Shown here: positions 1 through 38,717 of the stretch, piece after piece
How the letters are laid out: every line of letters begins with the position of its first letter
Numbering within the stretch: position 1 is the first letter of the stretch
Origin: a virus
Virus genome (UHGV): UHGV-0007863
Length of the DNA: 38,717 bases
Strand: one strand, 5' to 3'
Notes under the pieces: generated by a model
Seen by the model: only the letters and a program-made list of their open reading frames with translations
Told to the model about the DNA's origin: nothing
The model's database searches: none
Translations under genes and position numbers: made by a program

Positions 1-47
1 TTAACAGCTAACTCATAGCAACTCATTCCTATTCAGATACTAATTTA

Positions 48-73
48 ACCCTCTGTTTTTACAGAGGGTTTTT
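48..73. repeat. Terminator-like hairpin ACCCTCTGTTTTTACAGAGGGTTTTT; candidate attL core (left prophage boundary)
   Basis: Stem CCCTCTG/CAGAGGG followed by a T-run; a 24/26-identical copy sits at 38685-38710, with both differences in the loop. Confidence 0.4.
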
Positions 74-125
74 GTTTTTATGTATTCATTTCTATTCACT
101 CTACACCATATTTTTCGTCGGTACA

Positions 126-165
126 GGTGACGGTATTACCTTAAAGGTATACTCTCATACCGTCA
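126..165. promoter_or_regulatory. Integrase-upstream repeat cluster: GGTGACGGTAT (126-136), inverted copy ATACCGTCA (157-165), flanking a near-operator TTACC-TTAAA-GGTAT (136-150)
   Basis: Read directly; the same 11-mer GGTGACGGTAT recurs at 38559-38569 just inside the right end, as expected for integrase arm-type sites. Confidence 0.35.
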
Positions 166-192
166 TGAAAATGGTTTCTATACGGGTGAATT

Positions 193-1449
193 GTGCTTAC
201 CGATACAAAATTAAAAAACCTCAAGCCGCAGGACAAACTGTACAAGGTCTCCGATCGTGACGGGCTGTATGTAGCTGTGCTTACGTCAGGCACGGTCTCG
301 TTTCGCTATGACTACCGTATCAACGGTCGCCGCGAAACACTGGTAATCGGGCAGTATGGGCGTGACGGTATCAGCCTGGCAGAAGCGCGAGAAGAACTGA
401 TTGCTGCAAAGAAGCTGCTTAAAGCAGGCCAGTCACCGGCTGCGGCTAAACGTGACGGTATCAAAAAGATTCGTGGTGCCGAGACGTTTGCGGTACATAC
501 CGACAGTTATATGAAACACGTCATCCTGGCTGACAGTACCCGCGCAATGAAGCAGGCGGTGATCGACCGTGACATACTTCCGGTTCTTGGCAACAAAATG
601 ATGGCTGAAATTACCACATCGATGGTTCGTGATTTGTGTGACCGGATTGTCGAACGCGGTGGTCGGGCAACAGCAGTACAGGCCAGGGAGATCATCAGCA
701 GCGTATACCGTCACGCCAATGACCGTGGTCATGGTTTGTTTAATCCTGCGGCTGACATTAAACCTTCGTCTATCGCCATATTTAAACCACGAGAGCGAAC
801 ACTGACACCAGAAGAAATTGGCCTGTTCTTCCGCACGCTGGATGCCATTGGTGCTATGGGCACTATGAAAATGGCTTTAAAGCTGGTGCTTATCACTATG
901 GTTCGTAAAGGCGAATTCACCAATGCAACGTGGGATGAAATAGATTTTAAAAAATGGACATGGACAATTCCTTCAGACCGCATGAAGGGAAGCCGGGCGC
1001 ACGTTATTTACCTGCCTAAACAGGCACAGGATATATTGGTTGGGTTGCAGATGTGCGCTGGTGGAAGTGAATATCTGGTTCCTGGTCGTTACAATTTCCG
1101 GAAGCCATTATCTAATGCCGCGCTGAACTCTCTGATCGACAGAACGGTGAAAATAATAAATGAAGATGGTGAGCATATTCAGGGCTTCACCGTACACGAT
1201 ATGCGCCGTACAGCCAGTACGTTGTTGCATGAGGCTGGTTATCCTTCAGACTGGATTGAAAAGGCGCTGGCACATGAGCAGAAAGGTGTGCGCGCCGTAT
1301 ATAACAAAGCGGAATACGCCAGACAGCGCGCCTGGATGTTGCAGCAGTGGGCCGATATGATTGATTCCTGGATTAACGGGGAGCATACGGATCTGATTCC
1401 GTTCTCCCCGTCGAAGTTTGAGAGGTGGATGGAAGACAGTAATAAATAA
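193..1449 (+). CDS. int: Tyrosine integrase, P4-type (N-terminal arm-binding domain)
   Basis: 418 aa; N-terminus LTDTKLKNLKP...YRINGRRE typical of P4-like integrases; C-terminal catalytic region with HDMRRT and a conserved Tyr region; GTG start; position at the element end. Confidence 0.9.
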   Translation: MLTDTKLKNLKPQDKLYKVSDRDGLYVAVLTSGTVSFRYDYRINGRRETLVIGQYGRDGISLAEAREELIAAKKLLKAGQSPAAAKRDGIKKIRGAETFAVHTDSYMKHVILADSTRAMKQAVIDRDILPVLGNKMMAEITTSMVRDLCDRIVERGGRATAVQAREIISSVYRHANDRGHGLFNPAADIKPSSIAIFKPRERTLTPEEIGLFFRTLDAIGAMGTMKMALKLVLITMVRKGEFTNATWDEIDFKKWTWTIPSDRMKGSRAHVIYLPKQAQDILVGLQMCAGGSEYLVPGRYNFRKPLSNAALNSLIDRTVKIINEDGEHIQGFTVHDMRRTASTLLHEAGYPSDWIEKALAHEQKGVRAVYNKAEYARQRAWMLQQWADMIDSWINGEHTDLIPFSPSKFERWMEDSNK

Positions 1450-1451
1450 TT

Positions 1452-2111
1452 CTATCCTTCCTGGACTTTGGTAAGCGTCAGATTTCCGCAGAACACTGCG
1501 CCGGTGTCGATGTACATCTGGTTTGCATACACCAGTGGGTGATGTGCTGGCGTATGACCGAAGATGAACAAATCGGCACCGGTTATCTCCGAGACAATAC
1601 CGTCCTGCGCGTCGCTAACCCGCTCACGATTCCATATCACCATTTCTTCTGGTACTGGCTTATCGAATGCGTATTCGTTGTGCGGGTAGTCTGCGTGACA
1701 GATGACGACCTTCTTATTGCCGGTAACCAGTTCGATAATCATCGGGAGGTTGGTAATCTTTGGCAGAAGGTATTTGAGTTGCACATCCTGCTCAGAATCA
1801 AGTTGGTGCCACCATCCACCGCCGTTTGACATCCAATGTCCGAAACTTCCGCCGTTGACCAGTGCATCCAGCATCATCTGCTCATGGTTGCCACGAACAG
1901 CTCGGAACCACGGCATAGTAATCAAATCCAGGCATTCGACGTTTTCAGCGCCGCGGTCAACAAGGTCACCAACGGAAATAAGCAAATCGCGCGCCGGGTC
2001 GAATGAAACTTTGTCGAGTTCGTTCATCAGCAGCGTGTAGCACCCATGCAGATCGCCGACGACGAAGATATTGCACCAGTCAGCGCCATTGATGCGTTGA
2101 TATAGGTTCAT
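1452..2111 (-). CDS. Ser/Thr protein phosphatase, calcineurin-like metallophosphoesterase (lambda NinI / PrpA-like)
   Basis: 219 aa; PPP-family motifs GDLHG, GDLVDRG and GNHE present in order. Confidence 0.85.
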
Positions 2112-2770
2112 GCTGCACGCTCCCGCCCCTGGTTGTCTGTTGGTGACAGCGGAGCATTGCTGAATGCATTTGTTAATCTGGCAATATCCAACGCGTATCC
2201 AGGGTGTAGTTGCACTGCCGGGTCTTCACACTGATTACCCCAAACATCGAAGCCATGAGACGACTGGCGGGCGAACAGTTCAATGCGAGAAACATCGCCT
2301 AACAATTGCACAAGTTTTTCACGAACGACATCTGGTTTTCTTGAGTGCTCAAGCCGCGGTGCGGTAAATGACTGAACGATCCCTGCATTAATGCGCGGAG
2401 GTAGTTTTCCCTTTACCGCAAACAGGCAATCTTCACTATTGGCGCGAGTCATGTGTCCCATACCCATAACCAGTTTATCTGGTTGTCGACTACCACATTT
2501 TATCCACGTGAAGCCCTTCATCGTCATCAGACGAAATCCCCAGGCTTCAACAACTTTTAGTGCTTCGAGTGGTTGTGTTGGCACCCACCACATGGCCAAC
2601 AGACAGTTTTCATCGGCCAAATCCCACACAGGAAGGCGGCAGATATCCAGCACACTCATAACCGGATATTTAAAACCGACACCGCGATTACCATCTGCGG
2701 CTTTGTCCCGGTATACCCAAGGTGGATCTGCATAGATTAGTGTGTATTTCTTAGTCATAAACCACCCCAC
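2108..2770 (-). CDS. MT-A70-family N6-adenine DNA methyltransferase
   Basis: 220 aa; catalytic DPPW motif in IYADPPWVY near the N-terminus; 4-nt ATGA overlap with the downstream phosphatase gene. Confidence 0.8.
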
Positions 2771-3050
2771 AACATCCTATGCCGCTATAGTCGCCACGGC
2801 GAAGGCCGTTACCTTTTGTGATACATTGGTCCCTGCGAACCGCGATCCTTGCACGCTCAACATCACCAGAAGCAACATCCATGCACTGAAGCCAAAGGTG
2901 GGCGGCAATGCGGAACTGCCCTTTTTTCTCTCTTTCAATCGCGCGTTTTTCGATCTCTATCGCCGCAGGAGTAACGGCAACAACCTTTGAAGGGCTGCGC
3001 ATTGAAACCTTGTTCATGTGATATTTTTCAAGTCGGCTTAACTTTCTCAC
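2751..3050 (-). CDS. Hypothetical protein, first gene of the phosphatase/methyltransferase sub-operon
   Basis: 99-aa ORF overlapping the methyltransferase start by 20 nt; an internal Met could be the true start; no recognisable motif. Confidence 0.4.
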   Translation of the reverse strand: MRKLSRLEKYHMNKVSMRSPSKVVAVTPAAIEIEKRAIEREKKGQFRIAAHLWLQCMDVASGDVERARIAVRRDQCITKGNGLRRGDYSGIGCCGVVYD

Positions 3051-3159
3051 TTAATCCAACCCTCTCTGAAAATTAATGCCAGCAGATAAAGCCATGCTGA
3101 AACAGAGGCCAGGAATAAGTACCATCCTGACCATTTGCTCCAGTGCCTTAGCAGCGCAC

Positions 3160-3408
3160 TCATGCAGCGTTGCTCACAGGACGATATACACGTTGCTGAA
3201 CAGGAGGTTTTTTACCCTGGAACTCTGCCGGGCTTGCTGCCTGACGTTCATCAAGCCAACGCTCAACTTCGTCACGGTTCCATGCGCAGCGTTTGTCAGT
3301 GATATACCAGCGTTTAGGAAATTCACCTGCGCGCTCCATACGGTCGATAGTGCTCCATGACAGTGGCACCACCGCCAGGAGTTCCTTCTTACCTAATGCA
3401 CCTTTCAT
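3160..3408 (-). CDS. AlpA-family phage transcriptional regulator / excisionase-like protein
   Basis: 82 aa; LLAVVPLSWSTIDRMERAGEFPKRWYITDKRCAWNRDEVERWL matches the AlpA-type helix-turn-helix pattern. Confidence 0.75.
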   Translation of the reverse strand: MKGALGKKELLAVVPLSWSTIDRMERAGEFPKRWYITDKRCAWNRDEVERWLDERQAASPAEFQGKKPPVQQRVYRPVSNAA

Positions 3409-3457
3409 AAATACCTCTCTTGGTTGCAGTGCGGCGCGCGTGGCGCCGCGGTGGTGG

Positions 3458-4339
3458 TTACATAGATGTTTCGTTTAATTCTTCCCGACGAACGCTGTAA
3501 ACGTCGGTGGCTTTTGCCAGCAGTTCGTCATCATCTGAAAGTTTTTGTGCAATGTATTTGTAAGCCTTATCCAGTTCGGAGACAGTGCTGTAATTCATCG
3601 CTGCGCTGGTAAAGGCCATCAGCATTTCTTCTGGATCACGGCTATCCGCTTTACGCGTTTGCTCATCAGGCTTTTTCGCTGGTTTAGCGTTGATCAGACT
3701 GTTCATTCCCGCAGCAGTGGTCGTTTGCGGAGTAATGTCTCGCTCAACGCGCGGTGCCGTTTCCTGTAATTCGTCAGGGGTGTAAACACCGAGAAGTACA
3801 TCAGGAGCGTGCAGGCGAGCCCATCGTTTCGTGCAAAGATAGGCAAGCTGCTGGCGCGGATCCTGTTCCCACAATGGAGAGTTACGCACTCCGGCTTGCG
3901 CCATACTGATGGTAAGCTCACGGGGTTCTGCTTCTCCTTTAAGAACTGCTGACACAGTTACCGTCAGATTCGGTGATTTATCTGTTTTGCCGTTAACATT
4001 CGACCAGTCACCGCTCCAGCGATAATTCAGGCGTGTCGCTAGCAGGCTGGAAGAGGATACGACCGCGTTTACCAACTGTGCTTCGTAGCCTAACGTTCCG
4101 TTTACCACATGCGTTTTCTGCGCCACGGCGAAAGGGTTCATTCCCCACTGTGCCGCCTGCATGGTCACCGCCAGACAATCGGCAGGTTTGCCTTCAAGAT
4201 GTTTCGGTACAGTCGCTTTGCTTTGTGACATCAACTCCGCGAAACGCACCAGTTGATTCATGCCCTCCGGGCTGAAGATTGCCGCAGCAGTACCTACAGT
4301 TGCGCCTGGTTGTGATGTGATTGCGATATCATTGCTCAT
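3458..4339 (-). CDS. Single-strand annealing protein, Bet/RecT superfamily
   Basis: 293 aa; segment AAQWGMNPF resembles the lambda Bet core (ANQYGLNPW); 4-nt overlap with the upstream exonuclease gene. Confidence 0.65.
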   Translation of the reverse strand: MSNDIAITSQPGATVGTAAAIFSPEGMNQLVRFAELMSQSKATVPKHLEGKPADCLAVTMQAAQWGMNPFAVAQKTHVVNGTLGYEAQLVNAVVSSSSLLATRLNYRWSGDWSNVNGKTDKSPNLTVTVSAVLKGEAEPRELTISMAQAGVRNSPLWEQDPRQQLAYLCTKRWARLHAPDVLLGVYTPDELQETAPRVERDITPQTTTAAGMNSLINAKPAKKPDEQTRKADSRDPEEMLMAFTSAAMNYSTVSELDKAYKYIAQKLSDDDELLAKATDVYSVRREELNETSM

Positions 4340-5157
4340 ACGTACATATCCTGTTTACGTGCCCAGTCAGGGCGTTTAATAATTTCCACTCCGCCCCATT
4401 CATCGTTGATGCGGCATTCGTGATAGGTATTCAGATCCCGGCGGAACAGAGCGTGCCCGGCATCGACATCTGGCGCATCCAGCTCGAACACGCGTACCGG
4501 ATACCGACCACAATCAATGCTTTCGCTCACGGCAAGAAAGAAAAAACCATGCGGCTGACCAGTAACCCTCATTGCGCCTTCGCGGTACATTGCGTCCTGC
4601 ACGTGGTAGCGGAATTCCTCGATGTGGCGTGCAAAACGGTCCATATCTGCAACCTTTTTCACGTCGACGATCACGTTGTGCTCGTTCAGCCATTTGTCTG
4701 GACGAATTCGGCACAACTCACCCGTCTCTTCATCGTTCCAGTACATTGATGCTTCGCAGTAACCAGGTGCTTCCAGCATCCAGCGTGCCGCCGGGTGAGC
4801 CATTGCGCTATCACGCATCAGCTCCAGTTTTCGCCACTGCTCGACATCAAGTACCGTAATACCCATATCCGCCACATCACGAAGAAATGCTTCTTCGTCA
4901 GCTTTACCTTGTTTTGTCCGACGATCGAACTTCGGTGAAACAATGAAGCGTTTGTCGAATTCTCCAGGCTCCAGAAGCAGACAGTGCAATGCGGTTCCCA
5001 TATCCAGTGCAGACTTTTTCTCTTCGTCTTCTGGTGCTGCCTGAACCCATTTCAGAAGGGCAGGGTTCTTAGCCACCATATCTAGCTGCGACTTACTCAC
5101 GCCGTCACCGGCGTGGTAGTCCTCGTTGCTGATATCGAAATAAATTCCCGGATTCAT
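4336..5157 (-). CDS. PD-(D/E)XK exonuclease, RecE C-terminal-domain-like partner of the annealing protein
   Basis: 273 aa; D-x-K signature (IVDVKKV) and synteny with the annealing-protein gene. Confidence 0.65.
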   Translation of the reverse strand: MNPGIYFDISNEDYHAGDGVSKSQLDMVAKNPALLKWVQAAPEDEEKKSALDMGTALHCLLLEPGEFDKRFIVSPKFDRRTKQGKADEEAFLRDVADMGITVLDVEQWRKLELMRDSAMAHPAARWMLEAPGYCEASMYWNDEETGELCRIRPDKWLNEHNVIVDVKKVADMDRFARHIEEFRYHVQDAMYREGAMRVTGQPHGFFFLAVSESIDCGRYPVRVFELDAPDVDAGHALFRRDLNTYHECRINDEWGGVEIIKRPDWARKQDMYV

Positions 5158-5453
5158 GCCGCGTCCCTCTGCCCATCAATCTGATCAGCCAGATCCCAGC
5201 GGGCGATAATTGCCATTGCCTCGCGCCGGTAGGCATCCATTAGTTCTTCGAACTCAGGGCTGTCTTTAGCGGCCTCCAGTACTTCCTGGCGAACGCCTTT
5301 AACTGTTACAACGTCAAAAGTTGATGCCAGTTGATGAAGCCGGATACTCTCAATCAGTTCAACTTGTCGGTCATATAGCTGTTCTGACAGGCGGTAGTCC
5401 TTGTCGAATGCCAGCATGATTTTTTGAAGATTTTTCTGCTGATTAACGTTCAT
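5154..5453 (-). CDS. Hypothetical early protein
   Basis: ORF track gives 5154-5468; the internal ATG at 5453 (MNVNQQ...) has a strong GGGAGGG Shine-Dalgarno 6 nt upstream, so the shorter start is preferred. Confidence 0.5.
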   Translation of the reverse strand: MNVNQQKNLQKIMLAFDKDYRLSEQLYDRQVELIESIRLHQLASTFDVVTVKGVRQEVLEAAKDSPEFEELMDAYRREAMAIIARWDLADQIDGQRDAA

Positions 5454-5455
5454 TA

Positions 5456-5608
5456 TCAGCCCTCCCATATCTCGTTATCGTTGGCCACATCGCGAGCTTC
5501 TTTGCTGACGAAAGCCCACTTAATGCCTTCCTGTAATGTGCGGAACTTCCAGCTCATGAATCCGCATGCAGTAACGCAGTACCAACCGTTGATGATTTTC
5601 CACTGCAT
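5456..5608 (-). CDS. Candidate small protein (50 aa, Trp-rich), first gene of the leftward early operon
   Basis: Hand-translated: MQWKIINGWYCVTACGFMSWKFRTLQEGIKWAFVSKEARDVANDNEIWEG; GAGGT 8 nt upstream of ATG; below the ORF-track size cut-off. Confidence 0.3.
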   Translation of the reverse strand: MQWKIINGWYCVTACGFMSWKFRTLQEGIKWAFVSKEARDVANDNEIWEG

Positions 5609-5627
5609 AACTTGTTACCTCGGTCTG

Positions 5628-5704
5628 TTACCGTTGAGGTAATAATTATGCGTATCTGGTTTGATGTCAATAGATATGAGTTAAAAAAATTACCCGTTAG
5701 GTAA
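5628..5704. promoter_or_regulatory. Two perfect TTACC-N5-GGTAA palindromes (5628-5642, 5690-5704); candidate leftward operator (OL-like)
   Basis: Read directly: TTACC-GTTGA-GGTAA and TTACC-CGTTA-GGTAA in the intergenic gap between the repressor terminator and the leftward operon. Confidence 0.6.
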
Positions 5705-5711
5705 TCAAATA

Positions 5712-5739
5712 GGCAATAAAAAAGCCGCCATGAGGCGGC
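5712..5739 (-). terminator. Rho-independent terminator after the repressor gene
   Basis: Hairpin GCCGCC-ATGA-GGCGGC followed on the minus strand by TTTTTTATT. Confidence 0.6.
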
Positions 5740-5761
5740 TTACTTACTGAAAAATATAGTT

Positions 5762-6346
5762 TTATTGTTTGCTTTTTTCGTTCTGGTTGATGACAAATTC
5801 AATGTAACTTTCGATCTTTGCTTTCTCGGTTTCGGGTAACAATGCGTAGCGTGAGCGGTCATAGTTGATAGTCGCAGGGTCGTGCGGGTGAATCAGTAGT
5901 TCATATCCGTGACGCCCGAATGCGGATGCAACATTCTCCAGGGTGGAAATGGAAACGCTGACCTCATTGTTTAACAGGCGGCTGATTGTCACCTGGGCGA
6001 CGCCGGATGCGCGGTGAAGTTTTCCCTGTGTTGAAAGGTCGCGGCTTTCGCTCATCCAGCGTTCCAGGTTGTGAGCCGCCAGCTGACCTATATCGCTCGG
6101 GCCGACAGGCTGAAAACCCTCCTGAGAAAGCGAACGATCAATATCAAGCCAGTTACGGGGTTTATTGGCGGCAGCTTCAATTTTTCGTGCAACCTGGTCG
6201 CCGATAACCTTCTTGCCAAGAGCCCAGCGGTTTACCAGATTTGCCTGAGTTCCAAGTTTTTCTGCCATCCGCGTCTGAACACCATTGAATTCACGGTCGA
6301 TCAAGTCGTTGAGATTTTGCCTGCGGACGTCCTGGATACTTTTCAT
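5762..6346 (-). CDS. Prophage repressor (CI-like) with two HTH-like segments and no recognisable S24 peptidase domain
   Basis: 194 aa; HTH-like segments GVQTRMAEKLGTQANLVNRW and SGVAQVTISRLLNNEVSVSISTLENVASAF; no Ser-Lys dyad domain seen; divergent from a cro-like gene. Confidence 0.7.
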   Translation of the reverse strand: MKSIQDVRRQNLNDLIDREFNGVQTRMAEKLGTQANLVNRWALGKKVIGDQVARKIEAAANKPRNWLDIDRSLSQEGFQPVGPSDIGQLAAHNLERWMSESRDLSTQGKLHRASGVAQVTISRLLNNEVSVSISTLENVASAFGRHGYELLIHPHDPATINYDRSRYALLPETEKAKIESYIEFVINQNEKSKQ

Positions 6347-6401
6347 TTTCTGGAAAATCGCCTCATATATGAATCAGTAGATGATTCAATTTAAAGCAAT
6401 A

Positions 6402-6464
6402 TTACCCAACAGGTAAATGCACCTCATAGGTAACTATCCTTGATTTTTGTTACCTTATGGGTGA
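6402..6464. promoter_or_regulatory. Tripartite operator between repressor and cro-like genes: TTACC-CAACA-GGTAA (6402-6416), GCACC-TCATA-GGTAA (6419-6433), TTACC-TTATG-GGTGA (6450-6464)
   Basis: Three copies of the same dyad in the 154-bp divergent intergenic region, overlapping a -35-like TTGATT at 6440-6445. Confidence 0.65.
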
Positions 6465-6500
6465 ATATTTATTATCTGAAATAAATATCAGGCAATAGCT

Positions 6501-6731
6501 ATGAGCGATAACGGACATTTCGATTTCAAAAAGCACTGGCTTGCACTTACTCCGGATGAGCGTGAAGCCTTCGCACAGGAAGCCGGAACGACGAGTCACT
6601 ATATCCAGACTCACTTAACAGGTAAGCGCAAAATGCCAGGTAAGGTATTGATGAATGGGCTTTTTAAAGCCTGTAAAACAAGACAATGGCTGCGCTCAAA
6701 AGCAGAACTGGCATACTTCTTCTACTCATGA
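6501..6731 (+). CDS. Cro-like HTH regulator
   Basis: 76 aa; divergent from the repressor across the operator cluster; HTH-like AQEAGTTSHYIQTHLTGKRKMP. Confidence 0.6.
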   Translation: MSDNGHFDFKKHWLALTPDEREAFAQEAGTTSHYIQTHLTGKRKMPGKVLMNGLFKACKTRQWLRSKAELAYFFYS

Positions 6732-6753
6732 TATCCAGCTACAACCCTCTGTA

Positions 6754-6778
6754 GACCGCCACCCGGCGGTCTTTTCAT
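6754..6778 (+). terminator. Rho-independent terminator downstream of cro-like gene
   Basis: GACCGCC-ACCC-GGCGGTC followed by TTTTC. Confidence 0.55.
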
Positions 6779-6786
6779 ATCTATTC

Positions 6787-6801
6787 GTACCTCAAAGGTA
6801 A
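6787..6801. promoter_or_regulatory. Near-perfect operator-like palindrome GTACC-TCAAA-GGTAA
   Basis: One mismatch to TTACC-N5-GGTAA; lies between the cro terminator and the next gene. Confidence 0.45.
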
Positions 6802-6879
6802 TAAAAAACCAAATCTGGTTGATCAAATTTTCCAATTGTGCAAAATAGCCAATATCAATAACAAAAAGGGGCGGAAAAA

Positions 6880-7092
6880 TTGAAGATAGTAACCAGAATG
6901 GAGGCCGCAAAAGCCGGGTTAAATCGCTATTTCACAGGAAAGCGGTGCCGTCACGGCCATCTCTCTGAAAGGTATGTTCTGAACGGAACATGTGTTGAAT
7001 GTGCAATGAATAGCGCCAACCGCCATCGTAATGAATTTGCTTGTGCACTAAAGAGTGCAAGAGGGGAAACCTATGGCAAGCAGCTGGATTAA
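6880..7092 (+). CDS. Small Cys/His-rich protein at the cII position
   Basis: 70 aa with C-x-H-G-H ... C-x-x-C spacing suggestive of zinc binding; TTG start with GGGG upstream; overlaps the initiator start. Confidence 0.4.
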   Translation: MKIVTRMEAAKAGLNRYFTGKRCRHGHLSERYVLNGTCVECAMNSANRHRNEFACALKSARGETYGKQLD

Positions 7093-7903
7093 GGTTGAAG
7101 TTATCACTCCTGATAAACCTGAAATTTTTCAGATAGCAGAAATTCTGGGTATTGATCCAGATGCTGTTCTTGGAAAGCTGGTTCGTATATGGGCATGGGC
7201 TGACCAGCAAACAATAGACGGTAACGCTGGCAGCGTTACAAAAGGAGTACTTGATAGACTCGCTTTTATTACAGGATTTGCTGACGCCCTCATTAGCGTC
7301 GGATGGCTTGCTTATCATGACGGCAAACTAATTCTTCCAAACTTTGAGCGACACAATGGAGAATCATCGAAAAAACGTGCACTTACGAATAGAAGAGTGG
7401 CAGAGCATCGAAAACGAGTAACGCAAAAAGTAACGCCAACAGCGTTACAAAAGGAGTTACCAGAGGAAGAGGAAGAGGAAGATATATATAAAACCCCACA
7501 CATAGCGCACGTGCGCGAGGGTGCTCCGACCAGTGAAGCGAACGGTATGCCGTTGCAGGTGGCTGAACCTGAATTTCTGGATGGCCTGAGTGAACCCATC
7601 GGGAAATTTCCGATGACCGATGGCTGGCATCCGTCGCCGGATTTTCGACGGCGTGCTGCGCTGTGGGGAACGGCCCTGCCGGAACCGGAATTTACACCTG
7701 CTGAACTTGCTGCATTCCGGGATTACTGGATGGCTGAGGGCAAAGTGTTCACGCAGGTTCAGTGGGAACAAAAATTCGCCAGGCACGTAAATCATATCAG
7801 GGGAAAATCAAAAAACGCCGGGAAAAGCGATGAGCTTGACTGGAATAACACTGACTGGATAGAAGGGGTGTGGGATGAAATCAACTCCAGAACTTCTCAA
7901 TGA
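7073..7903 (+). CDS. Putative replication initiator (O-like) with internal iteron-like repeats
   Basis: ATG at 7073 with AGAGGGG Shine-Dalgarno; lies immediately upstream of the P-like gene; acidic linker PEEEEEED; function inferred from synteny and the internal repeats. Confidence 0.55.
   Translation: MASSWIKVEVITPDKPEIFQIAEILGIDPDAVLGKLVRIWAWADQQTIDGNAGSVTKGVLDRLAFITGFADALISVGWLAYHDGKLILPNFERHNGESSKKRALTNRRVAEHRKRVTQKVTPTALQKELPEEEEEEDIYKTPHIAHVREGAPTSEANGMPLQVAEPEFLDGLSEPIGKFPMTDGWHPSPDFRRRAALWGTALPEPEFTPAELAAFRDYWMAEGKVFTQVQWEQKFARHVNHIRGKSKNAGKSDELDWNNTDWIEGVWDEINSRTSQ
7221..7494. repeat. Candidate origin of replication inside the initiator gene
   Basis: GTAACGC half-sites at 7221(+), 7233(-), 7418(+), 7430(+), 7442(-); two copies of a ~28-bp unit GTAACGC-N5-GCGTTAC-AAAAGGAGT (7221-7248, 7430-7457) read in different frames; then (AGAGGA)x3 at 7462-7479 and an AT-rich GATATATATAAAA. 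Confidence 0.4.
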
Positions 7904-8651
7904 GTACGATCGCTTACGTGAGCATGGTGTTGCTGTGCATGAAGAGCGGCGTGACAGCAATGGCAAAAAGGAGCAGGTTGCTAGAATTTTCAATGAACTA
8001 TTTGTCCAGTTACAGGCTGCATTTCCTGCAAGCGTTTCGACCATAAGGGAGCAGAACAAACTTAATGAATTCCGTAAGCAATGGATGCTTGCGTTTCTGG
8101 AGAATGGGATCACAACAATGGAACAGGTTAACGCTGGTATGCGCCACGCCCGCGCCAGTGAATCTCCGTTCTGGCCGTCGCCAGGGCAATTTATCAAGTG
8201 GTGTAAAGACAGCAAGATGGTTCTTGGCGTCACCATTGACGATGTGATGGCGGAGTTTCACCGGTACAGCAAGGAAAAAAGTTTATATCCTGGTGGTCCC
8301 GAAAGATTCCCGTGGCGGCATCCGGTTATGTACTGGGTCGTATGTGATACCCGCCGTGCAATGTATCAGCGCCAGCTTAGCGAGATTGAGGTTGAGAAAC
8401 ACGCGCGCAGGCTGCTCGATGATTGGGCGAAAAAGGTGGCTTCCGGACAGCAGATACCCGATCCGGTGATCAGCATACAGGCAAAGCCAGAGCCCATGAG
8501 TACACCTCCGGACACAGGGAGAGACGTTTACCACCCGCCAGGGCGAAGTTTCGGGTGCATGCCTAACGCCGCCACCCTGGGGGGAATAACACCGGCGCAG
8601 TGGCTGATGGAGGAATACAGGCGGGGAAAGGCGGCAGGATTTATCAAGTAA
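7875..8651 (+). CDS. Lambda P-like replication protein (replicative helicase loader)
   Basis: 258 aa; FPAS..REQNKLNEFRKQWMLAFLENGITTMEQVNAGMRHARASESPFWPSPGQFIKWCK closely parallels the lambda P N-terminal region as recalled. Confidence 0.8.
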   Translation: MKSTPELLNEYDRLREHGVAVHEERRDSNGKKEQVARIFNELFVQLQAAFPASVSTIREQNKLNEFRKQWMLAFLENGITTMEQVNAGMRHARASESPFWPSPGQFIKWCKDSKMVLGVTIDDVMAEFHRYSKEKSLYPGGPERFPWRHPVMYWVVCDTRRAMYQRQLSEIEVEKHARRLLDDWAKKVASGQQIPDPVISIQAKPEPMSTPPDTGRDVYHPPGRSFGCMPNAATLGGITPAQWLMEEYRRGKAAGFIK

Positions 8652-8688
8652 TACCAGCGCGATAGCGCATTTTTTTACGTCTCGATGA

Positions 8689-8765
8689 TTACCTTCTGGG
8701 TAATAAAATATTCTAAAATCTATTGATTTCGTGTCTTATGTGGTTTTTAATTACCTCTTGGGTAA
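8689..8765. promoter_or_regulatory. Two perfect TTACC-N5-GGTAA palindromes (8689-8703, 8751-8765) upstream of the nin-like block
   Basis: TTACC-TTCTG-GGTAA and TTACC-TCTTG-GGTAA; the second ends 3 nt before the ATG at 8769; preceded by a weak GC hairpin plus a 7-T run at 8657-8676. Confidence 0.6.
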
Positions 8766-8768
8766 ATC

Positions 8769-9113
8769 ATGAGAAAACAGATACAGGCTCTTGGTCGACT
8801 CAAAACAGGCCAGATGAACAAAACAGAATCTGCGTATTGCCAGCACCTTGAGCAGCGTAAACGTGCAGGGGAAATCGCCTGGTATCGATTCGAGGGTATC
8901 AAGCTGCGGTTAGCTGACAACACGTTCTATACGCCCGATTTTGCTGTGATGCTCGCCACCGGCGAGATGGAACTGCACGAAGTGAAAGGTTTCTGGACCG
9001 ACGACGCCAGGGTGAAAACCAAAGTCGCCGCAGATCAGTATCCGTTCCGAATCATCGGGGTAACGGTTAAACCAAAGAAAGCAGGTGGTGGCTGGAACAT
9101 CGAAGAGTTCTGA
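8769..9113 (+). CDS. DUF1064-like protein (nin-region family, possible nuclease fold)
   Basis: 114 aa; pattern KAGEI..W.FE...L.....YTPDF.V......E..EVKG matches recollection of the family. Confidence 0.5.
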   Translation: MRKQIQALGRLKTGQMNKTESAYCQHLEQRKRAGEIAWYRFEGIKLRLADNTFYTPDFAVMLATGEMELHEVKGFWTDDARVKTKVAADQYPFRIIGVTVKPKKAGGGWNIEEF

Positions 9114-9174
9114 ATCGACGATCTTTTTAGTTATCAATGTAATCAATAAGTTATGTGGATAAGCGAGGGTAAAG

Positions 9175-9717
9175 ATGGAAAGTAATATCAAAGGGTTAGT
9201 TTCCGCCGGGCATGAGATGGCTTCGGAACTGAAAGCAGAATGTGGTGCCGTTGATATGCGTAGTGTGGCAAAGCTGATCAGCGATTTGGCAACGAAACTG
9301 GAAGTGCAACTGGTGCGTGCTAATGCGCTGGCGGCGGAGAATGCTGGGCTGAAAAAGTTCTGTGAAGACGCAGCGTTTGATGCTGATTATGAGTCAGAAC
9401 TTCTTGGAGAACGCGGTGGATTTGTTGATGGGCTTAGCTTGGTAAAAACCCCAGCCACCGACGCTTTCCTGGCTGAAATTCGTGCGGAAGCACGCAACGA
9501 GGGAGTTAACTATACCGCCAGCCGTCTTGCTGCTGCGTTCAATCACGGATTTATCAATAAGTCTTTGCGTGAAGTTTTCGACGTTACACGCATGATTTTG
9601 TCAGCGAAAGAAGAGTTGGCTAATGAAGCGCATCCGATTGATGGCCTGTCTGGTGAATATGCGGAGAAATCCCTTGAAGAATGGGCGGAACAGATTCGCA
9701 AAGGAGCTGACAAGTGA
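9175..9717 (+). CDS. Hypothetical protein
   Basis: 180-aa ORF, co-oriented with neighbours; no motif recognised. Confidence 0.5.
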   Translation: MESNIKGLVSAGHEMASELKAECGAVDMRSVAKLISDLATKLEVQLVRANALAAENAGLKKFCEDAAFDADYESELLGERGGFVDGLSLVKTPATDAFLAEIRAEARNEGVNYTASRLAAAFNHGFINKSLREVFDVTRMILSAKEELANEAHPIDGLSGEYAEKSLEEWAEQIRKGADK

Positions 9718-10124
9718 AGAAGATGATTTTTATCGCGGCATTGTTGGTGAATATCCAACAAGTGCATGCTTCAGCAGCTATTGTAGCCTCTACCGCCGCG
9801 ACTACGGCTGCTGTAGCTGCTGCGAACTCTGCGAATATCGCAAACCAACAGGCACAGCGTGCTGCTAATGCATCAGCCAGCGTTCACTCAATCACCATTA
9901 AGAGCAGTAAGCAAAATCTGGGATTCATAACGTGCGGCACGCGTTCTAATGAAGCTGTAGGTTCACTTGGATGTACGGTATATGGGGGTAGTGAGAATAG
10001 AGAAATTCCATGGAAAACGTGGCCCGGATACGTTCTTGGCTCGAAGCTCCCGGCCAGTTATGAAGTAAACGCCGTATCGTTTGATCACTATAACGGCGTG
10101 GCAACGGTCTATTTTGCATATTGA
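9714..10124 (+). CDS. Small secreted protein with an Ala/Thr/Asn/Gln low-complexity linker
   Basis: 136 aa; signal-peptide-like N-terminus MKKMIFIAALLVNIQQVHA|S; Cys-containing C-terminal domain ending in aromatic YFAY; GTG start overlapping the upstream stop. Confidence 0.5.
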   Translation: MKKMIFIAALLVNIQQVHASAAIVASTAATTAAVAAANSANIANQQAQRAANASASVHSITIKSSKQNLGFITCGTRSNEAVGSLGCTVYGGSENREIPWKTWPGYVLGSKLPASYEVNAVSFDHYNGVATVYFAY

Positions 10125-10132
10125 GGCTCCGC

Positions 10133-10666
10133 ATGAAATTCTCCAAATTTTCTGAGTTGGTGAATCGTATTTTGTTGAATCGTATTTTGTCCAACAACCA
10201 CAGCCATCGTCGCGATATGGATGTAACGATCGTTGTTCATTCGCCTGGCAGCATTGGTTCAACACCCTCAGTTGAGGTTCAGTCAATTCACGCTGGTTTT
10301 GATTGGGATTCCGGGAAAGTGCTGATTTTCCCAGCACAGCCACTGACCACTCTAACACCAGAACAGATTACTGATATTACTGATAGTGTGCGCAAAGGTC
10401 AGTCCTGGCACGCATATCAGGAATACAAGAAGCATAAAGAGCAGTTGGAAAAATTATCGATTGAACTTGATACCGCAAAACAGCGCATTGCAGAGCTGGA
10501 GAGCAATCGCGCGGCGCTGGCGGCGGAGCATGGTATTCAGATTGCAATAAATGAACTGCTTGCTCTGGCCCCGCGTCTGGATAAACGAGCGGTGGATGCA
10601 CTCTCTGTGGCTGTGGAGCACCTGTGTAAACTGATTAAGAAGGAGGCAGTCAGTGAGCAAAATTAA
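10133..10666 (+). CDS. Hypothetical coiled-coil protein
   Basis: ATG at 10133 preferred over TTG at 10121; C-terminal heptad-like region; contains an in-frame tandem 15-bp duplication at 10160-10189. Confidence 0.5.
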   Translation: MKFSKFSELVNRILLNRILSNNHSHRRDMDVTIVVHSPGSIGSTPSVEVQSIHAGFDWDSGKVLIFPAQPLTTLTPEQITDITDSVRKGQSWHAYQEYKKHKEQLEKLSIELDTAKQRIAELESNRAALAAEHGIQIAINELLALAPRLDKRAVDALSVAVEHLCKLIKKEAVSEQN

Positions 10667-11381
10667 TTACCAGGCACTGCGTGAGGCGGCAGAGAAAGCA
10701 ACGTGGGGAGACTGGGACTCATATAAACCACACCGTGGCGCACGTGGTTATAAGGTCCGACTAAGTGGTCAGGCCATTGCGCAACACGTTCTGAAAAACA
10801 ACGCTGAATTTATTGCTGCCTTTAATCCAAAGGTTGCTTTGGCATTACTGGATGAACTGGAAAGAAACCAGCAATACATCAAATCTCGCGACCAGGAGAA
10901 CGAGGATATTGCGCTAACGGTAGGGAAGCTGTTAATCGAAAACGGTCAGCTTGTTGCCGATACGCTACGCCACTTAGCTGATAACGAAATCGACTCTGAT
11001 TATTTTGCTATCACCTCAACTAATGAGAACGGTACTGAAATTGATCATGAGATGTCTATTACCGATTACGCACTGCAAGCTGCCGGAACTGTAGACGAAT
11101 TGGTTGCGGCGCTGGAAGCCGCAAAATCAAAACTCAACGAGCAGCGTGAATATTACGAGGGAGTAATCGCGGATGGAAGTAAGCGCATAGCAGAGTTAGA
11201 AAGTGGTTCTCAGGCACAAAAGTTAGTTGAAGCAATCATTGTTGCGATAGAAAACGAACAGGAACGTCTTTTTGATGAAGATTACCTAATGGATTCGAAA
11301 GAATGCATTGACGTAATTCGTGAAGAAGTAAAGCGATGGAATGATTCCCGCGCCGCTGGCATTCGCATCAAAGGAGAGTGA
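10653..11381 (+). CDS. Ead/Ea22-like accessory protein
   Basis: 242 aa; N-terminus ...ALREAAEKATWGDW... as recalled for the Ea22-like family; acidic coiled-coil content. Confidence 0.45.
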   Translation: MSKINYQALREAAEKATWGDWDSYKPHRGARGYKVRLSGQAIAQHVLKNNAEFIAAFNPKVALALLDELERNQQYIKSRDQENEDIALTVGKLLIENGQLVADTLRHLADNEIDSDYFAITSTNENGTEIDHEMSITDYALQAAGTVDELVAALEAAKSKLNEQREYYEGVIADGSKRIAELESGSQAQKLVEAIIVAIENEQERLFDEDYLMDSKECIDVIREEVKRWNDSRAAGIRIKGE

Positions 11382-11382
11382 G

Positions 11383-11793
11383 ATGAACGCTATAACCAAA
11401 GAACGTATCAAATTATTCATTAAAAATCCGCTTGATAACGGACTTACTCGTGGCGAACAAATGGAACTGGCACGAATTGCTCTGGCATCGCTGGAAGCAG
11501 AGGCAGTTATGTTCTGTATATCAGGACAAAATGTAGATTCAGAAGAACATGTATCAACCAGCAAAGCGGTTGTTGATGCCTGGGTTGAAGAATGGAATCA
11601 GGTTGACGGAAGTCCTGGCGAACCACTGTACAAAACTATGCCACTCTACTATCACGCTGCCTTGCCAGCGCCGGTAGTGCCGGATGAAATGTATTGGCAG
11701 GATGCGCCAGTTGAAGGCAGCAGCAAAGCGGCTGCATACGCTACAGGCTGGAACGCCTGCCGCGCCGCTATGCTTCATGGGAAAGGAGAGTGA
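11383..11793 (+). CDS. Hypothetical protein, short paralog of the 12069-12833 gene
   Basis: 136 aa; first ~40 aa near-identical to the protein at 12069 (MNAITKERIKLFIKNPLDNGLTRGEQMELARIALASLEA); shares the GWNACRAAMLH motif; AAGGAGAG Shine-Dalgarno. Confidence 0.55.
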   Translation: MNAITKERIKLFIKNPLDNGLTRGEQMELARIALASLEAEAVMFCISGQNVDSEEHVSTSKAVVDAWVEEWNQVDGSPGEPLYKTMPLYYHAALPAPVVPDEMYWQDAPVEGSSKAAAYATGWNACRAAMLHGKGE

Positions 11794-11795
11794 TA

Positions 11796-12058
11796 TGGCA
11801 ACTTTAACAAAAAAAGAACGGGCATGGTTGAACGAATTACAGGACGTTCTTGATCGCTGCCCATCACCGAAAAAAATTGGTTTTTACACCATTGGCGATA
11901 AAAGCATTTACCTGTATGACCTGCGCCGCATGGATGAAATCATGGAGGCTCTTGATAATCGTTCGTCAATGGATTGGTGTGTTGCTGTCCATGATATGAA
12001 TGCAGGGTTTGATGAAAAGATTTTGTTCCCCTCATCAGTTGAAAGCACTGCGGGTTAA
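11796..12058 (+). CDS. Hypothetical small protein
   Basis: 87 aa; ATG at 11796 directly after the upstream stop, preceded by the same AAAGGAGAGTGA junction seen at 11370-11382. Confidence 0.45.
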
Positions 12059-12068
12059 GGAGTAACAC

Positions 12069-12833
12069 ATGACCACTATTACCAAAGAACGTATTGAATT
12101 GTTCATTAAAAATCCGCTTGAAAACGGGCTTACCCGTGGTGAACAAATGGAACTGGCACGGATTGCGCTGGCATCGCTGGAAGCAGATCCAGTTAAACGA
12201 GTTAACTCAGATCAGATGCGCCGAGTCTGCTTAGAAGCTAATCGCCATTTAGATAAATATGACGCGATGGCGAAAGAGGTAAATAAGTTGCTTGGACGCA
12301 TCGCCCCGCCAGCGCCGTTATTGCCGGAGGAAATGACACCAAAGCAAGCGTCACGTTCATATTGCGGAGAAGTTCGCGGTTATCGTGATGGCTGGAACGC
12401 CTGCCGCGCTGCCATGCTTCATAGTGCCGAACCTGCAAGTAATCATGAAGAGTTGCCGCTTGATTATCTCCAAGGTCAAAAAGATGGTCTTGAATGGGCT
12501 GCGCAGCTTGCAGAAGCAAATCACCCACAAACTGGCGACTGGCTTTACGATGACCCGCTGGAGCTGGCTAAAGCTATCAGAAAAGGTCCTGACATGCCCG
12601 AATTCGATGGACCAACTCCGGGAACTCCGGATGGTTGGATAAGCTGTAGTGAGCGAATGCCGGAAGAAACGGGTGACATTATTGTTGTTTCGGATGGCAT
12701 TGTAATGTCAGGGATTTCTTATTCTCGTCGTGACGGGTTCTATATAGCCGCATTGGAGTACGACGACGATGAGCCAATTGGCGGTGTAACCCACTGGATG
12801 CCTCTACCAGAACCGCCGCAGGAGGTGAAGTGA
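12069..12833 (+). CDS. DUF551-like protein
   Basis: 254 aa; C-terminus ...GGVTHWMPLPEPP matches the DUF551 hallmark as recalled; N-terminus paralogous to the 11383 gene. Confidence 0.6.
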   Translation: MTTITKERIELFIKNPLENGLTRGEQMELARIALASLEADPVKRVNSDQMRRVCLEANRHLDKYDAMAKEVNKLLGRIAPPAPLLPEEMTPKQASRSYCGEVRGYRDGWNACRAAMLHSAEPASNHEELPLDYLQGQKDGLEWAAQLAEANHPQTGDWLYDDPLELAKAIRKGPDMPEFDGPTPGTPDGWISCSERMPEETGDIIVVSDGIVMSGISYSRRDGFYIAALEYDDDEPIGGVTHWMPLPEPPQEVK

Positions 12834-13183
12834 TGGACTATTCACAGTTAAGTGATTTTGAAATTAACAGAATGGTAGGAGACATAATTTTTAAAGGCCT
12901 TTGGGCGTGTAAACCGGAAACATCAGGGAATAACACCAACAAATGGTATTACGGAAATACTGATACAACTTTTGAGCCATTAAACCCTTTACCTGACTAC
13001 TGCAATAATCCATCGGATGCATGGCCTATTATTGTTGATAATAAAATCAGTCTAACCTGCCACCACTCTCGCGGTGAGTGGTCAGCTGTTTTTAATGCCG
13101 AGAACATTTGCTTTCATGCGAATAATCCACTCCGAGCCGCCATGATTGTATTTCTCATGATGCAGGAAAATCAGAATGGCTAA
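12830..13183 (+). CDS. Hypothetical protein (conserved nin-region type)
   Basis: 117-aa ORF with overlapping stop/start; Cys-containing, no catalytic motif recognised. Confidence 0.5.
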   Translation: MMDYSQLSDFEINRMVGDIIFKGLWACKPETSGNNTNKWYYGNTDTTFEPLNPLPDYCNNPSDAWPIIVDNKISLTCHHSRGEWSAVFNAENICFHANNPLRAAMIVFLMMQENQNG

Positions 13184-13514
13184 ATCAGCAGCAGAGCGCA
13201 AAGCCGCTCAGAGAGCCAGACAAGCTGCATCCGGTGTACGTAAGCTGGAGATTGTGCTTGATGCTCAGGAAATTGAAATGCTGGAGCGGAACTGCGCCAC
13301 GCGTCGCCCCGGGCGTGTGCCTTACGAATTTGGTGAGTATATTGCGTTACTTATCCGCCAGGATGATGCACGTGTGCGCGGGCGTATAAAATCGATCAGC
13401 AGAAAACTTTGCGGTAAGTGCGGCGAGAGAGTTCCCGTTAATTCATGCCCGTGTAATGGTGACTCGCAATGCTGGGTGACTAAAGGCTGGCATGAAACGA
13501 AATTAATAGTGTGA
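13176..13514 (+). CDS. Small basic protein with C-terminal Cys cluster (zinc-ribbon-like), at the position where lambdoid phages carry Q
   Basis: 112 aa; basic N-terminus; C-x-x-C ... C-x-C ... C cluster; function not assignable from sequence. Confidence 0.5.
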   Translation: MAKSAAERKAAQRARQAASGVRKLEIVLDAQEIEMLERNCATRRPGRVPYEFGEYIALLIRQDDARVRGRIKSISRKLCGKCGERVPVNSCPCNGDSQCWVTKGWHETKLIV

Positions 13515-13522
13515 CATGTCAC
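13511..13522. repeat. 12-bp perfect palindrome GTGACATGTCAC, copy 1 of 3
   Basis: Read directly; overlaps the TGA stop of the 13176-13514 gene. Confidence 0.7.
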
Positions 13523-13531
13523 GAAGGTGTT

Positions 13532-13744
13532 ATGCCAAAAATACGCTACGACCTTGAAGATATGAGAGATAACTCAGCAAATTTTCCGAAAGAGGTTAAA
13601 TTTCTCATGCATAAGTATGGTTGCGCCAGGAGGGATATAGTTATCGACAGTCAGCACCCTTGCGGCGAGGATGTAATTTTCATTCGCGGTAAATGGGAAG
13701 GGTATCTTGACGAGAGTTTTTACGATGAATTTGATGGACTTTGA
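13532..13744 (+). CDS. Hypothetical protein
   Basis: 70 aa from ATG 13532 with GAAGGTG upstream; the ORF-track GTG start at 13511 lies inside the palindrome. Confidence 0.45.
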   Translation: MPKIRYDLEDMRDNSANFPKEVKFLMHKYGCARRDIVIDSQHPCGEDVIFIRGKWEGYLDESFYDEFDGL

Positions 13745-13749
13745 ATACT

Positions 13750-13776
13750 GCCGCCAACTATGGCGGCTTTATTTTG
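13750..13776 (+). terminator. Rho-independent terminator immediately upstream of the terminase operon
   Basis: GCCGCCA-ACTA-TGGCGGC followed by TTTATTTT. Confidence 0.6.
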
Positions 13777-13786
13777 CATGGTACTA

Positions 13787-13819
13787 TTACCACAACGGTA
13801 ACTATTACCACGGTGGTTA
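13787..13819. promoter_or_regulatory. Perfect TTACC-ACAAC-GGTAA (13787-13801) plus near copy TTACC-ACGGT-GGTTA (13805-13819) abutting the terminase small-subunit start
   Basis: Read directly; located between the terminator and the ATG at 13819. Confidence 0.6.
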
Positions 13820-14415
13820 TGATGCCTGCTGAACCTAAAACCTATAAACGCAAATCAACGCAATTTAAGCCACTAACAGCAATGCAGGAGGCTTATTGCC
13901 AGTCATACATCAAAACGCCTGAAAACCAGACTCAGGCAGCGATTAATGCAGGATTCTCCCCAAATACAGCGGCAGTTAAAGCCAGTGTCATGATGCGCGA
14001 TGAACGCATTCAAAAACGGATTGCCGAGTTGATGGAGGAGCGCAACAAACGAATGCGCGTCAGTGCTGATTACGTTCTCATGCGCCTGGTGGAGATCGAC
14101 CAGATGGACGTGATCGACATCCTCAACGACGATGGGAGCCTTAAGCCAATCCGCGAGTGGCCGAAAATCTGGCGCACTACGCTTAGCGGCTTTGATCTGT
14201 CATCGACCATCATGAACATGAACGAGGATTCGATAGAGACAATCCTCAAAAAAATTAAATGGCCTGACAAGGTGAAGAACCTCGAACTGATTGGTAAGCA
14301 CGTCGACGTCAACGCATTCAAAGAACGCCTGGATGTTAATGTGAATGTGACAATTGCTGATCGCATAGCAGCAGCCAGGAAGCGACTCAAAGAACGTCAG
14401 GATGGTAATCAGTGA
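13819..14415 (+). CDS. Terminase small subunit
   Basis: Segment QEAYCQSYIKTPENQTQAAINAGFSPNTAAVKASVMMRDERIQ fits the small-terminase HTH family; true start taken as ATG 13819, since the ORF-track N-terminus is encoded by the operator repeats. Confidence 0.8.
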   Translation: MMPAEPKTYKRKSTQFKPLTAMQEAYCQSYIKTPENQTQAAINAGFSPNTAAVKASVMMRDERIQKRIAELMEERNKRMRVSADYVLMRLVEIDQMDVIDILNDDGSLKPIREWPKIWRTTLSGFDLSSTIMNMNEDSIETILKKIKWPDKVKNLELIGKHVDVNAFKERLDVNVNVTIADRIAAARKRLKERQDGNQ

Positions 14416-15887
14416 CAGATACAGTGTTATCTCCTGAAGAGCAGTTGATCGAGGATATTGCAGGGTTTACTCACGATCCGCTTGGTTATGCCCTCTATGC
14501 GTTCCCGTGGGGGGAAGAGGGGACTGAACTGGCACATGCTACCGGTCCACGTCAGTGGCAGGCCGATGCGTTCCGAGAGATACGTGACCACCTGCAGAAT
14601 CCAGAGATGCGCTATCAGCCGCTTATGCTGGCACGCGCTTCTGGTCACGGTATTGGTAAATCCGCATTCATCTCAATGCTGATCAACTGGGGCATGTCCA
14701 CTTGCGAGGATTGTAAGGTCGTGGTGACCGCCAACACCGACAACCAGCTACGAACGAAGACCTGGCCGGAAATTATCAAGTGGTCGAACCTTGCTATCAC
14801 GAAAGACTGGTTTACCTGTACCGCTACCGCTATGTACAGCAATGATCCTGGGCACGACAAGCGGTGGCGAGCTGACGCAATCCCCTGGTCTGAGCACAAC
14901 ACTGAGGCATTCGCCGGACTACACAACGAGCGCAAACGCATCATCGTGGTATTCGATGAAGCGTCGAACATTGCGGATCTGGTGTGGGAAGTTGCCGAGG
15001 GTGCACTAACTGACGAAGACACTGAGATTATCTGGGTGGCGTTCGGAAACCCGACGCGTAATACCGGACGTTTCCGTGAATGTTTCCGCAAGTATAAACA
15101 CCGCTGGAAAACCGCGCAGATTGACAGTCGGACGGTGGAAGGTACCAACAAACAGCAGTTGCAGAAATGGGTTGATGACTACGGGGAAGACAGCGACTTC
15201 GTTAAAATCCGTGTGCGTGGCATATTCCCTGATGCATCTGAATTGCAGTTTATCCCTACCGGTCTTACTGACGAGGCAATGAAACGGGTGGTAACCGCTG
15301 CGCAGGTTGCACATGCTCCGGTGATAATCGGCGTTGACCCGGCATACTCCGGAGTTGATGACGCTGTGATATACCTGCGGCAGGGGCTACACAGTAAGGT
15401 GCTGTGGACTGGCAACAAGACTACCGACGATCTGATTATGGCGAAGCGTATCGCTGACTTTGAAGACCAGTATCAGGCTGACGCGGTGTTCATCGACTTC
15501 GGTTACGGAACCGGTTTGAAGTCAATCGGTGACGGCTGGGGGCGTACATGGCAACTTGTTCCGTTCGGTGGCGCGTCTACTGACCCGCAGATGCTCAACA
15601 AGCGTGGGGAGATGTTCAATTCATGCAAGACATGGCTGAGGCTTGGCGGCATGCTGGATGACCAGGAAACAGCAGACGACCTGTCGGCGGCAGAGTACAA
15701 AGTTCGAGTGGACGGTAAAATCGTTATCGAACCGAAGGAAGATATCAAGGAGCGGCTTGGGCGTTCGCCTGGTAAAGGCGATGCGCTACTGCTGACGTTT
15801 GCTTTCCCGGTGTCAAAGCGCCTGCGAATTCCCGGGCAGCAGAACCAGCAAGGCAAGGCCATTACAGATTACGATCCCTATGCTTAA
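14412..15887 (+). CDS. Terminase large subunit
   Basis: 491 aa; Walker A-like ASGHGIGKS; acidic nuclease-type C-terminal region; GTG start overlapping the small-subunit stop. Confidence 0.8.
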   Translation: MTDTVLSPEEQLIEDIAGFTHDPLGYALYAFPWGEEGTELAHATGPRQWQADAFREIRDHLQNPEMRYQPLMLARASGHGIGKSAFISMLINWGMSTCEDCKVVVTANTDNQLRTKTWPEIIKWSNLAITKDWFTCTATAMYSNDPGHDKRWRADAIPWSEHNTEAFAGLHNERKRIIVVFDEASNIADLVWEVAEGALTDEDTEIIWVAFGNPTRNTGRFRECFRKYKHRWKTAQIDSRTVEGTNKQQLQKWVDDYGEDSDFVKIRVRGIFPDASELQFIPTGLTDEAMKRVVTAAQVAHAPVIIGVDPAYSGVDDAVIYLRQGLHSKVLWTGNKTTDDLIMAKRIADFEDQYQADAVFIDFGYGTGLKSIGDGWGRTWQLVPFGGASTDPQMLNKRGEMFNSCKTWLRLGGMLDDQETADDLSAAEYKVRVDGKIVIEPKEDIKERLGRSPGKGDALLLTFAFPVSKRLRIPGQQNQQGKAITDYDPYA

Positions 15888-15937
15888 TCCGTTAGCGGGG
15901 ATAATGACGGAGATATCCTCTGGTGAGGATAAAACAA

Positions 15938-15963
15938 AGCCAGCTCATCGGCTGGCTGTTTGT
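15938..15963. terminator. Bidirectional terminator between convergent terminase and minus-strand moron gene
   Basis: AGCCAGC-TCATCG-GCTGGCT with an A-run before and GTTTGT after. Confidence 0.5.
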
Positions 15964-15973
15964 GACATGTCAC
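15962..15973. repeat. 12-bp perfect palindrome GTGACATGTCAC, copy 2 of 3
   Basis: Read directly; abuts the bidirectional terminator. Confidence 0.7.
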
Positions 15974-15977
15974 GGTG

Positions 15978-16349
15978 TTATTGCTCGCTTAACTTCTGCT
16001 TCAGCAAGTAACCTTCAAGCATCCAGATTTTGTTTACAGCATTCTGCCTGGCAATCTTCCGACCAATTTCCGCATCAAAGTTTTCCGGGCTTGCACAGGC
16101 GCTCTCTCCGGTGACGGTGAAGCCGTTGCGCAGCACCAGAACGCAGAACGTCAGCAGAGAAAGTGATTCGTGCGGCTGGTAGTTTACCTCTCCGCCAGTA
16201 TGTTTCGCTTTTATGGCTACGCCAAAGACACCATCTTCTGCTGTGAAATATGCCTCCTGAGCAATAATGCTCTCGATATGGTCTGGCGTAACGCGCGGCG
16301 CGGCTAAACCTTTAGCCTGAATTTCAGATTCAATGTCTTTGTCACTCAT
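15978..16349 (-). CDS. Conserved small phage protein of unknown function, opposite strand to the late operon (moron)
   Basis: 123 aa; AAGGTGAG Shine-Dalgarno; possibly N4 gp49 / Sf6 gp66-like by recollection, unverified. Confidence 0.5.
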   Translation of the reverse strand: MSDKDIESEIQAKGLAAPRVTPDHIESIIAQEAYFTAEDGVFGVAIKAKHTGGEVNYQPHESLSLLTFCVLVLRNGFTVTGESACASPENFDAEIGRKIARQNAVNKIWMLEGYLLKQKLSEQ

Positions 16350-16363
16350 AGTCTATTCTCACC

Positions 16364-16389
16364 TTAAAAAAATGCCCGGCGAACCGGGC
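16364..16389 (-). terminator. Hairpin plus T-run immediately upstream of the 15978-16349 gene
   Basis: GCCCGG-CGAA-CCGGGC with a 7-A run on the plus strand (T-run on the minus strand). Confidence 0.45.
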
Positions 16390-16473
16390 GAACTGGAAGC
16401 AATGAGTTATGCCTTCCGTGGCTGTACTGGTTTACAGCATGAAGTCATCGCAATGGCGTCCTGCTGTAAAAAG

Positions 16474-16509
16474 GGCGGTGATAGTCCTTCAAGTGAAACT
16501 ATCACCGCC
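16474..16509. repeat. Perfect 12-bp inverted repeat GGCGGTGATAGT / ACTATCACCGCC with a 12-nt spacer, about 44 nt downstream of the tRNA 3' end
   Basis: Read directly; likely a processing or termination structure for the tRNA transcript. Confidence 0.6.
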
Positions 16510-16552
16510 AAGCCCCTGGAACTTCTGGCATCACGGTCCTTAGGCGTGATTC

Positions 16553-16629
16553 TGGCGTGGCATGCAGGATTCGAACCTGCGACCAACCGCTTAGAAGGCG
16601 GTTGCTCTGTCCGACTGAGCTAATGCCAC
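16553..16629 (-). tRNA. tRNA-Arg (anticodon UCU), phage-encoded
   Basis: Manual cloverleaf: acceptor GTGGCAT/ATGCCAC, D-arm GCTC-AGTCGGACA-GAGC, anticodon arm ACCGC-CTTCTAA-GCGGT, T-arm GCAGG-TTCGAAT-CCTGC, discriminator G, encoded CCA; 77 nt. Confidence 0.85.
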
Positions 16630-16951
16630 AACGCTGAGAGCACTTAGCCTGTTAAGGCGCCACACTTTGTCGCGGCTCCATAAATGCTCTCATCGTTGTA
16701 CCCTCGTCTCTTCCGAGGCGTCACACCGAATCGCCGGGATGGTGAATCCCCGTGCGCGGAATAAAACCGCTCGACTTGCACATTCCGGCTACCTGGTTCG
16801 TTTGCCCGAGCAAGGGAGGGTGCCCCTTAAACGTATCCAGACCGCTATCGTCGCATGTGCCACACGCCGTACTGCTCAAAATAAAAGCTCACTCCACCTG
16901 TTCAATTTAACGACAAGCCAGTCAGGTTAATAACCGGAATGAACTATTTAC

Positions 16952-16966
16952 TTACCTGAAGGGTAA
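16952..16966. promoter_or_regulatory. Perfect TTACC-TGAAG-GGTAA upstream of the portal operon
   Basis: Read directly; about 90 nt upstream of the ATG at 17057. Confidence 0.6.
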
Positions 16967-17056
16967 TAATTCGTGCATTAAATGTCAACTATCTACGATA
17001 AATAAATCATATGTGGTTAAATTGGTAATAATTTAATTGCGTACGGAGTCATTGAT

Positions 17057-17263
17057 ATGTGCATGGGTAGCTCACCATCAGTGCCTGCAACACCAGAAGT
17101 TCAGGCAGCACCACAGGAGCAGGATGCCGCCGTTGTTGATGCCCGCGACGAAGAAACACGTCGCCGTCGCGCTGCTGCTGGTCGTAGTTCTACGCTGCTT
17201 ACCGGTTCTCAGGGCGACACATCAACCGCTAATACCAGCGGTAAAACGCTGCTTGGTCAGTAA
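17057..17263 (+). CDS. Hypothetical low-complexity small protein upstream of portal
   Basis: 68 aa; its translation initiation region CGGAGTCATTGA(T)ATG is a near-exact copy of the portal's (17265-17280). Confidence 0.4.
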   Translation: MCMGSSPSVPATPEVQAAPQEQDAAVVDARDEETRRRRAAAGRSSTLLTGSQGDTSTANTSGKTLLGQ

Positions 17264-17277
17264 CCGGAGTCATTGAA

Positions 17278-18957
17278 ATGGCGGAAACAACTAAAGAGCG
17301 ATTGAACAAACAGTTCGCACAACTTGAAAGCGAGCGTCAGTCGTTCGAGCCGCACTGGCGCGAGTTGAGTGATTACATCAACCCGCGTGGTTCCCGCTTT
17401 CTGACTTCTGAGGTCAACCGTAACGATCGACGCAATACACGCATTATTGATTCGACCGGGACTATGGCGGCGCGCACTCTCGCCAGCGGCATGATGTCAG
17501 GCATCACAAGCCCCGCCCGTCCGTGGTTTCGCCTGGCTACGCCAGATCCTGAAATGATGGATTATGGCCCTGTTAAGTTGTGGCTTGAGGCGGTGCAGAA
17601 CCGCATGAACGATATGTTCAATAAGTCGAATCTCTACCAGTCTCTTCCGCAGTTATACGGAAGCCTCGGCACATACAGCACTGGTGCAATGGCGGTGCTG
17701 GAGGATGACGAGGACATCATTCGCACAATGCCATTCCCTATAGGCAGTTACTACCTGGCTAACTCACCTCGTGGCAGTGTGGACACCTGTTTCCGCAAGT
17801 TCTCTATGACTGTTCGTCAGCTTGTTCAGGAGTTCGGGCTAAATAACGTCAGCGAATCCGTAAAAAGCATGTGGGAAAGCGGCACCTACGAGAAGTGGAT
17901 TGAAGTGATGCATTCGGTTTACCCGAACATTGACCGCGATACATCGAAGCTGGATAGCAAGAACAAGCCATTCAAATCGGTTTATTACGAGGTTGGTGGC
18001 GATAACGACAAGTTGTTGCGTGAGTCCGGATTCGATGAGTTTCCAATTATGGCTCCGCGCTGGGAAGTTAACGGCGAAGATGTTTATGGATCATCATGCC
18101 CGGGTATGCTGGCGCTTGGACCTGTTAAGGCATTGCAGCTTCTCCAGAAGCGCAAGTCGCAGTTGATTGATAAAGCCACCAATCCGCCGATGGTTGCTCC
18201 GACTTCCCTCAAGAATCAGCGCGCCTCCCTTCTTCCTGGCGACATCACGTATATCGATCAGATTACTGGTCAGGATGGCTTCAGGCCTGCTTATCTGGTT
18301 AACCCCAGTACAGCAGATTTGGTGGCAGACATTCAGGACACCCGTCAAATCATTAACAGCGCCTACTTTGTCGATCTGTTCATGATGTTGCAGAACATCA
18401 ATACCCGCTCGATGCCTGTTGAAGCGGTAATCGAAATGAAAGAAGAAAAACTTCTGATGTTGGGGCCGGTTCTGGAGCGTCTGAACGACGAATGTCTTAA
18501 TCCTCTCATTGACCGCGCTTTCTCGATGATGGTGCGTAAAAACATGCTGCCGCCACCGCCTGACGCGATGGAAGGTATGCCCCTGAAGGTCGAATACATT
18601 TCCGTCATGGCTCAGGCGCAGAAGTCTATCGGCCTGTCCAGTCTGGCGTCTACGGTCAACTTCATTGGTCAACTTGCGCAAGCGAAACCAGAAGCTCTCG
18701 ACAAACTCAACGTTGATCAGGCGATCGATGCATTCGCTGATATGTCCGGAGTGTCTCCAACCGTCATTGTTCCGCAGGAACAGGTTGAGCAGGCTCGCCA
18801 GCAACGGGCACAGCAGCAACAGCAGCAACAAATGATGGCGATGGGGATGGCGGCGGCACAGGGTGCCAAGACGCTAAGCGAAGCTAAAACTTCGGATCCG
18901 AGTGTTTTGTCAGCTATGGCGAATGCAGTTAGTGGTCAGGGTGGGCAATCACAATGA
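17278..18957 (+). CDS. Portal (head-to-tail connector) protein, T7 gp8-like by size and position
   Basis: 559 aa; first large gene after terminase; Gln-rich C-terminus; followed by scaffold and capsid genes. Confidence 0.7.
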   Translation: MAETTKERLNKQFAQLESERQSFEPHWRELSDYINPRGSRFLTSEVNRNDRRNTRIIDSTGTMAARTLASGMMSGITSPARPWFRLATPDPEMMDYGPVKLWLEAVQNRMNDMFNKSNLYQSLPQLYGSLGTYSTGAMAVLEDDEDIIRTMPFPIGSYYLANSPRGSVDTCFRKFSMTVRQLVQEFGLNNVSESVKSMWESGTYEKWIEVMHSVYPNIDRDTSKLDSKNKPFKSVYYEVGGDNDKLLRESGFDEFPIMAPRWEVNGEDVYGSSCPGMLALGPVKALQLLQKRKSQLIDKATNPPMVAPTSLKNQRASLLPGDITYIDQITGQDGFRPAYLVNPSTADLVADIQDTRQIINSAYFVDLFMMLQNINTRSMPVEAVIEMKEEKLLMLGPVLERLNDECLNPLIDRAFSMMVRKNMLPPPPDAMEGMPLKVEYISVMAQAQKSIGLSSLASTVNFIGQLAQAKPEALDKLNVDQAIDAFADMSGVSPTVIVPQEQVEQARQQRAQQQQQQQMMAMGMAAAQGAKTLSEAKTSDPSVLSAMANAVSGQGGQSQ

Positions 18958-19250
18958 CAGATTACGAAGACGATCAACTGAAAGAAGAAAACGCCCGTAA
19001 GCAACGTGACATGGCGCAGCGTGAAATTGATGACATTCGCTTTGTCATGAGCAGTGAACAGGGGCGTCGCGTTGTCTGGTCGGTGCTGGAGAAAGGCCGT
19101 GTGTTTTCCGCTATCTCACCGATGGACGCTATGGCAATGGCATTTAATGAGGGGCAACGCAATCTGGCGCTGGAACTGTTTCAACGCGTTATGGCGCATT
19201 GCCCTGAACAGTATTTGAAGATGGCCAAAGAGGCCAGTGAACAGGAGTGA
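18954..19250 (+). CDS. Hypothetical head-morphogenesis protein
   Basis: 98 aa, acidic; overlapping stop/start with portal. Confidence 0.45.
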   Translation: MTDYEDDQLKEENARKQRDMAQREIDDIRFVMSSEQGRRVVWSVLEKGRVFSAISPMDAMAMAFNEGQRNLALELFQRVMAHCPEQYLKMAKEASEQE

Positions 19251-19252
19251 TC

Positions 19253-19948
19253 ATGAATTTATTTGAGCGTTTGCTGTATCGCCGTCTTTGCAATGAGCAA
19301 CCAGTCGATGGTGGAGCAGCTCCGGCTGCGTCAGAACCGTCAGCGCCTGCAGGTGATAACCCTGCTCCAGTTGGTGATCCATCACAACAGGAAGGTGATA
19401 AGCCACAACCTGTTGCTGATGGCGATAAACCTGCTGATGACAAAAAGCCTGAAAACGATAAGCAGGATGAAAAAAAGGACGGCGATAAACCAGAGGGTGC
19501 GCCTGAGAAGTACGAGTTTCAGGCTGCCGAAGGCGTAGAGCTGGATACAGAAGCGTTGAAGGAATTCGAGCCGGTGGCGCGAGAACTTAACCTGACCAAC
19601 GAGCAAGCGCAAAAGCTGGTTGATGCTTATCCGAAGATTCTGGCAGGTGTTCAGCAGCGCCAGGCAGAAGCCTGGCAGAAAACAACCGAGCAGTGGGCTG
19701 CGGATGTAAAAGCTGACAAAGAAATCGGTGGCGACAAGTTGATTTCTAACCTTAGCGTCGCACAGCGTGCGCTTGACCAGTTCGGGACACCTGAACTCAA
19801 AGAATATCTGAACACCACCGGGCTGGGTAATCACCCTGATCTGGTCAAAACGTTCGTGAAAATCGGAAAGGCGATGTCTGAAGATGGCATGGTCACCGGT
19901 GGTAATGAAGGCCAGCGTAGTGCGGCCGAAGTGCTCTATGGCAAATAA
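19253..19948 (+). CDS. Scaffolding protein
   Basis: Highly charged Asp/Lys/Glu/Pro-rich N-terminal half with a helical C-terminal half; lies between portal and capsid; ATG 19253 with GGAG 5 nt upstream. Confidence 0.55.
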   Translation: MNLFERLLYRRLCNEQPVDGGAAPAASEPSAPAGDNPAPVGDPSQQEGDKPQPVADGDKPADDKKPENDKQDEKKDGDKPEGAPEKYEFQAAEGVELDTEALKEFEPVARELNLTNEQAQKLVDAYPKILAGVQQRQAEAWQKTTEQWAADVKADKEIGGDKLISNLSVAQRALDQFGTPELKEYLNTTGLGNHPDLVKTFVKIGKAMSEDGMVTGGNEGQRSAAEVLYGK

Positions 19949-19962
19949 GAGAGGAAATGACA

Positions 19963-20949
19963 ATGGCTGTTAAAGGCTTAACTGCGCTAACGCTGGCTGA
20001 CTGGGGTAAGCGCGTCGATCCAAACGGGAAAGTCGATAAGATTATCGAGCTTCTCGGTCAAACTAACCCGATCCTTCAGGATATGCCTTTTGTCGAAGGG
20101 AACCTTCCTACCGGACACCGAACCACCATTCGTTCTGGTTTACCTTCAGCTACCTGGCGTTTGCTGAACTATGGCGTACAGCCAAGCAAATCAACCACAG
20201 TGCAGGTAACCGATTCCGTTGGCATGCTGGAAACCTATGCTGAAGTCGATAAGTCACTGGCTGATCTGAACGGCAATACCGCTGAATTCCGCCTGTCTGA
20301 AGACCGCGCATTTATTGAAGCGATGAATCAGCAGATGGCGCAGACGCTGTTTTATGGTGATTCCAGCGTTAACCCTCAGCAGTTTATGGGACTGTCCTCC
20401 CGCTATTCCAGCCTGTCTGCGGGTAATGCTCAGAACATCATTGATGCTGGTGGCACGGGTACAGATAACACCTCAATCTGGTTAGTGGTGTGGGGCGAAA
20501 ACACCGTGCATGGCATCTTCCCGAAAGGGCAGAAGGCTGGCATCCAGATGGAAGATAAAGGCCAGGTGACACTGGAAGATGCGAATGGCGGCAAGTACGA
20601 AGGCTACCGTACCCATTACAAATGGGACAACGGACTTGCTCTGCGTGACTGGCGTTATGTTGTTCGCATTGCAAACATCGATGTCAGCAATCTTTCAGAA
20701 CCTTCTTCTGCCGCAAATATTGCGAAGTTGATGGTTAAAGCACTGCATCGCATTCCAAACCGTGGCATGGGGCGCCCAGTGTTCTACATGAACCGCACTG
20801 TAGGCCAGGCTCTTGATCTGCAATCTCTGGAGAAAACATCTCTGGCGATCAGCGTAAAAGAGACAGAAGGCGAGTGGTGGACTTCATTCCGTGGTGTACC
20901 AATCCGTGAAACTGATGCGCTTCTGGAAACAGAAGCCCGCGTGGTGTAA
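19963..20949 (+). CDS. Major capsid protein
   Basis: ~329 aa following scaffold; ATG 19963 preferred (GAGG 8 nt upstream) over 19957; followed by a terminator at 21802-21822. Confidence 0.6.
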   Translation: MAVKGLTALTLADWGKRVDPNGKVDKIIELLGQTNPILQDMPFVEGNLPTGHRTTIRSGLPSATWRLLNYGVQPSKSTTVQVTDSVGMLETYAEVDKSLADLNGNTAEFRLSEDRAFIEAMNQQMAQTLFYGDSSVNPQQFMGLSSRYSSLSAGNAQNIIDAGGTGTDNTSIWLVVWGENTVHGIFPKGQKAGIQMEDKGQVTLEDANGGKYEGYRTHYKWDNGLALRDWRYVVRIANIDVSNLSEPSSAANIAKLMVKALHRIPNRGMGRPVFYMNRTVGQALDLQSLEKTSLAISVKETEGEWWTSFRGVPIRETDALLETEARVV

Positions 20950-21000
20950 CGCCTGTTATTAACCTGTGGGTCGTAACAGACCCACTAATGGAGAAAGAAG

Positions 21001-21438
21001 ATGATCACCGACAAACTGTTGATGTTCTCCGAAGCTCAGGCGGTTACGAATACCGCGGCTTCTACTGACGTAATCGATCTCGGTCCAATTGACGGAAAAC
21101 GTCGTGATATCGGCGTGGGTTACCCGCTTGAGTTTTGGGCGCTGGTTAACACAGCCGCCGCGGCAAGCGGTGATGCAACTGTAAACATCCAGTTGCAGAC
21201 GAGTGAGAATAACAGCTCATGGACCACTATTTATGATAGTGGCGCACTGGCAAAGACCGCCCTGACAGCAGGTAAACGAGTTGTTTCTGCAAAGGTGCCT
21301 GCCGGTGTTCAGCGATATCTGCGTGTTAACTACTCCGTCGCAACTGGCCCACTAACGGCTGGCGAATTCACTGCTGGTATCAGTCTTGATGTTGATGCCA
21401 ATACGCCGTATCCGATCCGCTCAAAAGTAACTGGTTAA
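21001..21438 (+). CDS. Hypothetical virion protein (possible capsid decoration protein)
   Basis: 145 aa immediately after the capsid gene; beta-rich composition. Confidence 0.4.
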   Translation: MITDKLLMFSEAQAVTNTAASTDVIDLGPIDGKRRDIGVGYPLEFWALVNTAAAASGDATVNIQLQTSENNSSWTTIYDSGALAKTALTAGKRVVSAKVPAGVQRYLRVNYSVATGPLTAGEFTAGISLDVDANTPYPIRSKVTG

Positions 21439-21448
21439 GGTGATATCG

Positions 21449-21784
21449 ATGTCAGGTGAGAAACCAAGATACCGCGTTCTGCGCCTCTCTCATATCCATA
21501 ACACTCTGTGGCCGGAGGGGGCAGAAATCGAATACGAAGGTGAGCCTGGTAGCGCACTGGAACCTGTTAACGATGCAGCCAGACAGGCAAAAGCAAAAGT
21601 TGCAGGAAAGGTGTCAATGGCAGCAACCAGCACCAAAATCATCAACGATGTGTCAGATGATGGTGAACTGGATAAGCTCCGTGAAGAGTACGAATTGCTC
21701 TTTAACGAGAAGCCACACCATAACGCCAAAGCCGAAACGCTCCGCGAGAAGATCGCAGATAAGCGTAAAGAACTGGGCGTGTAA
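21449..21784 (+). CDS. Hypothetical protein
   Basis: ATG 21449 with AAGGTG upstream; charged C-terminus. Confidence 0.45.
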   Translation: MSGEKPRYRVLRLSHIHNTLWPEGAEIEYEGEPGSALEPVNDAARQAKAKVAGKVSMAATSTKIINDVSDDGELDKLREEYELLFNEKPHHNAKAETLREKIADKRKELGV

Positions 21785-21801
21785 GCCTCGCGGATCAGAC
21801 A

Positions 21802-21822
21802 AGGGGCTTCGGCCCCTTTATT
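21802..21822 (+). terminator. Rho-independent terminator within the late operon
   Basis: AGGGGC-TTCG-GCCCCT followed by TTTATT. Confidence 0.6.
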
Positions 21823-21834
21823 GCAGGAGTGTAT

Positions 21835-22158
21835 ATGGAACTCGTAAACCTCAAAACCGGCACTGACAGCTACCAGGATGAGAGCGGAGAAACCAGAACT
21901 CGCGATGAATACCCGTGGGGGCTGTGCATCACTCTTAATAACGACACATTGAATAAGCTGAAGGCGCAACCTCAGGGCGTCGGAACAGAAGTGATGATAA
22001 CTGCAAAGGCTGTTATTCGAGGCCTGTCTGCCAGAGAAACTGACGATGGCGTTAATCGCAGCGCCGATCTGCAGATCACTGATATGGCGATCGCTCCTGT
22101 TTCCGGGGATGTAGAAAAATCAGCGGCTGAAACTCTGTACGGTAACGGAGGTGAGTGA
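21835..22158 (+). CDS. Hypothetical virion-associated protein
   Basis: ATG 21835 with CAGGAG 5 nt upstream. Confidence 0.45.
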   Translation: MELVNLKTGTDSYQDESGETRTRDEYPWGLCITLNNDTLNKLKAQPQGVGTEVMITAKAVIRGLSARETDDGVNRSADLQITDMAIAPVSGDVEKSAAETLYGNGGE

Positions 22159-22763
22159 TGGCCTCTGTAGTAGAGATCTGTAATCGTGCGCTGTCCAATA
22201 TTGGCAACAGCCGCAGCATTAACAGCCTGACGGAAGCCAGCAAGGAAGCGGGGGAATGTTCGCTGCACTTTGAGGCCTGCCGTGATGCTGTGCTTTCTGA
22301 TTTTGACTGGAACTTTGCTACCAAACGCGTGGCGCTTGCAGATACGAACAATCCACCGCCTGACTGGGAATATGCGTACCAGTACCCGTCCGATTGTCTG
22401 CGCATTACTGAAATTATGCTTCCTGGTGTACGCAATCCAACAGCAGCAATGCGCGTTCAGTACGAAGTTGGTGCAGACACCAACGGAACAGGAAAGTTGA
22501 TCTACACAGACCAGCCGCAGGCATGGCTCAAGTATGTATCTCGCGTTTCAGATGTGAACATGTTTGATGCCATTTTTATGGAGGCGTTGGCCTGGCGTCT
22601 TGCGGCAGCTATTAACATGGCGCTGACTGGGAATGCAGACCTCGGTACGTTTGCCCTCAATATGTACAATCGCGTGATTCTTAGTGCTGGATCGCATAGC
22701 CAGAATGAATCACAGGAACCACAGCCACCGGTTGACGAGTTTACCATTGCGAGGTTGTCCTGA
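22155..22763 (+). CDS. Putative tail tubular protein A (T7 gp11 position and size)
   Basis: 202 aa; assigned by synteny with the T7-like module only. Confidence 0.35.
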   Translation: MMASVVEICNRALSNIGNSRSINSLTEASKEAGECSLHFEACRDAVLSDFDWNFATKRVALADTNNPPPDWEYAYQYPSDCLRITEIMLPGVRNPTAAMRVQYEVGADTNGTGKLIYTDQPQAWLKYVSRVSDVNMFDAIFMEALAWRLAAAINMALTGNADLGTFALNMYNRVILSAGSHSQNESQEPQPPVDEFTIARLS

Positions 22764-25234
22764 TGGCTATCAGTTGGATCCAGCCCAGTTTTGCCGGTGG
22801 TGAGATTGGACCGTCGTTGTACGGGCGTATTGACATGGCGAAGTACCAGGTAGCATTGCGCAAGTGCGATAACTTTATCGTGCGGCAGTATGGCGGCGTT
22901 GAGAATCGACCTGGTACGCGTTTTGTCGGTGCCGCCAAATACCCAAATCGGAAATGCCGCCTGATCCCGTTCCAGTTCTCGACGGTTCAGACCTATGCTC
23001 TGGAGTTCGGACACCAGTACATGCGCGTTATCAAAGATGGTGCGTTGGTGCTGAACAGCAGCAATGTTATTTATGAAATTGCCACGCCATATACTGAAGC
23101 CGATCTGTTCCGAATTAAATTCACGCAAAGCGCCGACGTGCTTACGCTGGTTCACCCGGCATACCCGCCGAAAGAGTTGCGCCGATATGCTCATGACAAC
23201 TGGCAACTGGTTGATGTGGTAACGAAGAACGGGCCATTTGAAGATATCAATATTGACGAGTCAGTGACGGTTTATGCCAGCGCCAGCACCGGGACAATTA
23301 CGTTAACGGCAAGCGCCTCTATTTTTGGCGCGGAGCAGGTAGGCAAATTGTTCTATCTGGAACAGCCTGCAGTGGATTCAGTGCCGGTATGGGAAACCAG
23401 TAAGAGTACGTCGATTGGCGATATTCGCCGTGCAGACAGTAACTACTATCGCGCCGTTACAGCAGGCAAAACAGGTACTTTGCGCCCTTCGCATACAGAA
23501 GGCACATCATGGGATGGCTGGGGCGGATCCGGTGATGATGATACTGGCATTGAGTGGGAATATCTGCACAGTGGTTTTGGCATTGCCCGTATCACTGCTG
23601 CAAATGGAACTACTGCAACTGCCGAGGTGATTTCCTATATCCCTTCGCAGGTAGTTGGCGAGGATAATGCCAGCTATAAATGGGCTAAATATGCCTGGAA
23701 CAGTGTTAATGGTTATCCTGGCACTGTTGTTTATTATCAACAACGTCTTTACTTCGCCGCATCGACTGCGTTCCCTCAGACTATCTGGGCCAGCCGTACC
23801 GTGGATTATAAGGATTTTGGCAAAAGCAATCCTACGCAGGATGACGACAGAATTATCTACACCTATGCCGGGCGTCAGGTTAATGAGATCCGCCACCTGA
23901 TTGATGTCGGTTCGCTGGTGGCACTGACTTCCGGAGGTGAGTACGTCATCACCGGCGACCAGAACAAAGTGTTAACCCCATCATCATTTGCATTCAGCTC
24001 TCAGGGATCAAATGGCTCGAGCAATGTCCCACCAATTGCCGTGGCGAATATTGCTCTGTTCGTCCAGGAGAAAGGCAGTGTTGTCCGTGATCTGGCCTAC
24101 TCATTCGATGTTGACGGCTATCAGGGGAACGACCTGACCATCCTTGCCAATCATCTTTTTCAGAAGCACAGCATTGTTGACTGGTGCTTCTCTATTGTCC
24201 CTTACTCCAGCGCCTTCTGCATTCGTGATGACGGTAAATTACTGGTGATGACCTATTTGCGTGATCAGCAGGTTTTTGCATGGGCACCACAATCCAGTAC
24301 CGGAAAATATGAAAGCACATGCAGTATCAGCGAAGGAAATGAAGATGCGGTGTATTTCGTCGTTAACCGAACCGTTAACGGGCAAACAGTGAGATACATC
24401 GAGCGACTGTCCAGCCGTTTATTTACCAGCGATGAAGATGCTTTCTTTGTTGATTCTGGCCTTAGCTATGATGGAAGAAATACGTCTGACAGAACGATGA
24501 CCATCACTGGTGGTTCTGGCGAATGGGATTACCGCGCGGAATATACAATCAGTATTTCTGGCGGTGCGTACTTCACCAGTAGTGATGTCGGTGCGCAACT
24601 ACAGTTCCCTTATACCGGAACTGATCCTGATACTGGCGATGAAGTGTCAAAAGAATTACGTTGCGACATTATTTCTGTAACCAGCAATACCGCTGTAGTG
24701 GTTCGTGCTAACAGGAACGTCCCGCCATCCCTCAGGAATGTGGCCACCACGAACTGGCAGATGGCACGCCGGACATTTGGAGGCCTGTCTCATCTTGAAG
24801 GCCAGACCGTAAACATTCTCTCTGATGCGAACGTGGAACCACAGAAAGTGGTTTCCGGAGGTGCCGTCACGCTGGAATCTCCGGGGGCTGTAGTGCACAT
24901 CGGCCTGCCAATAACTGCTGAATTCGAAACACTGGATATCAACATTAACGGACAGGAAACGCTGCTGGACAAAAAACAGGTGATCCCCTCCGTTACTCTG
25001 GTTGTGAATGCCAGTCGCGGCATCTGGGCGACTACGCCCGGCGGTAAATGGTACGAATATCCACAGCGTGAATTCGAGTTCTACGATGATCCTGTTGATG
25101 ATGCTACCGGAAAAGTAGAAGTGAAACTGGACAGTAACTGGGGCAAAAACGGACGTGTAAAAATCCGTCAGCTTGATCCGTTGCCGCTGTCTGTTCTTGC
25201 CGTTATTCCTCGCCTTACTGTTGGGGGATTCTGA
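22763..25234 (+). CDS. Putative tail tubular protein B (T7 gp12 position and size)
   Basis: 823 aa; synteny only. Confidence 0.4.
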   Translation: MAISWIQPSFAGGEIGPSLYGRIDMAKYQVALRKCDNFIVRQYGGVENRPGTRFVGAAKYPNRKCRLIPFQFSTVQTYALEFGHQYMRVIKDGALVLNSSNVIYEIATPYTEADLFRIKFTQSADVLTLVHPAYPPKELRRYAHDNWQLVDVVTKNGPFEDINIDESVTVYASASTGTITLTASASIFGAEQVGKLFYLEQPAVDSVPVWETSKSTSIGDIRRADSNYYRAVTAGKTGTLRPSHTEGTSWDGWGGSGDDDTGIEWEYLHSGFGIARITAANGTTATAEVISYIPSQVVGEDNASYKWAKYAWNSVNGYPGTVVYYQQRLYFAASTAFPQTIWASRTVDYKDFGKSNPTQDDDRIIYTYAGRQVNEIRHLIDVGSLVALTSGGEYVITGDQNKVLTPSSFAFSSQGSNGSSNVPPIAVANIALFVQEKGSVVRDLAYSFDVDGYQGNDLTILANHLFQKHSIVDWCFSIVPYSSAFCIRDDGKLLVMTYLRDQQVFAWAPQSSTGKYESTCSISEGNEDAVYFVVNRTVNGQTVRYIERLSSRLFTSDEDAFFVDSGLSYDGRNTSDRTMTITGGSGEWDYRAEYTISISGGAYFTSSDVGAQLQFPYTGTDPDTGDEVSKELRCDIISVTSNTAVVVRANRNVPPSLRNVATTNWQMARRTFGGLSHLEGQTVNILSDANVEPQKVVSGGAVTLESPGAVVHIGLPITAEFETLDININGQETLLDKKQVIPSVTLVVNASRGIWATTPGGKWYEYPQREFEFYDDPVDDATGKVEVKLDSNWGKNGRVKIRQLDPLPLSVLAVIPRLTVGGF

Positions 25235-25698
25235 TGATCGATGTTCGAATTGTTCCCGCTACCGAAGAGCATCTTCAGATGATTTTGCCGGATGTTCGTC
25301 AGGCTGATATTGACGAACTGTATGCGGTATCGCTGATGACTACCGAAGATGCGCTGCGTGTTGGTCTTCGCACTGCGACTATGGCCTGGTCAGGATTTGC
25401 GAACGGAGAACTGGTAACCATGTTTGGCGTATCTCCGGCGTCAATGATCGGTGGCAATGGTACGCCCTGGCTGGTAGGAACCAGCCGTATTGAAAAATAT
25501 CAGAAGACATTTCTTCGCCACTGCCGCCCTGTATTGCAGCAGATGCTGGCAGTTTATCCGCGCCTGGAAAACTACGTCGACGAGCGAAACCATGTTGCCA
25601 AAGCATGGCTGCACTGGCTTGGATTCAGGCTTGAAGAAGCCGCGCCTTATGGTGCTCTTGGTCTTAATTTCCACAGATTTCACATGGAGAGAAAATAA
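25234..25698 (+). CDS. Putative internal virion protein (T7 gp13 position)
   Basis: 154 aa; synteny only. Confidence 0.35.
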   Translation: MIDVRIVPATEEHLQMILPDVRQADIDELYAVSLMTTEDALRVGLRTATMAWSGFANGELVTMFGVSPASMIGGNGTPWLVGTSRIEKYQKTFLRHCRPVLQQMLAVYPRLENYVDERNHVAKAWLHWLGFRLEEAAPYGALGLNFHRFHMERK

Positions 25699-26243
25699 TG
25701 TGCGATCCGGTTATTGCTGGTGGCGCAATGCTCGCCATGAGTGGCATTCAGGCATACACCCAGTACCAACAGGGAAAGTATGCCTCGAAGGTTGCAGAAG
25801 CGAACGCAGATATAGCCACTGCTCAGGCAAATGATGCAATAAACAGAGGTAACGCTGAAGCTGAGCAACGGCGCAGAGAGACCCGACAGCGGCTTGGTAC
25901 ACAGGCGGCGACAATGGGGGCTACCGGCGCTGATTTATCTACAGGTAACGCGCTGGATATATTTGGCGACACTGCCCAGTTTGGCTCTCTTGATTCGCTG
26001 ACGACGGTGAATAACGCGCAACGCGAGGCTTACGGTTATCAGGTTCAGGCTGCCAACTATAAAGCAGAAGCCAGTTCAGCCCGTAAACAGGGGAATGTGG
26101 GAGCAGCAACAACATTGCTCACTGCGCCTCTGAAGGCATACGGTGCGTACCAGATGTTTGGTGGGACGTGGAGTCCGTTTACTCAAAGCACTCCTGCGCC
26201 AATCGGGGCAGCAGCAGGAACCAGATTACCCGGAGGATTATAA
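25698..26243 (+). CDS. Putative internal virion protein (T7 gp14 position)
   Basis: 181 aa; hydrophobic N-terminus; Gln/Ala-rich. Confidence 0.4.
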   Translation: MCDPVIAGGAMLAMSGIQAYTQYQQGKYASKVAEANADIATAQANDAINRGNAEAEQRRRETRQRLGTQAATMGATGADLSTGNALDIFGDTAQFGSLDSLTTVNNAQREAYGYQVQAANYKAEASSARKQGNVGAATTLLTAPLKAYGAYQMFGGTWSPFTQSTPAPIGAAAGTRLPGGL

Positions 26244-28756
26244 TGCCAGTCGTACCAACAGTATCCGGACGTCAGGTTGAGAGCCGTGGAGTTCAGTCAG
26301 CAGGCTTGCAGACGTTTTCTCAGTCAGGTATTGGTGATGCTTTTGTTCTGGCAGGGGCAGAGACTATTGATGTTTTTGGTCAGGCAAAACAGCGTGCCAA
26401 TATCGCTCTGGCTCAGGAGGCATCTCTTAACCTCAGTCAGATAAGCAGCGATCTGCTGAATAACCCTGAAACAGGGTTGCTTAACCTGAAAGGGAAAAAT
26501 GCTATTGGAAAAGGCCATGAGTATACGCAGCAGTTTGATGCTCAGGTCGAACAACTGGCTATGTCGCTGCCGGATGAACAGGTTCGTAATACTTTCATGC
26601 AGCAGGCGCAGCAGCAGCGCATTCAGTTCACTACGCAGGCCGGGCGGCACGAGATAGGGCAAATAAACGCCTACGAAGAAGGCCAGTTTCAGGCTACGCT
26701 GCTGAACAATGGTAAAAATGCCGCAGCATTGTATGGCGACAACGCCGCATACGTATTGGCTAATAAGCAAACTTTCCAGCAAATTGAGGATTACGGCATT
26801 GCGCATGGCTGGAGCGACGAGCAAATCCAGGCCAAGAAAGTCGAGTTTAAAGAGAAGGTTGCTGATGCCGCATTGTCCCAGTGGTCGGCAAACAATGCGA
26901 CCGCATTCATCCAAAGTAATGGCGAGTTAAGTGATACTGCTGCTGGAGCTCGCCGTGCTGTAGCAGATAGTGACTCTTCCGAGCGTGCCCGTGGCATACG
27001 CAACAATAACCCAGGAAATCTCGAATACAGCAAAACTAATCCGTGGGTAGGCCAGACCGGTGATGATGGTCGATTTGCTAAATTCGAAACACCTGAACAC
27101 GGGATTCGTGCATTAGGGCGAAACCTGATGTCGTATCAGAGGCAGGGTATTGATACCGTCAGCGAGATAATTAATCGCTGGGCACCGCCTACTGATAAAA
27201 ATGACACTATGTCGTATATCAAAGCAGTGTGCGAACAACTTGGCGTTTCTGCTGATGAGCCTCTCGATGCATCTAATCCTGATACCCTGAAGGCGCTTTG
27301 TGCAGCCATTATCCATCATGAGAACGGTAGCCAGCCATACAGTGATCAGCAGTTAACTGCTGGTGTCAGTGCAGCACTTGGTTTATCAACAATTCCAACC
27401 AACACCAAACGCTATACCGGTAATGCAGCATTCGATGCGGCATCTCCTGAGGCGCAGGCAAGTTTTATGCGACAGGCTGATCAACTGCGTCGGCAGCAGC
27501 AGGCTGAATATAAAACGATGATTGACAGCCAGGTTCGCGATGCGACAGCTGCGTATATGCGTGGCGTTGAATTTCCTAACCCACCTGGTGAGGCTGATTT
27601 TATTGCAGCTTATGGAGTAAGAGAAGGAAACCTGCGATATACCGAGTTCAGAAATACGCAAATCGCCGGACAGTATATAGGCTCTTTCCGCAACATGCCG
27701 ACAAGCAGCATTACAGCATATGTTGAGCAATTACGCCCGGATACTGGTGAGACAGGGGGGGGGTATGCGGCACGCGCAGCTCTTTATGACAACGTTGTTT
27801 CGGCTGCAAATCAGGTGATAAAGCAGCGGCAGTCGGATCCTGTGCAGTTCTCTCTTGCCTCCGGACAGGCAAAGCCTATCGACATGAGCAATAAGGATAA
27901 CTTTGGACAGAGCGTTGCCTTGCGTGCCGCTCAGGTCAGTGACATTGCTAAGTCATATGGCACTCCACTGACGTTCTTTTCCAAAGACGAGGCCAATCAG
28001 ATCGGTGTTTTCTTTCGTGATGCTCCAGTTTCCCAACAGGCAGCATATCTCGATACCATCAGGCAGAGCACTGGTGGTGGGCAGGTGTATATGTCAGCAC
28101 TACAGCAGATCAGTGCCAACGCTCCATCTGCTGCCGTTGCCGGGATACTGATGGATAAGCCTGGTGGTATTTTGGCAGAAAAAAACTGGTTTAATCCGGA
28201 TGTTTCCGTGTCTCCTGAAACCGCTGCGCAGACAATTCTTGCTGGCGCGGCGGCTCGTAAAGGTACTGATGATGCGAAAGGTATTCCGATGCCTAAAGAT
28301 GCTGATCTTCGCCTTGAGTTTTCTGACATGGTGAAGGATGCATTTGCTGGTGACGCTCAGGGGGCATCAATGGCATACGAGATCGCAAAGGATTATTACG
28401 CTGGTGTGATGGCGAAAAAAGGCGTGGTATCAGGCGAAATTGACAATGATGTCTGGAAACAGGCTGTTAACGTAGCTACAGGTGGCGTGCATGACTATAA
28501 CGGAATGGGGAATGTCCTTTTGCCGTGGGGAATGTCTGCAGAGCAATTCGATAAGCAGGTTAATCAGGCTTGGATTGAACAAGTTGTCGGCTCTGGGATA
28601 AAAACACCGCCTGGTCAGTATGGTTTGCAAAGTTACGGCGATAGTCAGTACCTGGTGAAACTTGGTACTGGTTATCTGCTGAAAGATGATGGTTCTCCCG
28701 TTGTTCTTAATCTGACACAGAAGCGTCAGAGATTCTCCGGAGATATTCCGCAATGA
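26243..28756 (+). CDS. Large internal virion / ejection protein
   Basis: ATG 26243 overlapping the upstream TAA; ~837 aa; a segment RGIRNNNPGNLEY...WAPP may be a cell-wall-hydrolase-like module (unverified). Confidence 0.45.
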   Translation: MPVVPTVSGRQVESRGVQSAGLQTFSQSGIGDAFVLAGAETIDVFGQAKQRANIALAQEASLNLSQISSDLLNNPETGLLNLKGKNAIGKGHEYTQQFDAQVEQLAMSLPDEQVRNTFMQQAQQQRIQFTTQAGRHEIGQINAYEEGQFQATLLNNGKNAAALYGDNAAYVLANKQTFQQIEDYGIAHGWSDEQIQAKKVEFKEKVADAALSQWSANNATAFIQSNGELSDTAAGARRAVADSDSSERARGIRNNNPGNLEYSKTNPWVGQTGDDGRFAKFETPEHGIRALGRNLMSYQRQGIDTVSEIINRWAPPTDKNDTMSYIKAVCEQLGVSADEPLDASNPDTLKALCAAIIHHENGSQPYSDQQLTAGVSAALGLSTIPTNTKRYTGNAAFDAASPEAQASFMRQADQLRRQQQAEYKTMIDSQVRDATAAYMRGVEFPNPPGEADFIAAYGVREGNLRYTEFRNTQIAGQYIGSFRNMPTSSITAYVEQLRPDTGETGGGYAARAALYDNVVSAANQVIKQRQSDPVQFSLASGQAKPIDMSNKDNFGQSVALRAAQVSDIAKSYGTPLTFFSKDEANQIGVFFRDAPVSQQAAYLDTIRQSTGGGQVYMSALQQISANAPSAAVAGILMDKPGGILAEKNWFNPDVSVSPETAAQTILAGAAARKGTDDAKGIPMPKDADLRLEFSDMVKDAFAGDAQGASMAYEIAKDYYAGVMAKKGVVSGEIDNDVWKQAVNVATGGVHDYNGMGNVLLPWGMSAEQFDKQVNQAWIEQVVGSGIKTPPGQYGLQSYGDSQYLVKLGTGYLLKDDGSPVVLNLTQKRQRFSGDIPQ

Positions 28757-30555
28757 GTTACTTTGGCCTTAATCCAGTAAACCAGAATCAGCAGCTTGAC
28801 GAAGCAGCATCAAATCCAGCTGGCTTTAACAGCGATGTTGGTTTTTTCGACAATGCTGTAGGAGCGGCATTGTCTGGTTTGTACTCCGGGCTGGTGGCAA
28901 AGCCAGATCAGTTGCTATGGGCAGGGATGGATAAAATCGTATCCCCGATTGCTCAGTTTGTTAACGAAAACACCTCGCTCAATGATACTTCAGTTTCATA
29001 CATTGCCGAGCAGAGAAAACTAGCAGAGCAGCAGGTTAAGCGGCTGACGCCTGATGCCGCGACAACCGGAACCGCTGGGCAGGTTCTTTATGGGTTGTTC
29101 GATATGGGCGGGCAGGCTGTTGTCGGTACAACGCTCGGTGGTCCTGTCGGAGGTGCAGCGGCGGTAACTTCGCTACAGGGTTTTTCTGAGTTTGAACGGC
29201 TGACAGCACAGGGTGTTGATTTCAGGACGGCGCAGGAAGCTGGATTAGTGCAGGGCATTACTGCTGGTGCCGGAACGCTGATCCCTATGAGCCTCGGGTT
29301 ACGTGCTGGTGGTGCGCTGGCGGAAGGTGTGGCGGCTCGGCTTGCGCGGACGGGTGAAAGTTCAGTGCGACGCGCCGCAGCAACAGCAGTACGTGCAACG
29401 CCAGATATTGCCTATGCCGCAGGTACAAATATTGCGTTCGGTATGGCACAGCGTGGGCTTACTGCAAAAACGCTTCGTGATGGTGGCTATAGCGAAATGG
29501 CTAACCAGTATGATGTGTTGGATCGACAGGCAATTGCTATTGATGCTGTTCTTGGGGTGGCGTTTGGTGGTGTCGGCAGATTTATTAACTCTCGCGGTGA
29601 GGCTACAAGCACCCCCAATTTTTCACCAGTTGATGTCGATGCTGCACTGGCGGCGAATGCCGCTCATCATGCTGAAATTGATATTTCTCCCGGCGTGCCG
29701 ATCAACGTGCTTTCGCGCAATTCTCACATTCAGGCTCTGCGAAAAGCTATGTCTGATGTTAGCCAGGGGAGACCTGTAGACGTTGCCAGCATTGTTGAGT
29801 CTGCATCTTTCAGTGAAATTCCTGGGCGCAAGAGTCTGCTGTCTCAGGCAGTTAATGAGGCTCTGTCATCTGTAGATGATGGAGTAACGGCGCGCGCTAT
29901 AGAAAATCGGTTGCTTGAAGAACAGGCCGCGCAGCTTTTGCCGCGTGGAGATAGACAGGTTTACCAGTCTGAAATCGCTAATAGCCAACGAATTATTGAA
30001 AATCTCACTGAACAGCGTGCACAAATTCTTGCAGAAGAGCCAACCGGTAGCGGTAAAGCTTTGTCTCGTGCTCGATCAGATAAACAGGCCAGACTTCGCG
30101 ATATTGATCAACGAATCCGGCAGGCACAAGAACGCCTGGAATTTTCCCGTAACGCGTTGGCACCGCACGAGCCTGGAGGTCAGTTTTTTGAAGCTCGAGC
30201 AGAACTGGCTCGGAGACAGCAGGCAGAAAGTGAACTTAATGCTCAGGCTGTTTCATTCTATAAAACAGCAGAGGTCAGGACGCCAGACGAAGTAGCTCCT
30301 TTTGAGCCTGATAAAATATTGCAACAGGCAGAACAAAAAATGATGGCGGATCAGGCAGGAGATATTGATCTGCGCATAGCTGAAGACTCGCTGCTTGAAT
30401 CACCTGACATGATAATCACCGTGCTGGATGATGATGGTAATCCACAATCGCGCAGCGCGCGTGAAGTACTGGATGAAGCGAACAGGGAAAGTGAGCAGGC
30501 AATACAGGATTCCAGCCTGTTTGATGTCGCTGTGGCGTGTTTCTTGAGAGGTTAA
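28753..30555 (+). CDS. Large internal virion / ejection protein
   Basis: 600 aa; Ala/Gly-rich N-terminal half with a charged helical C-terminal half. Confidence 0.45.
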   Translation: MSYFGLNPVNQNQQLDEAASNPAGFNSDVGFFDNAVGAALSGLYSGLVAKPDQLLWAGMDKIVSPIAQFVNENTSLNDTSVSYIAEQRKLAEQQVKRLTPDAATTGTAGQVLYGLFDMGGQAVVGTTLGGPVGGAAAVTSLQGFSEFERLTAQGVDFRTAQEAGLVQGITAGAGTLIPMSLGLRAGGALAEGVAARLARTGESSVRRAAATAVRATPDIAYAAGTNIAFGMAQRGLTAKTLRDGGYSEMANQYDVLDRQAIAIDAVLGVAFGGVGRFINSRGEATSTPNFSPVDVDAALAANAAHHAEIDISPGVPINVLSRNSHIQALRKAMSDVSQGRPVDVASIVESASFSEIPGRKSLLSQAVNEALSSVDDGVTARAIENRLLEEQAAQLLPRGDRQVYQSEIANSQRIIENLTEQRAQILAEEPTGSGKALSRARSDKQARLRDIDQRIRQAQERLEFSRNALAPHEPGGQFFEARAELARRQQAESELNAQAVSFYKTAEVRTPDEVAPFEPDKILQQAEQKMMADQAGDIDLRIAEDSLLESPDMIITVLDDDGNPQSRSAREVLDEANRESEQAIQDSSLFDVAVACFLRG

Positions 30556-30560
30556 ATTAA

Positions 30561-33035
30561 ATGAGACAGGAATGTATACAAGCGGTCCAGCAGGCGGCGC
30601 AGCGCACGTTAACGGCGCGAGAAATACAGAACATTGAAGACCGCATTTATCGAAATATGCGCTCCATTGCTCGTGATGACCCGATGTCGTGGAGACAACT
30701 TTCCGAATCAGAGCGGCTATATCGTGCAGCACAATTGGCATCTGAAGAATTACAGCGAGAAGCGGCATTAAGGAAACGTCGTGTGGCCCTCACTATAGCC
30801 GCACGTCAGAGATTGGATAAATTTATCAATAGCTATCAAGGGTCTGATGGGAAACTTGGCGCTCTTAACCGTACTATTGCTTTTAATGCAGACGGTAAAT
30901 CGAATTTCCTCTCTGTTGAATCCAGAACAAAAGCCACTCGTGATTATGCATTGAGTCAATTGCAGGAGGCATTTGAAGCAGTTGATCCTCGCTTTTTTGG
31001 CCTGTTTGAAGATGAAGCTGGCGTGCGTGACCTGGTATATGAAATGCGAGGGCAAAATACTGGCAATGCTAAAGCAAGAAAAGGTGCTAAGGCGTGGAGA
31101 GAAGTGACAGAGCTACTGCGCCGCCGGTTTAATGATGCTGGTGGGGACATTGGCTATCTCGAAAACTGGGGGATCCCTCAACATCATTCTATGGAAAAGG
31201 TTGGGGCGGTATCAAAGGATAAGTGGGTTAGCGATGTTATAGGTAAGCTGGATCGCAAATATTATATCCGAGCCGATGGACAACTGATGAACGATGCCGA
31301 GTTGTCTTCATTTCTTGGAGAGGCTTATAACACGATCGCTACTGGTGGGCTGAATAAGCTTACTGATACCGGAATGCGAATTTCCGGCGCACGTGCTAAC
31401 CGTGGTAATGCATCACGACAGATACATTTCAAAGATGCAGATTCCTATCTGCAATATCAACAACTTTATGGCGATCGCTCTCTATGGGAAATCATGGTCG
31501 GTCACCTGGAAGGTATCAGTAAAGATATTGCACTGGTGGAAACATATGGCCCAAACCCCGATCATGTTTTCCGCTCTCTTCTTGATCAGGTGAAGGCAGA
31601 AACGGCAACAGCTAACCCGAGTAAAACCGGTAAAGTCGAGCGGCTGGCGAACAACACAGAGAATCTGTACAACTTTATTTCCGGAAAGACACAGCCTGTA
31701 GCGAATCCGCACATCGCGCGATGGTCTGACAATATCCGCAACTGGCTGGTTGCCAGCAGACTCGGATCCGCGTTGCTGTCATCGTTCTCTGATCTTGGAA
31801 CCATGTATCTGTCTGCGAAGGTGACCAACCTTCCAATGAACCAGTTATTCCGCAACCAGCTTGAAGCTATGGACCCAACGAACCGTACAGAACTTGCGCG
31901 GGCGCGCCGCGCTGGTCTGGCGATGGAATCTCTACTTGGCAGCGTTAACCGCTGGGCGATGGATAATATGGGGCCGTCTGTGTCTCGTTGGGCTGCAACG
32001 GCGGTAATGCGTGCCAGTGGGCTTACAGCATGGTCAGATGCGCACAAGCGCGCCTATGGCGTAACCATGATGGGAAGCCTGGGAGAAGTAGTGTCACGGA
32101 CACCAGACCTTCGTAGCCTCGATGATTCTGATTTTCGTATCCTGAAAAGCAAAGGGATTACTGACACAGACTGGAGCGTATGGAAGCTGGCTCAACAGGA
32201 GGACTGGGGGAACGGCAATAATACGATGCTGACACCGGAAAGCATTATGCGTATCCCTGATTCAGCAGTTAAACATCTTGGTGAGCCTGAACGCGTGAAA
32301 TTTGAGGCAATGCGTAAACTGCTCGGTGCCGTAACTGAAGAAGTTGATATGGCTGTTATTACACCGGGAGCACGTGAGCAACTGATAACCGGTTCTGGTA
32401 TTCAGCGTGGAACATGGAAAGGTGAATTAACGAGAAGTGTTTTCCTGTTTAAATCGTTCCCTATCTCGGTGGTTATGCGTCACTGGTCACGCGCTATGGG
32501 TATTCCGTCTGCTGGTGGGCGTGCGGCATATATTGCGACGTTTATTGCCAGTACGACCATTCTTGGCGCTTTGTCGCAGCAACTTAACGACCTTGCGTCT
32601 GGTCGTAATCCTCGCGAGATGACAGGAGAAGATGCTGCTAAATTTTGGCTTGGTGCTCTACTGAAAGGTGGTGGTCTTGGCCTTTACGGTGACTTTTTAT
32701 TGTCAGATCACACTAGGTACGGAAGCGGCGCACTGGCGTCGATGCTTGGCCCGGTAGCTGGTCTGGTTGATGACGTAGTGAAGATTGCTCAGGGCATACC
32801 GTTAAATGCTGTGGAAGGGAAGAATGAGCAGACTGGTGGTGATCTGGTTAAGCTGGGGAAAGGTCTGATGCCAGGTGCGAATCTCTGGTACTTAAAGGCG
32901 GCTCTCGATCACATGATCTTTAACCAGATGCAGGAGTATTTTTCACCAGGTTATTTGCGTAAAATGGAGCAACGTTCGAAGAAAGAGTTTAACCAGACAT
33001 ACTGGTGGCGACCACAGGATGTCACTCCGCAATAA
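30561..33035 (+). CDS. Large internal virion / ejection protein (T7 gp16 position)
   Basis: 824 aa; last gene before the moron island and tail fiber. Confidence 0.45.
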   Translation: MRQECIQAVQQAAQRTLTAREIQNIEDRIYRNMRSIARDDPMSWRQLSESERLYRAAQLASEELQREAALRKRRVALTIAARQRLDKFINSYQGSDGKLGALNRTIAFNADGKSNFLSVESRTKATRDYALSQLQEAFEAVDPRFFGLFEDEAGVRDLVYEMRGQNTGNAKARKGAKAWREVTELLRRRFNDAGGDIGYLENWGIPQHHSMEKVGAVSKDKWVSDVIGKLDRKYYIRADGQLMNDAELSSFLGEAYNTIATGGLNKLTDTGMRISGARANRGNASRQIHFKDADSYLQYQQLYGDRSLWEIMVGHLEGISKDIALVETYGPNPDHVFRSLLDQVKAETATANPSKTGKVERLANNTENLYNFISGKTQPVANPHIARWSDNIRNWLVASRLGSALLSSFSDLGTMYLSAKVTNLPMNQLFRNQLEAMDPTNRTELARARRAGLAMESLLGSVNRWAMDNMGPSVSRWAATAVMRASGLTAWSDAHKRAYGVTMMGSLGEVVSRTPDLRSLDDSDFRILKSKGITDTDWSVWKLAQQEDWGNGNNTMLTPESIMRIPDSAVKHLGEPERVKFEAMRKLLGAVTEEVDMAVITPGAREQLITGSGIQRGTWKGELTRSVFLFKSFPISVVMRHWSRAMGIPSAGGRAAYIATFIASTTILGALSQQLNDLASGRNPREMTGEDAAKFWLGALLKGGGLGLYGDFLLSDHTRYGSGALASMLGPVAGLVDDVVKIAQGIPLNAVEGKNEQTGGDLVKLGKGLMPGANLWYLKAALDHMIFNQMQEYFSPGYLRKMEQRSKKEFNQTYWWRPQDVTPQ

Positions 33036-33231
33036 GGAAGTGTTGTGTTTTTAATTATTTTGAGTGTGATAATTTCTGGTGTATTGTTATTTATTGACCG
33101 CTACAAATATTTTCTTAACCCTCAGACTCAAGCTATTTGCTGGTTCATCTTTGTTGTGCAGGGAGTAGTTCTTGTTGCAAGCCTTATTGAGGGGAGGCCT
33201 CTTATTTTTACTGGGTAAATTAGGTGACTAC

Positions 33232-33528
33232 ATGCAAGCTATAGGATTCATTGTTTATATCGTCGTTGGTCTTTTTCAGTTGGCAGCAATTATGGCTGGG
33301 CTTGAATCATGGTGGGGATTGCACTGGATAATTGCAGCCCCCATTGCTTTCATCGTGAGCTATATTCCATTTGTTGGAGCGATTGTTGGTATGGTTGGCG
33401 CTGTGGATGTATGGCGGTGGGAGTGGTGGCAGGCTGGCCTTCTCTTCTTTGGTGGGATCATCTTTGCTATTGTCTGCGGTGGAATGTCATCATTTTTCGA
33501 ATGGCTATCATTCAGAAAAGGGACGTGA
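33232..33528 (+). CDS. Small polytopic membrane protein (moron)
   Basis: ATG 33232 with AGGTGA upstream; 98 aa, almost entirely hydrophobic; preceded by an AT-rich stretch at 33036-33231. Confidence 0.5.
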   Translation: MQAIGFIVYIVVGLFQLAAIMAGLESWWGLHWIIAAPIAFIVSYIPFVGAIVGMVGAVDVWRWEWWQAGLLFFGGIIFAIVCGGMSSFFEWLSFRKGT

Positions 33529-33536
33529 CATGTCAC
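33525..33536. repeat. 12-bp perfect palindrome GTGACATGTCAC, copy 3 of 3
   Basis: Read directly; overlaps the TGA stop of the membrane-protein gene. Confidence 0.7.
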
Positions 33537-33537
33537 A

Positions 33538-33562
33538 GGCCGCTTTCGCGGCCTTTTCTTTA
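33538..33562 (+). terminator. Rho-independent terminator after the membrane-protein gene
   Basis: GGCCGC-TTTC-GCGGCC followed by TTTTCTTTAT; overlaps the 3' end of the convergent minus-strand gene. Confidence 0.6.
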
Positions 33563-33817
33563 TGTGGTTTGTTTTCGTAATTGTTCGGCACAATAGTCGA
33601 GATGTGTTTGCAGATCCCGCATAGACATCTGTGAGCTGGTGACGTAGTTAATCAGTGCAGTCAGTTCGGCAAGTGGGCCATCGACATTAAATCCATCCTT
33701 ATCGAGATCCCGGAGTAATTTCATCAAGTGCGATCCTTCCACCAGTGACCTGACGCCTCCCGGCGTGTGAATCCTTTCGGTAAATCCGTCTTCCAGTGGA
33801 TAGTGATACTGCTGCAT
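33560..33817 (-). CDS. Small LexA-box-associated protein; candidate SOS-inducible antirepressor
   Basis: 85 aa from ATG 33817 (MQQYHYPL...), GGAG 8 nt upstream; ORF track gives a TTG start at 33835; a LexA box sits 20-40 nt upstream; function is inference. Confidence 0.5.
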   Translation of the reverse strand: MQQYHYPLEDGFTERIHTPGGVRSLVEGSHLMKLLRDLDKDGFNVDGPLAELTALINYVTSSQMSMRDLQTHLDYCAEQLRKQTT

Positions 33818-33836
33818 CTTATCTTCTCCATGCAAT

Positions 33837-33856
33837 AACTGTATATTTATACAGTA
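33837..33856. promoter_or_regulatory. LexA (SOS) box AACTGTATATTTATACAGTA
   Basis: CTGT-N8-ACAG with AT-rich spacer; 18/20 to the consensus TACTGTATATATATACAGTA; overlaps the likely promoter of the minus-strand gene. Confidence 0.75.
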
Positions 33857-33893
33857 TCAAATAATTTGTTTGCTATCCAGCACGTTTTGCAAA

Positions 33894-33908
33894 TTACCTG
33901 AAAGGTAA
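33894..33908. promoter_or_regulatory. Perfect TTACC-TGAAA-GGTAA upstream of the tail-fiber gene
   Basis: Read directly; a half-site GGTAA at 33955-33959 follows. Confidence 0.6.
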
Positions 33909-34012
33909 TATCTATTCATATTTACAGCCTTTCTATCCATATGTGGTTTTTCAGGTAATAGAATAACCAGATATGCGGCGCAACGGGTGCTGCGACTATC
34001 TGGAGATTTAAC

Positions 34013-36142
34013 ATGACGGTCTCAACCGAAGTTGACCACAACGAATACACCGGTAACGGCGTTACGACATCGTTTCCGTATACTTTTCGAATTTTCAGAA
34101 AATCAGACCTGGTTGTTCAGGTGTCTGACCTGAACGGGAACGTAACAGAATTGGTCCTGGATACCGGTTATACGGTAACTGGGGCGGGCACTTATAGTGG
34201 CGGTTCTGTGGTTCTTCTGTCTCCGCTTGCTACTGGATGGCGAATTACGATAGATCGTGTGCTTGATGTAGTGCAGGAGACAGACCTTCGCAATCAGGGA
34301 AAATTTTTCCCCGAAGTGCATGAAGATGCCTTTGACTACCTGACGATGCTGATCCAGCAATGTTTTGGGTGGTTCAGACGTGCATTGATGAAGCCCTCTC
34401 TGCTTGCAAAATATTACGATGCAAAGCAAAACAGAATTTCTAACCTTGCAGATCCATCACTTGAGCAGGATGCTGTAAATAATCGCTCAATGCGTAATTA
34501 TGTCGATGCTGCAATCGCCGGGGTTGTTGGTGGTTTTGGTTGGTTTATTCAGTATGGTTCTGGGGCTGTGCACCGAACGTTCCAGGATAAGATGAGAGAC
34601 ACCATTAGTGTTCGTGATTTTGGTGCAAAAGGAGACGGCATAACAGATGATACTGTAGCAATTCAAAATGCTATTAATGCAGTACCAGAAGGGGCTATAC
34701 TTGGATTTTATGGTGGTGAATTTGTTTTTGATAAGGTTGAATTGTTTAAGCCAATAACATTAGTTGGTGATGCAACGTTAATTCACAACGGATTTAGAAT
34801 AAAATCTAGCAGAATCCGATCACTTTTATCTGGCGTTCAGAAATGCAAGGATTACTCCGAGTCTTCAAGAGCATTTTATTGCTATGCAAATGAAGACCAA
34901 AGAGATTATGACGATATTCAGATTTTATTTAATAGATTTGAAGGTTTCTTTTACTCTACGGCATTTGTTGCAAAAAACTATTATTTGGAGAATGACCCTA
35001 ATTCAAGAATTGTCAAAAACACAAAAGTAATAGGGTGTACATCAGTTGCTCCTGATTCTGTAAATGCCGGTCATTTTCAACATATAGGCGTTACAAATGC
35101 TGAAACATCACATAACTCAACTTATGGCGGACAAAATGCAACATCATACAACTTCATTAACCAGAATGGATTTGTAAGGATTATAGGAAATTATGACCAT
35201 AACAATAGCTATGGTTCATGTGAGCTTGAGAACTCAATGGTGAGTAACTCAGTCATATCAGGTAATACGTTTTCGTCATATTTATGGGTGGATGATACAA
35301 GTAATGTTACTATTTCTGGAAATACAGTTTCATCAGGGATCAAAGTAACATCGCAAACTGACGATGTTCATAATATAACCATATCAGCAAATACCACAAA
35401 ACGGATTACTATAGAGCAATTTGGAGAATCTCCAACAGGTCTGGTATATGGTGCATTAATTTCCTGCAACACTATTACTGGCGACAGTGATGGAAGTTCA
35501 GACATTTTATGTACGTCACTTGTTACAGGTGAAATTTCATCAAATTATTGTCATGGATCAGAAAAAAATATATCAATTGTCCGCCTGGATTCTTCTGATA
35601 TAACCGTTAGAAACAATAAAGGAAACAAAGGATTACTTACAATAAGTAACGATGGTGGAAGGATAATTGAATATGGCAATGATTCTATGGTTCTGTCTGG
35701 AAGCATAGATAGCAGACATATACATAATTTATTACATCCAGACACATCGTATTTAGATCTACCGGGGAAATATCTGCACGGAACTAAATATACTGGCAGT
35801 ATCCCCCCCGGTTCCACAGGAACTGTATCACTTCAAATACCATCAGGGGCAAGCCTTGTTTTCAGGGGGGTTTCTATATGGGTTCTAATTAGAGATGTTA
35901 GCAATAACAATATATCGTCATTCAGAATTGATGGTTCATATAGAGTTGTTGGTGGAAGTGTTGGTCTTAGTTTTGCTGATGCTTATTCGAAACTCGGGGT
36001 GGATGCAAACTCTATAACAGTGTCAAACAATAACAGCACTTCTGACAATATCAGCATAGCAATTAAAAACACAGATTCATCAAAAACCCTTCAGGTTACT
36101 GTTATGCCGGAGGTTTCAAGCAGGTTAGGTATTGAGGAATAG
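34013..36142 (+). CDS. Tail fiber / tailspike with T7 gp17-like N-terminal adaptor domain and beta-helix-like, AT-rich distal domain
   Basis: 709 aa; N-terminus parallels the T7 tail-fiber N-terminal pattern; distal part has repeats such as NVTISGNTVSSGIKV...NITISANTTK; base composition turns AT-rich from about 34600. Confidence 0.75.
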   Translation: MTVSTEVDHNEYTGNGVTTSFPYTFRIFRKSDLVVQVSDLNGNVTELVLDTGYTVTGAGTYSGGSVVLLSPLATGWRITIDRVLDVVQETDLRNQGKFFPEVHEDAFDYLTMLIQQCFGWFRRALMKPSLLAKYYDAKQNRISNLADPSLEQDAVNNRSMRNYVDAAIAGVVGGFGWFIQYGSGAVHRTFQDKMRDTISVRDFGAKGDGITDDTVAIQNAINAVPEGAILGFYGGEFVFDKVELFKPITLVGDATLIHNGFRIKSSRIRSLLSGVQKCKDYSESSRAFYCYANEDQRDYDDIQILFNRFEGFFYSTAFVAKNYYLENDPNSRIVKNTKVIGCTSVAPDSVNAGHFQHIGVTNAETSHNSTYGGQNATSYNFINQNGFVRIIGNYDHNNSYGSCELENSMVSNSVISGNTFSSYLWVDDTSNVTISGNTVSSGIKVTSQTDDVHNITISANTTKRITIEQFGESPTGLVYGALISCNTITGDSDGSSDILCTSLVTGEISSNYCHGSEKNISIVRLDSSDITVRNNKGNKGLLTISNDGGRIIEYGNDSMVLSGSIDSRHIHNLLHPDTSYLDLPGKYLHGTKYTGSIPPGSTGTVSLQIPSGASLVFRGVSIWVLIRDVSNNNISSFRIDGSYRVVGGSVGLSFADAYSKLGVDANSITVSNNNSTSDNISIAIKNTDSSKTLQVTVMPEVSSRLGIEE

Positions 36143-36170
36143 CATCATATATAATTATTTTAATGTTAAT

Positions 36171-36197
36171 GCCGTCTTCTTGTTGGCGGCTTATTTG
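36171..36197 (+). terminator. Terminator-like hairpin after the tail-fiber gene
   Basis: GCCGTC-N8-GGCGGC (one G-U pair) followed by TTATTT. Confidence 0.45.
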
Positions 36198-36218
36198 TGA
36201 AAATCGAATGAGTTATCT

Positions 36219-36518
36219 ATGATGAATATAGAAGTTGATATAACACCAATTCTTCACGCACTTTGCGCTGTTGTCGCACAAGTTCTTGTTGGTCTTTTTA
36301 CCGGAAACTGGGCTTACGGTGCGATAGCCGGTTGTACGTTCTTCATTGCGCGTGAACACACCCAGGCAGAATATCGCTGGATAGAAAAGTTTGGGAAAGG
36401 GAAACGTATCAACATGCCGTGGTGGGGAGGTTTTGATCCGCGCGTATGGGATGTTGGAAGCCTGTTTGACTTTGTTGTTCCTGTTACTGTTTGTTTTTGT
36501 GTTTATTTCTCTATTTGA
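36219..36518 (+). CDS. Hypothetical membrane protein between tail fiber and lysis cassette
   Basis: 99 aa with hydrophobic N- and C-terminal segments; weak Shine-Dalgarno. Confidence 0.45.
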   Translation: MMNIEVDITPILHALCAVVAQVLVGLFTGNWAYGAIAGCTFFIAREHTQAEYRWIEKFGKGKRINMPWWGGFDPRVWDVGSLFDFVVPVTVCFCVYFSI

Positions 36519-36740
36519 CTGCTACCGCGCCATTTGATGGTGCGGAATTCAACTAATCCTCTATATTTTGAATCATTTCTGTACTGCAATCTCTTCAGAG
36601 TTATGTAAAAGGCAAGCCTTATTATCGACATGAAAGGAAGGGGATTGACAATACATGGGTAACAAAAAACCATAAATGGTTTATCATGCATAATGCCTTT
36701 ACTATTCAGGAGGTAGTTATGCATATAAACGGTGGAAAAC

Positions 36741-37145
36741 ATGTCAGCTCAACTAACCAGTGAAACTTTAAATCAGTGGCTTAGCATGAGTTCTCTGGCG
36801 GCGGTGATAGCAGGAGTTCCTCCTGAGGTTGCTTTGGGGGCTTTGGCTGGGGCGGTAATTTTTGTTACCTCTGCGGTAGAGTATCCTATTCGTCGTCGTG
36901 TACTCTTGTCGATGCTTAGCTTTCTCTGCGGCCTTCTTTTTTATAAACCAGCAGCATCAATTCTTATCGGCATAGCCAGCCTGATCCCTACCATCACGCA
37001 GGACTCTTTTGAAAAAGGGATTGTTTTCTCAGTTGGCGCATTCGTGTCAGCAATTGTTGCTGTGCGTATTGGTATATGGCTCTATCACCGTTCCGATAAT
37101 CCACGCGAGTTAATTCCGGGGAGAAAAGACGATGGTAACGCATGA
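36741..37145 (+). CDS. Putative holin
   Basis: ATG 36741 with GGTGG 5 nt upstream; ~134 aa with three to four hydrophobic helices and a charged C-terminus; first gene of the lysis cassette. Confidence 0.55.
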   Translation: MSAQLTSETLNQWLSMSSLAAVIAGVPPEVALGALAGAVIFVTSAVEYPIRRRVLLSMLSFLCGLLFYKPAASILIGIASLIPTITQDSFEKGIVFSVGAFVSAIVAVRIGIWLYHRSDNPRELIPGRKDDGNA

Positions 37146-37440
37146 GTTTTTTTTGCTTATCACCAATGCAGTTATTTGTACTGGCATAGCAATTCGCGTT
37201 GTCACATTCCGGCGTAACGGCTCTCAACATCGAAGATGGGGAGGGTGGCTTGCTTATTTCCTTATTGTTGCTGCGGCCAGTATTCCTGTTCGTGTCGTCT
37301 ATGCAATCTGGTTACGCACGCCAATGGCTGTGGATTTATCTGAGGTCATTATCAACGCTGTCATGCTCGCCGCGGTTATTAAAACACGCGGTAACGTTGT
37401 TCAGATTTTCAAAATATCGAGGTCTAAACATGGAGATTAA
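37132..37440 (+). CDS. Second small membrane protein of the lysis cassette (holin or antiholin-like)
   Basis: 102 aa with at least two transmembrane segments; overlapping stop/start with holin and endolysin. Confidence 0.45.
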
Positions 37441-38059
37441 ACAATTCCAGCGAGCTGCTGGTATTAGCGAGTCGCTGGCCGCACGCTGGTTCTCGCATAT
37501 AACTTCTGCGATGAAAGAGTTTGGTATCAGCAAAGCAGAAGATCAGGCAATGTTTATTGCTCAGGTCGGGCATGAGTCTGGGGGCTTCACCCGGTTGCAG
37601 GAGAATTTCAACTACAGCGTCAGCGGTCTGGCTAACTTTGTTCGGGCTGGGCGTCTCACTCAGGGACAGGCCAACGCATTGGGGCGACGCGCAGGCGAAC
37701 CACCATTGCCACCTGAGCGCCAGAGAGCGATTGCCAATCTGGTGTACAGCAAACGCATGGGTAACAATGCTCCTGGCGATGGCTGGAACTACCGTGGGCG
37801 CGGACTTATCCAGATTACCGGTTTGAATAACTATCGTGATTGTGGAAACGCTCTTAAGGTTGACCTGCTGGAGAGTCCTGAATTGCTGGCGCAGGACGAA
37901 TACGCGGCTCGTAGCGCGGCGTGGTTCTTCTCCAGCAAAGGCTGCATGAAGTATACCGGAGATATTGCACGTGTAACTCTGCTTATCAATGGTGGCCGGA
38001 ACGGCATTGATGACCGGCGCGCGCGATACATCACTGCCAGTAAGGTGCTGGCGTTATGA
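37430..38059 (+). CDS. Endolysin, glycoside hydrolase family 19-like (chitinase-fold lysozyme)
   Basis: ATG 37430 in frame within ORF 37199-38059; motifs [12 protein letters not shown] and [12 protein letters not shown] recalled as typical of GH19-type endolysins; position between holin and spanins. Confidence 0.65.
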
Positions 38060-38553
38060 TCTGGGCATTCGCAAAAGCATACTGGAAACAGTTGGTTATC
38101 ATGGCGATGCTTGCTGTTCTGGTCATATCAGGAGTTGTAGCCTGGAATGCACACGGCATTCGTCAGTACGACGCCGGGTATGCGCAGGCACAGGAAGATC
38201 AGAAACAGGCTGATGATAAGGCCAGGTCACAACGTGATCAGGAGAAAACACAAATTGAACGTGAAGCACAATCCCGTATCGATGTGGCGCGTGTTGATGC
38301 TGAGCATGCTAATGCCGCTGCTGACAGCCTGCGCGCCGAGCTTGACAAAACCAAGCGACTCGCCGAACACTATACCGGATCTTTCCCCACTGGCACGCCA
38401 GCCAGCAAGGTCATCGGTGTGCTCGCCGACATGCTTGAAGAAAGCAACCGAGTTTACAACGCAACAGCAACTGAGGCTGAAAAGTATCGGATTGCAGGAG
38501 AATCCTGCGAACAGCAATACGATTCACTGAAGAAGCAAAAATCGTGGCACTGA
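38056..38553 (+). CDS. i-spanin (Rz-like)
   Basis: 165 aa; N-terminal transmembrane helix, charged coiled-coil periplasmic domain; immediately after the endolysin. Confidence 0.65.
38282..38530 (+). CDS. o-spanin (Rz1-like lipoprotein) nested in the +1 frame of the i-spanin gene
   Basis: [16 protein letters not shown]|C lipobox-type signal, Pro-rich mature region; entirely inside 38056-38553. Confidence 0.6.
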   Translation: MWRVLMLSMLMPLLTACAPSLTKPSDSPNTIPDLSPLARQPARSSVCSPTCLKKATEFTTQQQLRLKSIGLQENPANSNTIH

Positions 38554-38558
38554 TTTCC

Positions 38559-38569
38559 GGTGACGGTAT
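38559..38569. repeat. GGTGACGGTAT, copy of the left-end arm-like 11-mer
   Basis: Identical to 126-136; followed by a partial repeat AACGGTACGGTG. Confidence 0.3.
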
Positions 38570-38684
38570 ATAAAACGGTACGGTGAAAATCAGGTTGCAG
38601 AAAGTTATTATCAGTCAATTGGTTATGTGTGTCGTAAATAATTGAGTGGGAATGATTTTGATCCCTGCACTATGAATGAACAAA

Positions 38685-38710
38685 ACCCTCTGTTACTACA
38701 GAGGGTTTTT
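38685..38710. repeat. Terminator-like hairpin ACCCTCTGTTACTACAGAGGGTTTTT; candidate attR core (right prophage boundary)
   Basis: 24/26 identical to 48-73; also serves as terminator of the lysis operon. Confidence 0.4.
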
Positions 38711-38717
38711 TATCTTC

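Follow-up and report, generated by a model that had tools for sequence, protein, structure and literature searches.

The attP-int modules of Escherichia phages vB_EcoP_ZX5 (ZX5) and phiV10 and of Salmonella phage epsilon15 (genus Uetakevirus) are the closest described systems to the element analyzed here, and they share one order of genes and sites: lysis genes, P-arm motif, 17-bp core, spacer, terminator hairpin, P' motifs, and int. The attB, attL, and attR sites of ZX5 were determined by PCR and Sanger sequencing, which gave the core attgagtgggaatgatt, placed at the 17-mer, and the same attP is stated to be proven for phiV10 and epsilon15 (PMC9782041). Insertion at guaA has likewise been reported for TL-2011b (PMC3293862). 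A guaA-integrating prophage system of this type is already known, its target being a protein-coding gene as opposed to a tRNA. The 3' end of guaA is also the target of other elements, among them GIsul2 and streptococcal ICEs (PMC9376610 and PMC4701971).

Location of the element in the chromosome

The sequence under study, UHGV virus genome UHGV-0007863, comprises 38,717 nucleotides (the window, meaning this entire stretch). With a probability of about 0.93, we read it as a Uetakevirus (epsilon15/phiV10/ZX5-type) prophage at the 3' end of guaA, with crossover in a 17-bp core, a phage-borne left hairpin, a right hairpin that is the displaced host terminator, and 11-mers that are arm-type sites. 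In nucleotide comparison, ZX5, HEMP4, and TL-2011b have 98% identity over 81 to 84% of window positions 1 to 25000, while epsilon15 and PAT1 have 77 to 78% identity to the window. The attP region of ZX5 is identical over positions 1 to 80 and 99.4% identical over positions 1 to 800, and the order from lysis cassette to att to int is that of ZX5 and epsilon15. Nothing essential separates the window from ZX5, phiV10, and epsilon15, except that it is integrated, which puts P at one end and P' at the other and brings in the host's native terminator at the right edge.

The prophage lies between guaA and yfgI in Escherichia coli FDAARGOS_1285 and IAI39. The IAI39 sequence is 100% identical over window positions 1 to 420, and its guaA coding sequence ends one base before position 1. 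The left edge of the window is the base that follows the guaA stop codon, and the final 2 nt of the attL core are thereby included; its right edge lies 60 nt past the attR core, and in the chromosome yfgI begins 33 nt beyond that edge. Of 5,426 E. coli genomes, 5,404 contain part of the right-end query, but no more than 546 contain the left end. The preliminary description of this sequence had taken the window for a prophage and proposed comparison with an unoccupied site. Such sites are present in related genomes: an attB reconstructed from left flank, core, and right flank is matched at 100% identity and is uninterrupted in 4,569 of the 5,426 genomes.

The integrase gene had been placed at the left end, where an open reading frame with a GTG start indeed occupies positions 193 to 1449 (+ strand), starting 120 nt past the left hairpin. 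By the open reading frame list and Pfam, it encodes a tyrosine recombinase whose N-terminal domain is of the arm-binding type (PF13356 Arm-DNA-bind_3, 2.9e-19) and which also has Phage_int_M and Phage_integrase (5.9e-19) matches. A promoter scan found no int promoter. Nearby, positions 3160 to 3408 (- strand) encode an 82-aa candidate excisionase or directionality factor of the AlpA family (Pfam Phage_AlpA, E = 3.1e-5; score of 24.2 bits, cut-off 21). The last phage gene before attR (38056 to 38553, + strand) encodes a DUF2514 protein (Pfam, 4.4e-23), an Rz-like spanin according to the annotation of related phages.

Crossover core and junctions

The att core of the window, ATTGAGTGGGAATGATT, is identical to that of ZX5, phiV10, and epsilon15 and consists of the last four guaA codons, the stop codon, and TT. 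At attR, all 17 bp are present at 38641 to 38657 (+ strand), as a phage look-alike of the guaA 3' end (IEWE, stop, TT). At attL, the window holds the last two bases of the core (TT, positions 1 to 2, + strand), the remaining 15 bases being the end of guaA just left of the window. This attL core and the adjacency to guaA would follow for the window from the sequences of other genomes, which match it with 100% identity over positions 1 to 420. Genomes that share the left end of the window carry a full attL core copy; in FDAARGOS_1285, attL has the sequence ...ccagctaccATTGAGTGGGAATGATTaacagc. In circular ZX5, window position 38657 adjoins position 1 with a 2-bp overlap.

The DNA on the two sides of the core differs in origin. 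Positions 3 to 46 (+ strand), the P' arm spacer between the core and the phage terminator, are phage specific and identical to the attP of free phage ZX5; structure and Rfam searches of this spacer returned no significant structure and no Rfam family. Positions 38658 to 38717 (+ strand) are host chromosome, namely guaA-yfgI intergenic DNA with the native guaA/yfgI terminator; at unoccupied sites in E. coli they follow guaA without interruption, with 100% identity. Among the sampled phage genomes, matches stop near 38657 and the final 60 positions are absent; the sole record of the phage collection that includes them is that of TL-2011b, which is prophage derived and extends into host genes. 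The 26-nt host spacer at attR (TTGATCCCTGCACTATGAATGAACAA) is unrelated to the phage spacer at 3 to 46.

Klebsiella sequences help to refine the site of exchange. The Klebsiella attB reads ATTGAGTGGGAGTAA or ATTGAGTGGGAATAA, while attL carries the phage ATGATT, and these relatives narrow strand exchange to the left 11 bp of the core, ATTGAGTGGGA. As the phage carries the last codons and stop codon of guaA, the gene is restored upon insertion. In our reading, a P4-like, arm-binding tyrosine integrase inserted the phage at the E. coli guaA 3' end by recombination within the 17-bp identity common to attP and attB.

Origin of the two hairpins

A repeat search returns a 27-nt pair at 47 to 73 and 38684 to 38710 with 93% identity, encompassing the hairpins ACCCTCTGTTTTTACAGAGGGTTTTT (48 to 73) and ACCCTCTGTTACTACAGAGGGTTTTT (38685 to 38710). 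Both fold into 10- to 12-bp hairpins followed by T runs, with energies of -15.9 and -17.8 kcal/mol (z = -5.4 and -5.7), none of 200 shuffles folds as well as either, and a terminator scan detects both. The left one (47 to 73, + strand) is a predicted rho-independent terminator with stem AACCCTCTGT/ACAGAGGGTT, loop TTTT, and a T run. It is phage borne: it is found in free phage genomes too, 45 nt past the core, is kept in 11 of 11 aligned family members from four host genera, and is annotated as a terminator in the phiV10 and epsilon15 records. Stem substitutions in relatives are all from U-A to U-G, with which the RNA of the + strand stays paired. The right hairpin, at 38684 to 38710 (+ strand) and 26 nt past the core, belongs to the native guaA/yfgI terminator (38682 to 38709), which looks bidirectional; it consists of host DNA and is intact in the same 4,569 genomes with an unoccupied site.

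In a lysogen, the left hairpin stands directly downstream of guaA and most likely replaces the native guaA terminator, which is displaced and forms the right hairpin. There, the left hairpin could end guaBA transcripts and keep read-through out of int, while in the circular phage it may end the lysis-operon transcript ahead of int.

The preliminary description had recorded these hairpins and the 11-mers described below at the positions found here, and their occurrence is far beyond chance. Its suggestion of a look-alike 3' end in the phage is also supported: the phage hairpin resembles the terminator of the host gene. What does not stand is its view that the hairpins are the attL and attR repeats and that the crossover took place within a host gene's terminator hairpin. 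Such a reading draws on the presence of one hairpin copy in each of attP, attB, attL, and attR, which superficially mimics the behavior of a core site. However, because positions 3 to 46, from the guaA stop codon to the left hairpin, are phage sequence and the stretch from the 17-mer to the right hairpin is host sequence, the switch between host and phage must lie 26 to 45 nt upstream of the hairpins. It falls at the 17-mer and the guaA stop codon, outside the repeats, at unequal distances of 45 nt in attL and 26 nt in attR. The Sanger-sequenced junctions also give the 17-mer (PMC9782041), these being junctions of ZX5, a 98%-identical relative of the window. A crossover that junction sequencing places elsewhere is an outcome that the preliminary description had itself named as contrary to its proposal. 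This comparison refutes a crossover within the hairpins, to which we assign very little probability. Even less probable is that the window represents a circularly permuted free-phage genome with the hairpins as ordinary tandem terminators. Each makes a good terminator, and circularizing the window would bring the two next to each other, about 80 bp apart, but the second hairpin is absent from the virion-derived relatives ZX5, phiV10, epsilon15, SPN1S, PAT1, and Tyrion. The host origin of 38658 to 38717, seen in the contiguity with guaA at unoccupied sites, in the position of yfgI next in the chromosome, and in the near-universal right-end matches, refutes this arrangement.

How the two hairpins came to be alike is a separate matter. 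They look alike because the 10-bp stem of the phage copy is also that of the conserved terminator that follows guaA in enterobacteria, and descent from that terminator is the most likely explanation of the sequence similarity. Functional convergence of two unrelated terminators is improbable, if less so than the readings above. In its favor, the likeness is confined to the hairpin and stops at its edges, with unrelated spacers and downstream sequences, and other guaA-integrating elements have a different terminator after the same core; in our genome scan, these elements show the same core and then their own terminator and repeated motifs. On the other hand, native copies from E. coli, Klebsiella, and other hosts have exactly the stem of the phage copy, and this stem reappears at attR junctions whose host spacers and loops are of several different kinds. 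We estimate that two independent stems would agree by chance with a probability of about 4^-10. Integrases of the P4-like class are also found in elements that, as a general habit, carry a copy of the 3' end of the target gene. Under descent, the phage terminator would copy the stem of the enterobacterial guaA terminator, unlike the other guaA element families with their GCCCGC-type hairpin.

Putative arm-type motifs on both sides of the core

The 11-mer GGTGACGGTAT occurs exactly at 126 to 136 and 38559 to 38569. With one mismatch allowed, there are seven matches in the window against 0.37 expected, a number reached in none of 100 shuffles, and six of the eight window copies of GACGGTAT fall within positions 1 to 800 or 38500 to 38717. 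Comparison across relatives indicates that the 11-mer belongs to a conserved, putatively arm-type motif, GTGACGGTAT, which the epsilon15 GenBank record annotates four times, in the same layout, as protein_bind "integrase," a feature that appears to be a sequence prediction. These observations support the suggestion of the preliminary description that integrase arm-type sites lie inside both junctions, in that the 11-mer behaves like such a site to either side of the core.

On the P' side, the predicted sites at 119 to 140 (+ strand) consist of CGGTAC and then GGTGACGGTATTACC, which includes the left 11-mer, and a 13-nt block, TGACGGTATTACC, is invariant across four host genera; its epsilon15 counterpart is one of the 10-mers GTGACGGTAT that bear the integrase annotation. 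An inverted copy, ATACCGTCA, lies at 157 to 165 (- strand), as had been claimed, and is largely conserved in the family alignment. A further 12-nt block, CTATTCACTCTA (92 to 103), is invariant among seven attP-form phages from four host genera. On the P side, the predicted sites at 38559 to 38580 (+ strand) read GGTGACGGTAT-ATAAA-ACGGTA, and epsilon15 has an annotated integrase site here. No invariant block in the entire attP alignment is longer than the 21-nt GTGACGGTATATAAAACGGTA in this arm, on either side of which the sequences diverge. Overall, CGGTA/TACCG 5-mers are invariant in five of seven cases, against a background of 5.8% (P = 1.2e-5).

These copies are candidate arm-type sites for the N-terminal domain of the integrase, on both sides of the core and continuing into the int reading frame. 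They may contribute to assembly of the recombination complex and perhaps also to control of int by its own product. The arrangement resembles a lambda-type attP, on which a tyrosine integrase acts that binds core as well as arm sites, in the separate N-terminal arm-binding domain, the repeated non-core motif flanking a short core on both sides, and the candidate AlpA-family directionality factor encoded nearby. Unlike that of lambda, the integrase is of the P4-like branch, cd00801 INT_P4 being cited in the phiV10 record, and the motif copies run several hundred base pairs into the int reading frame. The exact IHF consensus WATCAANNNNTTR is not found in the att region; the epsilon15 record annotates three IHF sites, which likewise appear to be predictions.

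Conserved motif copies within int

Three of the one-mismatch matches to the 11-mer lie inside the integrase reading frame, at 361, 451, and 705. The motif CGTGACGGTATCA occurs at 361 to 373 and again at 451 to 463 (both + strand), each annotated as an integrase site in epsilon15. A pair of half-motifs, GCGGTA-CA-TACCGAC, at 490 to 504 forms a conserved palindrome, CGGTACATACCGAC, that is not annotated in epsilon15. The inverted copy at 705 to 715 (- strand) is a weak candidate in which only TACCG is conserved and the 8-mer is not invariant.

Conservation was assessed over 990 nt of int in nine sequences from four host genera, in which 18% of third positions are invariant and the three longest invariant runs all carry the motif. 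The longest, 14 nt, lies within 490 to 504, with five consecutive invariant third positions. Second among fully invariant runs is GTGACGGTATCA, at the first motif, where four consecutive third positions are invariant and the codons specify RDGI. At the second motif, GACGGTAT is invariant in nine of nine sequences.

We consider it less likely than not that the copies at 362 to 373, 454 to 461, and 491 to 504 owe their conservation to coding or mRNA constraints and that only the intergenic copies are arm sites. The copies within int encode RDGI twice, in the arm-binding domain itself, and are 370 to 510 bp from the core, whereas the arm sites of lambda are closer to its core than this. Against a coding explanation, the runs of four and five invariant third positions fall exactly at the motifs, the same 8- to 10-mer is a conserved element in the noncoding P and P' arms, and in epsilon15 an Arg is replaced by Cys through a change one base outside the 10-mer, leaving GTGACGGTAT intact.

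We therefore put forward, tentatively and at somewhat less than even odds, that the attP and regulatory region of these phages reaches about 500 bp into the int reading frame. Its three sites there (362 to 373, 454 to 461, and the unannotated palindrome at 491 to 504) would be kept invariant at synonymous positions by binding of Int to its own coding sequence, for intasome assembly or autoregulation. Separately, and with the same reserve, the copy of the guaA terminator may be kept to restore the 3' end of the guaBA transcript.

Results

Over its first 25 kb, the window shares 98% identity, across 81-84% of the length, with Escherichia phages vB_EcoP_ZX5, HEMP4, and TL-2011b, and 77-78% identity with Salmonella phages epsilon15 and PAT1. 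[quoted passage not shown] As the preliminary description had it, an integrase gene stands at the left end: int (193-1449, + strand) is a tyrosine integrase ORF with Arm-DNA-bind_3, Phage_int_M, and Phage_integrase domains. Holin, endolysin, and DUF2514 spanin genes lie at the right end, and an AlpA-family 82-aa ORF (3160-3408, - strand) is a candidate excision factor. The cargo adjoining int (1452-3050, - strand) is unlike that of close relatives and comprises a calcineurin-like phosphoesterase, an MT-A70 methyltransferase, and a PerC-like regulator; the prophage of E. coli FDAARGOS_1285 carries DUF1382, MT-A70, and DGQHR-domain proteins at the equivalent place. A tRNA-Arg gene (anticodon TCT; 16553-16629, - strand) sits mid-prophage and is likewise annotated in related O157 typing phages. 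Direct repeats at 11371-12422 (139 nt at 86% identity, plus a further two of 33 nt, with spacings of 644-686 nt) connect ORF 11341-11793 with the DUF551 ORF at 12069-12833, which suggests partial gene duplication. In the early region, a 28-nt repeat, GTAACGCTGGCAGCGTTACAAAAGGAGT, occurs at 7221-7248 and 7430-7457, 209 nt apart; it combines a palindromic hairpin with a downstream AAGGAG that resembles an RBS.

Integrase-based retrieval from IMG/VR returned only 98-100% identical relatives, mostly ending 6 nt upstream of int. As these were too close and clipped, diverged GenBank phages were used for comparison. ZX5, an isolated phage with a circular genome, matches the right end of the window only to 38657 and then continues at window position 1, the two matches overlapping by 2 bp. 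Among the sampled phage relatives, the match to the right end stops near the same point, TL-2011b excepted. The TL-2011b record is prophage-derived and extends past attR into host genes, which is why it alone among the phage records matches the hairpin at the right end. This "complete genome" (JQ011317.1; stretch 41,270-44,784) runs ~3.4 kb past attR, taking in yfgI, yfgH, and yfgG and reaching the beginning of pdeF. In a collection of 5,426 complete E. coli genomes, window 38300-38717 has matches in 5,404, only 190 of them over most of the query length, whereas window 1-420 has matches in 546 genomes only; this marks the right tip as core chromosome and the left as mobile DNA.

The element was correctly described as a prophage. 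In E. coli FDAARGOS_1285 it is placed between guaA and yfgI, where attL reads ...CCAGCTACC-ATTGAGTGGGAATGATT-AACAGCTAACTC... and attR reads ...CGTAAATA-ATTGAGTGGGAATGATT-TTGATCCCTGC.... The junction repeat, ATTGAGTGGGAATGATT, is 17 bp long and consists of the final four guaA codons (IEWE), TGA, and TT. E. coli IAI39 shows 100% identity to window 1-420, and its guaA coding sequence stops a single base short of window position 1; the window therefore holds only the terminal TT of the left core copy. On the right side, a full copy (38641-38657) is followed by 60 nt of host DNA. The empty site, reassembled from both flanks, was found at 100% identity and is uninterrupted in 4,569 of the 5,426 genomes. 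The source DNA directly before window position 1 would thus be expected to end ...CCAGCTACCATTGAGTGGGAATGA, the repaired attB would read guaA-17-mer-TTGATCCC, and the excised attP would join 38657 to position 3 through a single 17-mer. For ZX5, attB, attL, and attR have been amplified and Sanger sequenced, with the core attgagtgggaatgatt at the guaA 3' end, ~190 bp upstream of int, and the same attP is stated as proven for phiV10 and epsilon15 (PMC9782041). Insertion at guaA has also been reported for TL-2011b (PMC3293862). A contiguous guaA-yfgI site is lacking in 857 of the 5,426 genomes, compared with 546 that carry this integrase end; ~300 genomes may have a different insertion or a rearrangement at the locus.

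The preliminary description had taken two hairpins, one near each end, as the att repeats. The hairpins themselves are exactly where it put them, ACCCTCTGTTTTTACAGAGGGTTTTT at 48-73 and ACCCTCTGTTACTACAGAGGGTTTTT at 38685-38710, and a repeat search pairs 47-73 with 38684-38710 (27 nt, 93% identity). Their folds have stems of 10-12 bp and a T tail, at -15.9 and -17.8 kcal/mol (z ~ -5.5; 0 of 200 shuffles as good), and both are terminator-like in a terminator scan. Since attP, attB, attL, and attR each have one hairpin, the pair resembles a recombination core, as would be expected if crossover occurred inside it. However, window 3-46, the 44 nt that separate the left hairpin from the guaA stop region, matches free ZX5 exactly, the 26 nt from the 17-mer to the right hairpin match the empty site exactly, and the hairpins stand at unequal offsets from the core, 45 versus 26 nt. 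The switch from host to phage therefore falls at the 17-mer, outside the hairpins. By sequence origin, the left hairpin is phage P'-arm DNA (the phage side running from position 3 toward int) and the right one is the native guaA/yfgI terminator. Tandem terminators within a permuted phage genome were rejected as well, the second hairpin being present in none of the sampled packaged relatives. No Rfam family scored above threshold on the attL side or in the host flank, so a known sRNA or leader is unsupported there. An RNase III-type structure in the 3-46 spacer, annotated in epsilon15, was also discarded, as the fold gives just a 4-bp helix.

Klebsiella relatives, with int ~79% identical in DNA and ~82% in protein, integrate at the same place and narrow the crossover. 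Klebsiella guaA 3' ends read ATTGAGTGGGAGTAA or ATTGAGTGGGAATAA; attL has phage ...GGGAATGATTAAC and attR has host ...GGGAGTAATCC. As identity there covers only 11-13 bp, these relatives point to strand exchange within ATTGAGTGGGA.

The 11-mer earlier proposed as an integrase arm-type site, GGTGACGGTAT, has exact copies at 126-136 and 38559-38569 and an inverted copy, ATACCGTCA, at 157-165, all as first described. Allowing one mismatch gives 7 matches versus 0.37 expected; three of the added matches fall within the integrase ORF, at 361, 451, and 705. The GenBank record of epsilon15 annotates GTGACGGTAT as integrase binding four times (one in the P arm, one in the P' arm, and two inside int), together with three IHF sites and a terminator, a layout that matches the window. 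An exact IHF consensus was not found near att.

An attP alignment was built from seven attP-form phages of four host genera. The longest invariant block, GTGACGGTATATAAAACGGTA (38560-38580), is in the P arm; others cover the core (AATAATTGAGTGGGAATGAT, 38637-38656), the terminator hairpin arms (AACCCTCTGT, 47-56, and GGGTTTTT, 66-73), and the P' arm (TGACGGTATTACC, 128-140). A 12-nt invariant block, CTATTCACTCTA (92-103), follows the phage terminator and precedes the P' motif; it is possibly a promoter element or accessory-factor site. A sigma-70 scan of 1-1500 did not find an int promoter, and a by-eye candidate overlapping the P' motif (-35 GTGACG, -10 TATACT, 15-nt spacing) was too weak for a promoter claim. 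Inside int, the invariant motifs are GTGACGGTATCA (362-373), GACGGTAT (454-461), and CGGTACATACCGAC (491-504), the last belonging to a palindromic pair of arm-motif halves at 490-504 that the epsilon15 record leaves unannotated.

When nine int sequences representing four host genera are compared, just 18% of third codon positions are the same throughout. Ranked by length, the top three invariant runs over 990 nt of int nevertheless coincide exactly with the motif sites at 362-373, 454-461, and 491-504, headed by CGGTACATACCGAC, and the motif sites include stretches of 4 and 5 invariant third positions in a row. Five of the 7 CGGTA/TACCG 5-mers show no variation, versus a 5.8% background (P = 1.2e-5). 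At the first in-gene site, epsilon15 has an Arg-to-Cys change, the altered base lying one outside the 10-mer. These patterns are good evidence that the int copies are held by DNA-level constraint across four host genera, and support the arm-type proposal, with the copies as predicted Int sites.

The preliminary description also recognized a look-alike of a host 3' element, correctly so. IMG/VR prophage attR junctions show at least five distinct host spacers (E. coli variants, Klebsiella, and others), all followed by the stem AACCCTCTGT/ACAGAGGGTT with varying loops; from this comparison, the stem is taken to be the conserved enterobacterial guaA terminator. The same stem occurs in the P' arm of 11/11 aligned family members (E. 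coli, Salmonella, Enterobacter, and Klebsiella), nearly always with a TTTT loop and preceded by a phage-specific spacer. Stem changes among them are only U-A to U-G (four one-sided, none broken), which keeps pairing in + strand RNA and loses it in the complement, a pattern that fits a terminator of rightward transcription rather than a DNA palindrome. We infer that the phage hairpin descended from a host guaA terminator. Convergence is a formal alternative, and the confinement of phage/host similarity to the hairpin speaks for it. Whether the phage hairpin acts in a lysogen or in circular phage, its proposed effect is termination: in the former it would restore guaBA termination and shield int from read-through, and in the latter it would end the lysis transcript before int. 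The equivalent hairpin is already annotated as a terminator in the phiV10 and epsilon15 records.

A genome-contig scan found the exact 17-mer ATTGAGTGGGAATGATT downstream of guaA in >120 species of many phyla among the matches listed, none of these being E. coli or Salmonella; the guaA C terminus and the 17-mer are very widely conserved. Among the matches listed, many unrelated genera have common non-native blocks right after the 17-mer, e.g., TCGCGTCTGGCA...AAGCCCGCGTAACTGCGGGCTTTTTT...GTCTGGCA, the alphaproteobacterial and clostridial sets have differing conserved blocks, and some native guaA terminators were also recovered. The non-native blocks look like other islands integrating at the guaA 3' end, with a terminator and repeated motifs particular to each island.

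Discussion

Two features go beyond existing annotation: the constrained motif copies in the int ORF, one of them palindromic and absent from the epsilon15 annotation, and the apparent copying of the conserved host guaA terminator by the stem of the phage terminator. Neither would alter the understanding of lambda-type integration. The practical value lies in correct prophage delimitation: at the guaA stop codon, the 17-mer is the true junction repeat, the hairpin pair is unsuitable as att sites, and the window ends in 60 nt of host DNA.

Follow-up and report, generated by a model that had tools for sequence, protein, structure and literature searches.

A guaA-integrated prophage with the standard Uetakevirus architecture and a predicted Rep/Ant immunity switch

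Temperate podoviruses of the epsilon15/phiV10 group (Uetakevirus) carry a lambda-like series of int, recombination, repressor-cro, and replication genes, followed by the terminase, a T7-order head and short-tail module, the tailspike, and the lysis genes. This layout is common to epsilon15, phiV10, SPN1S, and others, and is therefore old and genus-wide. Phage ZX5 was shown by TEM to be short-tailed (PMC9782041). The published attP of phiV10, epsilon15, and ZX5, as well as the published attB, are identical to ATTGAGTGGGAATGATT (PMC9782041). The window analysed here, the whole 38,717-nt stretch of UHGV-0007863, is almost certainly one complete and apparently intact Uetakevirus prophage, integrated at guaA, the usual site for this group. 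Genes lie on the plus strand of the window unless stated otherwise.

In megablast comparisons, the Uetakevirus phages phiv142-3, vB_EcoP_ZX5, HEMP4, TL-2011b, and phiV10 show 97–99% identity across 77–97% of the window; for ZX5 the values are ~98% over 83–87%. The intergenomic similarity (identity × coverage) is 0.84 with phiv142-3, the closest deposited phage, 0.76 with phiV10, 0.37 with epsilon15, 0.02 with lambda, and 0 with T7. Since the best value is 0.84 and no record reaches 95%, the prophage differs at species level from each deposited phage. Nearly all genes with a phiV10 counterpart are syntenic and 93–100% identical at the amino-acid level, with exceptions that include RecT (74%), the P-like protein (82%), and Rz (51%). 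Gene-by-gene synteny and identity are also seen with phiv142-3. The initial annotation, made from the letters of the window, had likened the genome to an epsilon15/phiV10-type temperate podovirus; megablast, synteny, and the att core agree. The int region is found in 564 of 5426 complete E. coli genomes.

The prophage is flanked by the 17-bp att core at the 3' end of E. coli guaA. The first base of the window directly follows the stop codon of guaA, so to its left lie 15 nt of the attL core, which form the guaA 3' end, and positions 1..2 are the last two. The attR core (38641..38657; both cores on the plus strand) is followed by host sequence that includes the native terminator of guaA (38658-38717), ending just before yfgI. 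Integration at this core would be carried out by the prophage's tyrosine integrase (int, 193..1449), which has Arm-binding and catalytic domains and is 99% identical to phiV10 Int. The gene is intact, whereas int of phiv142-3 is split. With attP situated between Rz and int, the lysis cassette occupies the extreme right in the prophage permutation. The initial annotation placed it there correctly for the prophage, but phiV10 and epsilon15, in their packaged genome maps, have this cassette in the middle. Module calls from Pfam and PHROG assignments recover the proposed order from int through recombination, repressor/cro, replication, terminase, and structural genes to lysis. This "mosaic" layout is the standard Uetakevirus architecture in prophage permutation and is already known; the prophage is therefore not a new hybrid.

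Next to int, a leftward operon (1452-5608, minus strand) encodes a NinI-like Ser/Thr phosphatase (1452..2111; 67% to lambda NinI), an MT-A70 adenine methyltransferase (2108..2770), a PerC-family protein (2751-3050), an AlpA/excisionase-like protein (3160-3408) whose epsilon15 homologue is annotated as excisionase, and a recombination pair consisting of RecT (3458-4339) and a PD-(D/E)XK RecE-like exonuclease (4336-5157). The phosphatase gene is missing at that place in phiV10, phiv142-3, and epsilon15.

The immunity genes, taken as lambdoid in the initial annotation, are assigned by sequence to the Rep/Ant type of SPC32H with a LexA-controlled antirepressor, and the lambda CI type is ruled out. 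The prophage repressor (5762..6346, minus strand) is of the SPC32H Rep type, with a double HTH and without an S24 peptidase domain, and matches PDB 5D50_A (E 3.5e-42). It is divergent from a cro-like small repressor gene (6501..6731, plus strand), which has a terminator at its 3' side (6753-6772). The 86-aa antirepressor Ant (33560..33820, minus strand) matches PDB 5D50_E (E 6e-47), and a perfect LexA box, CTGTATATTTATACAG, is located just upstream (33839..33854). Six-frame tblastn finds no homologue of T7 RNAP or of lambda Q, N, cI, cII, or O in any frame of the window, in line with the earlier remark that neither a phage RNA polymerase nor Q is recognisable.

Palindromes of the form TTACC-N5-GGTAA occur at 13 sites in the window versus 0.66 expected, and at one site each in T7 and lambda. 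All transcription units, late ones included, are preceded by these repressor-operator-like palindromes. One with a single mismatch is upstream of int (136..150), two perfect copies surround the leftward promoter (5628..5704, the OL equivalent), two are between the repressor and cro-like genes (6402..6464, the OR equivalent), and one is 3' of the cro-like gene (6787). Two perfect copies precede the accessory-gene block (8689..8765), two are directly upstream of terS (13787..13819), and single perfect copies precede the head-tail operon (16952..16966) and the tailspike gene (33894..33908). The sites are syntenic in phiV10, phiv142-3, and epsilon15, and the epsilon15 RefSeq record marks "repressor" binding sites at equivalent positions. 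While the palindrome positions are computed, binding by Rep is inferred from that annotation and the SPC32H literature. In a lysogen, Rep would bind these palindromes at the early promoters and ahead of int, the accessory genes, terS, the operon for head and tail, and the tailspike gene; direct repression of the late units is suggested by the annotation of relatives. Upon DNA damage, LexA would leave its box and ant would be expressed; Ant would then disassemble Rep, and all units would be derepressed. This mechanism is modelled on the homologues from SPC32H whose structure is PDB 5D50, and its sequence elements are present here. Such distributed repression may be the reason that no Q-type antiterminator or phage RNA polymerase is needed.

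The replication genes had been called O-like and P-like. The latter encodes a lambda-P-family helicase loader (7875-8651; 39% to lambda P), as proposed, but the former (7055-7903) encodes an initiator with a DnaT domain (PF17948) and does not belong to the lambda O family. They are followed by a patchwork accessory region (8769..13183) with DUF1064, Ead/Ea22, DUF551, NinX, and unknowns. Of the "nin-like genes" thought to lie here, NinX is confirmed; the remainder are of these other families, and the NinI-like gene is beside int on the opposite strand. Among the phage records and complete E. coli genomes searched, none reaches 80% coverage of the region, and the block 8600-13760 as a whole is absent from all of them. 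Stx-converting and P22-like lambdoid phages match pieces of it at 92–97% identity. Several features would also suit a P22-like (Lederbergvirus) prophage: the temperate podovirus character, the beta-helix tailspike, accessory genes of the NinX, Ead/Ea22, and EaA types, and the short regions that match P22-like phages. However, the matches are limited to accessory-gene patches of 50-850 nt, in some records two or three pieces; the portal is of the T7 type (PF12236) and the capsid of the epsilon15 GP7 type (PF20911); and the best structural matches are not P22 gp1, gp5, gp4, gp10, or gp26. The adaptor, nozzle, and internal-protein set, the Rep/Ant immunity, and the guaA integration all fit Uetakevirus, making a P22-like identity extremely improbable.

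At the end of this block is a gene for a 112-aa basic, Cys-rich protein (13176..13514) of the epsilon15 gp49/N15 gp46 family, a putative "transcriptional regulator" (phrog_536). In several phage lineages, this protein is accompanied by the palindrome GTGAC-N2-GTCAC. The window has three copies of GTGACATGTCAC: the first overlaps the 112-aa gene at its stop codon (13511..13522), the second adjoins the terL terminator hairpin (15962..15973), and the third (33525-33536) is directly followed by the operon terminator (33537-33554). A 77-aa ORF (phrog_1541; 13511..13744), most of which (~13515-13723) is inserted sequence when compared with phiV10 and phiv142-3, is followed by a terminator (13750-13767).

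The TerS/TerL genes occupy 13822-15887, with the large subunit at 14412-15887. A terS start at TTG 13741 was rejected; the true start is about 13822. The first description had terminase leading straight into the portal gene, but 1.4 kb (15888-17277) lies in between. This interval contains an N4-gp49/Sf6-gp66-family gene (15978..16349, minus strand) that is missing from phiv142-3, a tRNA-Arg with anticodon UCU (16553..16629, minus strand), an operator-like site, and a 68-aa ORF.

The portal (17278..18957) belongs to PF12236, the family of T7 gp8. A 233-aa protein in the scaffold position (19247..19948) has an acidic, Pro-rich N-terminal half; databases name it "protease", and it matches no peptidase family. 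The major capsid protein, with the epsilon15 GP7-type family PF20911 and BPP-1 as nearest solved structure, is followed by a Bbp16-like gene, a 114-aa ORF, and an epsilon15 Gp10-like capsid staple (together 19957..22158). The tail adaptor (202 aa, T7 gp11 fold) and nozzle (823 aa) span 22155..25234. The T7 order claimed earlier holds for portal, scaffold position, capsid, adaptor, and nozzle, but three small head genes without T7 counterpart intervene between capsid and adaptor. Instead of three internal proteins, five genes lie between the nozzle and the operon terminator (25234..33035), encoding internal/ejection proteins of 154, 181, 837, 600, and 824 aa. The 181-aa protein belongs to PF24072, the T7 gp14 family, and the 837-aa protein has a peptidoglycan-hydrolase domain at about residues 249-398. 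Examined for siphovirus or myovirus affinity, the structural proteins match nothing but podovirus tail machines: Carin-1 (PDB 8ck0/8ck1) for the portal, connector, nozzle, and fibre, and the T7 gp11 fold for the adaptor. The virion is probably a short-tailed particle like those of its relatives. It would be built from a portal of the T7 family, an adaptor with the gp11 fold, a nozzle, ejection proteins (among them a peptidoglycan hydrolase), and six tailspikes of the beta-helix type.

The gene first described as a gp17-like fiber (34013..36142) encodes a pectate-lyase-type beta-helix tailspike, in which the T7 tail-fibre N-terminal family PF03906 does not reach E 0.01. Its N-terminal anchor (residues 1-183) is conserved across the genus; the receptor-binding beta-helix part (33–38% GC) is common only to phiv142-3 and EC.W1-9. 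A 99-aa hydrophobic, probably membrane, protein (phrog_1443; 36219..36518) takes the slot of phiV10 oac and the epsilon15 O-antigen conversion genes. The lysis cassette (36732..38553) comprises a holin-family membrane protein, a holin, a GH19 endolysin, and Rz (38056-38553) with an embedded Rz1 lipoprotein (38282-38530; lipobox LLTAC).

A defective (cryptic) Uetakevirus remnant, no longer inducible or particle-forming, might lack genes of its relatives. The prophage is indeed without the 1.95-kb phiv142-3 block carrying a Bro-N-type "anti-repressor" and three small ORFs, and without the O-antigen modification gene of phiV10 and epsilon15. However, the arrangement of the ant region equals that of epsilon15, which likewise has no Bro-N cassette, and the small SPC32H-type Ant and the LexA box are present. 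Moreover, every gene for terminase, head, tail, ejection, tailspike, and lysis proteins has its full length, at 95–100% identity to plaque-forming relatives; the Rz/Rz1 allele is divergent (51%), yet full length. Int, unlike that of phiv142-3, is intact, and both att cores are present. A defective remnant is therefore unlikely, and we retain an intact prophage.

Could the genome have arisen by recent recombination between a lambdoid early half and a T7-like virion half? The left gene order is lambda-like and the right T7-like, the portal and the 181-aa internal protein are in T7 Pfam families, and the accessory pieces resemble lambdoid phages as described above. Yet the overlap with lambda is limited to P, an Ea22 piece, and the NinI-like gene. 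T7 gives no nucleotide alignment, and tblastn in both directions finds no match for any structural protein; the adaptor resembles T7 gp11 at the fold level only (13% identity; hhalign negative). With the entire layout common to the genus and T7 matches lacking, a recent lambda × T7 event is refuted, and we give this origin next to no weight. The earlier "lambdoid plus T7-like" description captured a common organisation and remote homology but overstated both relationships. The likeness to T7 is remote and consists of two common Pfam families (portal and gp14), the gp11 adaptor fold, and gene order, whereas capsid, scaffold, nozzle, and fibre belong to Pfam families other than those of T7. The differences from Uetakevirus relatives are confined to swappable cassettes, namely the accessory region, the receptor-binding part of the tailspike, the Rz/Rz1 allele, and small morons.

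Both halves of the window match Uetakevirus phages at 97-99% identity in a megablast search of 50,697 phage records, namely phiv142-3, vB_EcoP_ZX5, HEMP4, TL-2011b, PAS61, phiV10, and O157 typing phages 9 and 10. Coverage of the two query halves by ZX5, HEMP4, and TL-2011b is 57-90%. Epsilon15, SPN1S, SPC32H, and Tyrion rank below, at 76-82% identity. The product of identity and coverage, calculated by blastn on the prophage part of the window, is 0.84 for phiv142-3, 0.76 for phiV10, 0.37 for epsilon15, 0.02 for lambda, and 0 for T7. The ICTV criterion for a genus is a genome-wide nucleotide similarity of ~70% or more to a member. NCBI taxonomy places phiV10, epsilon15, and phiv142-3 in the genus Uetakevirus, and this threshold is passed against phiv142-3 and phiV10 but not against epsilon15. 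No deposited phage reaches the same-species level of 0.95, phiv142-3 giving the best computed value.

The gene order of the whole genome is syntenic, gene by gene, with those of phiV10, phiv142-3, and epsilon15. Nearly all genes that have a counterpart in phiV10 or phiv142-3 are full length, with 93-100% amino acid identity in at least one of these phages. Exceptions are, among others, several accessory genes and the DnaT-type initiator, as well as the P-like protein (82%) and Rz/Rz1 (51%). The gene layout proposed in the initial annotation is essentially right, and so is its assignment to epsilon15/phiV10-type temperate podoviruses, which agrees with the similarity values, the gene order, and the attachment core at guaA. 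The architecture is the known, already described layout of a named genus, of which the prophage is a further mosaic variant. As a textbook layout among common E. coli and Salmonella prophages, the architecture itself is of low importance.

In E. coli chromosomes carrying the same integrase, the last base of guaA directly precedes window position 1, and yfgI comes after the right window end in E. coli chromosomes. The crossover is located by aligning the phiV10 attP region to both window ends. The core ATTGAGTGGGAATGATT, which consists of the last 15 nt of guaA and window bases 1-2, is identical to window 38641-38657. Integration occurs via ATTGAGTGGGAATGATT at the guaA 3' end, as expected of Uetakevirus, and the core is exactly the attP/attB core published for phiV10, epsilon15, and ZX5 (PMC9782041). 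Positions 38658-38717 are host DNA, including the native guaA terminator, which explains why nearly all E. coli genomes match the last part of the window. Of 5426 complete E. coli genomes, 564 (~1 in 10) carry the integrase region at guaA.

Gene calls are from Pfam, PHROGs, and NCBIfam. The left arm starts with int on the plus strand, continues with leftward genes on the minus strand (NinI-like phosphatase, MT-A70 methylase, PerC-like, AlpA/xis-like, RecT, PD-(D/E)XK exonuclease, and two small ORFs), and ends with the repressor gene. The right arm opens with a cro-like gene, which is followed by the DnaT-domain initiator and the lambda-P-family loader. Accessory genes occupy the next ~5 kb, and behind them lie the gene for a 112-aa Cys-rich protein and then a 77-aa ORF. 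TerS and TerL come next, and then, on the minus strand, a gene of the N4-gp49/Sf6-gp66 family and a tRNA-Arg(UCU). The head genes are, in order, portal, Bbp19-like, a 233-aa protein in the scaffold position, capsid protein, Bbp16-like, a 114-aa ORF, and a Gp10-like staple. The adaptor and nozzle follow, then internal proteins of 154, 181, 837, 600, and 824 aa and two small ORFs. The antirepressor gene lies on the minus strand, before the tailspike gene and a gene for a 99-aa membrane protein. The lysis genes are two of holin families, a GH19 endolysin, and Rz with an embedded Rz1 (lipobox LLTAC). The true start of terS is the ATG at ~13822, as annotated in phiv142-3 and epsilon15. The TTG at 13741, which gives the longest ORF, is an artefact, and the extension spans two operator-like sites as well as a terminator hairpin at 13750-13767.

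The tRNA-Arg(UCU) (16553-16629, minus strand), which is the sole Rfam match, lies between terL and the head operon on the strand opposite to the late genes, and ~430 nt of non-coding sequence separate it from the head operon. Phiv142-3, ZX5, and the O157 typing phages carry the same tRNA.

The block following the replication genes had been described as nin-like. Pieces of it are 92-97% identical to sequences of Stx-converting, P22-like, and mEp phages, where they are Ead/Ea22, EaA, DUF551, and NinX genes, and the range becomes 92-99% when plasmid-borne prophages are included. No phage record and none of the 5426 complete E. coli genomes covers at least 80% of 8600-13760 in one place. The block is a unique patchwork of accessory genes. 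Among ten accessory proteins submitted to PADLOC, the methyltransferase is the sole match. Much of the block, together with the 77-aa ORF, is missing from phiV10, phiv142-3, and epsilon15. The DUF1064 protein (8769-9113) has a weak tblastn match to T7 endonuclease I (41% identity over 39% of the length, E 8e-4). Because a RuvC-like resolvase is encoded at this map position in epsilon15, the DUF1064 protein may serve as the junction resolvase of the prophage. The NinI-like Ser/Thr phosphatase (1452-2111, minus strand), 67% identical to lambda NinI, lies outside any nin region and instead adjoins int, as the most distal gene of the leftward operon. A DUF1382 ORF occupies this position in phiV10, and the phosphatase is absent from phiV10, phiv142-3, and epsilon15.

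The early half had been called lambdoid, and this holds for its arrangement. As in lambda and other lambdoid phages, int, xis, and the recombination genes are followed by a divergent repressor/cro pair, replication genes, and accessory genes. The P-family loader (PF06992, 39% identity), the NinI-like phosphatase, Ea22, and NinX are common to both. Unlike in lambdoid phages, the lysis genes are not behind a Q gene and the virion module is unrelated. Homology to lambda itself is thin. In six-frame tblastn of lambda proteins against the window, only P and a weak integrase match are found, and cI, cro, cII, N, O, and Q have no match. In tblastn of window proteins against lambda, the P-like protein, the phosphatase, and the Ea22 piece match. 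In the replication module, the P family is present and the lambda O family is absent, its place being taken by the DnaT-domain initiator.

In the Pfam search, a CI-type S24 repressor is absent, and the repressor of the prophage has HTH domains only. The repressor (5762-6346, minus strand) matches Rep of phage SPC32H (PDB 5D50, chain A) with an E-value of 3.5e-42, and the 86-aa product of an ORF at 33560-33820 (minus strand) matches SPC32H Ant (PDB 5D50, chain E) with an E-value of 6e-47. This ORF is labelled 'hypothetical' in phiV10, phiv142-3, and epsilon15. A perfect LexA box, CTGTATATTTATACAG, is located at 33839-33854, ~20 nt upstream of ant. All three elements of an SPC32H-type switch, namely homologues of Rep and of the small Ant and a LexA box ahead of ant, are present, and immunity is therefore of the Rep/Ant type, not of the autocleavage type of lambda CI. 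In an SPC32H-type switch, the Rep tetramer binds palindromic operators, and Ant disassembles the tetramer. Ant is highly conserved in the alignment with SPC32H, and Rep is a divergent allele (43% identity to epsilon15 Rep). For the prophage, operator binding by Rep and tetramer disassembly by Ant are predicted from SPC32H. SOS induction works via the antirepressor in Rep/Ant immunity (PMC9638917).

The operator-like palindrome TTACC-N5-GGTAA, with at most one mismatch, occurs 13 times in the window, compared with 0.66 expected. One site precedes int (136), two lie at the leftward promoter (5628 and 5690), two at the rightward promoter (6402 and 6450), one after the cro terminator (6787), and two before the accessory block (8689 and 8751). 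Two more (13787 and 13805) lie past the terminator at 13750-13767 but still ahead of the real start of terS, one precedes the head-tail operon (16952), and one precedes the tailspike gene (33894). The site at 36865 is inside a holin-family gene and is perhaps a chance occurrence. Operator-like sites front each transcription unit, among them terS, the head-tail operon, and the tailspike gene. In syntenic places, phiV10, phiv142-3, and epsilon15 have 14-15 sites each, compared with one each in T7 and lambda. In addition, binding sites for a 'repressor' are marked at the corresponding positions in the RefSeq record of epsilon15. Most economically, one repressor would silence all units directly, and its removal by Ant would open all of them. 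The repressors of the window and of epsilon15 share only 43% identity, yet the half-sites are conserved, and this poses the question of what determines immunity specificity.

No phage RNA polymerase is found by Pfam in any ORF, and the best six-frame tblastn match of T7 RNA polymerase has an E-value of 0.31 over 52 aa. As the initial annotation had stated, neither a phage RNA polymerase nor a Q-like antiterminator is recognisable by Pfam or six-frame tblastn. The timing of late genes without either one is the sole point with research potential. The distributed repressor sites and a palindrome linked to the 112-aa protein provide two directly testable hypotheses.

The 112-aa protein (13176-13514, plus strand) is encoded at the end of the early-right operon. 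Its N-terminus is basic, and six of its cysteines are invariant (C40, C79, C82, C91, C93, and C99). It has 719 homologues, and the 120 listed are all unnamed and have no Pfam domains. An AlphaFold2 model from a 36-sequence alignment reaches a pLDDT of only 65 and has no Foldseek match in the PDB (best E 3.9), and phmmer against the PDB, Pfam, and NCBIfam returns no match. A hidden Q protein is not supported, as hhalign of the family against lambda Q gives a probability of only 0.3%.

The 12-bp palindrome GTGACATGTCAC occurs three times in the window, compared with 0.04-0.13 expected. The first copy (13511-13522) overlaps the stop codon of the 112-aa gene, the second (15962-15973) adjoins the terL terminator behind the terminase unit, and the third (33525-33536) is directly before the terminator that closes the head-tail operon. 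In epsilon15 (L005), the palindromes at 39612, 2142, and 19517 are in the same three places. Phiv142-3 also has GTGAC-N2-GTCAC in these three places, one with another central dinucleotide, and phiV10 has two copies. In five of seven unrelated phages that encode a homologue of the 112-aa protein (a Yersinia P2-like phage, phiKO2, an Enterobacter Ravinvirus, Pantoea phage AH07, and a Vibrio phage), GTGAC-N2-GTCAC overlaps the stop codon of the homologue, with a variable central dinucleotide. Vibrio phage K308 has a copy 225 nt past the homologue and a copy 30 nt ahead of terS. Megablast breakpoints against phiv142-3 lie 1-2 nt past two of the three palindromes of the window. In the other phage loci, the palindrome positions are 3797 (L009), 3767 (L010), 2776 (L011), 2767 (L012 and L014), and 4005 and 6720 (L008).

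We regard it as rather doubtful, though conceivable, that the 112-aa protein and GTGAC-N2-GTCAC form a regulator/site pair, conserved and so far uncharacterised. If they do, the pair could be the missing early-to-late switch, replacing Q by terminator read-through or activation. A general role as a Q substitute is doubtful, because Q-like antiterminators coexist with the homologue in phiKO2 and AH07 and because the homologue adjoins xis/int in AH07 and the Vibrio phages. Alternatively, the same pair could mark a conserved junction for cassette exchange. The link between the palindrome and the 112-aa protein is a testable lead.

The virion half had been called T7-like, and this description stands for gene order. 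As in T7 (Autographiviridae), the portal gene is followed by the gene in the scaffold position, by capsid, adaptor, and nozzle, by the small and the large internal proteins, by the fibre or spike, and finally by holin and spanins. The window lacks the RNA polymerase, DNA polymerase, and primase-helicase of T7, has extra capsid decoration genes, is temperate, and has the terminase before the virion genes, not after them as in T7. At the sequence level, only two Pfam families are common to the window and T7 gp8-gp17, PF12236 (portal) and PF24072 (gp14). Capsid, scaffold, nozzle, and fibre belong to other sequence families than those of T7, blastn gives no alignment to T7, and tblastn of the structural proteins gives no match in either direction. 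A gp11 fold is detected for the adaptor by Foldseek, in which the AlphaFold2 model of the 202-aa protein (pLDDT 87) matches the connector of Carin-1 (8ck1_E, E 1e-15), T7 gp11 (7box, E 6.5e-6, TM ~0.6, 13% identity), and other podovirus adaptors, many of them T7-like. Hhalign of the adaptor family against T7 gp11 is negative, so the relationship is seen by fold search only.

Closer relatives of the virion parts are found elsewhere. Carin-1, a Cobetia phage (PMC13317679), is a marine podovirus with a solved tail (8ck0/8ck1). In sequence searches, its portal, 'tail nozzle', and tail fibre are matched by the window's portal, 823-aa protein, and tailspike N-terminus, respectively. In a structure-database search by sequence, the major capsid protein is closest to that of Bordetella phage BPP-1 (3j4u, E 9.5e-129), ahead of epsilon15 gp7 (3j40), and does not match T7 gp10. 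Bbp16-like and Bbp19-like genes are a further likeness to BPP-1. BPP-1 and Carin-1 infect different hosts, and the likeness is noted for virion parts. The T7 relationship is ancient, and the module is better called epsilon15/BPP-1/Carin-1 type. A short-tailed (podovirus) virion is predicted because window proteins are homologous to parts of the solved tails of Carin-1 and T7 and because the relative ZX5 has a short tail by TEM (PMC9782041). PHROGs and RefSeq call the 233-aa protein a 'protease', and its N-terminal half is acidic and proline-rich. It has no match to a peptidase family, the PDB, or NCBIfam, and BLASTP against the T7 gp9 scaffold returns nothing. The 'scaffold' of the initial annotation is as good a guess as 'protease'.

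The receptor-binding part of the tailspike (~34650-36150) has a GC content of 33-38%, compared with ~50% elsewhere in the genome, which points to foreign origin. It is matched at 99% only in phiv142-3 and EC.W1-9, and this spike type is noted in prophages of O1, O5, O51, and O102 strains (PMC10408124). An O-antigen modification gene is absent from the window; in contrast to phiV10 and epsilon15, the slot holds the 99-aa membrane protein (phrog_1443). This protein also occurs in many unrelated E. coli phages. Rz/Rz1 (38056-38553) is another allele than those of phiV10, phiv142-3, and epsilon15 (~50% amino acid identity). The neighbouring endolysin, in contrast, has 95-97% identity with its counterparts in phiV10 and phiv142-3, which indicates a recombination breakpoint in the lysis cassette near 38200. 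The practical value of the analysis is correct annotation of the integration site, of an SOS-controlled Rep/Ant antirepressor switch rather than a CI-type switch, and of a tailspike type known from several O serogroups.

The closest record, phiv142-3 (MN187550), covers window 14000-38717, from terminase to Rz, to 97% at 98.8% identity, with the same low-GC tailspike (99%) and the same 99-aa ORF behind the spike. Int is intact in the window, differing from phiv142-3. The NinI-like phosphatase, the 77-aa ORF, and the N4-gp49/Sf6-gp66 gene are extra in the window, the DnaT-type initiator and the Rz/Rz1 allele (51% amino acid identity) differ, and the accessory block largely differs. The 1.95-kb Bro-N 'anti-repressor' cassette of phiv142-3, also found in phiV10 and ZX5, is absent from the window and from epsilon15. 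PhiV10 (NC_007804, species Uetakevirus phiV10) has the same gene order and attachment core, and the integrase (99%), repressor (99%), cro-like protein (100%), and head, tail, and ejection proteins (97-100%) are nearly identical. However, only the N-terminal 23% of its tailspike is common with the window, the receptor-binding part being different. PhiV10 also has the oac O-acetyltransferase gene and the Bro-N gene, neither of which is in the window, its RecT and RecE-like genes are fused rather than separate, and its accessory genes differ.

Epsilon15 (NC_004775), the type of the group, equals the window gene for gene in architecture but is much more distant in sequence. Genes for an O-antigen polymerase/inhibitor, a cytosine methylase, and a RuvC-like resolvase further set it apart. 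The portal (81%), adaptor/nozzle (85-88%), and terminase (77-94%) are well conserved in amino acid sequence, whereas the capsid-shell genes (19957-22158, 36-43%) and two large ejection proteins (28753-33035, 28-32%) are different alleles, more diverged than the rest, and the capsid protein is nearer to that of BPP-1. These differences reveal mosaicism inside the genus. Epsilon15 and the window share the positions of the operator palindrome and of GTGACATGTCAC, the arrangement of ant and tailspike, and the attachment core.

Follow-up and report, generated by a model that had tools for sequence, protein, structure and literature searches.

A catalogued 50-codon gene under purifying selection leads the leftward early operon of an epsilon15-like phage

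What is encoded by a short reading frame that stands directly behind the leftward early promoter of a phage, and is it a gene at all? The question is raised by a minus-strand ORF in the viral genome UHGV-0007863, whose entire sequence of 38,717 nucleotides is called the window throughout. Its 50-aa product (MQWKIINGWYCVTACGFMSWKFRTLQEGIKWAFVSKEARDVANDNEIWEG) starts with MQWKIINGWY and contains five tryptophans and two arginines (R23 and R39). The original prediction had described an unannotated Trp-rich ORF that carries a GAGGT Shine-Dalgarno sequence, begins 19 nt from an operator-like site, provides the ribosome-binding site (RBS) of the next gene from its last codons and occupies the first position after the leftward promoter. 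Coordinates, product and Trp content all matched the sequence. The Shine-Dalgarno motif, the GGGAGGG element and the operator-like palindrome TTACCTCAACGGTAA were each found as described (Table 1), and since a TTGACA-17-AATTAT promoter directly precedes the ORF, it represents the first cistron of the leftward operon in the window. The mRNA leader was estimated at ∼27 nt. In the relatives shown, the ATG was kept, and a purine-rich, Shine-Dalgarno-like stretch (GAGGT, AGAGGT, AAGAG, or AAGGA) was present at the equivalent spot.

Table 1. Positions of the 50-aa gene, its signals, and neighboring features in the window
Feature	Position	Strand	Remarks
Recombination module	3458..5157	-	Same operon; PD-(D/E)XK exonuclease (DUF3799, 4336..5157) and RecT (3458..4339)
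99-aa gene (PhiV10p38, PHROG 856)	5154..5453	-	Starts 2 nt past the stop of the 50-aa gene
Antisense 72-aa ORF	5424..5642	+	Rejected as a gene
50-aa gene (PhiV10p39/epsilon15 gp37 family, PHROG 898)	5456..5608	-	ATG at 5608, TGA stop at 5458..5456; core, residues 1-38; C-terminal tail variable
GGGAGGG, RBS of 99-aa gene	5460..5466	-	Within the last codons of the 50-aa gene; 6 nt to ATG at 5453
Shine-Dalgarno GAGGT	5617..5621	-	8 nt 5' of the ATG of the 50-aa gene
Promoter-proximal operator-like palindrome	5628..5642		19 nt from the ATG; borders the -10 hexamer and spans the expected transcription start
Sigma-70-type promoter (PL-like), TTGACA-17 nt-AATTAT	5642..5670	-	10/12 consensus matches; conserved in relatives
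Promoter-distal operator-like palindrome	5690..5704		Upstream of -35; 62 bp from the proximal palindrome
Intrinsic terminator ending the repressor transcript	5722..5741	-	Directly upstream of the operator/promoter cassette; annotated in phiV10
Repressor, 194 aa, two HTH domains	5762..6346	-	Homologue of SPC32H Rep (PDB 5D50/5D4Z)
Cro-like gene	6501..6731
Terminators within early regions	6753-6772; near 8655-8680
DUF1064 gene	ATG at 8769	+	3 nt after an operator-like site (region 8751-8771)
tRNA-Arg, anticodon TCT	16553-16629	-	Rfam 73 bits; ARAGORN
TTACC-N5-GGTAA sites	5628-5704, 6402-6464, 6787-6801, 8689-8765, 13787-13819, 16952-16966, 33894-33908, 36865-36879, 136-150

The description as unannotated did not survive comparison with public records. 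The region of the window was 96 to 97.5% identical to phiV10, TL-2011b, vB_EcoP_ZX5, and other Escherichia coli Uetakevirus phages (epsilon15-like podoviruses), and the product was 100% identical to the proteins of phiV10 and TL-2011b. The gene is annotated as PhiV10p39 in phiV10 (YP_512294.1, "similar to epsilon15p37"), as F365_gp09 in TL-2011b, as gp37 in epsilon15 (NP_848245), and also in RefSeq E. coli genomes; its apparent lack of annotation was therefore an artefact of the ORF-length cut-off applied at the first stage. Thus, the gene is already known as a member of a catalogued family (PHROG 898/PhiV10p39/epsilon15 gp37). Residues 1-50 matched positions 1-50 of the 50 in the PHROG 898 profile (E value of 1.9e-38; function unknown), and all 15 diverse members of the family matched it as well. 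Using tblastn, the gene was found in 36 phage records, in every annotated one as a "hypothetical protein," and the repressor, the 50-aa gene, and the 99-aa gene co-occurred in the very same 36 records. The position of the 50-aa gene between the other two was the same in phiV10 and TL-2011b. A 281-bp region containing the ORF, which is annotated there by PGAP, was present in 558 of 5,426 complete E. coli genomes (∼10%), and the exact protein has been recorded from at least 1000 contigs. Beyond this range, the family appears narrow: a close relative was present in only 6 of 185,579 species-representative genomes, and when 1.84 billion representative proteins were searched with a profile, 19 matches were obtained, all of them ∼50-aa family members except for a 1929-aa repeat protein, which was dismissed as a low-complexity artefact. 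In a word-indexed second search, 63 clusters were recovered, and every named one came from Enterobacterales.

A length of 50 codons by itself is not above chance, since 6 kb of the window contain 78 ORFs with a length of ≥30 aa; it is conservation that makes the gene real. Related loci were collected from viral contigs by a degenerate back-translation of residues 1 to 16, which imposes no constraint beyond codon 16. The 120 loci obtained, together with the window and two annotated phage loci, yielded a set of 123 sequences. Conservation of the frame in relatives had been proposed as a check of the ORF, and frame-disrupting differences as evidence against it. A frame of 49 to 53 codons was kept in 123/123 viral sequences, and among the protein clusters, disrupted versions were rare (∼19 of 737 distinct member sequences), with the lesion mostly in the last third of the gene. 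The 55 distinct DNA versions showed exclusively synonymous variation at codons 2, 6, 8, 13, 14, 16, 25, 27, 33, and 36. The pooled dN/dS was 0.23; it was 0.03 in codons 1 to 16, which lie within the search pattern, and 0.33 (pS, 0.48) in codons 17 to 49, which lie outside the pattern and are free of this ascertainment bias. For the five alternative frames, the best value was 0.52, and the others ranged from 1.06 to 1.70. The value of 0.52 belongs to the antisense frame that shares its wobble positions with the sense frame, i.e., that of the 72-aa ORF on the opposite strand. This frame had no stop across the 50-aa gene in any of the 55 versions; its openness in relatives is a by-product of the wobble positions shared with the real frame, and with a dN/dS worse than the 0.33 of the sense frame, the antisense ORF was discarded as a gene. 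These results showed that the 50-aa ORF is a genuine gene under strong purifying selection, and the claim of a real gene with its own RBS was borne out. In the literature searched, we encountered no experiments that demonstrate expression or a function for a member of this family.

Conservation was most pronounced at the N terminus. The first 16 residues were invariant across the aligned E. coli, Salmonella, Klebsiella, and Enterobacter relatives, and the invariant segment MQWKIINGWYCVTACG also occurred in independently found proteins. Synonymous diversity in codons 1 to 16 (pS, 0.41) was nevertheless similar to that in the remaining codons (0.48), indicating that the invariance is imposed at the protein level rather than by a hidden DNA or RNA element. 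Moreover, Rfam gave no match in the region of the 50-aa gene, and folding of the mRNA was no better than that of shuffled sequences (z = -0.41). An overlapping nucleic acid element was hence ruled out as the cause of the invariant N terminus.

The signals upstream of the gene are consistent with control by the adjacent repressor. The PL-like promoter, a strong one of the sigma-70 type, was the best of three promoter-like sites within 2.2 kb, and it is bracketed by the proximal palindrome and a second one, TTACCTAACGGGTAA. The repressor matched Rep of Salmonella phage SPC32H (PDB 5D50) with an E value of 3.5e-42. Rep is described as a tetramer that binds palindromic DNA and is taken apart by an antirepressor (PMC9638917), and in the close relative ZX5, free phage disappeared and lytic transcripts dropped by >99.9% when the repressor was overexpressed (PMC9782041). 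Together with the homology to Rep, these published observations make it reasonable to refer to the TTACC-N5-GGTAA sites as operators. By analogy, the two palindromes that bracket PL are likely binding sites of the adjacent SPC32H-type repressor. Allowing up to one mismatch, 13 such sites were counted in the window, compared to 0.66 expected. An arrangement of terminator, site, -35/-10 elements, site, and gene was found at three places, namely at PL, at 6402..6464 (the divergent repressor/Cro-like region), and in front of the gene at 8769. In two of these cassettes, PL and the promoter preceding the gene at 8769 (sites at 8689 and 8751), the sites were exactly 62 bp apart. Of the terminators within the early regions, the one near 8655-8680 was succeeded by a new operator-flanked promoter and the one at 6753-6772 by an operator-like site, so that the phage seems to restart transcription rather than to read through. 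The repeated cassettes thus suggest several putatively Rep-controlled early promoters rather than antitermination. As a side observation, the DUF1064 gene at the third cassette has no obvious Shine-Dalgarno sequence, and its leader may be very short or absent.

E. coli-type relatives shared the layout of the window. The Klebsiella-, Salmonella-, and Serratia-type relatives had their promoter and its two operators 130 to 220 nt upstream of the 50-aa gene, with an intervening leader that contained a hairpin and sometimes an extra gene of 60 to 70 aa. Irrespective of what is inserted, the 50-aa gene keeps an operator-like site at its 5' end: in nearly every lineage, such a site preceded the ATG by 13 to 19 nt, and the operator half-sites were conserved across lineages. 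In the Klebsiella, Salmonella, and Serratia types (L005, L008, L019, and L123 to L126; region 80 to 220 nt upstream of the small gene), an additional operator-like site was seen 13 to 17 nt before the ATG; the one of the Klebsiella type has a 4-nt instead of a 5-nt spacer. This additional site may serve as a roadblock operator or mark a recombination boundary. In L124, the 26-nt string GGTTTCTCACGCCACCAATAATTACC was present after the repressor gene and again before the small gene, which makes the insertions look like duplicated terminator-operator units. The Serratia-type locus L126 also encodes a homologue of the DNA polymerase III theta subunit (4211-4477; 88 aa), which follows the repressor gene with a 4-nt overlap and, being located upstream of the leftward promoter, resembles a moron in its position.

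On the downstream side, the stop of the 50-aa gene always overlapped or nearly touched the next start. The 2-nt gap in the window and the ATGA or GTGA overlaps in relatives show that the gene is coupled in translation to its downstream neighbor, whichever that is. This was the 99-aa gene directly, a 348-aa gene succeeded by the 99-aa gene, or, in one distant locus, a gene for a 550-aa RecE-like protein. The last codons varied with the neighbor (...EIWEG, ...EIWEEVSK, ...GIWG, or ...MGVSK). Judged from these alignments, residues 1 to 38 are the conserved unit of the protein, and the tail is apparently shaped by the translation-initiation signals of the neighboring gene. Among 81 loci with enough flanking DNA, all of which stem from a single phage clade so that co-occurrence is phylogenetically confounded, the repressor upstream and the Cro-like gene were each present in 81 and the 99-aa gene in 80. 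The recombination genes were more variable: 63 loci contained the DUF3799 exonuclease with the RecT type of the window, 17 a YqaJ-like exonuclease with a different RecT-like protein, and 1 the 550-aa RecE-like protein with RecT. In the 17 loci (L100, L133, L047, and 14 more), the YqaJ-like exonuclease (299 aa) and the RecT-like protein (340 aa) replaced DUF3799/RecT, while the small gene and the 99-aa gene were unchanged. The YqaJ-type module was also found with an identical 50-aa protein. Exonuclease and annealase are encoded by separate genes in the window and in TL-2011b (273 and 293 aa; 4-nt overlap), and the phiV10 record lists one 1761-nt RecE-RecT fusion CDS (L001, 1298-3058).

With respect to sequence divergence, the 50-aa protein was the most conserved of the early-left products compared in epsilon15/phiV10-type phages. 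Identity between the window and epsilon15 was 79% for the 50-aa protein, 51% for the 99-aa protein, and 43% for the repressor.

The 50-residue product was predicted to fold into a soluble mini-domain in which three antiparallel strands precede a single helix. When given a diverse alignment, AlphaFold2 placed strands at residues 2-6, 9-14, and 18-22 and a helix at residues 25-49 (pLDDT, 75.4); a helical hairpin modeled from a shallow alignment was discarded (pLDDT, 55). Foldseek detected no significant structural neighbor of the model in PDB (best E value, 3.1) or BFVD (best E value, 0.35). The nearest, weak BFVD entries were small uncharacterized phage proteins, HNH-endonuclease fragments, an integrase core-binding fragment, and one DUF2188 protein. 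AP2 and integrase arm-binding domains consist of three strands followed by a helix, and the predicted order of elements in the 50-aa protein is equal (pLDDT, 75), but Foldseek found no such structure at an E value of <0.3; this is a resemblance and not membership. An apparent homology to the arm-binding domain of lambda Int (NNGYYCY versus INGWYCV) was rejected at an hhalign probability of 9.7%, and hhalign against the N terminus of the integrase encoded in the window gave 1.6%. Scans of Pfam, NCBIfam, PADLOC, and PDB sequences yielded no match to the protein, and weak matches to DUF2985 and mucolipin were based on the NGWY string only and were dropped. No transmembrane segment was detected, the highest 19-residue Kyte-Doolittle mean being 0.57. 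A lipobox-like motif (V-T-A-C15) and a CxxxC motif were likewise considered. Cysteine 15 is replaced by serine in several distant members and absent from another, and the two cysteines of CxxxC are lost in distant members; since the cysteines are unconserved there, both a lipoprotein and a zinc- or disulfide-stabilized protein were rejected. The pI of the whole protein ranged from 5.5 to 9.4 across lineages, and the net charge of residues 1 to 38, as counted from the sequences, was positive in the window, Klebsiella, and Salmonella forms.

The original prediction had further compared the locus to lambdoid phages, in which small regulators such as N, Kil, or CIII would occupy this position. The phage belongs to the epsilon15-like podoviruses, has a Rep/antirepressor switch, and is not lambdoid in the strict sense. 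The positional part of the comparison held for the 50-aa gene, which is first after its leftward promoter, but in lambda only N is first, and Kil and CIII are encoded several genes downstream. Kinship to any of these proteins was not borne out: with all filters off, the family profile scored between -1.7 and +0.3 bits against lambda N, Kil, CIII, Ral, Gam, Ea10, and others, i.e., about 0 bits against each, including 0.3 bits for Kil and -1.4 bits for CIII. CIII functions as an amphipathic helix, whereas the N-terminal half of the 50-aa protein is predicted to form a sheet. The similar MQ-aromatic starts of the two proteins (MQY.I.GW and MQWKIINGW) are a resemblance that the profile does not pick up, and homology to CIII was abandoned. 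The analogy to N, Kil, and CIII is therefore positional only. A broader likeness exists to lambda Kil, CIII, and Gam (47 to 138 aa) and to P22 Arf, all of them small proteins from a repressor-controlled leftward operon upstream of recombination genes, although the lambda genes are not the first of their operon as the 50-aa gene is. Kil, CIII, Gam, and Arf act through binding host proteins; Kil inhibits FtsZ, so that its expression leads to filamentation, and CIII inhibits FtsH by means of its central helix.

Taken together, we read the locus as a catalogued, real gene, the first in an early-left operon under probable Rep control, whose product would act as a trans-acting binder of a conserved partner. 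We regard this complete account as evenly poised between right and wrong, and its central element, binding in trans to a partner conserved in enterobacterial hosts, is put forward with modest confidence. The gene would be silent in the lysogen, and its protein would be the first product made once Rep is removed. It would then bind a partner (most probably a host protein) that is conserved across the Enterobacterales, in the manner of lambda Kil, CIII, or Gam, to none of which it is homologous, and it would be neither an N-type antiterminator nor a subunit of the phage recombinase. This reading is favored because the protein evolves much more slowly than the neighboring phage proteins (79% versus 43 to 51%), because exchange of the recombinase module leaves it unaltered, and because hallmarks of antiterminators and membrane proteins are absent. 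Binding to conserved DNA could explain the high conservation equally well, given that the operator half-sites are conserved too. In a bolder version, which we consider doubtful, the protein would be a new kind of early phage effector with no known relative: a sheet-plus-helix mini-protein that may switch off a conserved host function (for instance, a nuclease, a protease, or a protein of cell division) or exert feedback on the Rep/antirepressor switch. Searches of Pfam, NCBIfam, PADLOC, PHROG, and PDB and the profile searches yielded no homologue of known function.

A Gam/Arf-like link to recombination and sheet-mediated DNA binding are live alternatives. P22 and lambda carry small accessory recombination genes, and like P22 Arf or lambda Gam, the 50-aa protein might protect DNA ends or block a host nuclease; this possibility has a low but real probability. 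It agrees with the presence of an annealase downstream in the operon in 81/81 loci, whichever of the three exonuclease types accompanies it, and with the near-constant 99-aa gene, which directly precedes the exonuclease. Yet the same protein goes along with non-homologous exonucleases, which makes a direct subunit role unlikely. The repressor and the Cro-like gene track the 50-aa gene equally perfectly, the 348-aa gene intervenes before the module in 24/81 loci, and the family profile scored ∼0 bits against Gam. Somewhat less probable is a small DNA-binding regulator that would employ its three-stranded sheet at the operators or at other points of the lysis-lysogeny circuit. The predicted strand-strand-strand-helix order fits the AP2/arm-binding topology, the weak BFVD neighbors include nuclease and integrase fragments and the DUF2188 protein, an operator-like site adjoins the gene in nearly all lineages, and the first 38 residues carry a net positive charge in the forms named above. 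These points have to be weighed against the insignificant Foldseek and hhalign scores, a pI that shifts from acidic to basic between lineages, and the presence of a separate Cro-like gene.

Two further readings are unlikely. That the protein is an N-like antiterminator or another RNA-binding regulator, as its N-like first position and the terminators inside the early regions might suggest, appears highly improbable, because only 2 of its 50 residues are arginine, an arginine-rich motif is missing, and the profile scored -1.5 bits against lambda N. A nut site (boxA/boxB) was not found in the ∼27-nt leader, in which the sole palindrome is the operator, split by the expected transcription start. 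Neither the Rfam scan nor the folding analysis gave any sign of a structured RNA, and relatives carry a terminator-like hairpin ahead of the gene itself. In contrast to the lambda N system, the operon layout appears to be built on repeated repressor-controlled promoters, with early terminators that are seemingly followed by restart instead of read-through. Least probable of all is a leader ORF of which only the act of translation matters, either for coupling or for protection from Rho, and whose peptide is without function. The close stop-start spacing and the RBS of the next gene within the last codons would suit such a role. Against it speak the constraint on the amino acid sequence (dN/dS of 0.03 in the codons of the search pattern and 0.33 in the rest), the invariance of the first 16 residues in independently found proteins despite free synonymous change, and the folded domain predicted for the peptide.

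As a discovery, the ORF carries little weight, because gene callers already find it and public databases list it as a "hypothetical protein." It is of modest interest as the best-conserved gene of the early-left operon in a common prophage type, present in ∼10% of complete E. coli genomes, and in a phage group that includes reporter phages (phiV10) and the model of the Rep/Ant switch (SPC32H). Its size of 50 residues makes the protein an easy target for deletion, expression, and NMR, and if it were a host-directed inhibitor, a new family of small effectors would be added. Elsewhere in the window, the phage also carries a tRNA-Arg gene of its own (Table 1).

What the first reader, a model, noticed from the sequence alone, without database searches (positions are those of the whole stretch)
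5628..33908. Genome-wide 15-bp palindrome TTACC-N5-GGTAA at the head of nearly every transcription unit, with an OR1-OR2-OR3-like triplet at the immunity switch
Eight perfect copies read directly (5628, 5690, 6402, 8689, 8751, 13787, 16952, 33894) plus near copies at 136, 6419, 6450, 6787 and 13805. A fixed 10-base pattern is expected about 0.04 times by chance in 38.7 kb. All perfect copies are intergenic; my manual scan found only one 1-mismatch copy inside a gene (36865-36879, in the putative holin). Three copies sit between the divergent repressor and cro-like genes, two at the leftward early promoter, and others directly before the nin-like block, terminase, portal and tail-fiber genes. 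Flanks extend it to A-TTACC-N5-GGTAA-T, typical of a dimeric HTH operator. Lambda-type repressors act only at OL and OR, so operator-like sites at late promoters would mean the repressor (or Cro) silences the whole genome directly, analogous to mycobacteriophage L5 stoperators. No Q-like antiterminator is recognisable, and the terminase operon is preceded by a terminator and then two sites.
Basis: partly seen in the sequence, partly recalled or inferred. Interest (0 to 1): 0.85.

Follow-up and report, generated by a model that had tools for sequence, protein, structure and literature searches.

The report
Repressor operators at every phage promoter
The repeated palindrome is real and is almost certainly the binding site of this prophage's master repressor, placed at nearly every promoter, but the same sites were already annotated in the related phage epsilon15, so it is a known feature of a very common E. 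coli prophage.

Summary
In detail: there are 8 perfect TTACC-N5-GGTAA copies (0.04 expected), and the 11 best-scoring sites all lie in the ~6-7% of the window that is non-coding. The window is an integrated phiV10/epsilon15-type (Uetakevirus) prophage. The epsilon15 GenBank record already annotates this palindrome as "repressor" binding sites before terS, portal, tailspike, PL and the nin-like block. The repressor is not lambda-type. It is a homolog of the tetrameric SPC32H Rep (PDB 5D50, E 3.5e-42), and the window also has the Ant antirepressor (87% identical) behind a perfect LexA box. The half-site tracks the Rep DNA-binding domain: a Pseudomonas lambda-like phage with a Rep-type DBD uses TTACC-N4-GGTAA, but only at OL and OR. 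Geometry is rigid. Operator pairs 62 bp apart bracket PL and P-nin in all six genomes compared. A full operator lies exactly 62 bp (92/92 sequences) or 50 bp (87/88) from a promoter-embedded pseudo-operator at the portal and tail-fibre units. Direct repression of late promoters is plausible but unproven: those operators sit near -70, the lysis promoter here has no full operator, and a second conserved palindrome (AACC-N6-GGTT) and a Zn-finger regulator remain unexplained. Novelty is low and the stoperator analogy is poor.

The parts
136..150 (.). Variant operator TTACCTTAAAGGTAT, 43 bp upstream of the int start, between the att region and int
   Evidence: The same GGTAT variant sits at the same place in all six genomes.
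5628..5642 (.). OL-proximal operator; its first base on the minus strand is the last base of the PL -10 hexamer
5642..5670 (-). PL promoter TTGACA-17-AATTAT (10/12 match), bracketed by the two OL operators
5690..5704 (.). OL-distal (auxiliary) operator, centre 62 bp from 5628 and 19 nt upstream of the -35
   Evidence: The 62-63 bp spacing holds in all six genomes.
5762..6346 (-). rep: SPC32H/epsilon15-type repressor with an N-terminal HTH DNA-binding domain, a middle dimerisation domain and a C-terminal tetramerisation/Ant-binding domain; no S24 domain
   Evidence: 5D50, E 3.5e-42, residues 1-190; domain roles from PMC9986798; conserved NLVNRW.
6402..6416 (.). OR3-like operator (perfect), nearest rep
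6419..6433 (.). OR2-like operator (GCACCTCATAGGTAA, 2 mismatches), 17 bp from OR3-like
   Evidence: orthologous sites are perfect in epsilon15, SPC32H and BUCT711.
6450..6464 (.). OR1-like operator (GGTGA variant) lying in the spacer of PR
   Evidence: This position is degenerate in every genome.
6447..6475 (+). PR promoter candidate TTGTTA-17-TATTAT
6501..6731 (+). Cro-like small HTH protein (phrog_35); possible second binder of the operators or of the second palindrome
6787..6801 (.). Variant operator GTACC...GGTAA after terminator 6753-6772, upstream of promoter candidate TTGATC(6819-6824)-16-CAAAAT(6841-6846) for the replication genes
   Evidence: The same (G/A)TACC variant occurs in four of the six genomes compared (window, phiV10, Tyrion, BUCT711); the epsilon15/SPC32H equivalents score below the scan thresholds (visible only in the flank).
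8689..8703 (.). P-nin distal operator
8723..8751 (+). P-nin promoter candidate TTGATT-17-TTTAAT, with the same geometry as PL (operator, 19 nt, -35, 17 nt, -10 abutting the second operator)
   Evidence: Read directly from the sequence printed.
8751..8765 (.). P-nin proximal operator, 62 bp from 8689, ending 3 nt before the start codon of the DUF1064 gene
13176..13514 (+). gp49-like regulator (phrog_536): basic N-terminus plus a C-terminal Cys cluster, second-to-last ORF of the early-right operon upstream of terS (a 77-aa ORF, 13511-13744, intervenes); candidate late regulator
   Evidence: annotated as 'transcriptional regulator' in TL-2011b and Tyrion.
13750..13767 (+). Intrinsic terminator ending the early-right operon
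13787..13801 (.). terS operator 1 (perfect)
13805..13819 (.). terS operator 2 (GGTTA variant), 18 bp from operator 1, ending 2 nt before the terS ATG
   Evidence: The second site is degenerate in every genome.
16952..16966 (.). Portal-unit operator (perfect)
17009..17036 (+). 28-nt block ATATGTGGTTAAATTGGTAATAATTTAA, invariant across four host genera. It contains pseudo-operator TGGTT-N5-GGTAA (17014-17028), whose centre is exactly 62 bp from the operator centre
   Evidence: (92/92 distinct sequences have an operator at 62 bp).
33560..33835 (-). ant: antirepressor, 87% identical to SPC32H Ant
33839..33854 (.). Perfect LexA (SOS) box CTGTATATTTATACAG just upstream of ant
   Evidence: Its centre is 54 bp from the operator centre in 64/88 sequences.
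33894..33908 (.). Operator between the divergent ant and tail-fibre genes (best-scoring site in the window)
33944..33964 (+). Pseudo-operator TGGTT-N5-GGTAA (33944-33958) abutting the invariant -10 candidate TAGAAT (33959-33964). Its centre is 50 bp from the operator centre
   Evidence: (87/88 distinct sequences).
36657..36694 (+). Lysis-operon promoter core: half-site GGGTAA only, palindrome AACCATAAATGGTT, then TATCAT/CATAAT -10 candidates. There is no full operator here, unlike phiV10, epsilon15, SPC32H and Tyrion

Best explanation
The palindrome A-TTACC-W5-GGTAA-T is the operator of the prophage's master repressor Rep (5762-6346). Rep is an SPC32H/epsilon15-type protein that binds palindromic DNA through pairs of N-terminal HTH domains and assembles into tetramers through a C-terminal looping-type domain.

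In the lysogen Rep occupies operators at essentially every promoter region: int, PL, PRM/PR, the post-cro replication promoter, P-nin, terS, portal and ant/tail-fibre. At the early promoters PL and P-nin, a proximal operator overlaps the -10/+1 and an auxiliary operator lies exactly 62 bp upstream, so one tetramer can hold both and clamp or loop the promoter. At PR the weak site lies in the spacer and is backed by two upstream sites. At terS two sites 18 bp apart cover the stretch between a terminator and the start codon. At the portal and tail-fibre units a strong operator near -70/-80 is paired at a fixed distance (62 or 50 bp) with a degenerate pseudo-operator that overlaps the core promoter.

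Induction does not go through RecA cleavage. DNA damage removes LexA from the box at 33839-33854, Ant is made, and Ant dismantles the Rep tetramer, freeing all promoters.

Shown here: the sites, their positions and spacings, their conservation, the Rep/Ant/LexA parts, and the link between the DBD family and the half-site. Taken from the literature: the Rep tetramer, Ant action and LexA control. Inferred: Rep occupancy of each site, looping, and direct repression of late promoters.
For: Statistics and intergenic exclusivity.

Prior annotation: epsilon15 GenBank features 'protein_bind, repressor, lysogeny' lie at the orthologous sites before terS, gp3/portal, tailspike, PL (x3) and gene 43, and they carry the same motif.

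Family-wide conservation: the motif is the top hyphenated palindrome in all six Uetakevirus genomes, including a Klebsiella phage whose Rep is 44-45% identical, at orthologous positions and with position-specific weak variants.

Rep identity: homologous to 5D50 over its full length with no S24 domain. The N-terminal DBD is strongly conserved, with NLVNRW invariant, while the rest diverges, which matches the invariant half-site. Per PMC9638917, Rep binds palindromic sites as a tetramer whose DBD pairs come from different dimers. Per PMC9986798, it has a DNA-looping-type tetramerisation domain.

Induction parts: Ant is 87% identical to SPC32H Ant and there is a perfect LexA box.

Independent link of DBD to half-site: Pseudomonas phage PseuP_224 cI has a Rep-type DBD (39% identity, E 1e-12) and TTACC-N4-GGTAA operators only at its OL and OR. 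Low-GC phages place TTACC-N5-GGTAA between an XRE cI and cro.

Motif tracks the regulatory module: portal-related podophages without Rep lack the motif.

Promoter geometry: PL TTGACA-17-AATTAT lies between the OL pair and PR has a site in its spacer. The 62-bp pair spacing holds in six genomes. An operator lies exactly 62 bp from the portal pseudo-operator in 92/92 sequences and exactly 50 bp at the tail-fibre unit in 87/88, despite unalignable upstream flanks.

Experiment in a relative: overexpressing a 99.5%-identical Rep in ZX5 abolished free phage and cut holin and endolysin mRNA by more than 99.9%.
Against: No binding experiment for any of these sites could be read. The SPC32H and epsilon15 primary papers are not held, so I did not verify that the DNA used there is this palindrome. 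PMC9986798 states that the repression mechanism is 'not extensively characterized'.

At the portal, tail-fibre and lysis units the full operator is about 58 bp upstream of the best -10 candidate, a position more typical of auxiliary operators or class I activator sites than of occluding operators. The left half of the pseudo-operator (TGGTT) does not resemble TTACC, and it belongs to a second conserved palindrome.

The lysis promoter of this window and of ZX5 has no full operator, yet ZX5 lysis transcripts are silenced by Rep. At least part of late silencing is therefore indirect.

The conserved spacings (17, 18, 30-31, 48, 50, 62 bp) are not all in helical phase.

The Cro-like HTH protein is just as conserved and could bind the same sites.
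Confidence: 0.7

Rival explanations
1. Dual-use sites. The same palindromes are also, or at late units mainly, bound by the Cro-like HTH protein (6501-6731) during lytic growth. Where a site overlaps the -10 or spacer (PL, P-nin, PR) this shuts early transcription down. Where it sits near -70/-80 of promoters that lack a -35 (tail-fibre, lysis, portal), it acts like an upstream (class I-type) activator site. One motif would then serve both as the early off-switch and the late on-switch, and Rep at those sites would mainly block the activator.
For: The Cro-like protein is highly conserved, with an invariant HTH segment AGTTSHYIQ.HLT, and is classed as a transcriptional regulator. The late-unit operators are at a fixed distance upstream of the best -10 candidates: 58 bp at the tail-fibre unit and at the phiV10 lysis unit, and 58 or 68 bp at the portal. 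The late promoters lack a recognisable -35. From my own knowledge, in lambda-type switches Cro and CI share operators.
Against: There is no evidence that this protein binds this sequence. The only outside test case (PseuP_224) was inconclusive, with marginal similarity of its cro-position ORF (p about 0.02). The lysis promoters of the window and ZX5 have no operator at all, so such activation cannot be obligatory. The epsilon15 annotators assigned the sites to the repressor.
Confidence: 0.15
2. Late-unit sites act as roadblocks or insulators rather than promoter operators. Late promoters would be intrinsically off without an early phage activator (for example the gp49-like Zn-finger protein or the factor that binds AACC-N6-GGTT). 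Rep bound after terminators (6787, 8689, 13787/13805) and at unit heads would only stop read-through and leaky transcription. This is the nearest sense in which the sites work like stoperators.
For: The arrangement of terminator followed by operator recurs at 5722-5741/5690 (minus strand), 6753-6772/6787, the hairpin plus T-run before 8689, and 13750-13767/13787. The terS pair lies between a terminator and the start codon, with only a weak promoter candidate. A regulator gene lies close upstream of terS. A second conserved palindrome is present at all late promoters, even where no operator exists. ZX5 lysis genes are silenced without a local operator.
Against: The sites are symmetric and are also placed classically over -10/+1 at PL and P-nin and inside the PR spacer. 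The strict 62/50-bp coupling to core-promoter blocks at the portal and tail-fibre units points to an interaction with the promoter itself, not a simple roadblock. No activator function has been shown for any candidate.
Confidence: 0.12
3. The motif is not a transcription-factor site. It could instead be a recombination linker at mosaic junctions, replication iterons, a packaging signal, or a restriction/methylation target.
For: The sequence upstream of the portal operator is unalignable among relatives while the operator and downstream sequence are conserved, so the site marks a mosaic junction. Similar 18-bp units form tandem iterons in two unrelated viral contigs (L022, L025). The phage encodes DNA methylases.
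Against: There are no tandem arrays here. The sites are single or paired at promoter-specific spacings and overlap -10 or spacer elements. Three lie between rep and the cro-like gene. The half-site tracks a repressor DBD family in an unrelated phage. Position-specific weak variants are conserved across genera, which fits tuned affinities.
Confidence: 0.03

Closest known systems
Epsilon15 repressor-binding sites (GenBank AY150271.2 features; Kropinski et al. 2007, Virology 369:234, not readable here)
   Same: The same 17-bp palindrome ATTACC-N5-GGTAAT at the orthologous positions (before terS, gp3/portal, tailspike, PL, gene 43), with the same interpretation (repressor, lysogeny).
   Different: The record annotates only 7 of the 15 sites I find in epsilon15. 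It omits the three between the repressor and gene 39, the lysis and int sites, and the second P-nin site. The phiV10-type records carry no such features. As far as I could check, binding has not been shown.
Salmonella phage SPC32H Rep-Ant-LexA switch (PDB 5D50/5D4Z; Kim & Ryu 2013; Kim et al. 2016)
   Same: A full-length Rep homolog (E 3.5e-42), Ant 87% identical, a LexA box in front of ant, and the same operator set in the SPC32H genome. Rep is a tetramer that binds palindromic sites and is dismantled by Ant.
   Different: This window's Rep is only about 43% identical overall, with the DBD better conserved. The genome-wide operator layout and its spacing rules are not described in the papers I could read.
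Lambda CI/Cro with tripartite OR and OL
   Same: Three sites between divergent repressor and cro-like genes, a site inside the PR core, and operators at a leftward early promoter.
   Different: No S24 autocleavage domain and operators at 8-9 promoter regions rather than two. No N or Q. The PR-proximal site is the weakest rather than the strongest. PseuP_224 shows what the lambda-type layout looks like with the same half-site.
Mycobacteriophage L5 gp71 stoperators (from my own knowledge)
   Same: One repressor with many sites spread over the genome, including the late region.
   Different: Stoperators are asymmetric 13-bp sites, orientation-dependent, lie inside transcription units and block elongation. 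Here the sites are symmetric, strictly intergenic and tied to promoter cores.
Dispersed-operator repressors and global plasmid regulators: P1 C1, phiC31 c repressor (conserved inverted repeats), RK2/RP4 KorA/KorB (from my own knowledge; KorA/KorB also in PMC2665229 and PMC11790492, listed)
   Same: A single repressor controls many separate promoters through copies of one operator.
   Different: The proteins are unrelated. P1 operators are asymmetric and P1 late genes are controlled through an activator. No tetramer-matched 62-bp pairing is known to me in those systems.
Auxiliary-operator looping systems: lac O1/O3, gal OE/OI (from my own knowledge); Rco of pLS20 with the same TetDloop fold (PMC9986798)
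   Same: A tetramer with two DNA-binding units, a main operator over the promoter core and an auxiliary operator upstream.
   Different: A 62-bp centre-to-centre loop would be unusually tight. Looping is not shown here.

Membership tests
Epsilon15/SPC32H-type Rep-Ant-LexA immunity system (Uetakevirus) | Repressor homologous to SPC32H Rep over the DBD, dimerisation and tetramerisation/Ant-binding domains | tested here: met
   5D50, E 3.5e-42, residues 1-190 of 194 aligned; alignment with epsilon15, SPC32H, Tyrion and BUCT711 Rep.
Epsilon15/SPC32H-type Rep-Ant-LexA immunity system (Uetakevirus) | Repressor lacks a RecA-dependent S24 autocleavage domain | tested here: met
   Searches find only HTH families and no Peptidase_S24.
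Epsilon15/SPC32H-type Rep-Ant-LexA immunity system (Uetakevirus) | Small antirepressor Ant encoded divergently from the tailspike/tail-fibre gene | tested here: met
   87% identity to SPC32H Ant. The position matches.
Epsilon15/SPC32H-type Rep-Ant-LexA immunity system (Uetakevirus) | LexA box at the ant promoter | tested here: met
   perfect CTGT-N8-ACAG at 33839-33854, immediately upstream of ant. It is conserved at a fixed 54 bp from the operator.
Epsilon15/SPC32H-type Rep-Ant-LexA immunity system (Uetakevirus) | ATTACC-N5-GGTAAT operators at PL, P-nin, terS, portal and tailspike positions, as annotated in epsilon15 | tested here: met
Epsilon15/SPC32H-type Rep-Ant-LexA immunity system (Uetakevirus) | Rep physically binds these palindromes and Ant releases it | not testable with these tools
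   Needs EMSA, footprinting or ChIP. The primary papers are not held.
Lambda-type CI/Cro bistable switch | Three operators between divergent repressor and cro genes, overlapping PR and PRM | tested here: met
   Sites at 6402, 6419 and 6450. PR is TTGTTA-17-TATTAT with 6450 in its spacer. PRM was not mapped.
Lambda-type CI/Cro bistable switch | Repressor with a C-terminal S24 domain cleaved through RecA | tested here: not met
Lambda-type CI/Cro bistable switch | Operators confined to OL and OR, with late genes controlled by N/Q antitermination | tested here: not met
   Operators occur at 8-9 promoter regions. No antiterminator family was found. PseuP_224 gives the contrast.
Mycobacteriophage L5-type stoperators | Asymmetric site, with orientation correlated to the direction of transcription | tested here: not met
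   The site is a perfect inverted repeat and is found identically on both strands.
Mycobacteriophage L5-type stoperators | Sites lie within transcription units and block elongation | tested here: inconclusive
   All strong sites are at unit heads. Those that follow terminators (6787, 8689, 13787/13805) could also block read-through. The function was not tested.

The most novel reading that the evidence does not exclude
A Q-less temperate podophage runs its whole programme from two short palindromes. A looping tetrameric repressor clamps every promoter by holding a strong operator and a promoter-embedded pseudo-operator at a fixed 62- or 50-bp distance. A second, undescribed palindrome (AACC-ATATAT-GGTT, or its half CATATNTGGTT), present at PL, the post-cro promoter, P-nin and all late promoters, is the site of a lytic-phase regulator (the Cro-like HTH or the gp49-like Zn-finger protein) that turns early promoters down and late promoters on. 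Neither the spacing rule nor the second motif appears in the annotation or papers I could read.
Probability: 0.2. Interest if true: 0.6.

Novelty: already known. Interest (0 to 1): 0.3.

Why it matters
This prophage type sits in about one in ten complete E. coli genomes and in many Salmonella, Enterobacter and Klebsiella strains. It carries O-antigen-modifying genes in its relatives. Knowing that one Ant-sensitive repressor has sites at nearly all of its promoters explains how the prophage stays fully silent without an antitermination cascade, and why SOS induction through LexA and Ant can release everything at once.

The motif and its assignment to the repressor are not new. The parts that could repay experiments are the rigid 62/50-bp operator-promoter geometry, which matches a tetramer carrying a looping domain whose repression mechanism is described as uncharacterised, and the second conserved palindrome at the same promoters.

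Tried and rejected
- **Primary papers.** I tried to read the epsilon15 genome paper (PMID 17825342 / PMC2698709) and both SPC32H papers (PMC3807360, PMC4983836). None is held. I therefore relied on the GenBank features and on citing papers.
- **Literature searches** for the motif string and for Uetakevirus operators found nothing relevant. The ZX5 paper defines no operator.
- **Distant Rep-DBD homologs.** The search for homologous proteins with the 74-aa DBD gave only close or truncated relatives. The search for related loci with the Rep alignment returned only 99-100% identical copies.
- **Paired-operator scan**. This mostly recovered the same phage type. The five exceptions were iterons or unrelated low-GC immunity regions.
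- **Separating Rep from Cro as the binder using PseuP_224.** Its annotated neighbours are unrelated, but an unannotated cro-position ORF is marginally similar. The result is inconclusive.
- **Assigning sigma-70 -35/-10 hexamers to the portal, tail-fibre, terS and lysis promoters.** No consistent -35 emerged, and several -10 candidates remain.
- **Host-factor sites for the second box.** I compared DnaA, IHF, CRP, Fis and sigma-54/sigma-E consensus sequences from memory. None fits.
- **Scan for AACCATATATGGTT in viral contigs.** Of 122 loci, 108 were chance hits in low-GC contigs, which is uninformative.
- **Helical phasing of all spacings.** They are not uniformly in phase, so I make no general phasing claim.

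Full report
**Observation.** At one mismatch there are 13 sites against 0.66 expected. A symmetrised weight matrix places the 11 best sites all in non-coding DNA, which makes up only about 6-7% of the window (my estimate is slightly more once a tRNA-overlapping ORF is discounted). The best in-gene matches score much lower. Over 55 perfect sites from six genomes the consensus is A-TTACC-WWWWW-GGTAA-T, with A/T at the centre in 106 of 110 half-sites.

**What the window is.** It is a phiV10/epsilon15-type temperate podophage (genus Uetakevirus), 97-99% identical to phages ZX5, HEMP4, TL-2011b, phiV10 and phiv142-3. It is integrated. The att core ATTGAGTGGGAATGATT (identified as the att site in PMC9782041) occurs once at 38641-38657, with int at the other end. 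The immunity module is present in 540 of 5,426 complete E. coli genomes.

**Already annotated.** The epsilon15 GenBank record carries 'protein_bind / repressor / lysogeny' features in front of the small terminase, gp3/portal, the tailspike, three at PL and one before gene 43. These are the same ATTACC-N5-GGTAAT palindrome. The motif is the top hyphenated palindrome in all six genomes examined: window 8, phiV10 8, epsilon15 11, SPC32H 10, Tyrion 9, and Klebsiella phage BUCT711 9 perfect copies. It always sits at orthologous positions. I could not read the 2007 paper itself.

**Which repressor.** The 194-aa protein at 5762-6346 is not lambda-like. It aligns over its whole length with the Rep repressor of Salmonella phage SPC32H (PDB 5D50, E 3.5e-42) and has no S24 domain. 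According to papers I could read, Rep has an N-terminal DNA-binding domain, a middle dimerisation domain and a C-terminal tetramerisation domain of the DNA-looping 'TetDloop' type. It binds palindromic sites as a tetramer whose DBD pairs come from different dimers, and it is inactivated by the antirepressor Ant. The repression mechanism is 'not extensively characterized'. The window has the whole circuit: an Ant homolog 87% identical to SPC32H Ant preceded by a perfect SOS box at 33839-33854. Across genera Rep is only 43-45% identical overall, but its N-terminal domain is strongly conserved, with NLVNRW invariant. That explains the invariant half-site.

**Does the motif belong to this repressor?** Within the genus everything is syntenic, so co-occurrence proves little. 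Three outside comparisons help.
1. Pseudomonas phage PseuP_224 is a lambda-like siphovirus with a Q gene. Its cI has an N-terminal domain homologous to Rep's (39% identity, E 1e-12) fused to an S24-like C-terminal segment (GNSMEP, read from the translation). Its operators are TTACC-N4-GGTAA, the same half-sites, and they occur only at OL and OR.
2. Three low-GC viral contigs place TTACC-N5-GGTAA between a classical XRE cI and cro, including inside a TTGACA/-10 spacer.
3. Portal-related podophages without Rep (Cobetia Carin1, Bordetella BPP-1, Vibrio 1.021.A) have no perfect copy and at most two one-mismatch hits (both in Vibrio 1.021.A, both inside annotated CDSs).

So the half-site goes with this HTH family and with the regulatory module, not with the virion genes. 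I could not separate Rep from the Cro-like protein as binder. The Cro-like protein is equally conserved, and PseuP_224 has an unannotated cro-position ORF with marginal similarity.

**Architecture.**
- PL (TTGACA-17-AATTAT, the best promoter match in the early region) lies exactly between 5690 and 5628. The proximal operator starts at the last base of the -10.
- P-nin (8689/8751) has the identical layout: operator, 19 nt, TTGATT, 17 nt, TTTAAT abutting the second operator (sequence).
- The 62-bp centre-to-centre spacing of both pairs holds in all six genomes; the only exception is the 63-bp PL pair of the Klebsiella phage.
- PR has the weak site 6450 in its spacer, with two more sites 31 and 48 bp upstream.
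- The terS pair (18 bp apart) fills the gap between a terminator and the start codon.
- Each position keeps its own weak variant across genera: GGTAT at int, a degenerate PR site, and a degenerate second terS site in all six genomes; (G/A)TACC after cro in four of the six (window, phiV10, Tyrion, BUCT711); TCACC at lysis in phiV10, SPC32H and Tyrion (perfect in epsilon15). This looks like tuned affinities.

**Late units.** At the portal unit a 28-nt block, ATATGTGGTTAAATTGGTAATAATTTAA, is invariant across four host genera. It contains a pseudo-operator, TGGTT-N5-GGTAA. In 92 of 92 distinct viral-contig sequences with this block, a full operator (90 perfect) lies with its centre exactly 62 bp upstream, although the DNA beyond it is unalignable. 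At the ant/tail-fibre region the operator lies exactly 50 bp from a similar pseudo-operator that abuts an invariant TAGAAT in 87 of 88 sequences. It also lies exactly 54 bp from the LexA box in 64 of 88. These fixed distances show that the late-unit operators work together with the core promoters.

The full operators sit about 58 bp upstream of the best -10 candidates, near -70, so on their own they cannot occlude RNA polymerase. A tetramer that bridges to the pseudo-operator would solve this. The left half of the pseudo-operator is not TTACC-like, however.

**Limits on 'direct silencing of everything'.**
- The lysis promoter in this window has only a half-site.
- ZX5 has no operator there either, yet Rep overexpression in ZX5 lowered holin and endolysin mRNA by more than 99.9%. 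At least that effect is indirect or acts at a distance.
- No Q/N-type antiterminator is found. A conserved 112-aa protein with a basic N-terminus and a Cys cluster (phrog_536, 'transcriptional regulator') is encoded close upstream of terS (separated only by a 77-aa ORF, 13511-13744), where a late regulator would be expected.
- A second motif, CATATNTGGTT, has the full form of the palindrome AACC-ATATAT-GGTT. It occurs 12 times against 2.45 expected, and 9 of the 12 are in promoter regions, including late promoters that lack an operator. Its binder is unknown, and a collection scan for it was uninformative.

**Comparison with known systems.** All testable features of the epsilon15/SPC32H Rep-Ant-LexA system are met. 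The system works partly like lambda (a triplet at the divergent switch) but fails lambda's defining features: S24 cleavage, operators only at OL/OR, and antitermination. The stoperator analogy fails on symmetry and placement. Closer functional parallels, from my own knowledge, are dispersed-operator repressors (P1 C1, phiC31 c), global plasmid repressors (KorA/KorB) and auxiliary-operator looping (lac, gal).

**Verdict.** The feature is real and strongly non-random, and its function as the Rep operator set is well supported though not experimentally shown here. It is already annotated in the genus type phage, so novelty is low. The strict spacing rules, the pseudo-operators and the second palindrome are modest new leads.

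Noticed in passing
window 5651-5661, 6807-6820, 8735-8745, 17008-17018, 33938-33948, 33965-33975, 36668-36681: A second conserved promoter-region motif, CATATNTGGTT, whose full form is the 14-bp palindrome AACC-ATATAT-GGTT. It has 12 matches against 2.45 expected, and 9 of the 12 are in regulatory DNA. It is present at late promoters even where no Rep operator exists, and its TGGTT forms the left half of the pseudo-operators. The binder is unknown (Cro-like protein, gp49-like protein or a host factor).
   Followed up: partly
window 13176-13514: A conserved 112-aa protein (phrog_536, 'transcriptional regulator') with a basic N-terminus and the Cys cluster CGKCG...CPC...C, encoded close upstream of terS near the end of the early-right operon (a 77-aa ORF, 13511-13744, lies between). 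It is a candidate late regulator with no Pfam, NCBIfam or PDB match.
   Followed up: partly
window 38641-38657; hairpins at 47-70 and 38682-38709: The att core ATTGAGTGGGAATGATT occurs once near the right end, and near-identical hairpins (AACCCTCTGT...ACAGAGGGTT) sit at both ends. The window looks like an integrated prophage cut just inside attL and just beyond attR (relatives integrate at the 3' end of guaA).
   Followed up: partly
window 16553-16629 (minus strand): A tRNA-Arg (anticodon UCU) lies between the terminase and portal units. It overlaps the mechanical ORF 16333-16623, which is therefore probably not a gene.
   Followed up: yes
window 36143-36720: The segment upstream of the lysis operon differs from phiV10 and epsilon15. 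A 99-aa ORF (36219-36518) replaces the O-antigen-modification genes, and the full lysis-promoter operator of relatives is reduced to the half-site GGGTAA (36657-36662).
   Followed up: partly
L442 (Pseudomonas phage PseuP_224) 10906-10945, 11768-11820, 11851-12081: A lambda-like phage whose cI has a Rep-type DNA-binding domain. It uses TTACC-N4-GGTAA operators only at OL and OR, and it has an unannotated 76-aa cro-position ORF (MRTKNPQLLEWL...GTTRAYL...).
   Followed up: partly
L029, L079, L121 (IMG/VR contigs): Low-GC phage immunity regions use the same TTACC-N5-GGTAA palindrome as clustered operators between an XRE cI-like repressor and a cro-like gene. L022 and L025 have similar 18-bp units as tandem iterons, in L022 inside a replication-protein gene.
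   Followed up: partly
window 16931-16966 and relatives: The portal-unit operator sits at a mosaic junction. DNA upstream of it is unalignable among relatives, while the operator and everything downstream are conserved.
   Followed up: no
window 13000-35000: Megablast of the late region hit 65 Synechococcus phage records at 90-95% identity over some short stretch (possibly the tRNA). I did not examine this.
   Followed up: no
window 2751-3050 and 3160-3408 (minus strand): A PerC/ANR-like transcriptional activator homolog and an AlpA-like regulator/excisionase are encoded in the leftward early operon. I did not examine their roles in phage gene control.
   Followed up: no

Follow-up and report, generated by a model that had tools for sequence, protein, structure and literature searches.

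The replication origins of bacteriophage lambda and of the Stx phages are located in the middle of gene O, where 19-bp imperfect inverted-repeat iterons serve as binding sites of the O protein and precede an AT-rich tract that is needed for unwinding (PMC7466680). An active origin, oriJ, has been reported for the Rac prophage as well (PMC3945230), but a map of oriJ at the sequence level was not found in the literature. The locus described here is part of a viral genome of 38,717 nucleotides (UHGV-0007863), and this whole stretch is referred to as the window. Like the lambda origin and those of the Stx phages 933W and P27, the candidate origin lies in an initiator gene that is immediately followed by a gene encoding a P-family loader, it consists of 19-bp dyad sites followed by an easily melted and strand-asymmetric tract, and its AT-proximal part falls in the predicted interdomain linker of the initiator. 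As in lambda, the N-terminal domain of the initiator goes with the sites and the C-terminal domain with the loader. Unlike lambda O, however, the initiator possesses an N-terminal domain that matches no Pfam family and a C-terminal domain that is DnaT-like, and it is without sequence relation to O. In place of the four tandem 19-mers of lambda, there are 7-bp half-sites of mixed orientation on a 12-bp pitch; the candidate origin is bipartite, with one cluster of sites ~209 bp upstream in the coding sequence of a folded domain; and its AT tract is only 13 bp long and is accompanied by a conserved (GA)n tract. We propose, with a probability of about 80%, that positions 7221-7493 of the window constitute the vegetative theta-type replication origin of a Uetakevirus-like prophage, inside the gene of its own initiator.

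The initiator gene (7073-7903, plus strand) encodes a protein of 276 amino acids in which a disordered linker connects a putative DNA-binding domain at the N-terminus to a DnaT-like domain at the C-terminus, and the protein matches phrog_2509, "replication initiation protein," with an E-value of 1.5e-129. The only Pfam family found above the threshold is DnaT (PF17948, E = 6.5e-19), which covers residues 179-249 (coding sequence 7607-7819, plus strand), and profile comparisons match this C-terminal domain to the solved C-terminal domains of DnaT (i.e., 6aep, 4ou6 and 9zbt) with E-values from 1e-23 to 1e-25. The C-terminal domain is homologous to that of E. coli DnaT, the primosomal protein I of the PriA restart primosome, but the N-terminal domain is different and the protein is paired with a P-like loader and a candidate origin. 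Because its match to the NCBIfam DnaT equivalog NF002770, which covers only residues 172-252, scores 93.4 bits and falls below the cut-off of 201, the initiator is not DnaT. The downstream gene (7875-8651, plus strand), which overlaps the 3' end of the initiator gene by 29 nt, encodes a lambda-P-like helicase loader that matches both Phage_lambda_P of Pfam (PF06992, E = 1.7e-55) and phrog_109, "P-like helicase loader" (E = 2.3e-89).

Residues 1-100 of the initiator yielded no Pfam match even at E ≤ 10. The folded N-domain within this region (residues ~10-88, coding sequence 7100-7336, plus strand) consists of four helices and a β-hairpin and, when modeled alone, is predicted by AlphaFold2 to be compact, with a pLDDT of 81.7 and a pTM of 0.77. 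AlphaFold2, which was run with 38-46 homologues, also gives a pLDDT of about 90 for the C-domain and predicts residues 90-161 to be disordered (pLDDT < 50). A fold search of PDB with the N-domain returned no significant match, and the weak matches include many winged-helix domains; from BFVD only uncharacterized homologues were recovered, together with weakly matching replisome-organizer and DUF1376 proteins. The N-domain family comprises 6,812 representatives at 50% identity (E ≤ 1e-3), in which the domain is nearly always located at the protein N-terminus. The homologues of the initiator all begin with MASSWIK or MAGDWIK. The protein homologue search was carried out with the full-length query; a query of the 115-aa N-domain gave short fragments only.

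The repeated element of the candidate origin is the heptamer GTAACGC. Five exact copies in direct and inverted orientation, as claimed in the initial annotation of this DNA, are found in the initiator gene at 7221 (+), 7233 (-), 7418 (+), 7430 (+) and 7442 (-), and a sixth and degenerate copy, GAGTTAC with one mismatch, is found at 7454-7460. All are spaced on a strict 12-bp pitch, and with the site at 7454-7460 included the downstream sites form an array of the type > > < <. The whole 38.7-kb window contains 15 copies of GTAACGC versus 3.4 ± 1.9 expected, a count that no shuffle reached, and five of the 15 are packed into 230 bp. The half-sites form two 19-bp palindromes. The first, GTAACGC-TGGCA-GCGTTAC at 7221-7239 (cluster A), is the candidate distal initiator site and encodes the loop G50-T56. 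The second is part of cluster B (7418-7460), the candidate origin-proximal array of initiator sites, which consists of the exact copies at 7418, 7430 and 7442 and the degenerate copy at 7454 and is read in the window as V-T-Q-K-V-T-P-T-A-L. A 28-bp unit, GTAACGC-N5-GCGTTAC-AAAAGGAGT, occurs in exactly two copies, at 7221-7248 and 7430-7457, where none is expected. The two copies had been described as lying in different reading frames, and they indeed differ in codon phase: with codons numbered from the ATG at 7073, position 7221 is position 2 of codon 50 and position 7430 is position 1 of codon 120. The parallel to lambda that had been drawn for this region stands for cluster B, which together with the purine run and the AT tract described below is encoded in the predicted disordered linker (residues 90-161), and for the P-like gene that comes next; it does not extend to cluster A, which lies within the coding sequence of the folded N-domain (loop residues 50-56) rather than in the linker, or to the protein, which is not an O homologue. 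A small Cys-rich ORF (6880-7092) was also considered as the binder of these sites and was rejected, as it is absent from several loci that retain the sites.

Repeats inside a gene may be a by-product of repeats that the protein itself needs, in this case xNAx, SVT and EEEEEE, and both DGNAxSVT and LPEEEE/REEKRRE occur widely among the family members; the peptide encoded by cluster A (DGNAxxVT), for instance, is found in 99 of the 144 top family representatives. To this explanation the synonymous positions are opposed. From IMG/VR, GenBank phages and genomes, 70 distinct homologous N-half DNA sequences were collected, a set that is weighted toward Enterobacterales, and were reduced to 23 representatives with <97% identity. 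Among sequences sharing the amino acid, the mean pairwise synonymous difference was 0.14 for the 26 codons under the motifs versus 0.51 for the 94 other degenerate codons (Mann-Whitney p = 5.6e-11), and 13 of the 26 motif codons never varied versus 2 of the 94 elsewhere (Fisher p = 1e-8), in a test that was not fully blind and not pre-registered, as its codon windows were drawn from the motifs of the initial annotation and from a first look at the data. The codons of G50, N51, S54 and V55 show no synonymous variation in the 23 representatives; Ser54 is always encoded by AGC, Leu125 and Leu129 are always encoded by TTA, and the codons of E131-E136 are GAG GAA GAG GAA GAG GAA in 55-60 of 60 close homologues.

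The translations differ where the DNA is kept. The GTAACGC units at the place of cluster B are read in the neighboring frame, as S/G/C-N-A, in Serratia, Pectobacterium, Pseudomonas and environmental phages and as V-T in the window, so that one DNA motif appears as V-T, xNA or A-L depending on the frame. Likewise, the purine tract of distant homologues is (AGAGA)n and encodes EKRREE rather than EEEEEE, i.e., the same kind of purine tract is translated into different peptides, and where the phage genes are GC-rich (57-65% GC), each gene contains 3-5 of the rare AGA codons, three of which cluster in this tract. Half-site copy number also varies in steps of 12 bp (4 amino acids), as in DGNAGSVT versus DGNANGNATSVT, and cluster A grows by such 12-bp steps in the homologues of Rac442, Serratia and Pectobacterium. 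In view of the frozen synonymous positions and the changing frame, we consider it extremely unlikely that the repeats merely follow from peptides needed by the initiator. The synonymous conservation, the frame-shifted reading in orthologues and the AGA codons in the purine tract show instead that selection maintains the half-sites as DNA and not as codons, in agreement with what had been argued from the window alone.

Selection on nucleotides could also act through RNA, with the palindromes serving as mRNA hairpins or antisense terminators that control the translation or stability of the initiator message. RNA folding of 7400-7530 gave a z-score of -3.3, and terminator-like matches were found on the minus strand at both palindromes. 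These weak minus-strand hairpins are, however, the only features that a promoter and terminator scan detected at the palindromes, and homologues do not conserve them: those of Serratia and Pectobacterium lack the T-run that follows the minus-strand hairpin. Moreover, the stems are without compensatory change, the sequence is preserved exactly, whether inverted or directly repeated, copy number varies, and Rfam has no match within 6300-8700. A role as RNA structure is thus hardly probable.

The initial annotation had counted an absence of the repeats from homologous initiator genes as evidence against its interpretation. The opposite was found: all homologues examined, whose hosts range from Escherichia to Ralstonia, Xanthomonas, Vibrio and Cobetia, contain half-site clusters followed by a polypurine tract and an AT tract at the equivalent place, down to ~33% N-domain identity. 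In all homologues with GTAACGC half-sites, cluster A is located at nt 149 of the gene. The core palindrome of cluster B (7430-7448 in the window) is universal, while the position of the outer site is nt 346 for the clade of the window and nt 382 for the others. The spacings between clusters A and B are 207, 209, 216, 219 and 231 bp and show no clean multiple of the helical repeat. Distant N-domain homologues, which were found by tblastn against phages, also contain an upstream cluster and a second cluster that adjoins CCAGAGAAGAG... and an AT tract, and in these the half-site changes with the subfamily. The half-site is GTAACG(C) in Enterobacterales and in Pseudomonas VW-6S, Xanthomonas CP2 and Ralstonia YL1 (52-55% identity for these three), GTCAC in Vibrio 1.211.A (48% N-domain identity), GTAGAC in Ralstonia Raharianne (39%), and GTCCGC in epsilon15, phiPSA1, RPZH6 and Cobetia Carin1 (33-35%). 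For each class, 3-8 copies of its half-site are found in the first 480 nt of the gene versus 0-2 in the remaining 1.5-2.3 kb of a locus of 2-3 kb.

The four half-site classes track four N-domain subfamilies, and we infer that the N-domain is the reader of the half-site. Of the evidence that ties the sites to the N-domain, that of the distant homologues is the strongest. A scan of IMG/VR for the exact pattern GTAACGC-N5-GCGTTACAAAA returned 157 matches in 120 loci, of which 153 are inside genes of N-domain homologues and on the coding strand; two of the other four are cut by locus ends, and two are just upstream of a replication gene.

The association of sites and N-domain is also seen where the gene is mosaic. 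Directly after the AT tract, at 7482-7497, is a joint at which N-module-only homology ends and C-module-only homology begins: in blastn comparisons, phages that share only the N-half match the query from position 1 to 410-425, and those that share only the C-half match it from 412-419 to 730. GTAACGC clusters are combined with a DnaT-like C-domain and a P-like loader in the window, BUCT554, Serratia, Pectobacterium and Proteus, with a different C-domain in Klebsiella phi3.2, and with the DnaC-like YdaV in Rac of E. coli 442/2; the partner gene next to the repeat-bearing N-module can be P-like, DnaC-like or DnaB-like. The ydaU gene of Rac of E. coli 442/2 (MN652886) possesses the N-domain of the window (70% identity), the GTAACGC clusters and the polypurine and AT tracts, although its partner is DnaC-like and that of the window is P-like. 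In contrast, Rac of K-12, in which oriJ was defined, possesses a DUF1376 N-domain and other repeats, ATGTTCAAACA, at the equivalent position. Rac-SA53 combines a DUF1376 N-domain with the C-module of the window from AAACCCCACACATAGCGC onward, and in place of GTAACGC it contains TGTTCAAACA-type repeats and an AT-rich tract, as does ydaU of K-12 Rac. With the breakpoints of the swaps located immediately past the AT tract, the repeats stay together with the N-domain regardless of which C-domain or loader follows, and the comparisons show that sites and N-domain are inherited as one across such swaps.

A joint in this position can be read in another way, namely that the polypurine and AT tracts, possibly together with the repeats, are conserved as linker homology for recombination between N- and C-modules and have no role in initiation. 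The joint is just past the tract, the tract is common to otherwise dissimilar modules, and in another 114 E. coli genomes the only match is one of 35-43 bp to 7448-7490. Such selection would, however, be second-order and weak, and it leaves unexplained the co-variation with the N-domain, the inverted and direct arrangement at 12 bp and the presence of cluster A, while a joint beside the origin is itself a prediction of a two-domain initiator design of the lambda type. We therefore regard linker homology as a very unlikely reason for the conservation of these elements and retain the origin as the preferred reading.

Downstream of cluster B, the previously noted (AGAGGA)x3 and GATATATATAAAA are present at 7462-7479 and 7481-7493, respectively. 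The former continues with AGA into an all-purine run of 21 nt on the plus strand (7462-7482), which is proposed to be part of an unwinding or helicase-entry element, and the latter is a 13-bp AT tract and a candidate DNA-unwinding element. Its earlier description as an AT-rich tract holds at the local scale, as 7478-7493 is the least stable 16-mer of 6400-8700 and ranks in the top 0.2% of the window, but with only 13 bp the region is unremarkable at the 40-bp scale, and the flanking 60-bp windows have an ordinary 42-45% GC. The strand asymmetry, i.e., the 21-nt purine run and an AT skew that reaches 0.70, is a stronger feature than the AT-richness. Neither a DnaA box (TTWTNCACA) nor an IHF consensus was found within 7000-7700, and the candidate origin contains no GATC, the single one being at 7154. 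The cumulative GC skew has its minimum at ~5-7 kb, where gene orientation changes from leftward to rightward, and for this reason the GC skew cannot locate an origin.

Iteron-binding initiators of plasmids often autoregulate, and the half-sites might be nothing but operators through which the initiator blocks or attenuates the transcription of its own gene and of the loader gene, with replication starting elsewhere. Such a function would be in keeping with binding sites within the regulator's own transcription unit and with the location of cluster A, which is far from the AT tract and within the coding sequence of the N-domain. Autoregulation alone, however, does not explain why, in each of the four half-site classes, cluster B always adjoins polypurine and AT sequences that are conserved; no second structure of repeats and AT tract was found near the replication genes; and autoregulation and origin function can coexist. 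Operators without an origin are, in our view, improbable.

Based on the lambda system and on E. coli DnaT, we propose that replication would be initiated from 7221-7493 as follows. The N-domain of the 7073-7903 protein, to judge from its co-variation with the sites, may recognize the 7-bp half-site GTAACGC. By analogy to the 19-bp inverted-repeat iterons of lambda O, dimers or oligomers of the protein would occupy the head-to-head palindromes and flanking half-sites of clusters B and A, and the nucleoprotein complex so formed on supercoiled DNA may open the adjacent polypurine and AT tract (7462-7493). The DnaT-like C-domain may hold single-stranded DNA, contact the loader or both, and the P-like protein (7875-8651) would deliver the host DnaB, as is suggested by E. 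coli DnaT and lambda P. A more far-reaching version, which is speculative and which we consider rather unlikely as a whole, is that this is the first recognized origin type of a large Pfam-unclassified initiator family (~6,800 clusters at 50% identity), in which the half-site of 6-7 bp, read by a small N-domain, has undergone four or more re-codings. Such an origin would be bipartite, and the sequence that encodes the DNA-binding domain would itself contain one of the clusters; across ~20 helical turns, clusters A and B would be bridged by the initiator, with its own gene looped out; and the DnaT-like domain and the loader would place DnaB on the strand of the invariant (GA)n purine tract. If the bridging and the placement of DnaB proved true, the phage would possess a shortcut into the restart-primosome pathway of the host that does not involve PriA.

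Iterons of plasmids are 17-22-bp direct repeats that are located in non-coding DNA, usually together with DnaA boxes. The candidate origin resembles those of iteron plasmids with initiators of the RepA, pi and TrfA families in that a cognate initiator, whose binding is predicted here, is combined with repeated sites that adjoin an AT-rich element for unwinding, and in that the specificities of site and initiator co-evolve. It differs from them in that its sites are found in coding DNA, in mixed orientation and without a DnaA box, and in that its protein is unrelated.

No published description of this origin was found in the literature, although an earlier in-silico mention in older reviews (e.g., Weigel and Seitz, 2006) is possible. 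The paper on vB_EcoP_ZX5 mentions no origin, and in the curated record of epsilon15, sites for the repressor and for IHF are annotated, whereas the stretch around the replication gene shows no origin feature. The candidate origin would belong to an initiator family that is unrelated to lambda O and so far undescribed. An origin in or near such a gene is what a specialist would expect, so that the finding is only moderately surprising; its value comes from the comparative evidence, from the series of four specificities and from how large the family is. The results provide a sequence-level candidate origin for the Uetakevirus group (i.e., epsilon15, phiV10 and TL-2011b) and for a widespread initiator family of prophages in E. 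coli, Klebsiella, Salmonella, Pseudomonas, Xanthomonas and Ralstonia. The four pairings of half-site and N-domain may serve as a natural system for the evolution of initiator specificity under reading-frame constraint and as a possible source of orthogonal replicons, and the odd low-complexity peptides of these proteins (xNAx repeats, EEEEEE and REEKRRE) would be explained as shadows of DNA elements.

In favor of an origin, two circular records of phage-like "plasmids" also contain the module, and one of them is without any other typed replicon. In the window, the AT tract is followed by CCCC and then by a GC palindrome, GCGCACGTGCGC, at 7505-7516, at the start of the C-module; its membership in the origin is uncertain, and it is found with variation in Rac-SA53 and partly in Pectobacterium L090. 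Patches of low variation were also observed at 7259-7273 and 7370-7384.

Within the initiator gene, synonymous variation falls to near zero not only at the half-sites of the putative origin but also at two patches that lie off them, CTCGCTTTTATTACA at window 7259-7273 (codons 63-67) and AAAAAACGTGCACTT at window 7370-7384 (codons 100-104). Because an extra GCGTTA(C) half-site found in the homologous loci L086-L088 and L220 aligns with the patch at 7259-7273, this patch may be a decayed half-site. On the 3' side of the origin, the purine run and AT tract of most homologues are followed on the same strand by a pyrimidine-rich run, which reads CCCCTCTCTCT, CCCCCCTAACCCCCC or CCCCACACA (for example, L001 at ~1921-1935, L002 at ~1931-1950 and L087 at ~1640-1670), and the strand asymmetry that results in most homologues is purine, then AT, then pyrimidine.

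The IMG/VR locus L200 (7826-8829) contains an initiator-like ORF of 315 aa without a Pfam match, in which GTCACG occurs three times at gene nt 139-160 and two to three times at nt 389-410, with a purine- and AT-rich tract 3' of the second group. A primase-helicase with Toprim and DnaB_C domains is encoded next to it on the 3' side. Just 5' of the start of the initiator-like ORF, the last part of a very small ORF contains a GTAACGC cluster with two copies in one orientation and a third inverted. A second IMG/VR locus, L152 (6456-6510), has the same arrangement as L200. The YdaU of the K-12 Rac prophage (ydaU, L085 2472-2578, NC_000913.3) is of the DUF1376 type, and its linker-coding DNA contains an AT-rich tract preceded by about five ATGTTCAAACA-type repeats in both orientations. 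These repeats are candidate iterons of oriJ, the reported Rac origin, of which no sequence-level map was found in the literature searched.

The initiator and GTAACG clusters are also present on two circular phage-like "plasmid" records, CP088505.1 (L221) and NC_015459.1 (L222), of 52 kb in E. coli and 41 kb in Pusillimonas. MOB-suite assigned no replicon type to the E. coli record; the two may be phage-plasmids or excised phages captured in assembly.

Directly 5' of the initiator gene and overlapping it is a Cys-rich ORF of 70 aa (window 6880-7092; phrog_1081, function unknown). A small ORF of similar size occupies the equivalent position in the BUCT554, Klebsiella, Serratia and Proteus loci and is absent from the Rac442, VW-6S and CP2 loci. 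Further upstream, the repressor gene 5762-6346(-) is divergent from the cro/cII-like gene 6501-6731(+), and operator-like 13-mers of the type ACCTCATAGGTAA and their inverted copies (window 6404-6466, 6611-6625 and 6789-6801) lie both between these two genes and around them. The 13-mers differ from the origin half-sites and are probably the immunity operators.

Outside the origin, GTAACGC occurs 10 times (5571, 13344, 16288, 20946, 25849, 25945, 30149, 34059, 35088 and 37135), compared with ~3.4 copies expected for the whole window, and is thus over-represented there too. The copies at 25849 and 25945 form a direct pair with 96 bp spacing; none of the 10 is part of a palindrome or 12-bp pair. 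Near the right end, GC falls to 0.39-0.43 over ~4 kb (33000-37000) that include an ORF of 709 aa (34013-36142); the drop suggests that this is a tailspike or moron region gained by horizontal transfer.

Follow-up and report, generated by a model that had tools for sequence, protein, structure and literature searches.

To our knowledge, only a handful of phage proteins with a periplasmic site of action are understood, among them Sp and Imm of T4, Sim of P1, Llp of T5 and Cor. T4 Spackle (Sp, the product of gene 61.3) is an all-helical early periplasmic protein that inhibits the incoming gp5 lysozyme and blocks superinfection. T5 Llp and Cor of T1-, phi80- and N15-type phages are small lipoproteins of the outer membrane and act by blocking the receptor FhuA. 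The superimmunity protein Sim of P1, of about 25 kDa, is made as a precursor carrying a signal sequence. According to a published account, Sim probably keeps superinfecting P1 from delivering its DNA to the cytoplasm (PMC8546580, citing Kliem and Dreiseikelmann 1989).

Within the window, the stretch of 38,717 nucleotides analysed here (UHGV virus genome UHGV-0007863), the plus-strand ORF at positions 9714-10124 reads directly as 136 amino acids plus a stop codon. It is a genuine conserved phage gene: RefSeq annotates the same ORF (WP_000738190.1), the identical protein is present on 506 contigs, and pN/pS pooled over alleles is 0.36, indicating purifying selection. Between pairs of six alleles dN/dS ranged from 0.12 to 0.68, with one nearly identical pair at 1.59. 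The product has so far been annotated as a hypothetical protein, and our analysis adds context rather than function.

A ribosome-binding site, AAGGAG (9701-9706, + strand), is directly legible 7 nt upstream of the GTG start codon (9714-9716, +), which overlaps the TGA stop (9715-9717) of the upstream ORF 9175-9717, suggesting translational coupling. The TGA stop codon of the gene itself (10122-10124, +) falls inside the region of the GAGG ribosome site that serves the following gene (ATG at 10133). All ten alleles that were compared retain the start codon, as GTG in 8/10 and ATG in 2/10 (different genomic contexts), and nine of the ten, drawn from different phage contexts, have a GGAG-type ribosome site 7-8 nt upstream of it; the exception is the P0065-type P1-like allele, with AAAGG only and further upstream. 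The sequence-only reading had raised the possibility of a start at a downstream ATG lacking the signal peptide. The sole downstream in-frame ATG is codon 4, where initiation would cost just MKK, and this codon is not conserved, being ATC or ACA in Av-05, KW1E_UTAR and KLB16, which favours the GTG.

Over its full length (residues 1-136 on positions 1-136 of 136) the protein matches phrog_8805 in PHROGs (E=1e-85, 285.9 bits), a family whose annotated function is unknown. Pfam and NCBIfam scans yielded no match above noise, the PADLOC-DB defence models matched 0 families at E<=0.1, and querying PDB sequences with the family profile produced a single chance match (E=2.8). Weak matches to Cas_Csy4, T2SSM and YghD (E 0.14-0.56) arise from low-complexity or hydrophobic segments and were rejected. 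An exhaustive profile search of 1.84 billion proteins recovered no more than 13 representatives of the family at E<=1e-10, every one a small protein; four long multi-stretch matches in the same search (P0106, P0108-P0110) were assumed to be low-complexity matches. Word-indexed and exhaustive profile searches together close the family at roughly 100 clusters, all unnamed, and found no distant characterised relative. Literature searches by accession, PHROG id, product name and KW1E_UTAR returned nothing on the family and no phenotype data, and a general search on periplasmic superinfection exclusion returned no related family. We conclude that phrog_8805 is a narrow, uncharacterised, phage-only family occurring in many unrelated enterobacterial phages.

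Among the described systems, T4 Spackle, recorded in T4 under the product name 'spackle periplasmic', is similarly small (97 aa compared with 136 aa) and is likewise encoded among non-structural genes, sp lying among the T4 replication genes. Both proteins have an MKK-type leader ending in AxA. However, these leaders are the sole parts that align; the mature parts share no homology (hhalign probability 14.6% over 22 columns, restricted to the signal peptide), and membership of the Spackle family was rejected on this basis. Moreover, in contrast to the all-helical Spackle, the C-terminal domain is modelled with six strands and one helix and has a Cys pair.

P1 Sim, like the predicted product described here, is an exported phage protein, and the phrog_8805 family is common on P1-like phage-plasmids, its copies occupying the variable region whose counterpart in P1 itself is bounded by pmgT-V and hot. 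Sim is, however, much larger than this 136-aa protein, which matched no superinfection-exclusion family in PHROGs at E<=0.01; we take PHROGs to include the Imm, Llp, Cor, Sim and SieA families. In tblastn of the phage collection no homologue of the family was found in P1 itself, and sim does not lie within positions 1-9000 and 84000-94800 of the P1 record. Llp and Cor are also small exported proteins of enterobacterial phages, and the P0065-type subclade shares with them a lipobox (LSAC), whereas the leader under study has neither a Cys nor a lipobox and the protein has no sequence similarity to them in PHROGs. We know of no link between the phrog_8805 family and FhuA. The lysozyme inhibitors Ivy, MliC/PliC and PliG offer a parallel as small, disulfide-stabilised periplasmic binding proteins, and an Ivy homologue occurs near the family member of a Cronobacter phage-plasmid, but neither a Pfam match nor a Foldseek match in the PDB connects them to the protein. 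Across Pfam, NCBIfam, PHROGs, PADLOC and the Spackle alignment, no similarity to known exclusion, defence or modification families was found.

The signal peptide predicted at residues 1-19 (9714-9770, +; MKKMIFIAALLVNIQQVHA, followed by S20) comprises MKK with two Lys, an 11-residue hydrophobic core (MIFIAALLVNI) and QQVHA, placing V at -3 and A at -1 of a predicted signal peptidase I cut after A19. A rule-based check for Sec/signal peptidase I substrates found every element in place in this protein, namely a positive n-region, a core of ~7-15 residues, a polar c-region, small residues at -3/-1 and a cut 15-30 residues from the start. Leaders of 32 diverse homologues are 18-23 aa long, apart from one of 30 aa whose start was probably mis-called. 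Although the leader sequences diverge, the rules persist in all 32: each leader opens with a net positive charge, continues with 9-18 uncharged residues as its core and has a small residue at -3 and either A or G at -1. Annotators independently arrived at 'signal peptide' (KLB16) and 'Prophage exported protein'.

The 11-residue core has a summed insertion free energy of -1.4, and no window of 19-21 residues has a negative insertion energy, the best being +3.2 kcal/mol over 19 residues on an approximate Hessa scale; on the Kyte-Doolittle scale the highest 19-residue mean is 1.6. An integral membrane protein was rejected, since no stretch of ~19 residues has a favourable insertion energy, and the same measure led us to reject the Ala-rich segment as a second transmembrane helix. 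A lipoprotein was also rejected: the leader has no Cys and no lipobox ([LVI][ASTVI][GAS]C), which makes the protein a predicted signal peptidase I substrate. Within the family the canonical lipobox LSAC occurs only in the P0058, P0061, P0065 subclade, of which the P0065 type is found on P1-like plasmids. The signal-peptide-like N-terminus noticed earlier in the sequence is thus borne out as a prediction, its rules being obeyed by 32/32 homologues with no stretch of membrane-helix grade, and from these conserved features the phage almost certainly sends the protein into the bacterial periplasm.

A leader that stays uncleaved would instead yield a signal-anchored (type II) inner-membrane protein with its domain in the periplasm. 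In most clades V/I at +2 to +4 after the AxA site lengthens the apolar stretch, and AlphaFold2 gives one continuous helix over residues 2-55, both as this alternative would predict. We nevertheless regard it as distinctly unlikely, because the uncharged core spans just 9-18 residues, many members have K/R/D/H/Q at -2 to -5, small residues occupy -3 and -1 in 32/32, and the best window of 19-21 residues costs +3.2 kcal/mol or more. The conservation of a V/I-rich hydrophobic tip directly after the predicted cut is unusual; it could mean that the leader is kept on the protein or serves a second purpose.

Downstream of the predicted leader, the protein divides into a spacer and a domain. The spacer, residues 20-57 (9771-9884, +), is evident directly from its composition: the 38 residues include 17 Ala, 5 Ser, 4 Asn, 3 Thr, 3 Gln and 3 Val. 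It opens with the hydrophobic tip SAAIVAS, which is conserved across the family, and AlphaFold2 models it as a helix with moderate confidence (block-mean pLDDT 63-79). Its description as a low-complexity linker holds, as this is the segment that varies between clades in length (roughly 20-50 aa) and composition; within the close clade its pN/pS is 0.54, still indicative of purifying selection.

Family alignment and the AlphaFold2 model delimit a conserved C-terminal domain of roughly 70-80 aa at residues 58-136 (9885-10121, +), modelled with pLDDT 88.1 and pTM 0.77 and having a pN/pS of 0.30. The model places six strands (S1 69-74, S2 80-82, S3 86-91, S4 94-99, S5 117-124 and S6 129-135) and, between S4 and S5, a helix at 100-111. 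In the alignment G70, T73, C74, G75, C87, P104, Y116, D124, T131, Y133, F134 and Y136 are invariant. The first invariant cysteine, Cys74, is encoded by TGC at 9933-9935 (+), and the second, its putative disulfide partner Cys87, by TGT at 9972-9974 (+). The mature part has exactly two cysteines in all 32 diverse homologues, and this invariance suggests that C74 and C87 probably form a disulfide made by DsbA. Together with the terminal VYFAY, the pair corroborates the sequence-only reading of a Cys-containing C-terminal domain with an aromatic end.

Foldseek searches of the PDB with the full-length model and with the domain alone gave no match (best E ~0.4, TM <0.4), the top matches, to ribosomal proteins and kinase N-lobes, being judged noise at these values, and the only match in BFVD was a family member. 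An outer-membrane beta-barrel was rejected, as the mature domain of ~70 aa has six strands and one helix compared with the at least eight strands of a barrel. The C-terminal aromatics were also rejected as an outer-membrane beta-signal or a PDZ (DegS) ligand, since the last strand lies inside the modelled fold and five homologues extend past the final Tyr.

The gene is located in the early-right operon, between replication gene P and the small terminase subunit, with genes for DUF1064, Ead/Ea22 and DUF551 proteins as neighbours. No promoter-like or terminator-like site was detected on the + strand between 7960 and 13062, and the gene is accordingly internal to this operon, in agreement with its proposed early-operon placement. 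Calling the surrounding genes nin-like is apt for their position but fails as homology, because the neighbours belong to DUF1064, Ead/Ea22 and DUF551 rather than to lambda Nin families; membership of the lambda NinB-NinH families was rejected, the gene itself having no Pfam or NCBIfam match and its neighbours being non-Nin.

All of the ~18 loci inspected are phage, prophage or phage-plasmid DNA of Enterobacteriaceae, and they represent seven kinds of phage: epsilon15-like, P1-like, SSU5-like, Mu-like, yfd-type, the Vequintavirinae phage Av-05 and 45 kb siphoviruses. Two of the seven (Av-05 and the ~45 kb siphoviruses) are sequenced phage isolates, which we take to be lytic from their taxonomy and mode of isolation. 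The earlier label of prophage protein fits the prophage carriers and is too narrow for a family also present in these isolates. Homology at the Mu-like loci stops at the gene borders. We infer that the family has been exchanged as a single ORF between seven phage lineages that have only enterobacterial hosts in common. The gene is absent from sequenced phiV10 and phiv142-3 and is thus dispensable. In the 45 kb siphoviruses the family member adjoins two small membrane-protein ORFs, and 1.7 kb separate the Cronobacter phage-plasmid copy from a gene for an Ivy (lysozyme inhibitor) homologue.

The explanation that we favour overall, and consider probable, is that the gene encodes an exported accessory protein of the phrog_8805 family that binds the envelope during lytic growth. 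The presence of isolates among the carriers, together with the lack of an own promoter or terminator, speaks for a function in lytic development and against lysogenic conversion, and the single-ORF exchange across seven lineages adds to the case for envelope binding at that stage. The protein would be expressed as part of the early-right operon that a phiV10/epsilon15-like prophage carries, from an internal gene whose GTG start is coupled to the upstream gene. The 19-aa leader would then direct it to Sec, and signal peptidase I would cut after VHA19 to release a soluble periplasmic protein of 117 aa, 12 kDa and pI 8.6, presumably laid out as a short hydrophobic N-terminal tip, a probably helical Ala-rich spacer and a compact alpha/beta domain. 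Expression, export and a mature periplasmic product, taken together, are very likely. The domain is more likely to be a binding module than an enzyme, given its ~70 residues and invariant positions that are mostly Gly, Pro, Tyr, Thr and Cys, with one acidic residue (D124).

The least secure step of this proposal is the role itself, in which the protein would bind a conserved host envelope or periplasmic component in lytic development. Such binding might protect or condition the infected cell, for instance by excluding superinfecting phage or blocking envelope damage inflicted from without, along the lines of T4 Spackle or P1 Sim. Host-surface modification or superinfection exclusion by the phrog_8805 protein, as put forward in the initial reading, is plausible, and a specific exclusion-type role is possible but doubtful. 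It is rather unlikely that a novel periplasmic fold serves as a portable single-gene envelope effector, either a new class of superinfection exclusion or a periplasmic counter-defence protein. Its target would be a conserved enterobacterial envelope component, bound perhaps via the V/I-rich mature N-terminus, which may add a strand to the sheet of the target in the fashion of a TonB box. If true, this would explain acquisition by seven unrelated lineages, temperate phages and isolates alike.

Alternatively, the protein could aid the release of its own phage by lysis or envelope remodelling, as a periplasmic antiholin-like factor or a partner of endolysin or spanin. This would suit a predicted periplasmic protein that is expressed in lytic growth and carried by isolates taken as lytic, and the membrane-protein ORFs adjoining the gene in the 45 kb siphoviruses could be read in the same way. 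However, the holin, endolysin and Rz cassette lies at 36.7-38.6 kb, 27 kb from the gene, the operon is early rather than late, the lysis systems of the carrier phages are unrelated to each other, and PHROGs gave no lysis family match, so that we consider a lysis function improbable. A factor made by the lysogen that alters the cell surface or acts on the animal host is very unlikely: the protein is predicted to be exported and its prophage and phage-plasmid carriers include those of pathogenic E. coli, Salmonella, Shigella and Cronobacter, the last with the nearby Ivy homologue, yet the gene lacks both a promoter and a terminator of its own, is translationally coupled within a repressed early operon, belongs to a family shared with isolates taken as lytic, and its product has no export route past the periplasm. 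Wide single-gene spread over unrelated phages, early expression and an orphan fold form a typical anti-defence pattern, which would fit a periplasmic counter-defence protein neutralising a host system that senses or blocks phage at the envelope; we hold this to be very improbable, as it has no precedent or similarity, PADLOC returned 0 matches and no linkage to a defence locus was seen. Finally, a product that is not exported, through a wrong start codon or a spurious ORF, has nothing specific in its favour beyond the GTG in place of ATG and is effectively refuted by the alignment, allele comparison and leader check, given the start in 10/10 alleles, the GGAG-type site in 9/10, no in-frame Met beyond codon 4, purifying selection and homologues that are full length in distant phages.

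With regard to the envelope-binding accessory protein that we favour, the family is small, its model is confident and no relative of the fold has a solved structure. The P1-like phage-plasmids frequent in clinical E. coli and Salmonella are among the at least seven Enterobacteriaceae phage lineages across which it has been exchanged, and single-gene spread of this kind usually signals a strong, context-independent benefit. Once identified, the target could reveal a new control of phage entry or envelope integrity, and for a functional screen the protein encoded in the window is a reasonable, if ordinary, candidate.

The gene immediately downstream (10133-10666, +), whose N-terminal part matches phrog_6026, has no signal peptide. 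It is not found beside the Mu-like, P0065-type P1-like, SSU5-like or 45 kb phage copies, and a conserved two-gene module is borne out in part, the downstream gene being linked in four contexts. Its counterparts in Av-05, a yfd-type prophage and another epsilon15-like prophage are 51-91% identical.

The ORF at 9714-10124 (+), comprising 136 codons and a TGA stop, is a real gene with a correctly assigned start. Its GTG start codon at 9714 shares bases with the TGA (9715-9717) that ends the upstream ORF 9175-9717, and an AAGGAG ribosome site (9701-9706, +) precedes it at a distance of 7 nt. The next gene begins with ATG at 10133 (+), 8 nt past the stop and with its own GAGG site. In RefSeq this ORF is WP_000738190.1, annotated in a prophage adjoining guaA of E. 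coli CUVET20-PYO2, the identical protein is present in 506 contigs, and the PHROG family phrog_8805 matches it end to end (E=1e-85). Among ten alleles, the start is GTG in eight and ATG in two, and nine have a GGAG-type ribosome site 7-8 nt 5' of it, including alleles whose upstream gene is unrelated. Six alleles from different phage contexts gave pairwise dN/dS values of 0.12-0.68, one nearly identical pair apart, and a pooled pN/pS of 0.36 (signal peptide 0.41, spacer 0.54, C-terminal domain 0.30). The sequence-only reading had named a downstream ATG lacking a signal peptide as the alternative start; this is absent, since the sole other Met is codon 4, which is replaced by ATC or ACA in the homologues of Av-05, KW1E_UTAR and KLB16, leaving no downstream start able to drop the leader. 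The elements which that reading had described, namely the ORF, leader, linker, cysteines and aromatic end, are all found at the coordinates given.

The leader reads MKKMIFIAALLVNIQQVHA, followed by S20. To judge export, we compared 32 diverse homologues (alignment A4; 33-85% identity to the window protein), whose leaders are widely divergent in sequence and yet 18-23 residues long in nearly all cases; a single member has a 30-residue leader, and its start is probably mis-called. In all 32, the leader tip has a net charge of at least +1 (+1 or +2 except in the member with the 30-residue leader), the core runs uncharged for 9-18 residues, position -3 is occupied by a small residue and position -1 by Ala or Gly, and the number of Cys after the leader is always two. 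Independent annotators described the KLB16 homologue as one that 'contains ... a signal peptide domain' and close relatives as 'Prophage exported protein'. When T4 Spackle, labelled periplasmic in the T4 record, was compared with the family profile, the leader was the sole aligning part. Sec export with cleavage after A19 is very probable, and the export claimed from the sequence is well supported in silico by the leader rules kept in 32/32 homologues. Retention of the leader as a signal anchor is improbable: the only strongly hydrophobic stretch has 11 residues, none of the 19-21 residue windows of the protein shows a favourable membrane-insertion energy (the best value, by an approximate Hessa scale, is +3.2 kcal/mol), and K, R, D, H and Q are common at -2 to -5 of the homologue leaders, as in cleavable leaders.

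The homologue P0065 (locus L006, 5001-5405) and its relatives P0058 and P0061 carry a canonical lipobox, LSAC, at residues 14-17, before an SHA|S site. P0065, the abundant variant on P1-like phage-plasmids, may be a lipoprotein; lipidation, if real, would be specific to this subclade, as its close relative P0056 has LSAS instead.

The predicted mature product of 117 aa (12.1 kDa, pI 8.6) consists of an Ala-rich stretch of 38 residues (45% Ala, the remainder mostly Ser, Asn, Thr, Gln and Val) and a C-terminal part of 79 residues containing Cys74 and Cys87 and ending in VYFAY. AlphaFold2, supplied with the diverse alignment, modelled the C-terminal domain confidently (domain-only pLDDT 88.1, pTM 0.77) as strands S1 (69-74), S2 (80-82), S3 (86-91) and S4 (94-99), a helix (100-111), and strands S5 (117-124) and S6 (129-135). 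The Ala-rich segment was modelled as a helix with moderate confidence (block-mean pLDDT 63-79) and is the most variable part across clades. Prophage and phage-plasmid clades have ~40-50 residues here, with A, S, T, N and Q abundant, and 45 kb siphoviruses ~20-30 residues, with P, D, E and T abundant; its earlier description as a linker is therefore fair. Nearly every clade begins the mature protein, directly behind the predicted cut, with hydrophobic residues, many of them beta-branched (SAAIVAS, AVIVQH, VVITKP, NVIISG). The invariant domain positions (G70, T73, C74, G75, C87, P104, Y116, D124, T131, Y133, F134 and Y136) include a single acidic residue, and His, Lys and Glu are missing from them, which suggests that the domain is more likely a binding module than an enzyme. 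An outer-membrane beta-signal, or a ligand requiring a free C-terminus, was ruled out for the aromatic end, because this forms the last strand of the modelled fold and five homologues run on past the final Tyr.

No characterised relative emerged from the sequence and structure searches. Pfam, NCBIfam and PADLOC scans returned only noise, a PDB sequence search gave no match, and the best Foldseek matches in the PDB, for the full-length model and for the isolated domain, reached only E ~0.4 and TM < 0.4; the one BFVD structure match was the KW1E_UTAR family member. When 1.84 billion representative proteins were searched exhaustively with an HMMER profile, 18 matched at E<=0.001, and the 13 at E<=1e-10 are all small family members. 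In word-indexed searches the family closes at ~100 clusters of 90% identity, all labelled 'hypothetical' or 'exported', and we found no literature on the family or its members. The protein itself is already in databases under such labels, and its PHROG is catalogued but unstudied; we count it among the small exported phage accessory proteins. Nothing found is likely to surprise a specialist; a fold that the model suggests to be an orphan, together with spread across phage lineages, makes the protein a reasonable and inexpensive target for functional screens.

The window (1-38717) is a phiV10/epsilon15-like (Uetakevirus) prophage that appears complete, shares 98.9% identity with phage phiv142-3 over the structural half (14-38 kb), and is of the same type as the guaA-adjoining prophage of CUVET20-PYO2. 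Its gene order is integrase (193-1449), recombination, repressor, DnaT-like and P replication, accessory block, terminase, structural genes and a lysis cassette (36732-38553) of two holins, a GH19-type endolysin and an Rz-like spanin. A tblastn search of the phage collection found the family only in Av-05, KLB16, KLB22 and KW1E_UTAR, so sequenced phiV10 and phiv142-3 are without the gene, which is therefore a dispensable accessory gene. The term "nin-like", applied earlier to its surroundings, holds for position and for nothing beyond it. A tRNA-Arg gene (anticodon TCT; 16553-16629, -) lies inside the prophage in the terminase-portal interval and is shared by the related CUVET20-PYO2 prophage.

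All inspected family loci are phage, prophage or phage-plasmid DNA of Enterobacteriaceae (Escherichia, Salmonella, Shigella, Citrobacter, Cronobacter, Rahnella and Klebsiella). P1-like phage-plasmids carry an identical protein (p702_18_3) or the 49%-identical P0065, for which the contig index lists 1168 blocks. Both lie in the variable region corresponding to the pmgT-V to hot interval in P1 itself. Homologues also occur on a Cronobacter plasmid judged by gene content to be an SSU5-like phage-plasmid, in Mu-like prophages, in a prophage with yfdP, yfdQ and yfdR (genes of the CPS-53 cryptic prophage), in the Avunavirus Av-05 (Vequintavirinae), and in siphoviruses of ~45 kb, where the family gene invariably comes after a C5 cytosine methylase and has small membrane ORFs and the terminase downstream of it. 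The earlier label of a prophage protein is too narrow, given the sequenced phage isolates. Among complete E. coli genomes, 97/5426 carry the gene, at 47 chromosomal and 54 plasmid places; all 66 PLSDB carrier plasmids were typed non-mobilisable, those listed being ~85-110 kb. In the siphovirus loci (L003 3233-3737, L004 3246-3741, L009 5370-6014), the family member overlaps the methylase stop by 4 nt. Two conserved small ORFs with N-terminal hydrophobic segments, one of 68-71 aa and one of 57 aa with two Cys, come next and lead up to the large terminase gene; together these genes may form a small envelope-directed cluster. An Ivy homologue (periplasmic lysozyme inhibitor, PF08816; L016 8140-8592) lies 1.7 kb downstream of the Cronobacter family member.

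No promoter-like or terminator-like site was found on the + strand from 7960 to 13062, and the gene is packed tightly against both neighbours, indicating an internal gene of the early-right operon rather than an autonomous moron. This position, and the occurrence in sequenced phage isolates, points to action in lytic development rather than in the lysogen. We propose that the gene would be transcribed early, with coupled translation, and that its product would be exported by Sec, cut by signal peptidase I after VHA19 and oxidised at C74 and C87 in the periplasm, giving a soluble 12 kDa protein whose binding target could be either a component of an incoming phage or a conserved one of the host envelope. 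T4 Spackle and P1 Sim (PMC8546580 for the role of Sim) are precedents for phage proteins that are small, early and periplasmic. Exclusion or envelope protection is the best single guess, albeit a tentative one. Host-surface modification and superinfection exclusion, suggested earlier from the sequence, are thus far candidate roles, so that the earlier interpretation is supported in part. A role in lysis or envelope remodelling would also suit an exported product and is unlikely, the lysis cassette (36.7-38.6 kb) being 27 kb away. Lysogenic conversion, compatible with carriage by prophages, is slightly less likely still given the indications of lytic action, and periplasmic counter-defence ranks just below it. 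That the protein is not exported at all is scarcely credible beside the leader rules kept across the homologues.

A single ORF can be the unit of exchange, since nucleotide identity between Mu-like loci and the window drops to random at the gene borders. The downstream gene (10133-10666, +), whose N-terminal part matches phrog_6026, has no signal peptide and a coiled-coil-like C-terminus. It accompanies the gene for the exported protein, at 51-91% identity, in Av-05 and in elements of the epsilon15-like, yfd-type and P1-like (p702_18_3) kinds. Copies of Mu-like, P0065-type, SSU5-like and 45 kb phage context lack it as a neighbour, and in CUVET20-PYO2 it is a partial pseudogene according to RefSeq. 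The last ~200 nt of the upstream ORF (9500-9713) are 94-97% identical among the window, the yfd-type prophage locus L012 and the epsilon15-like locus L015, and identity upstream of them is only 24-68%, which places a mosaic junction inside this Ead/Ea22-related gene and not at a gene border. Further along the accessory block, the ORFs at 11341-11793 and 12069-12833 (+) share a near-identical N-terminal ~40 aa, ITKERI.LFIKNPL.NGLTRGEQMELARIALASLEA, and a GWNACRAAMLH motif, the second also having a DUF551 domain; from their sequences, this looks like tandem duplication or module shuffling.
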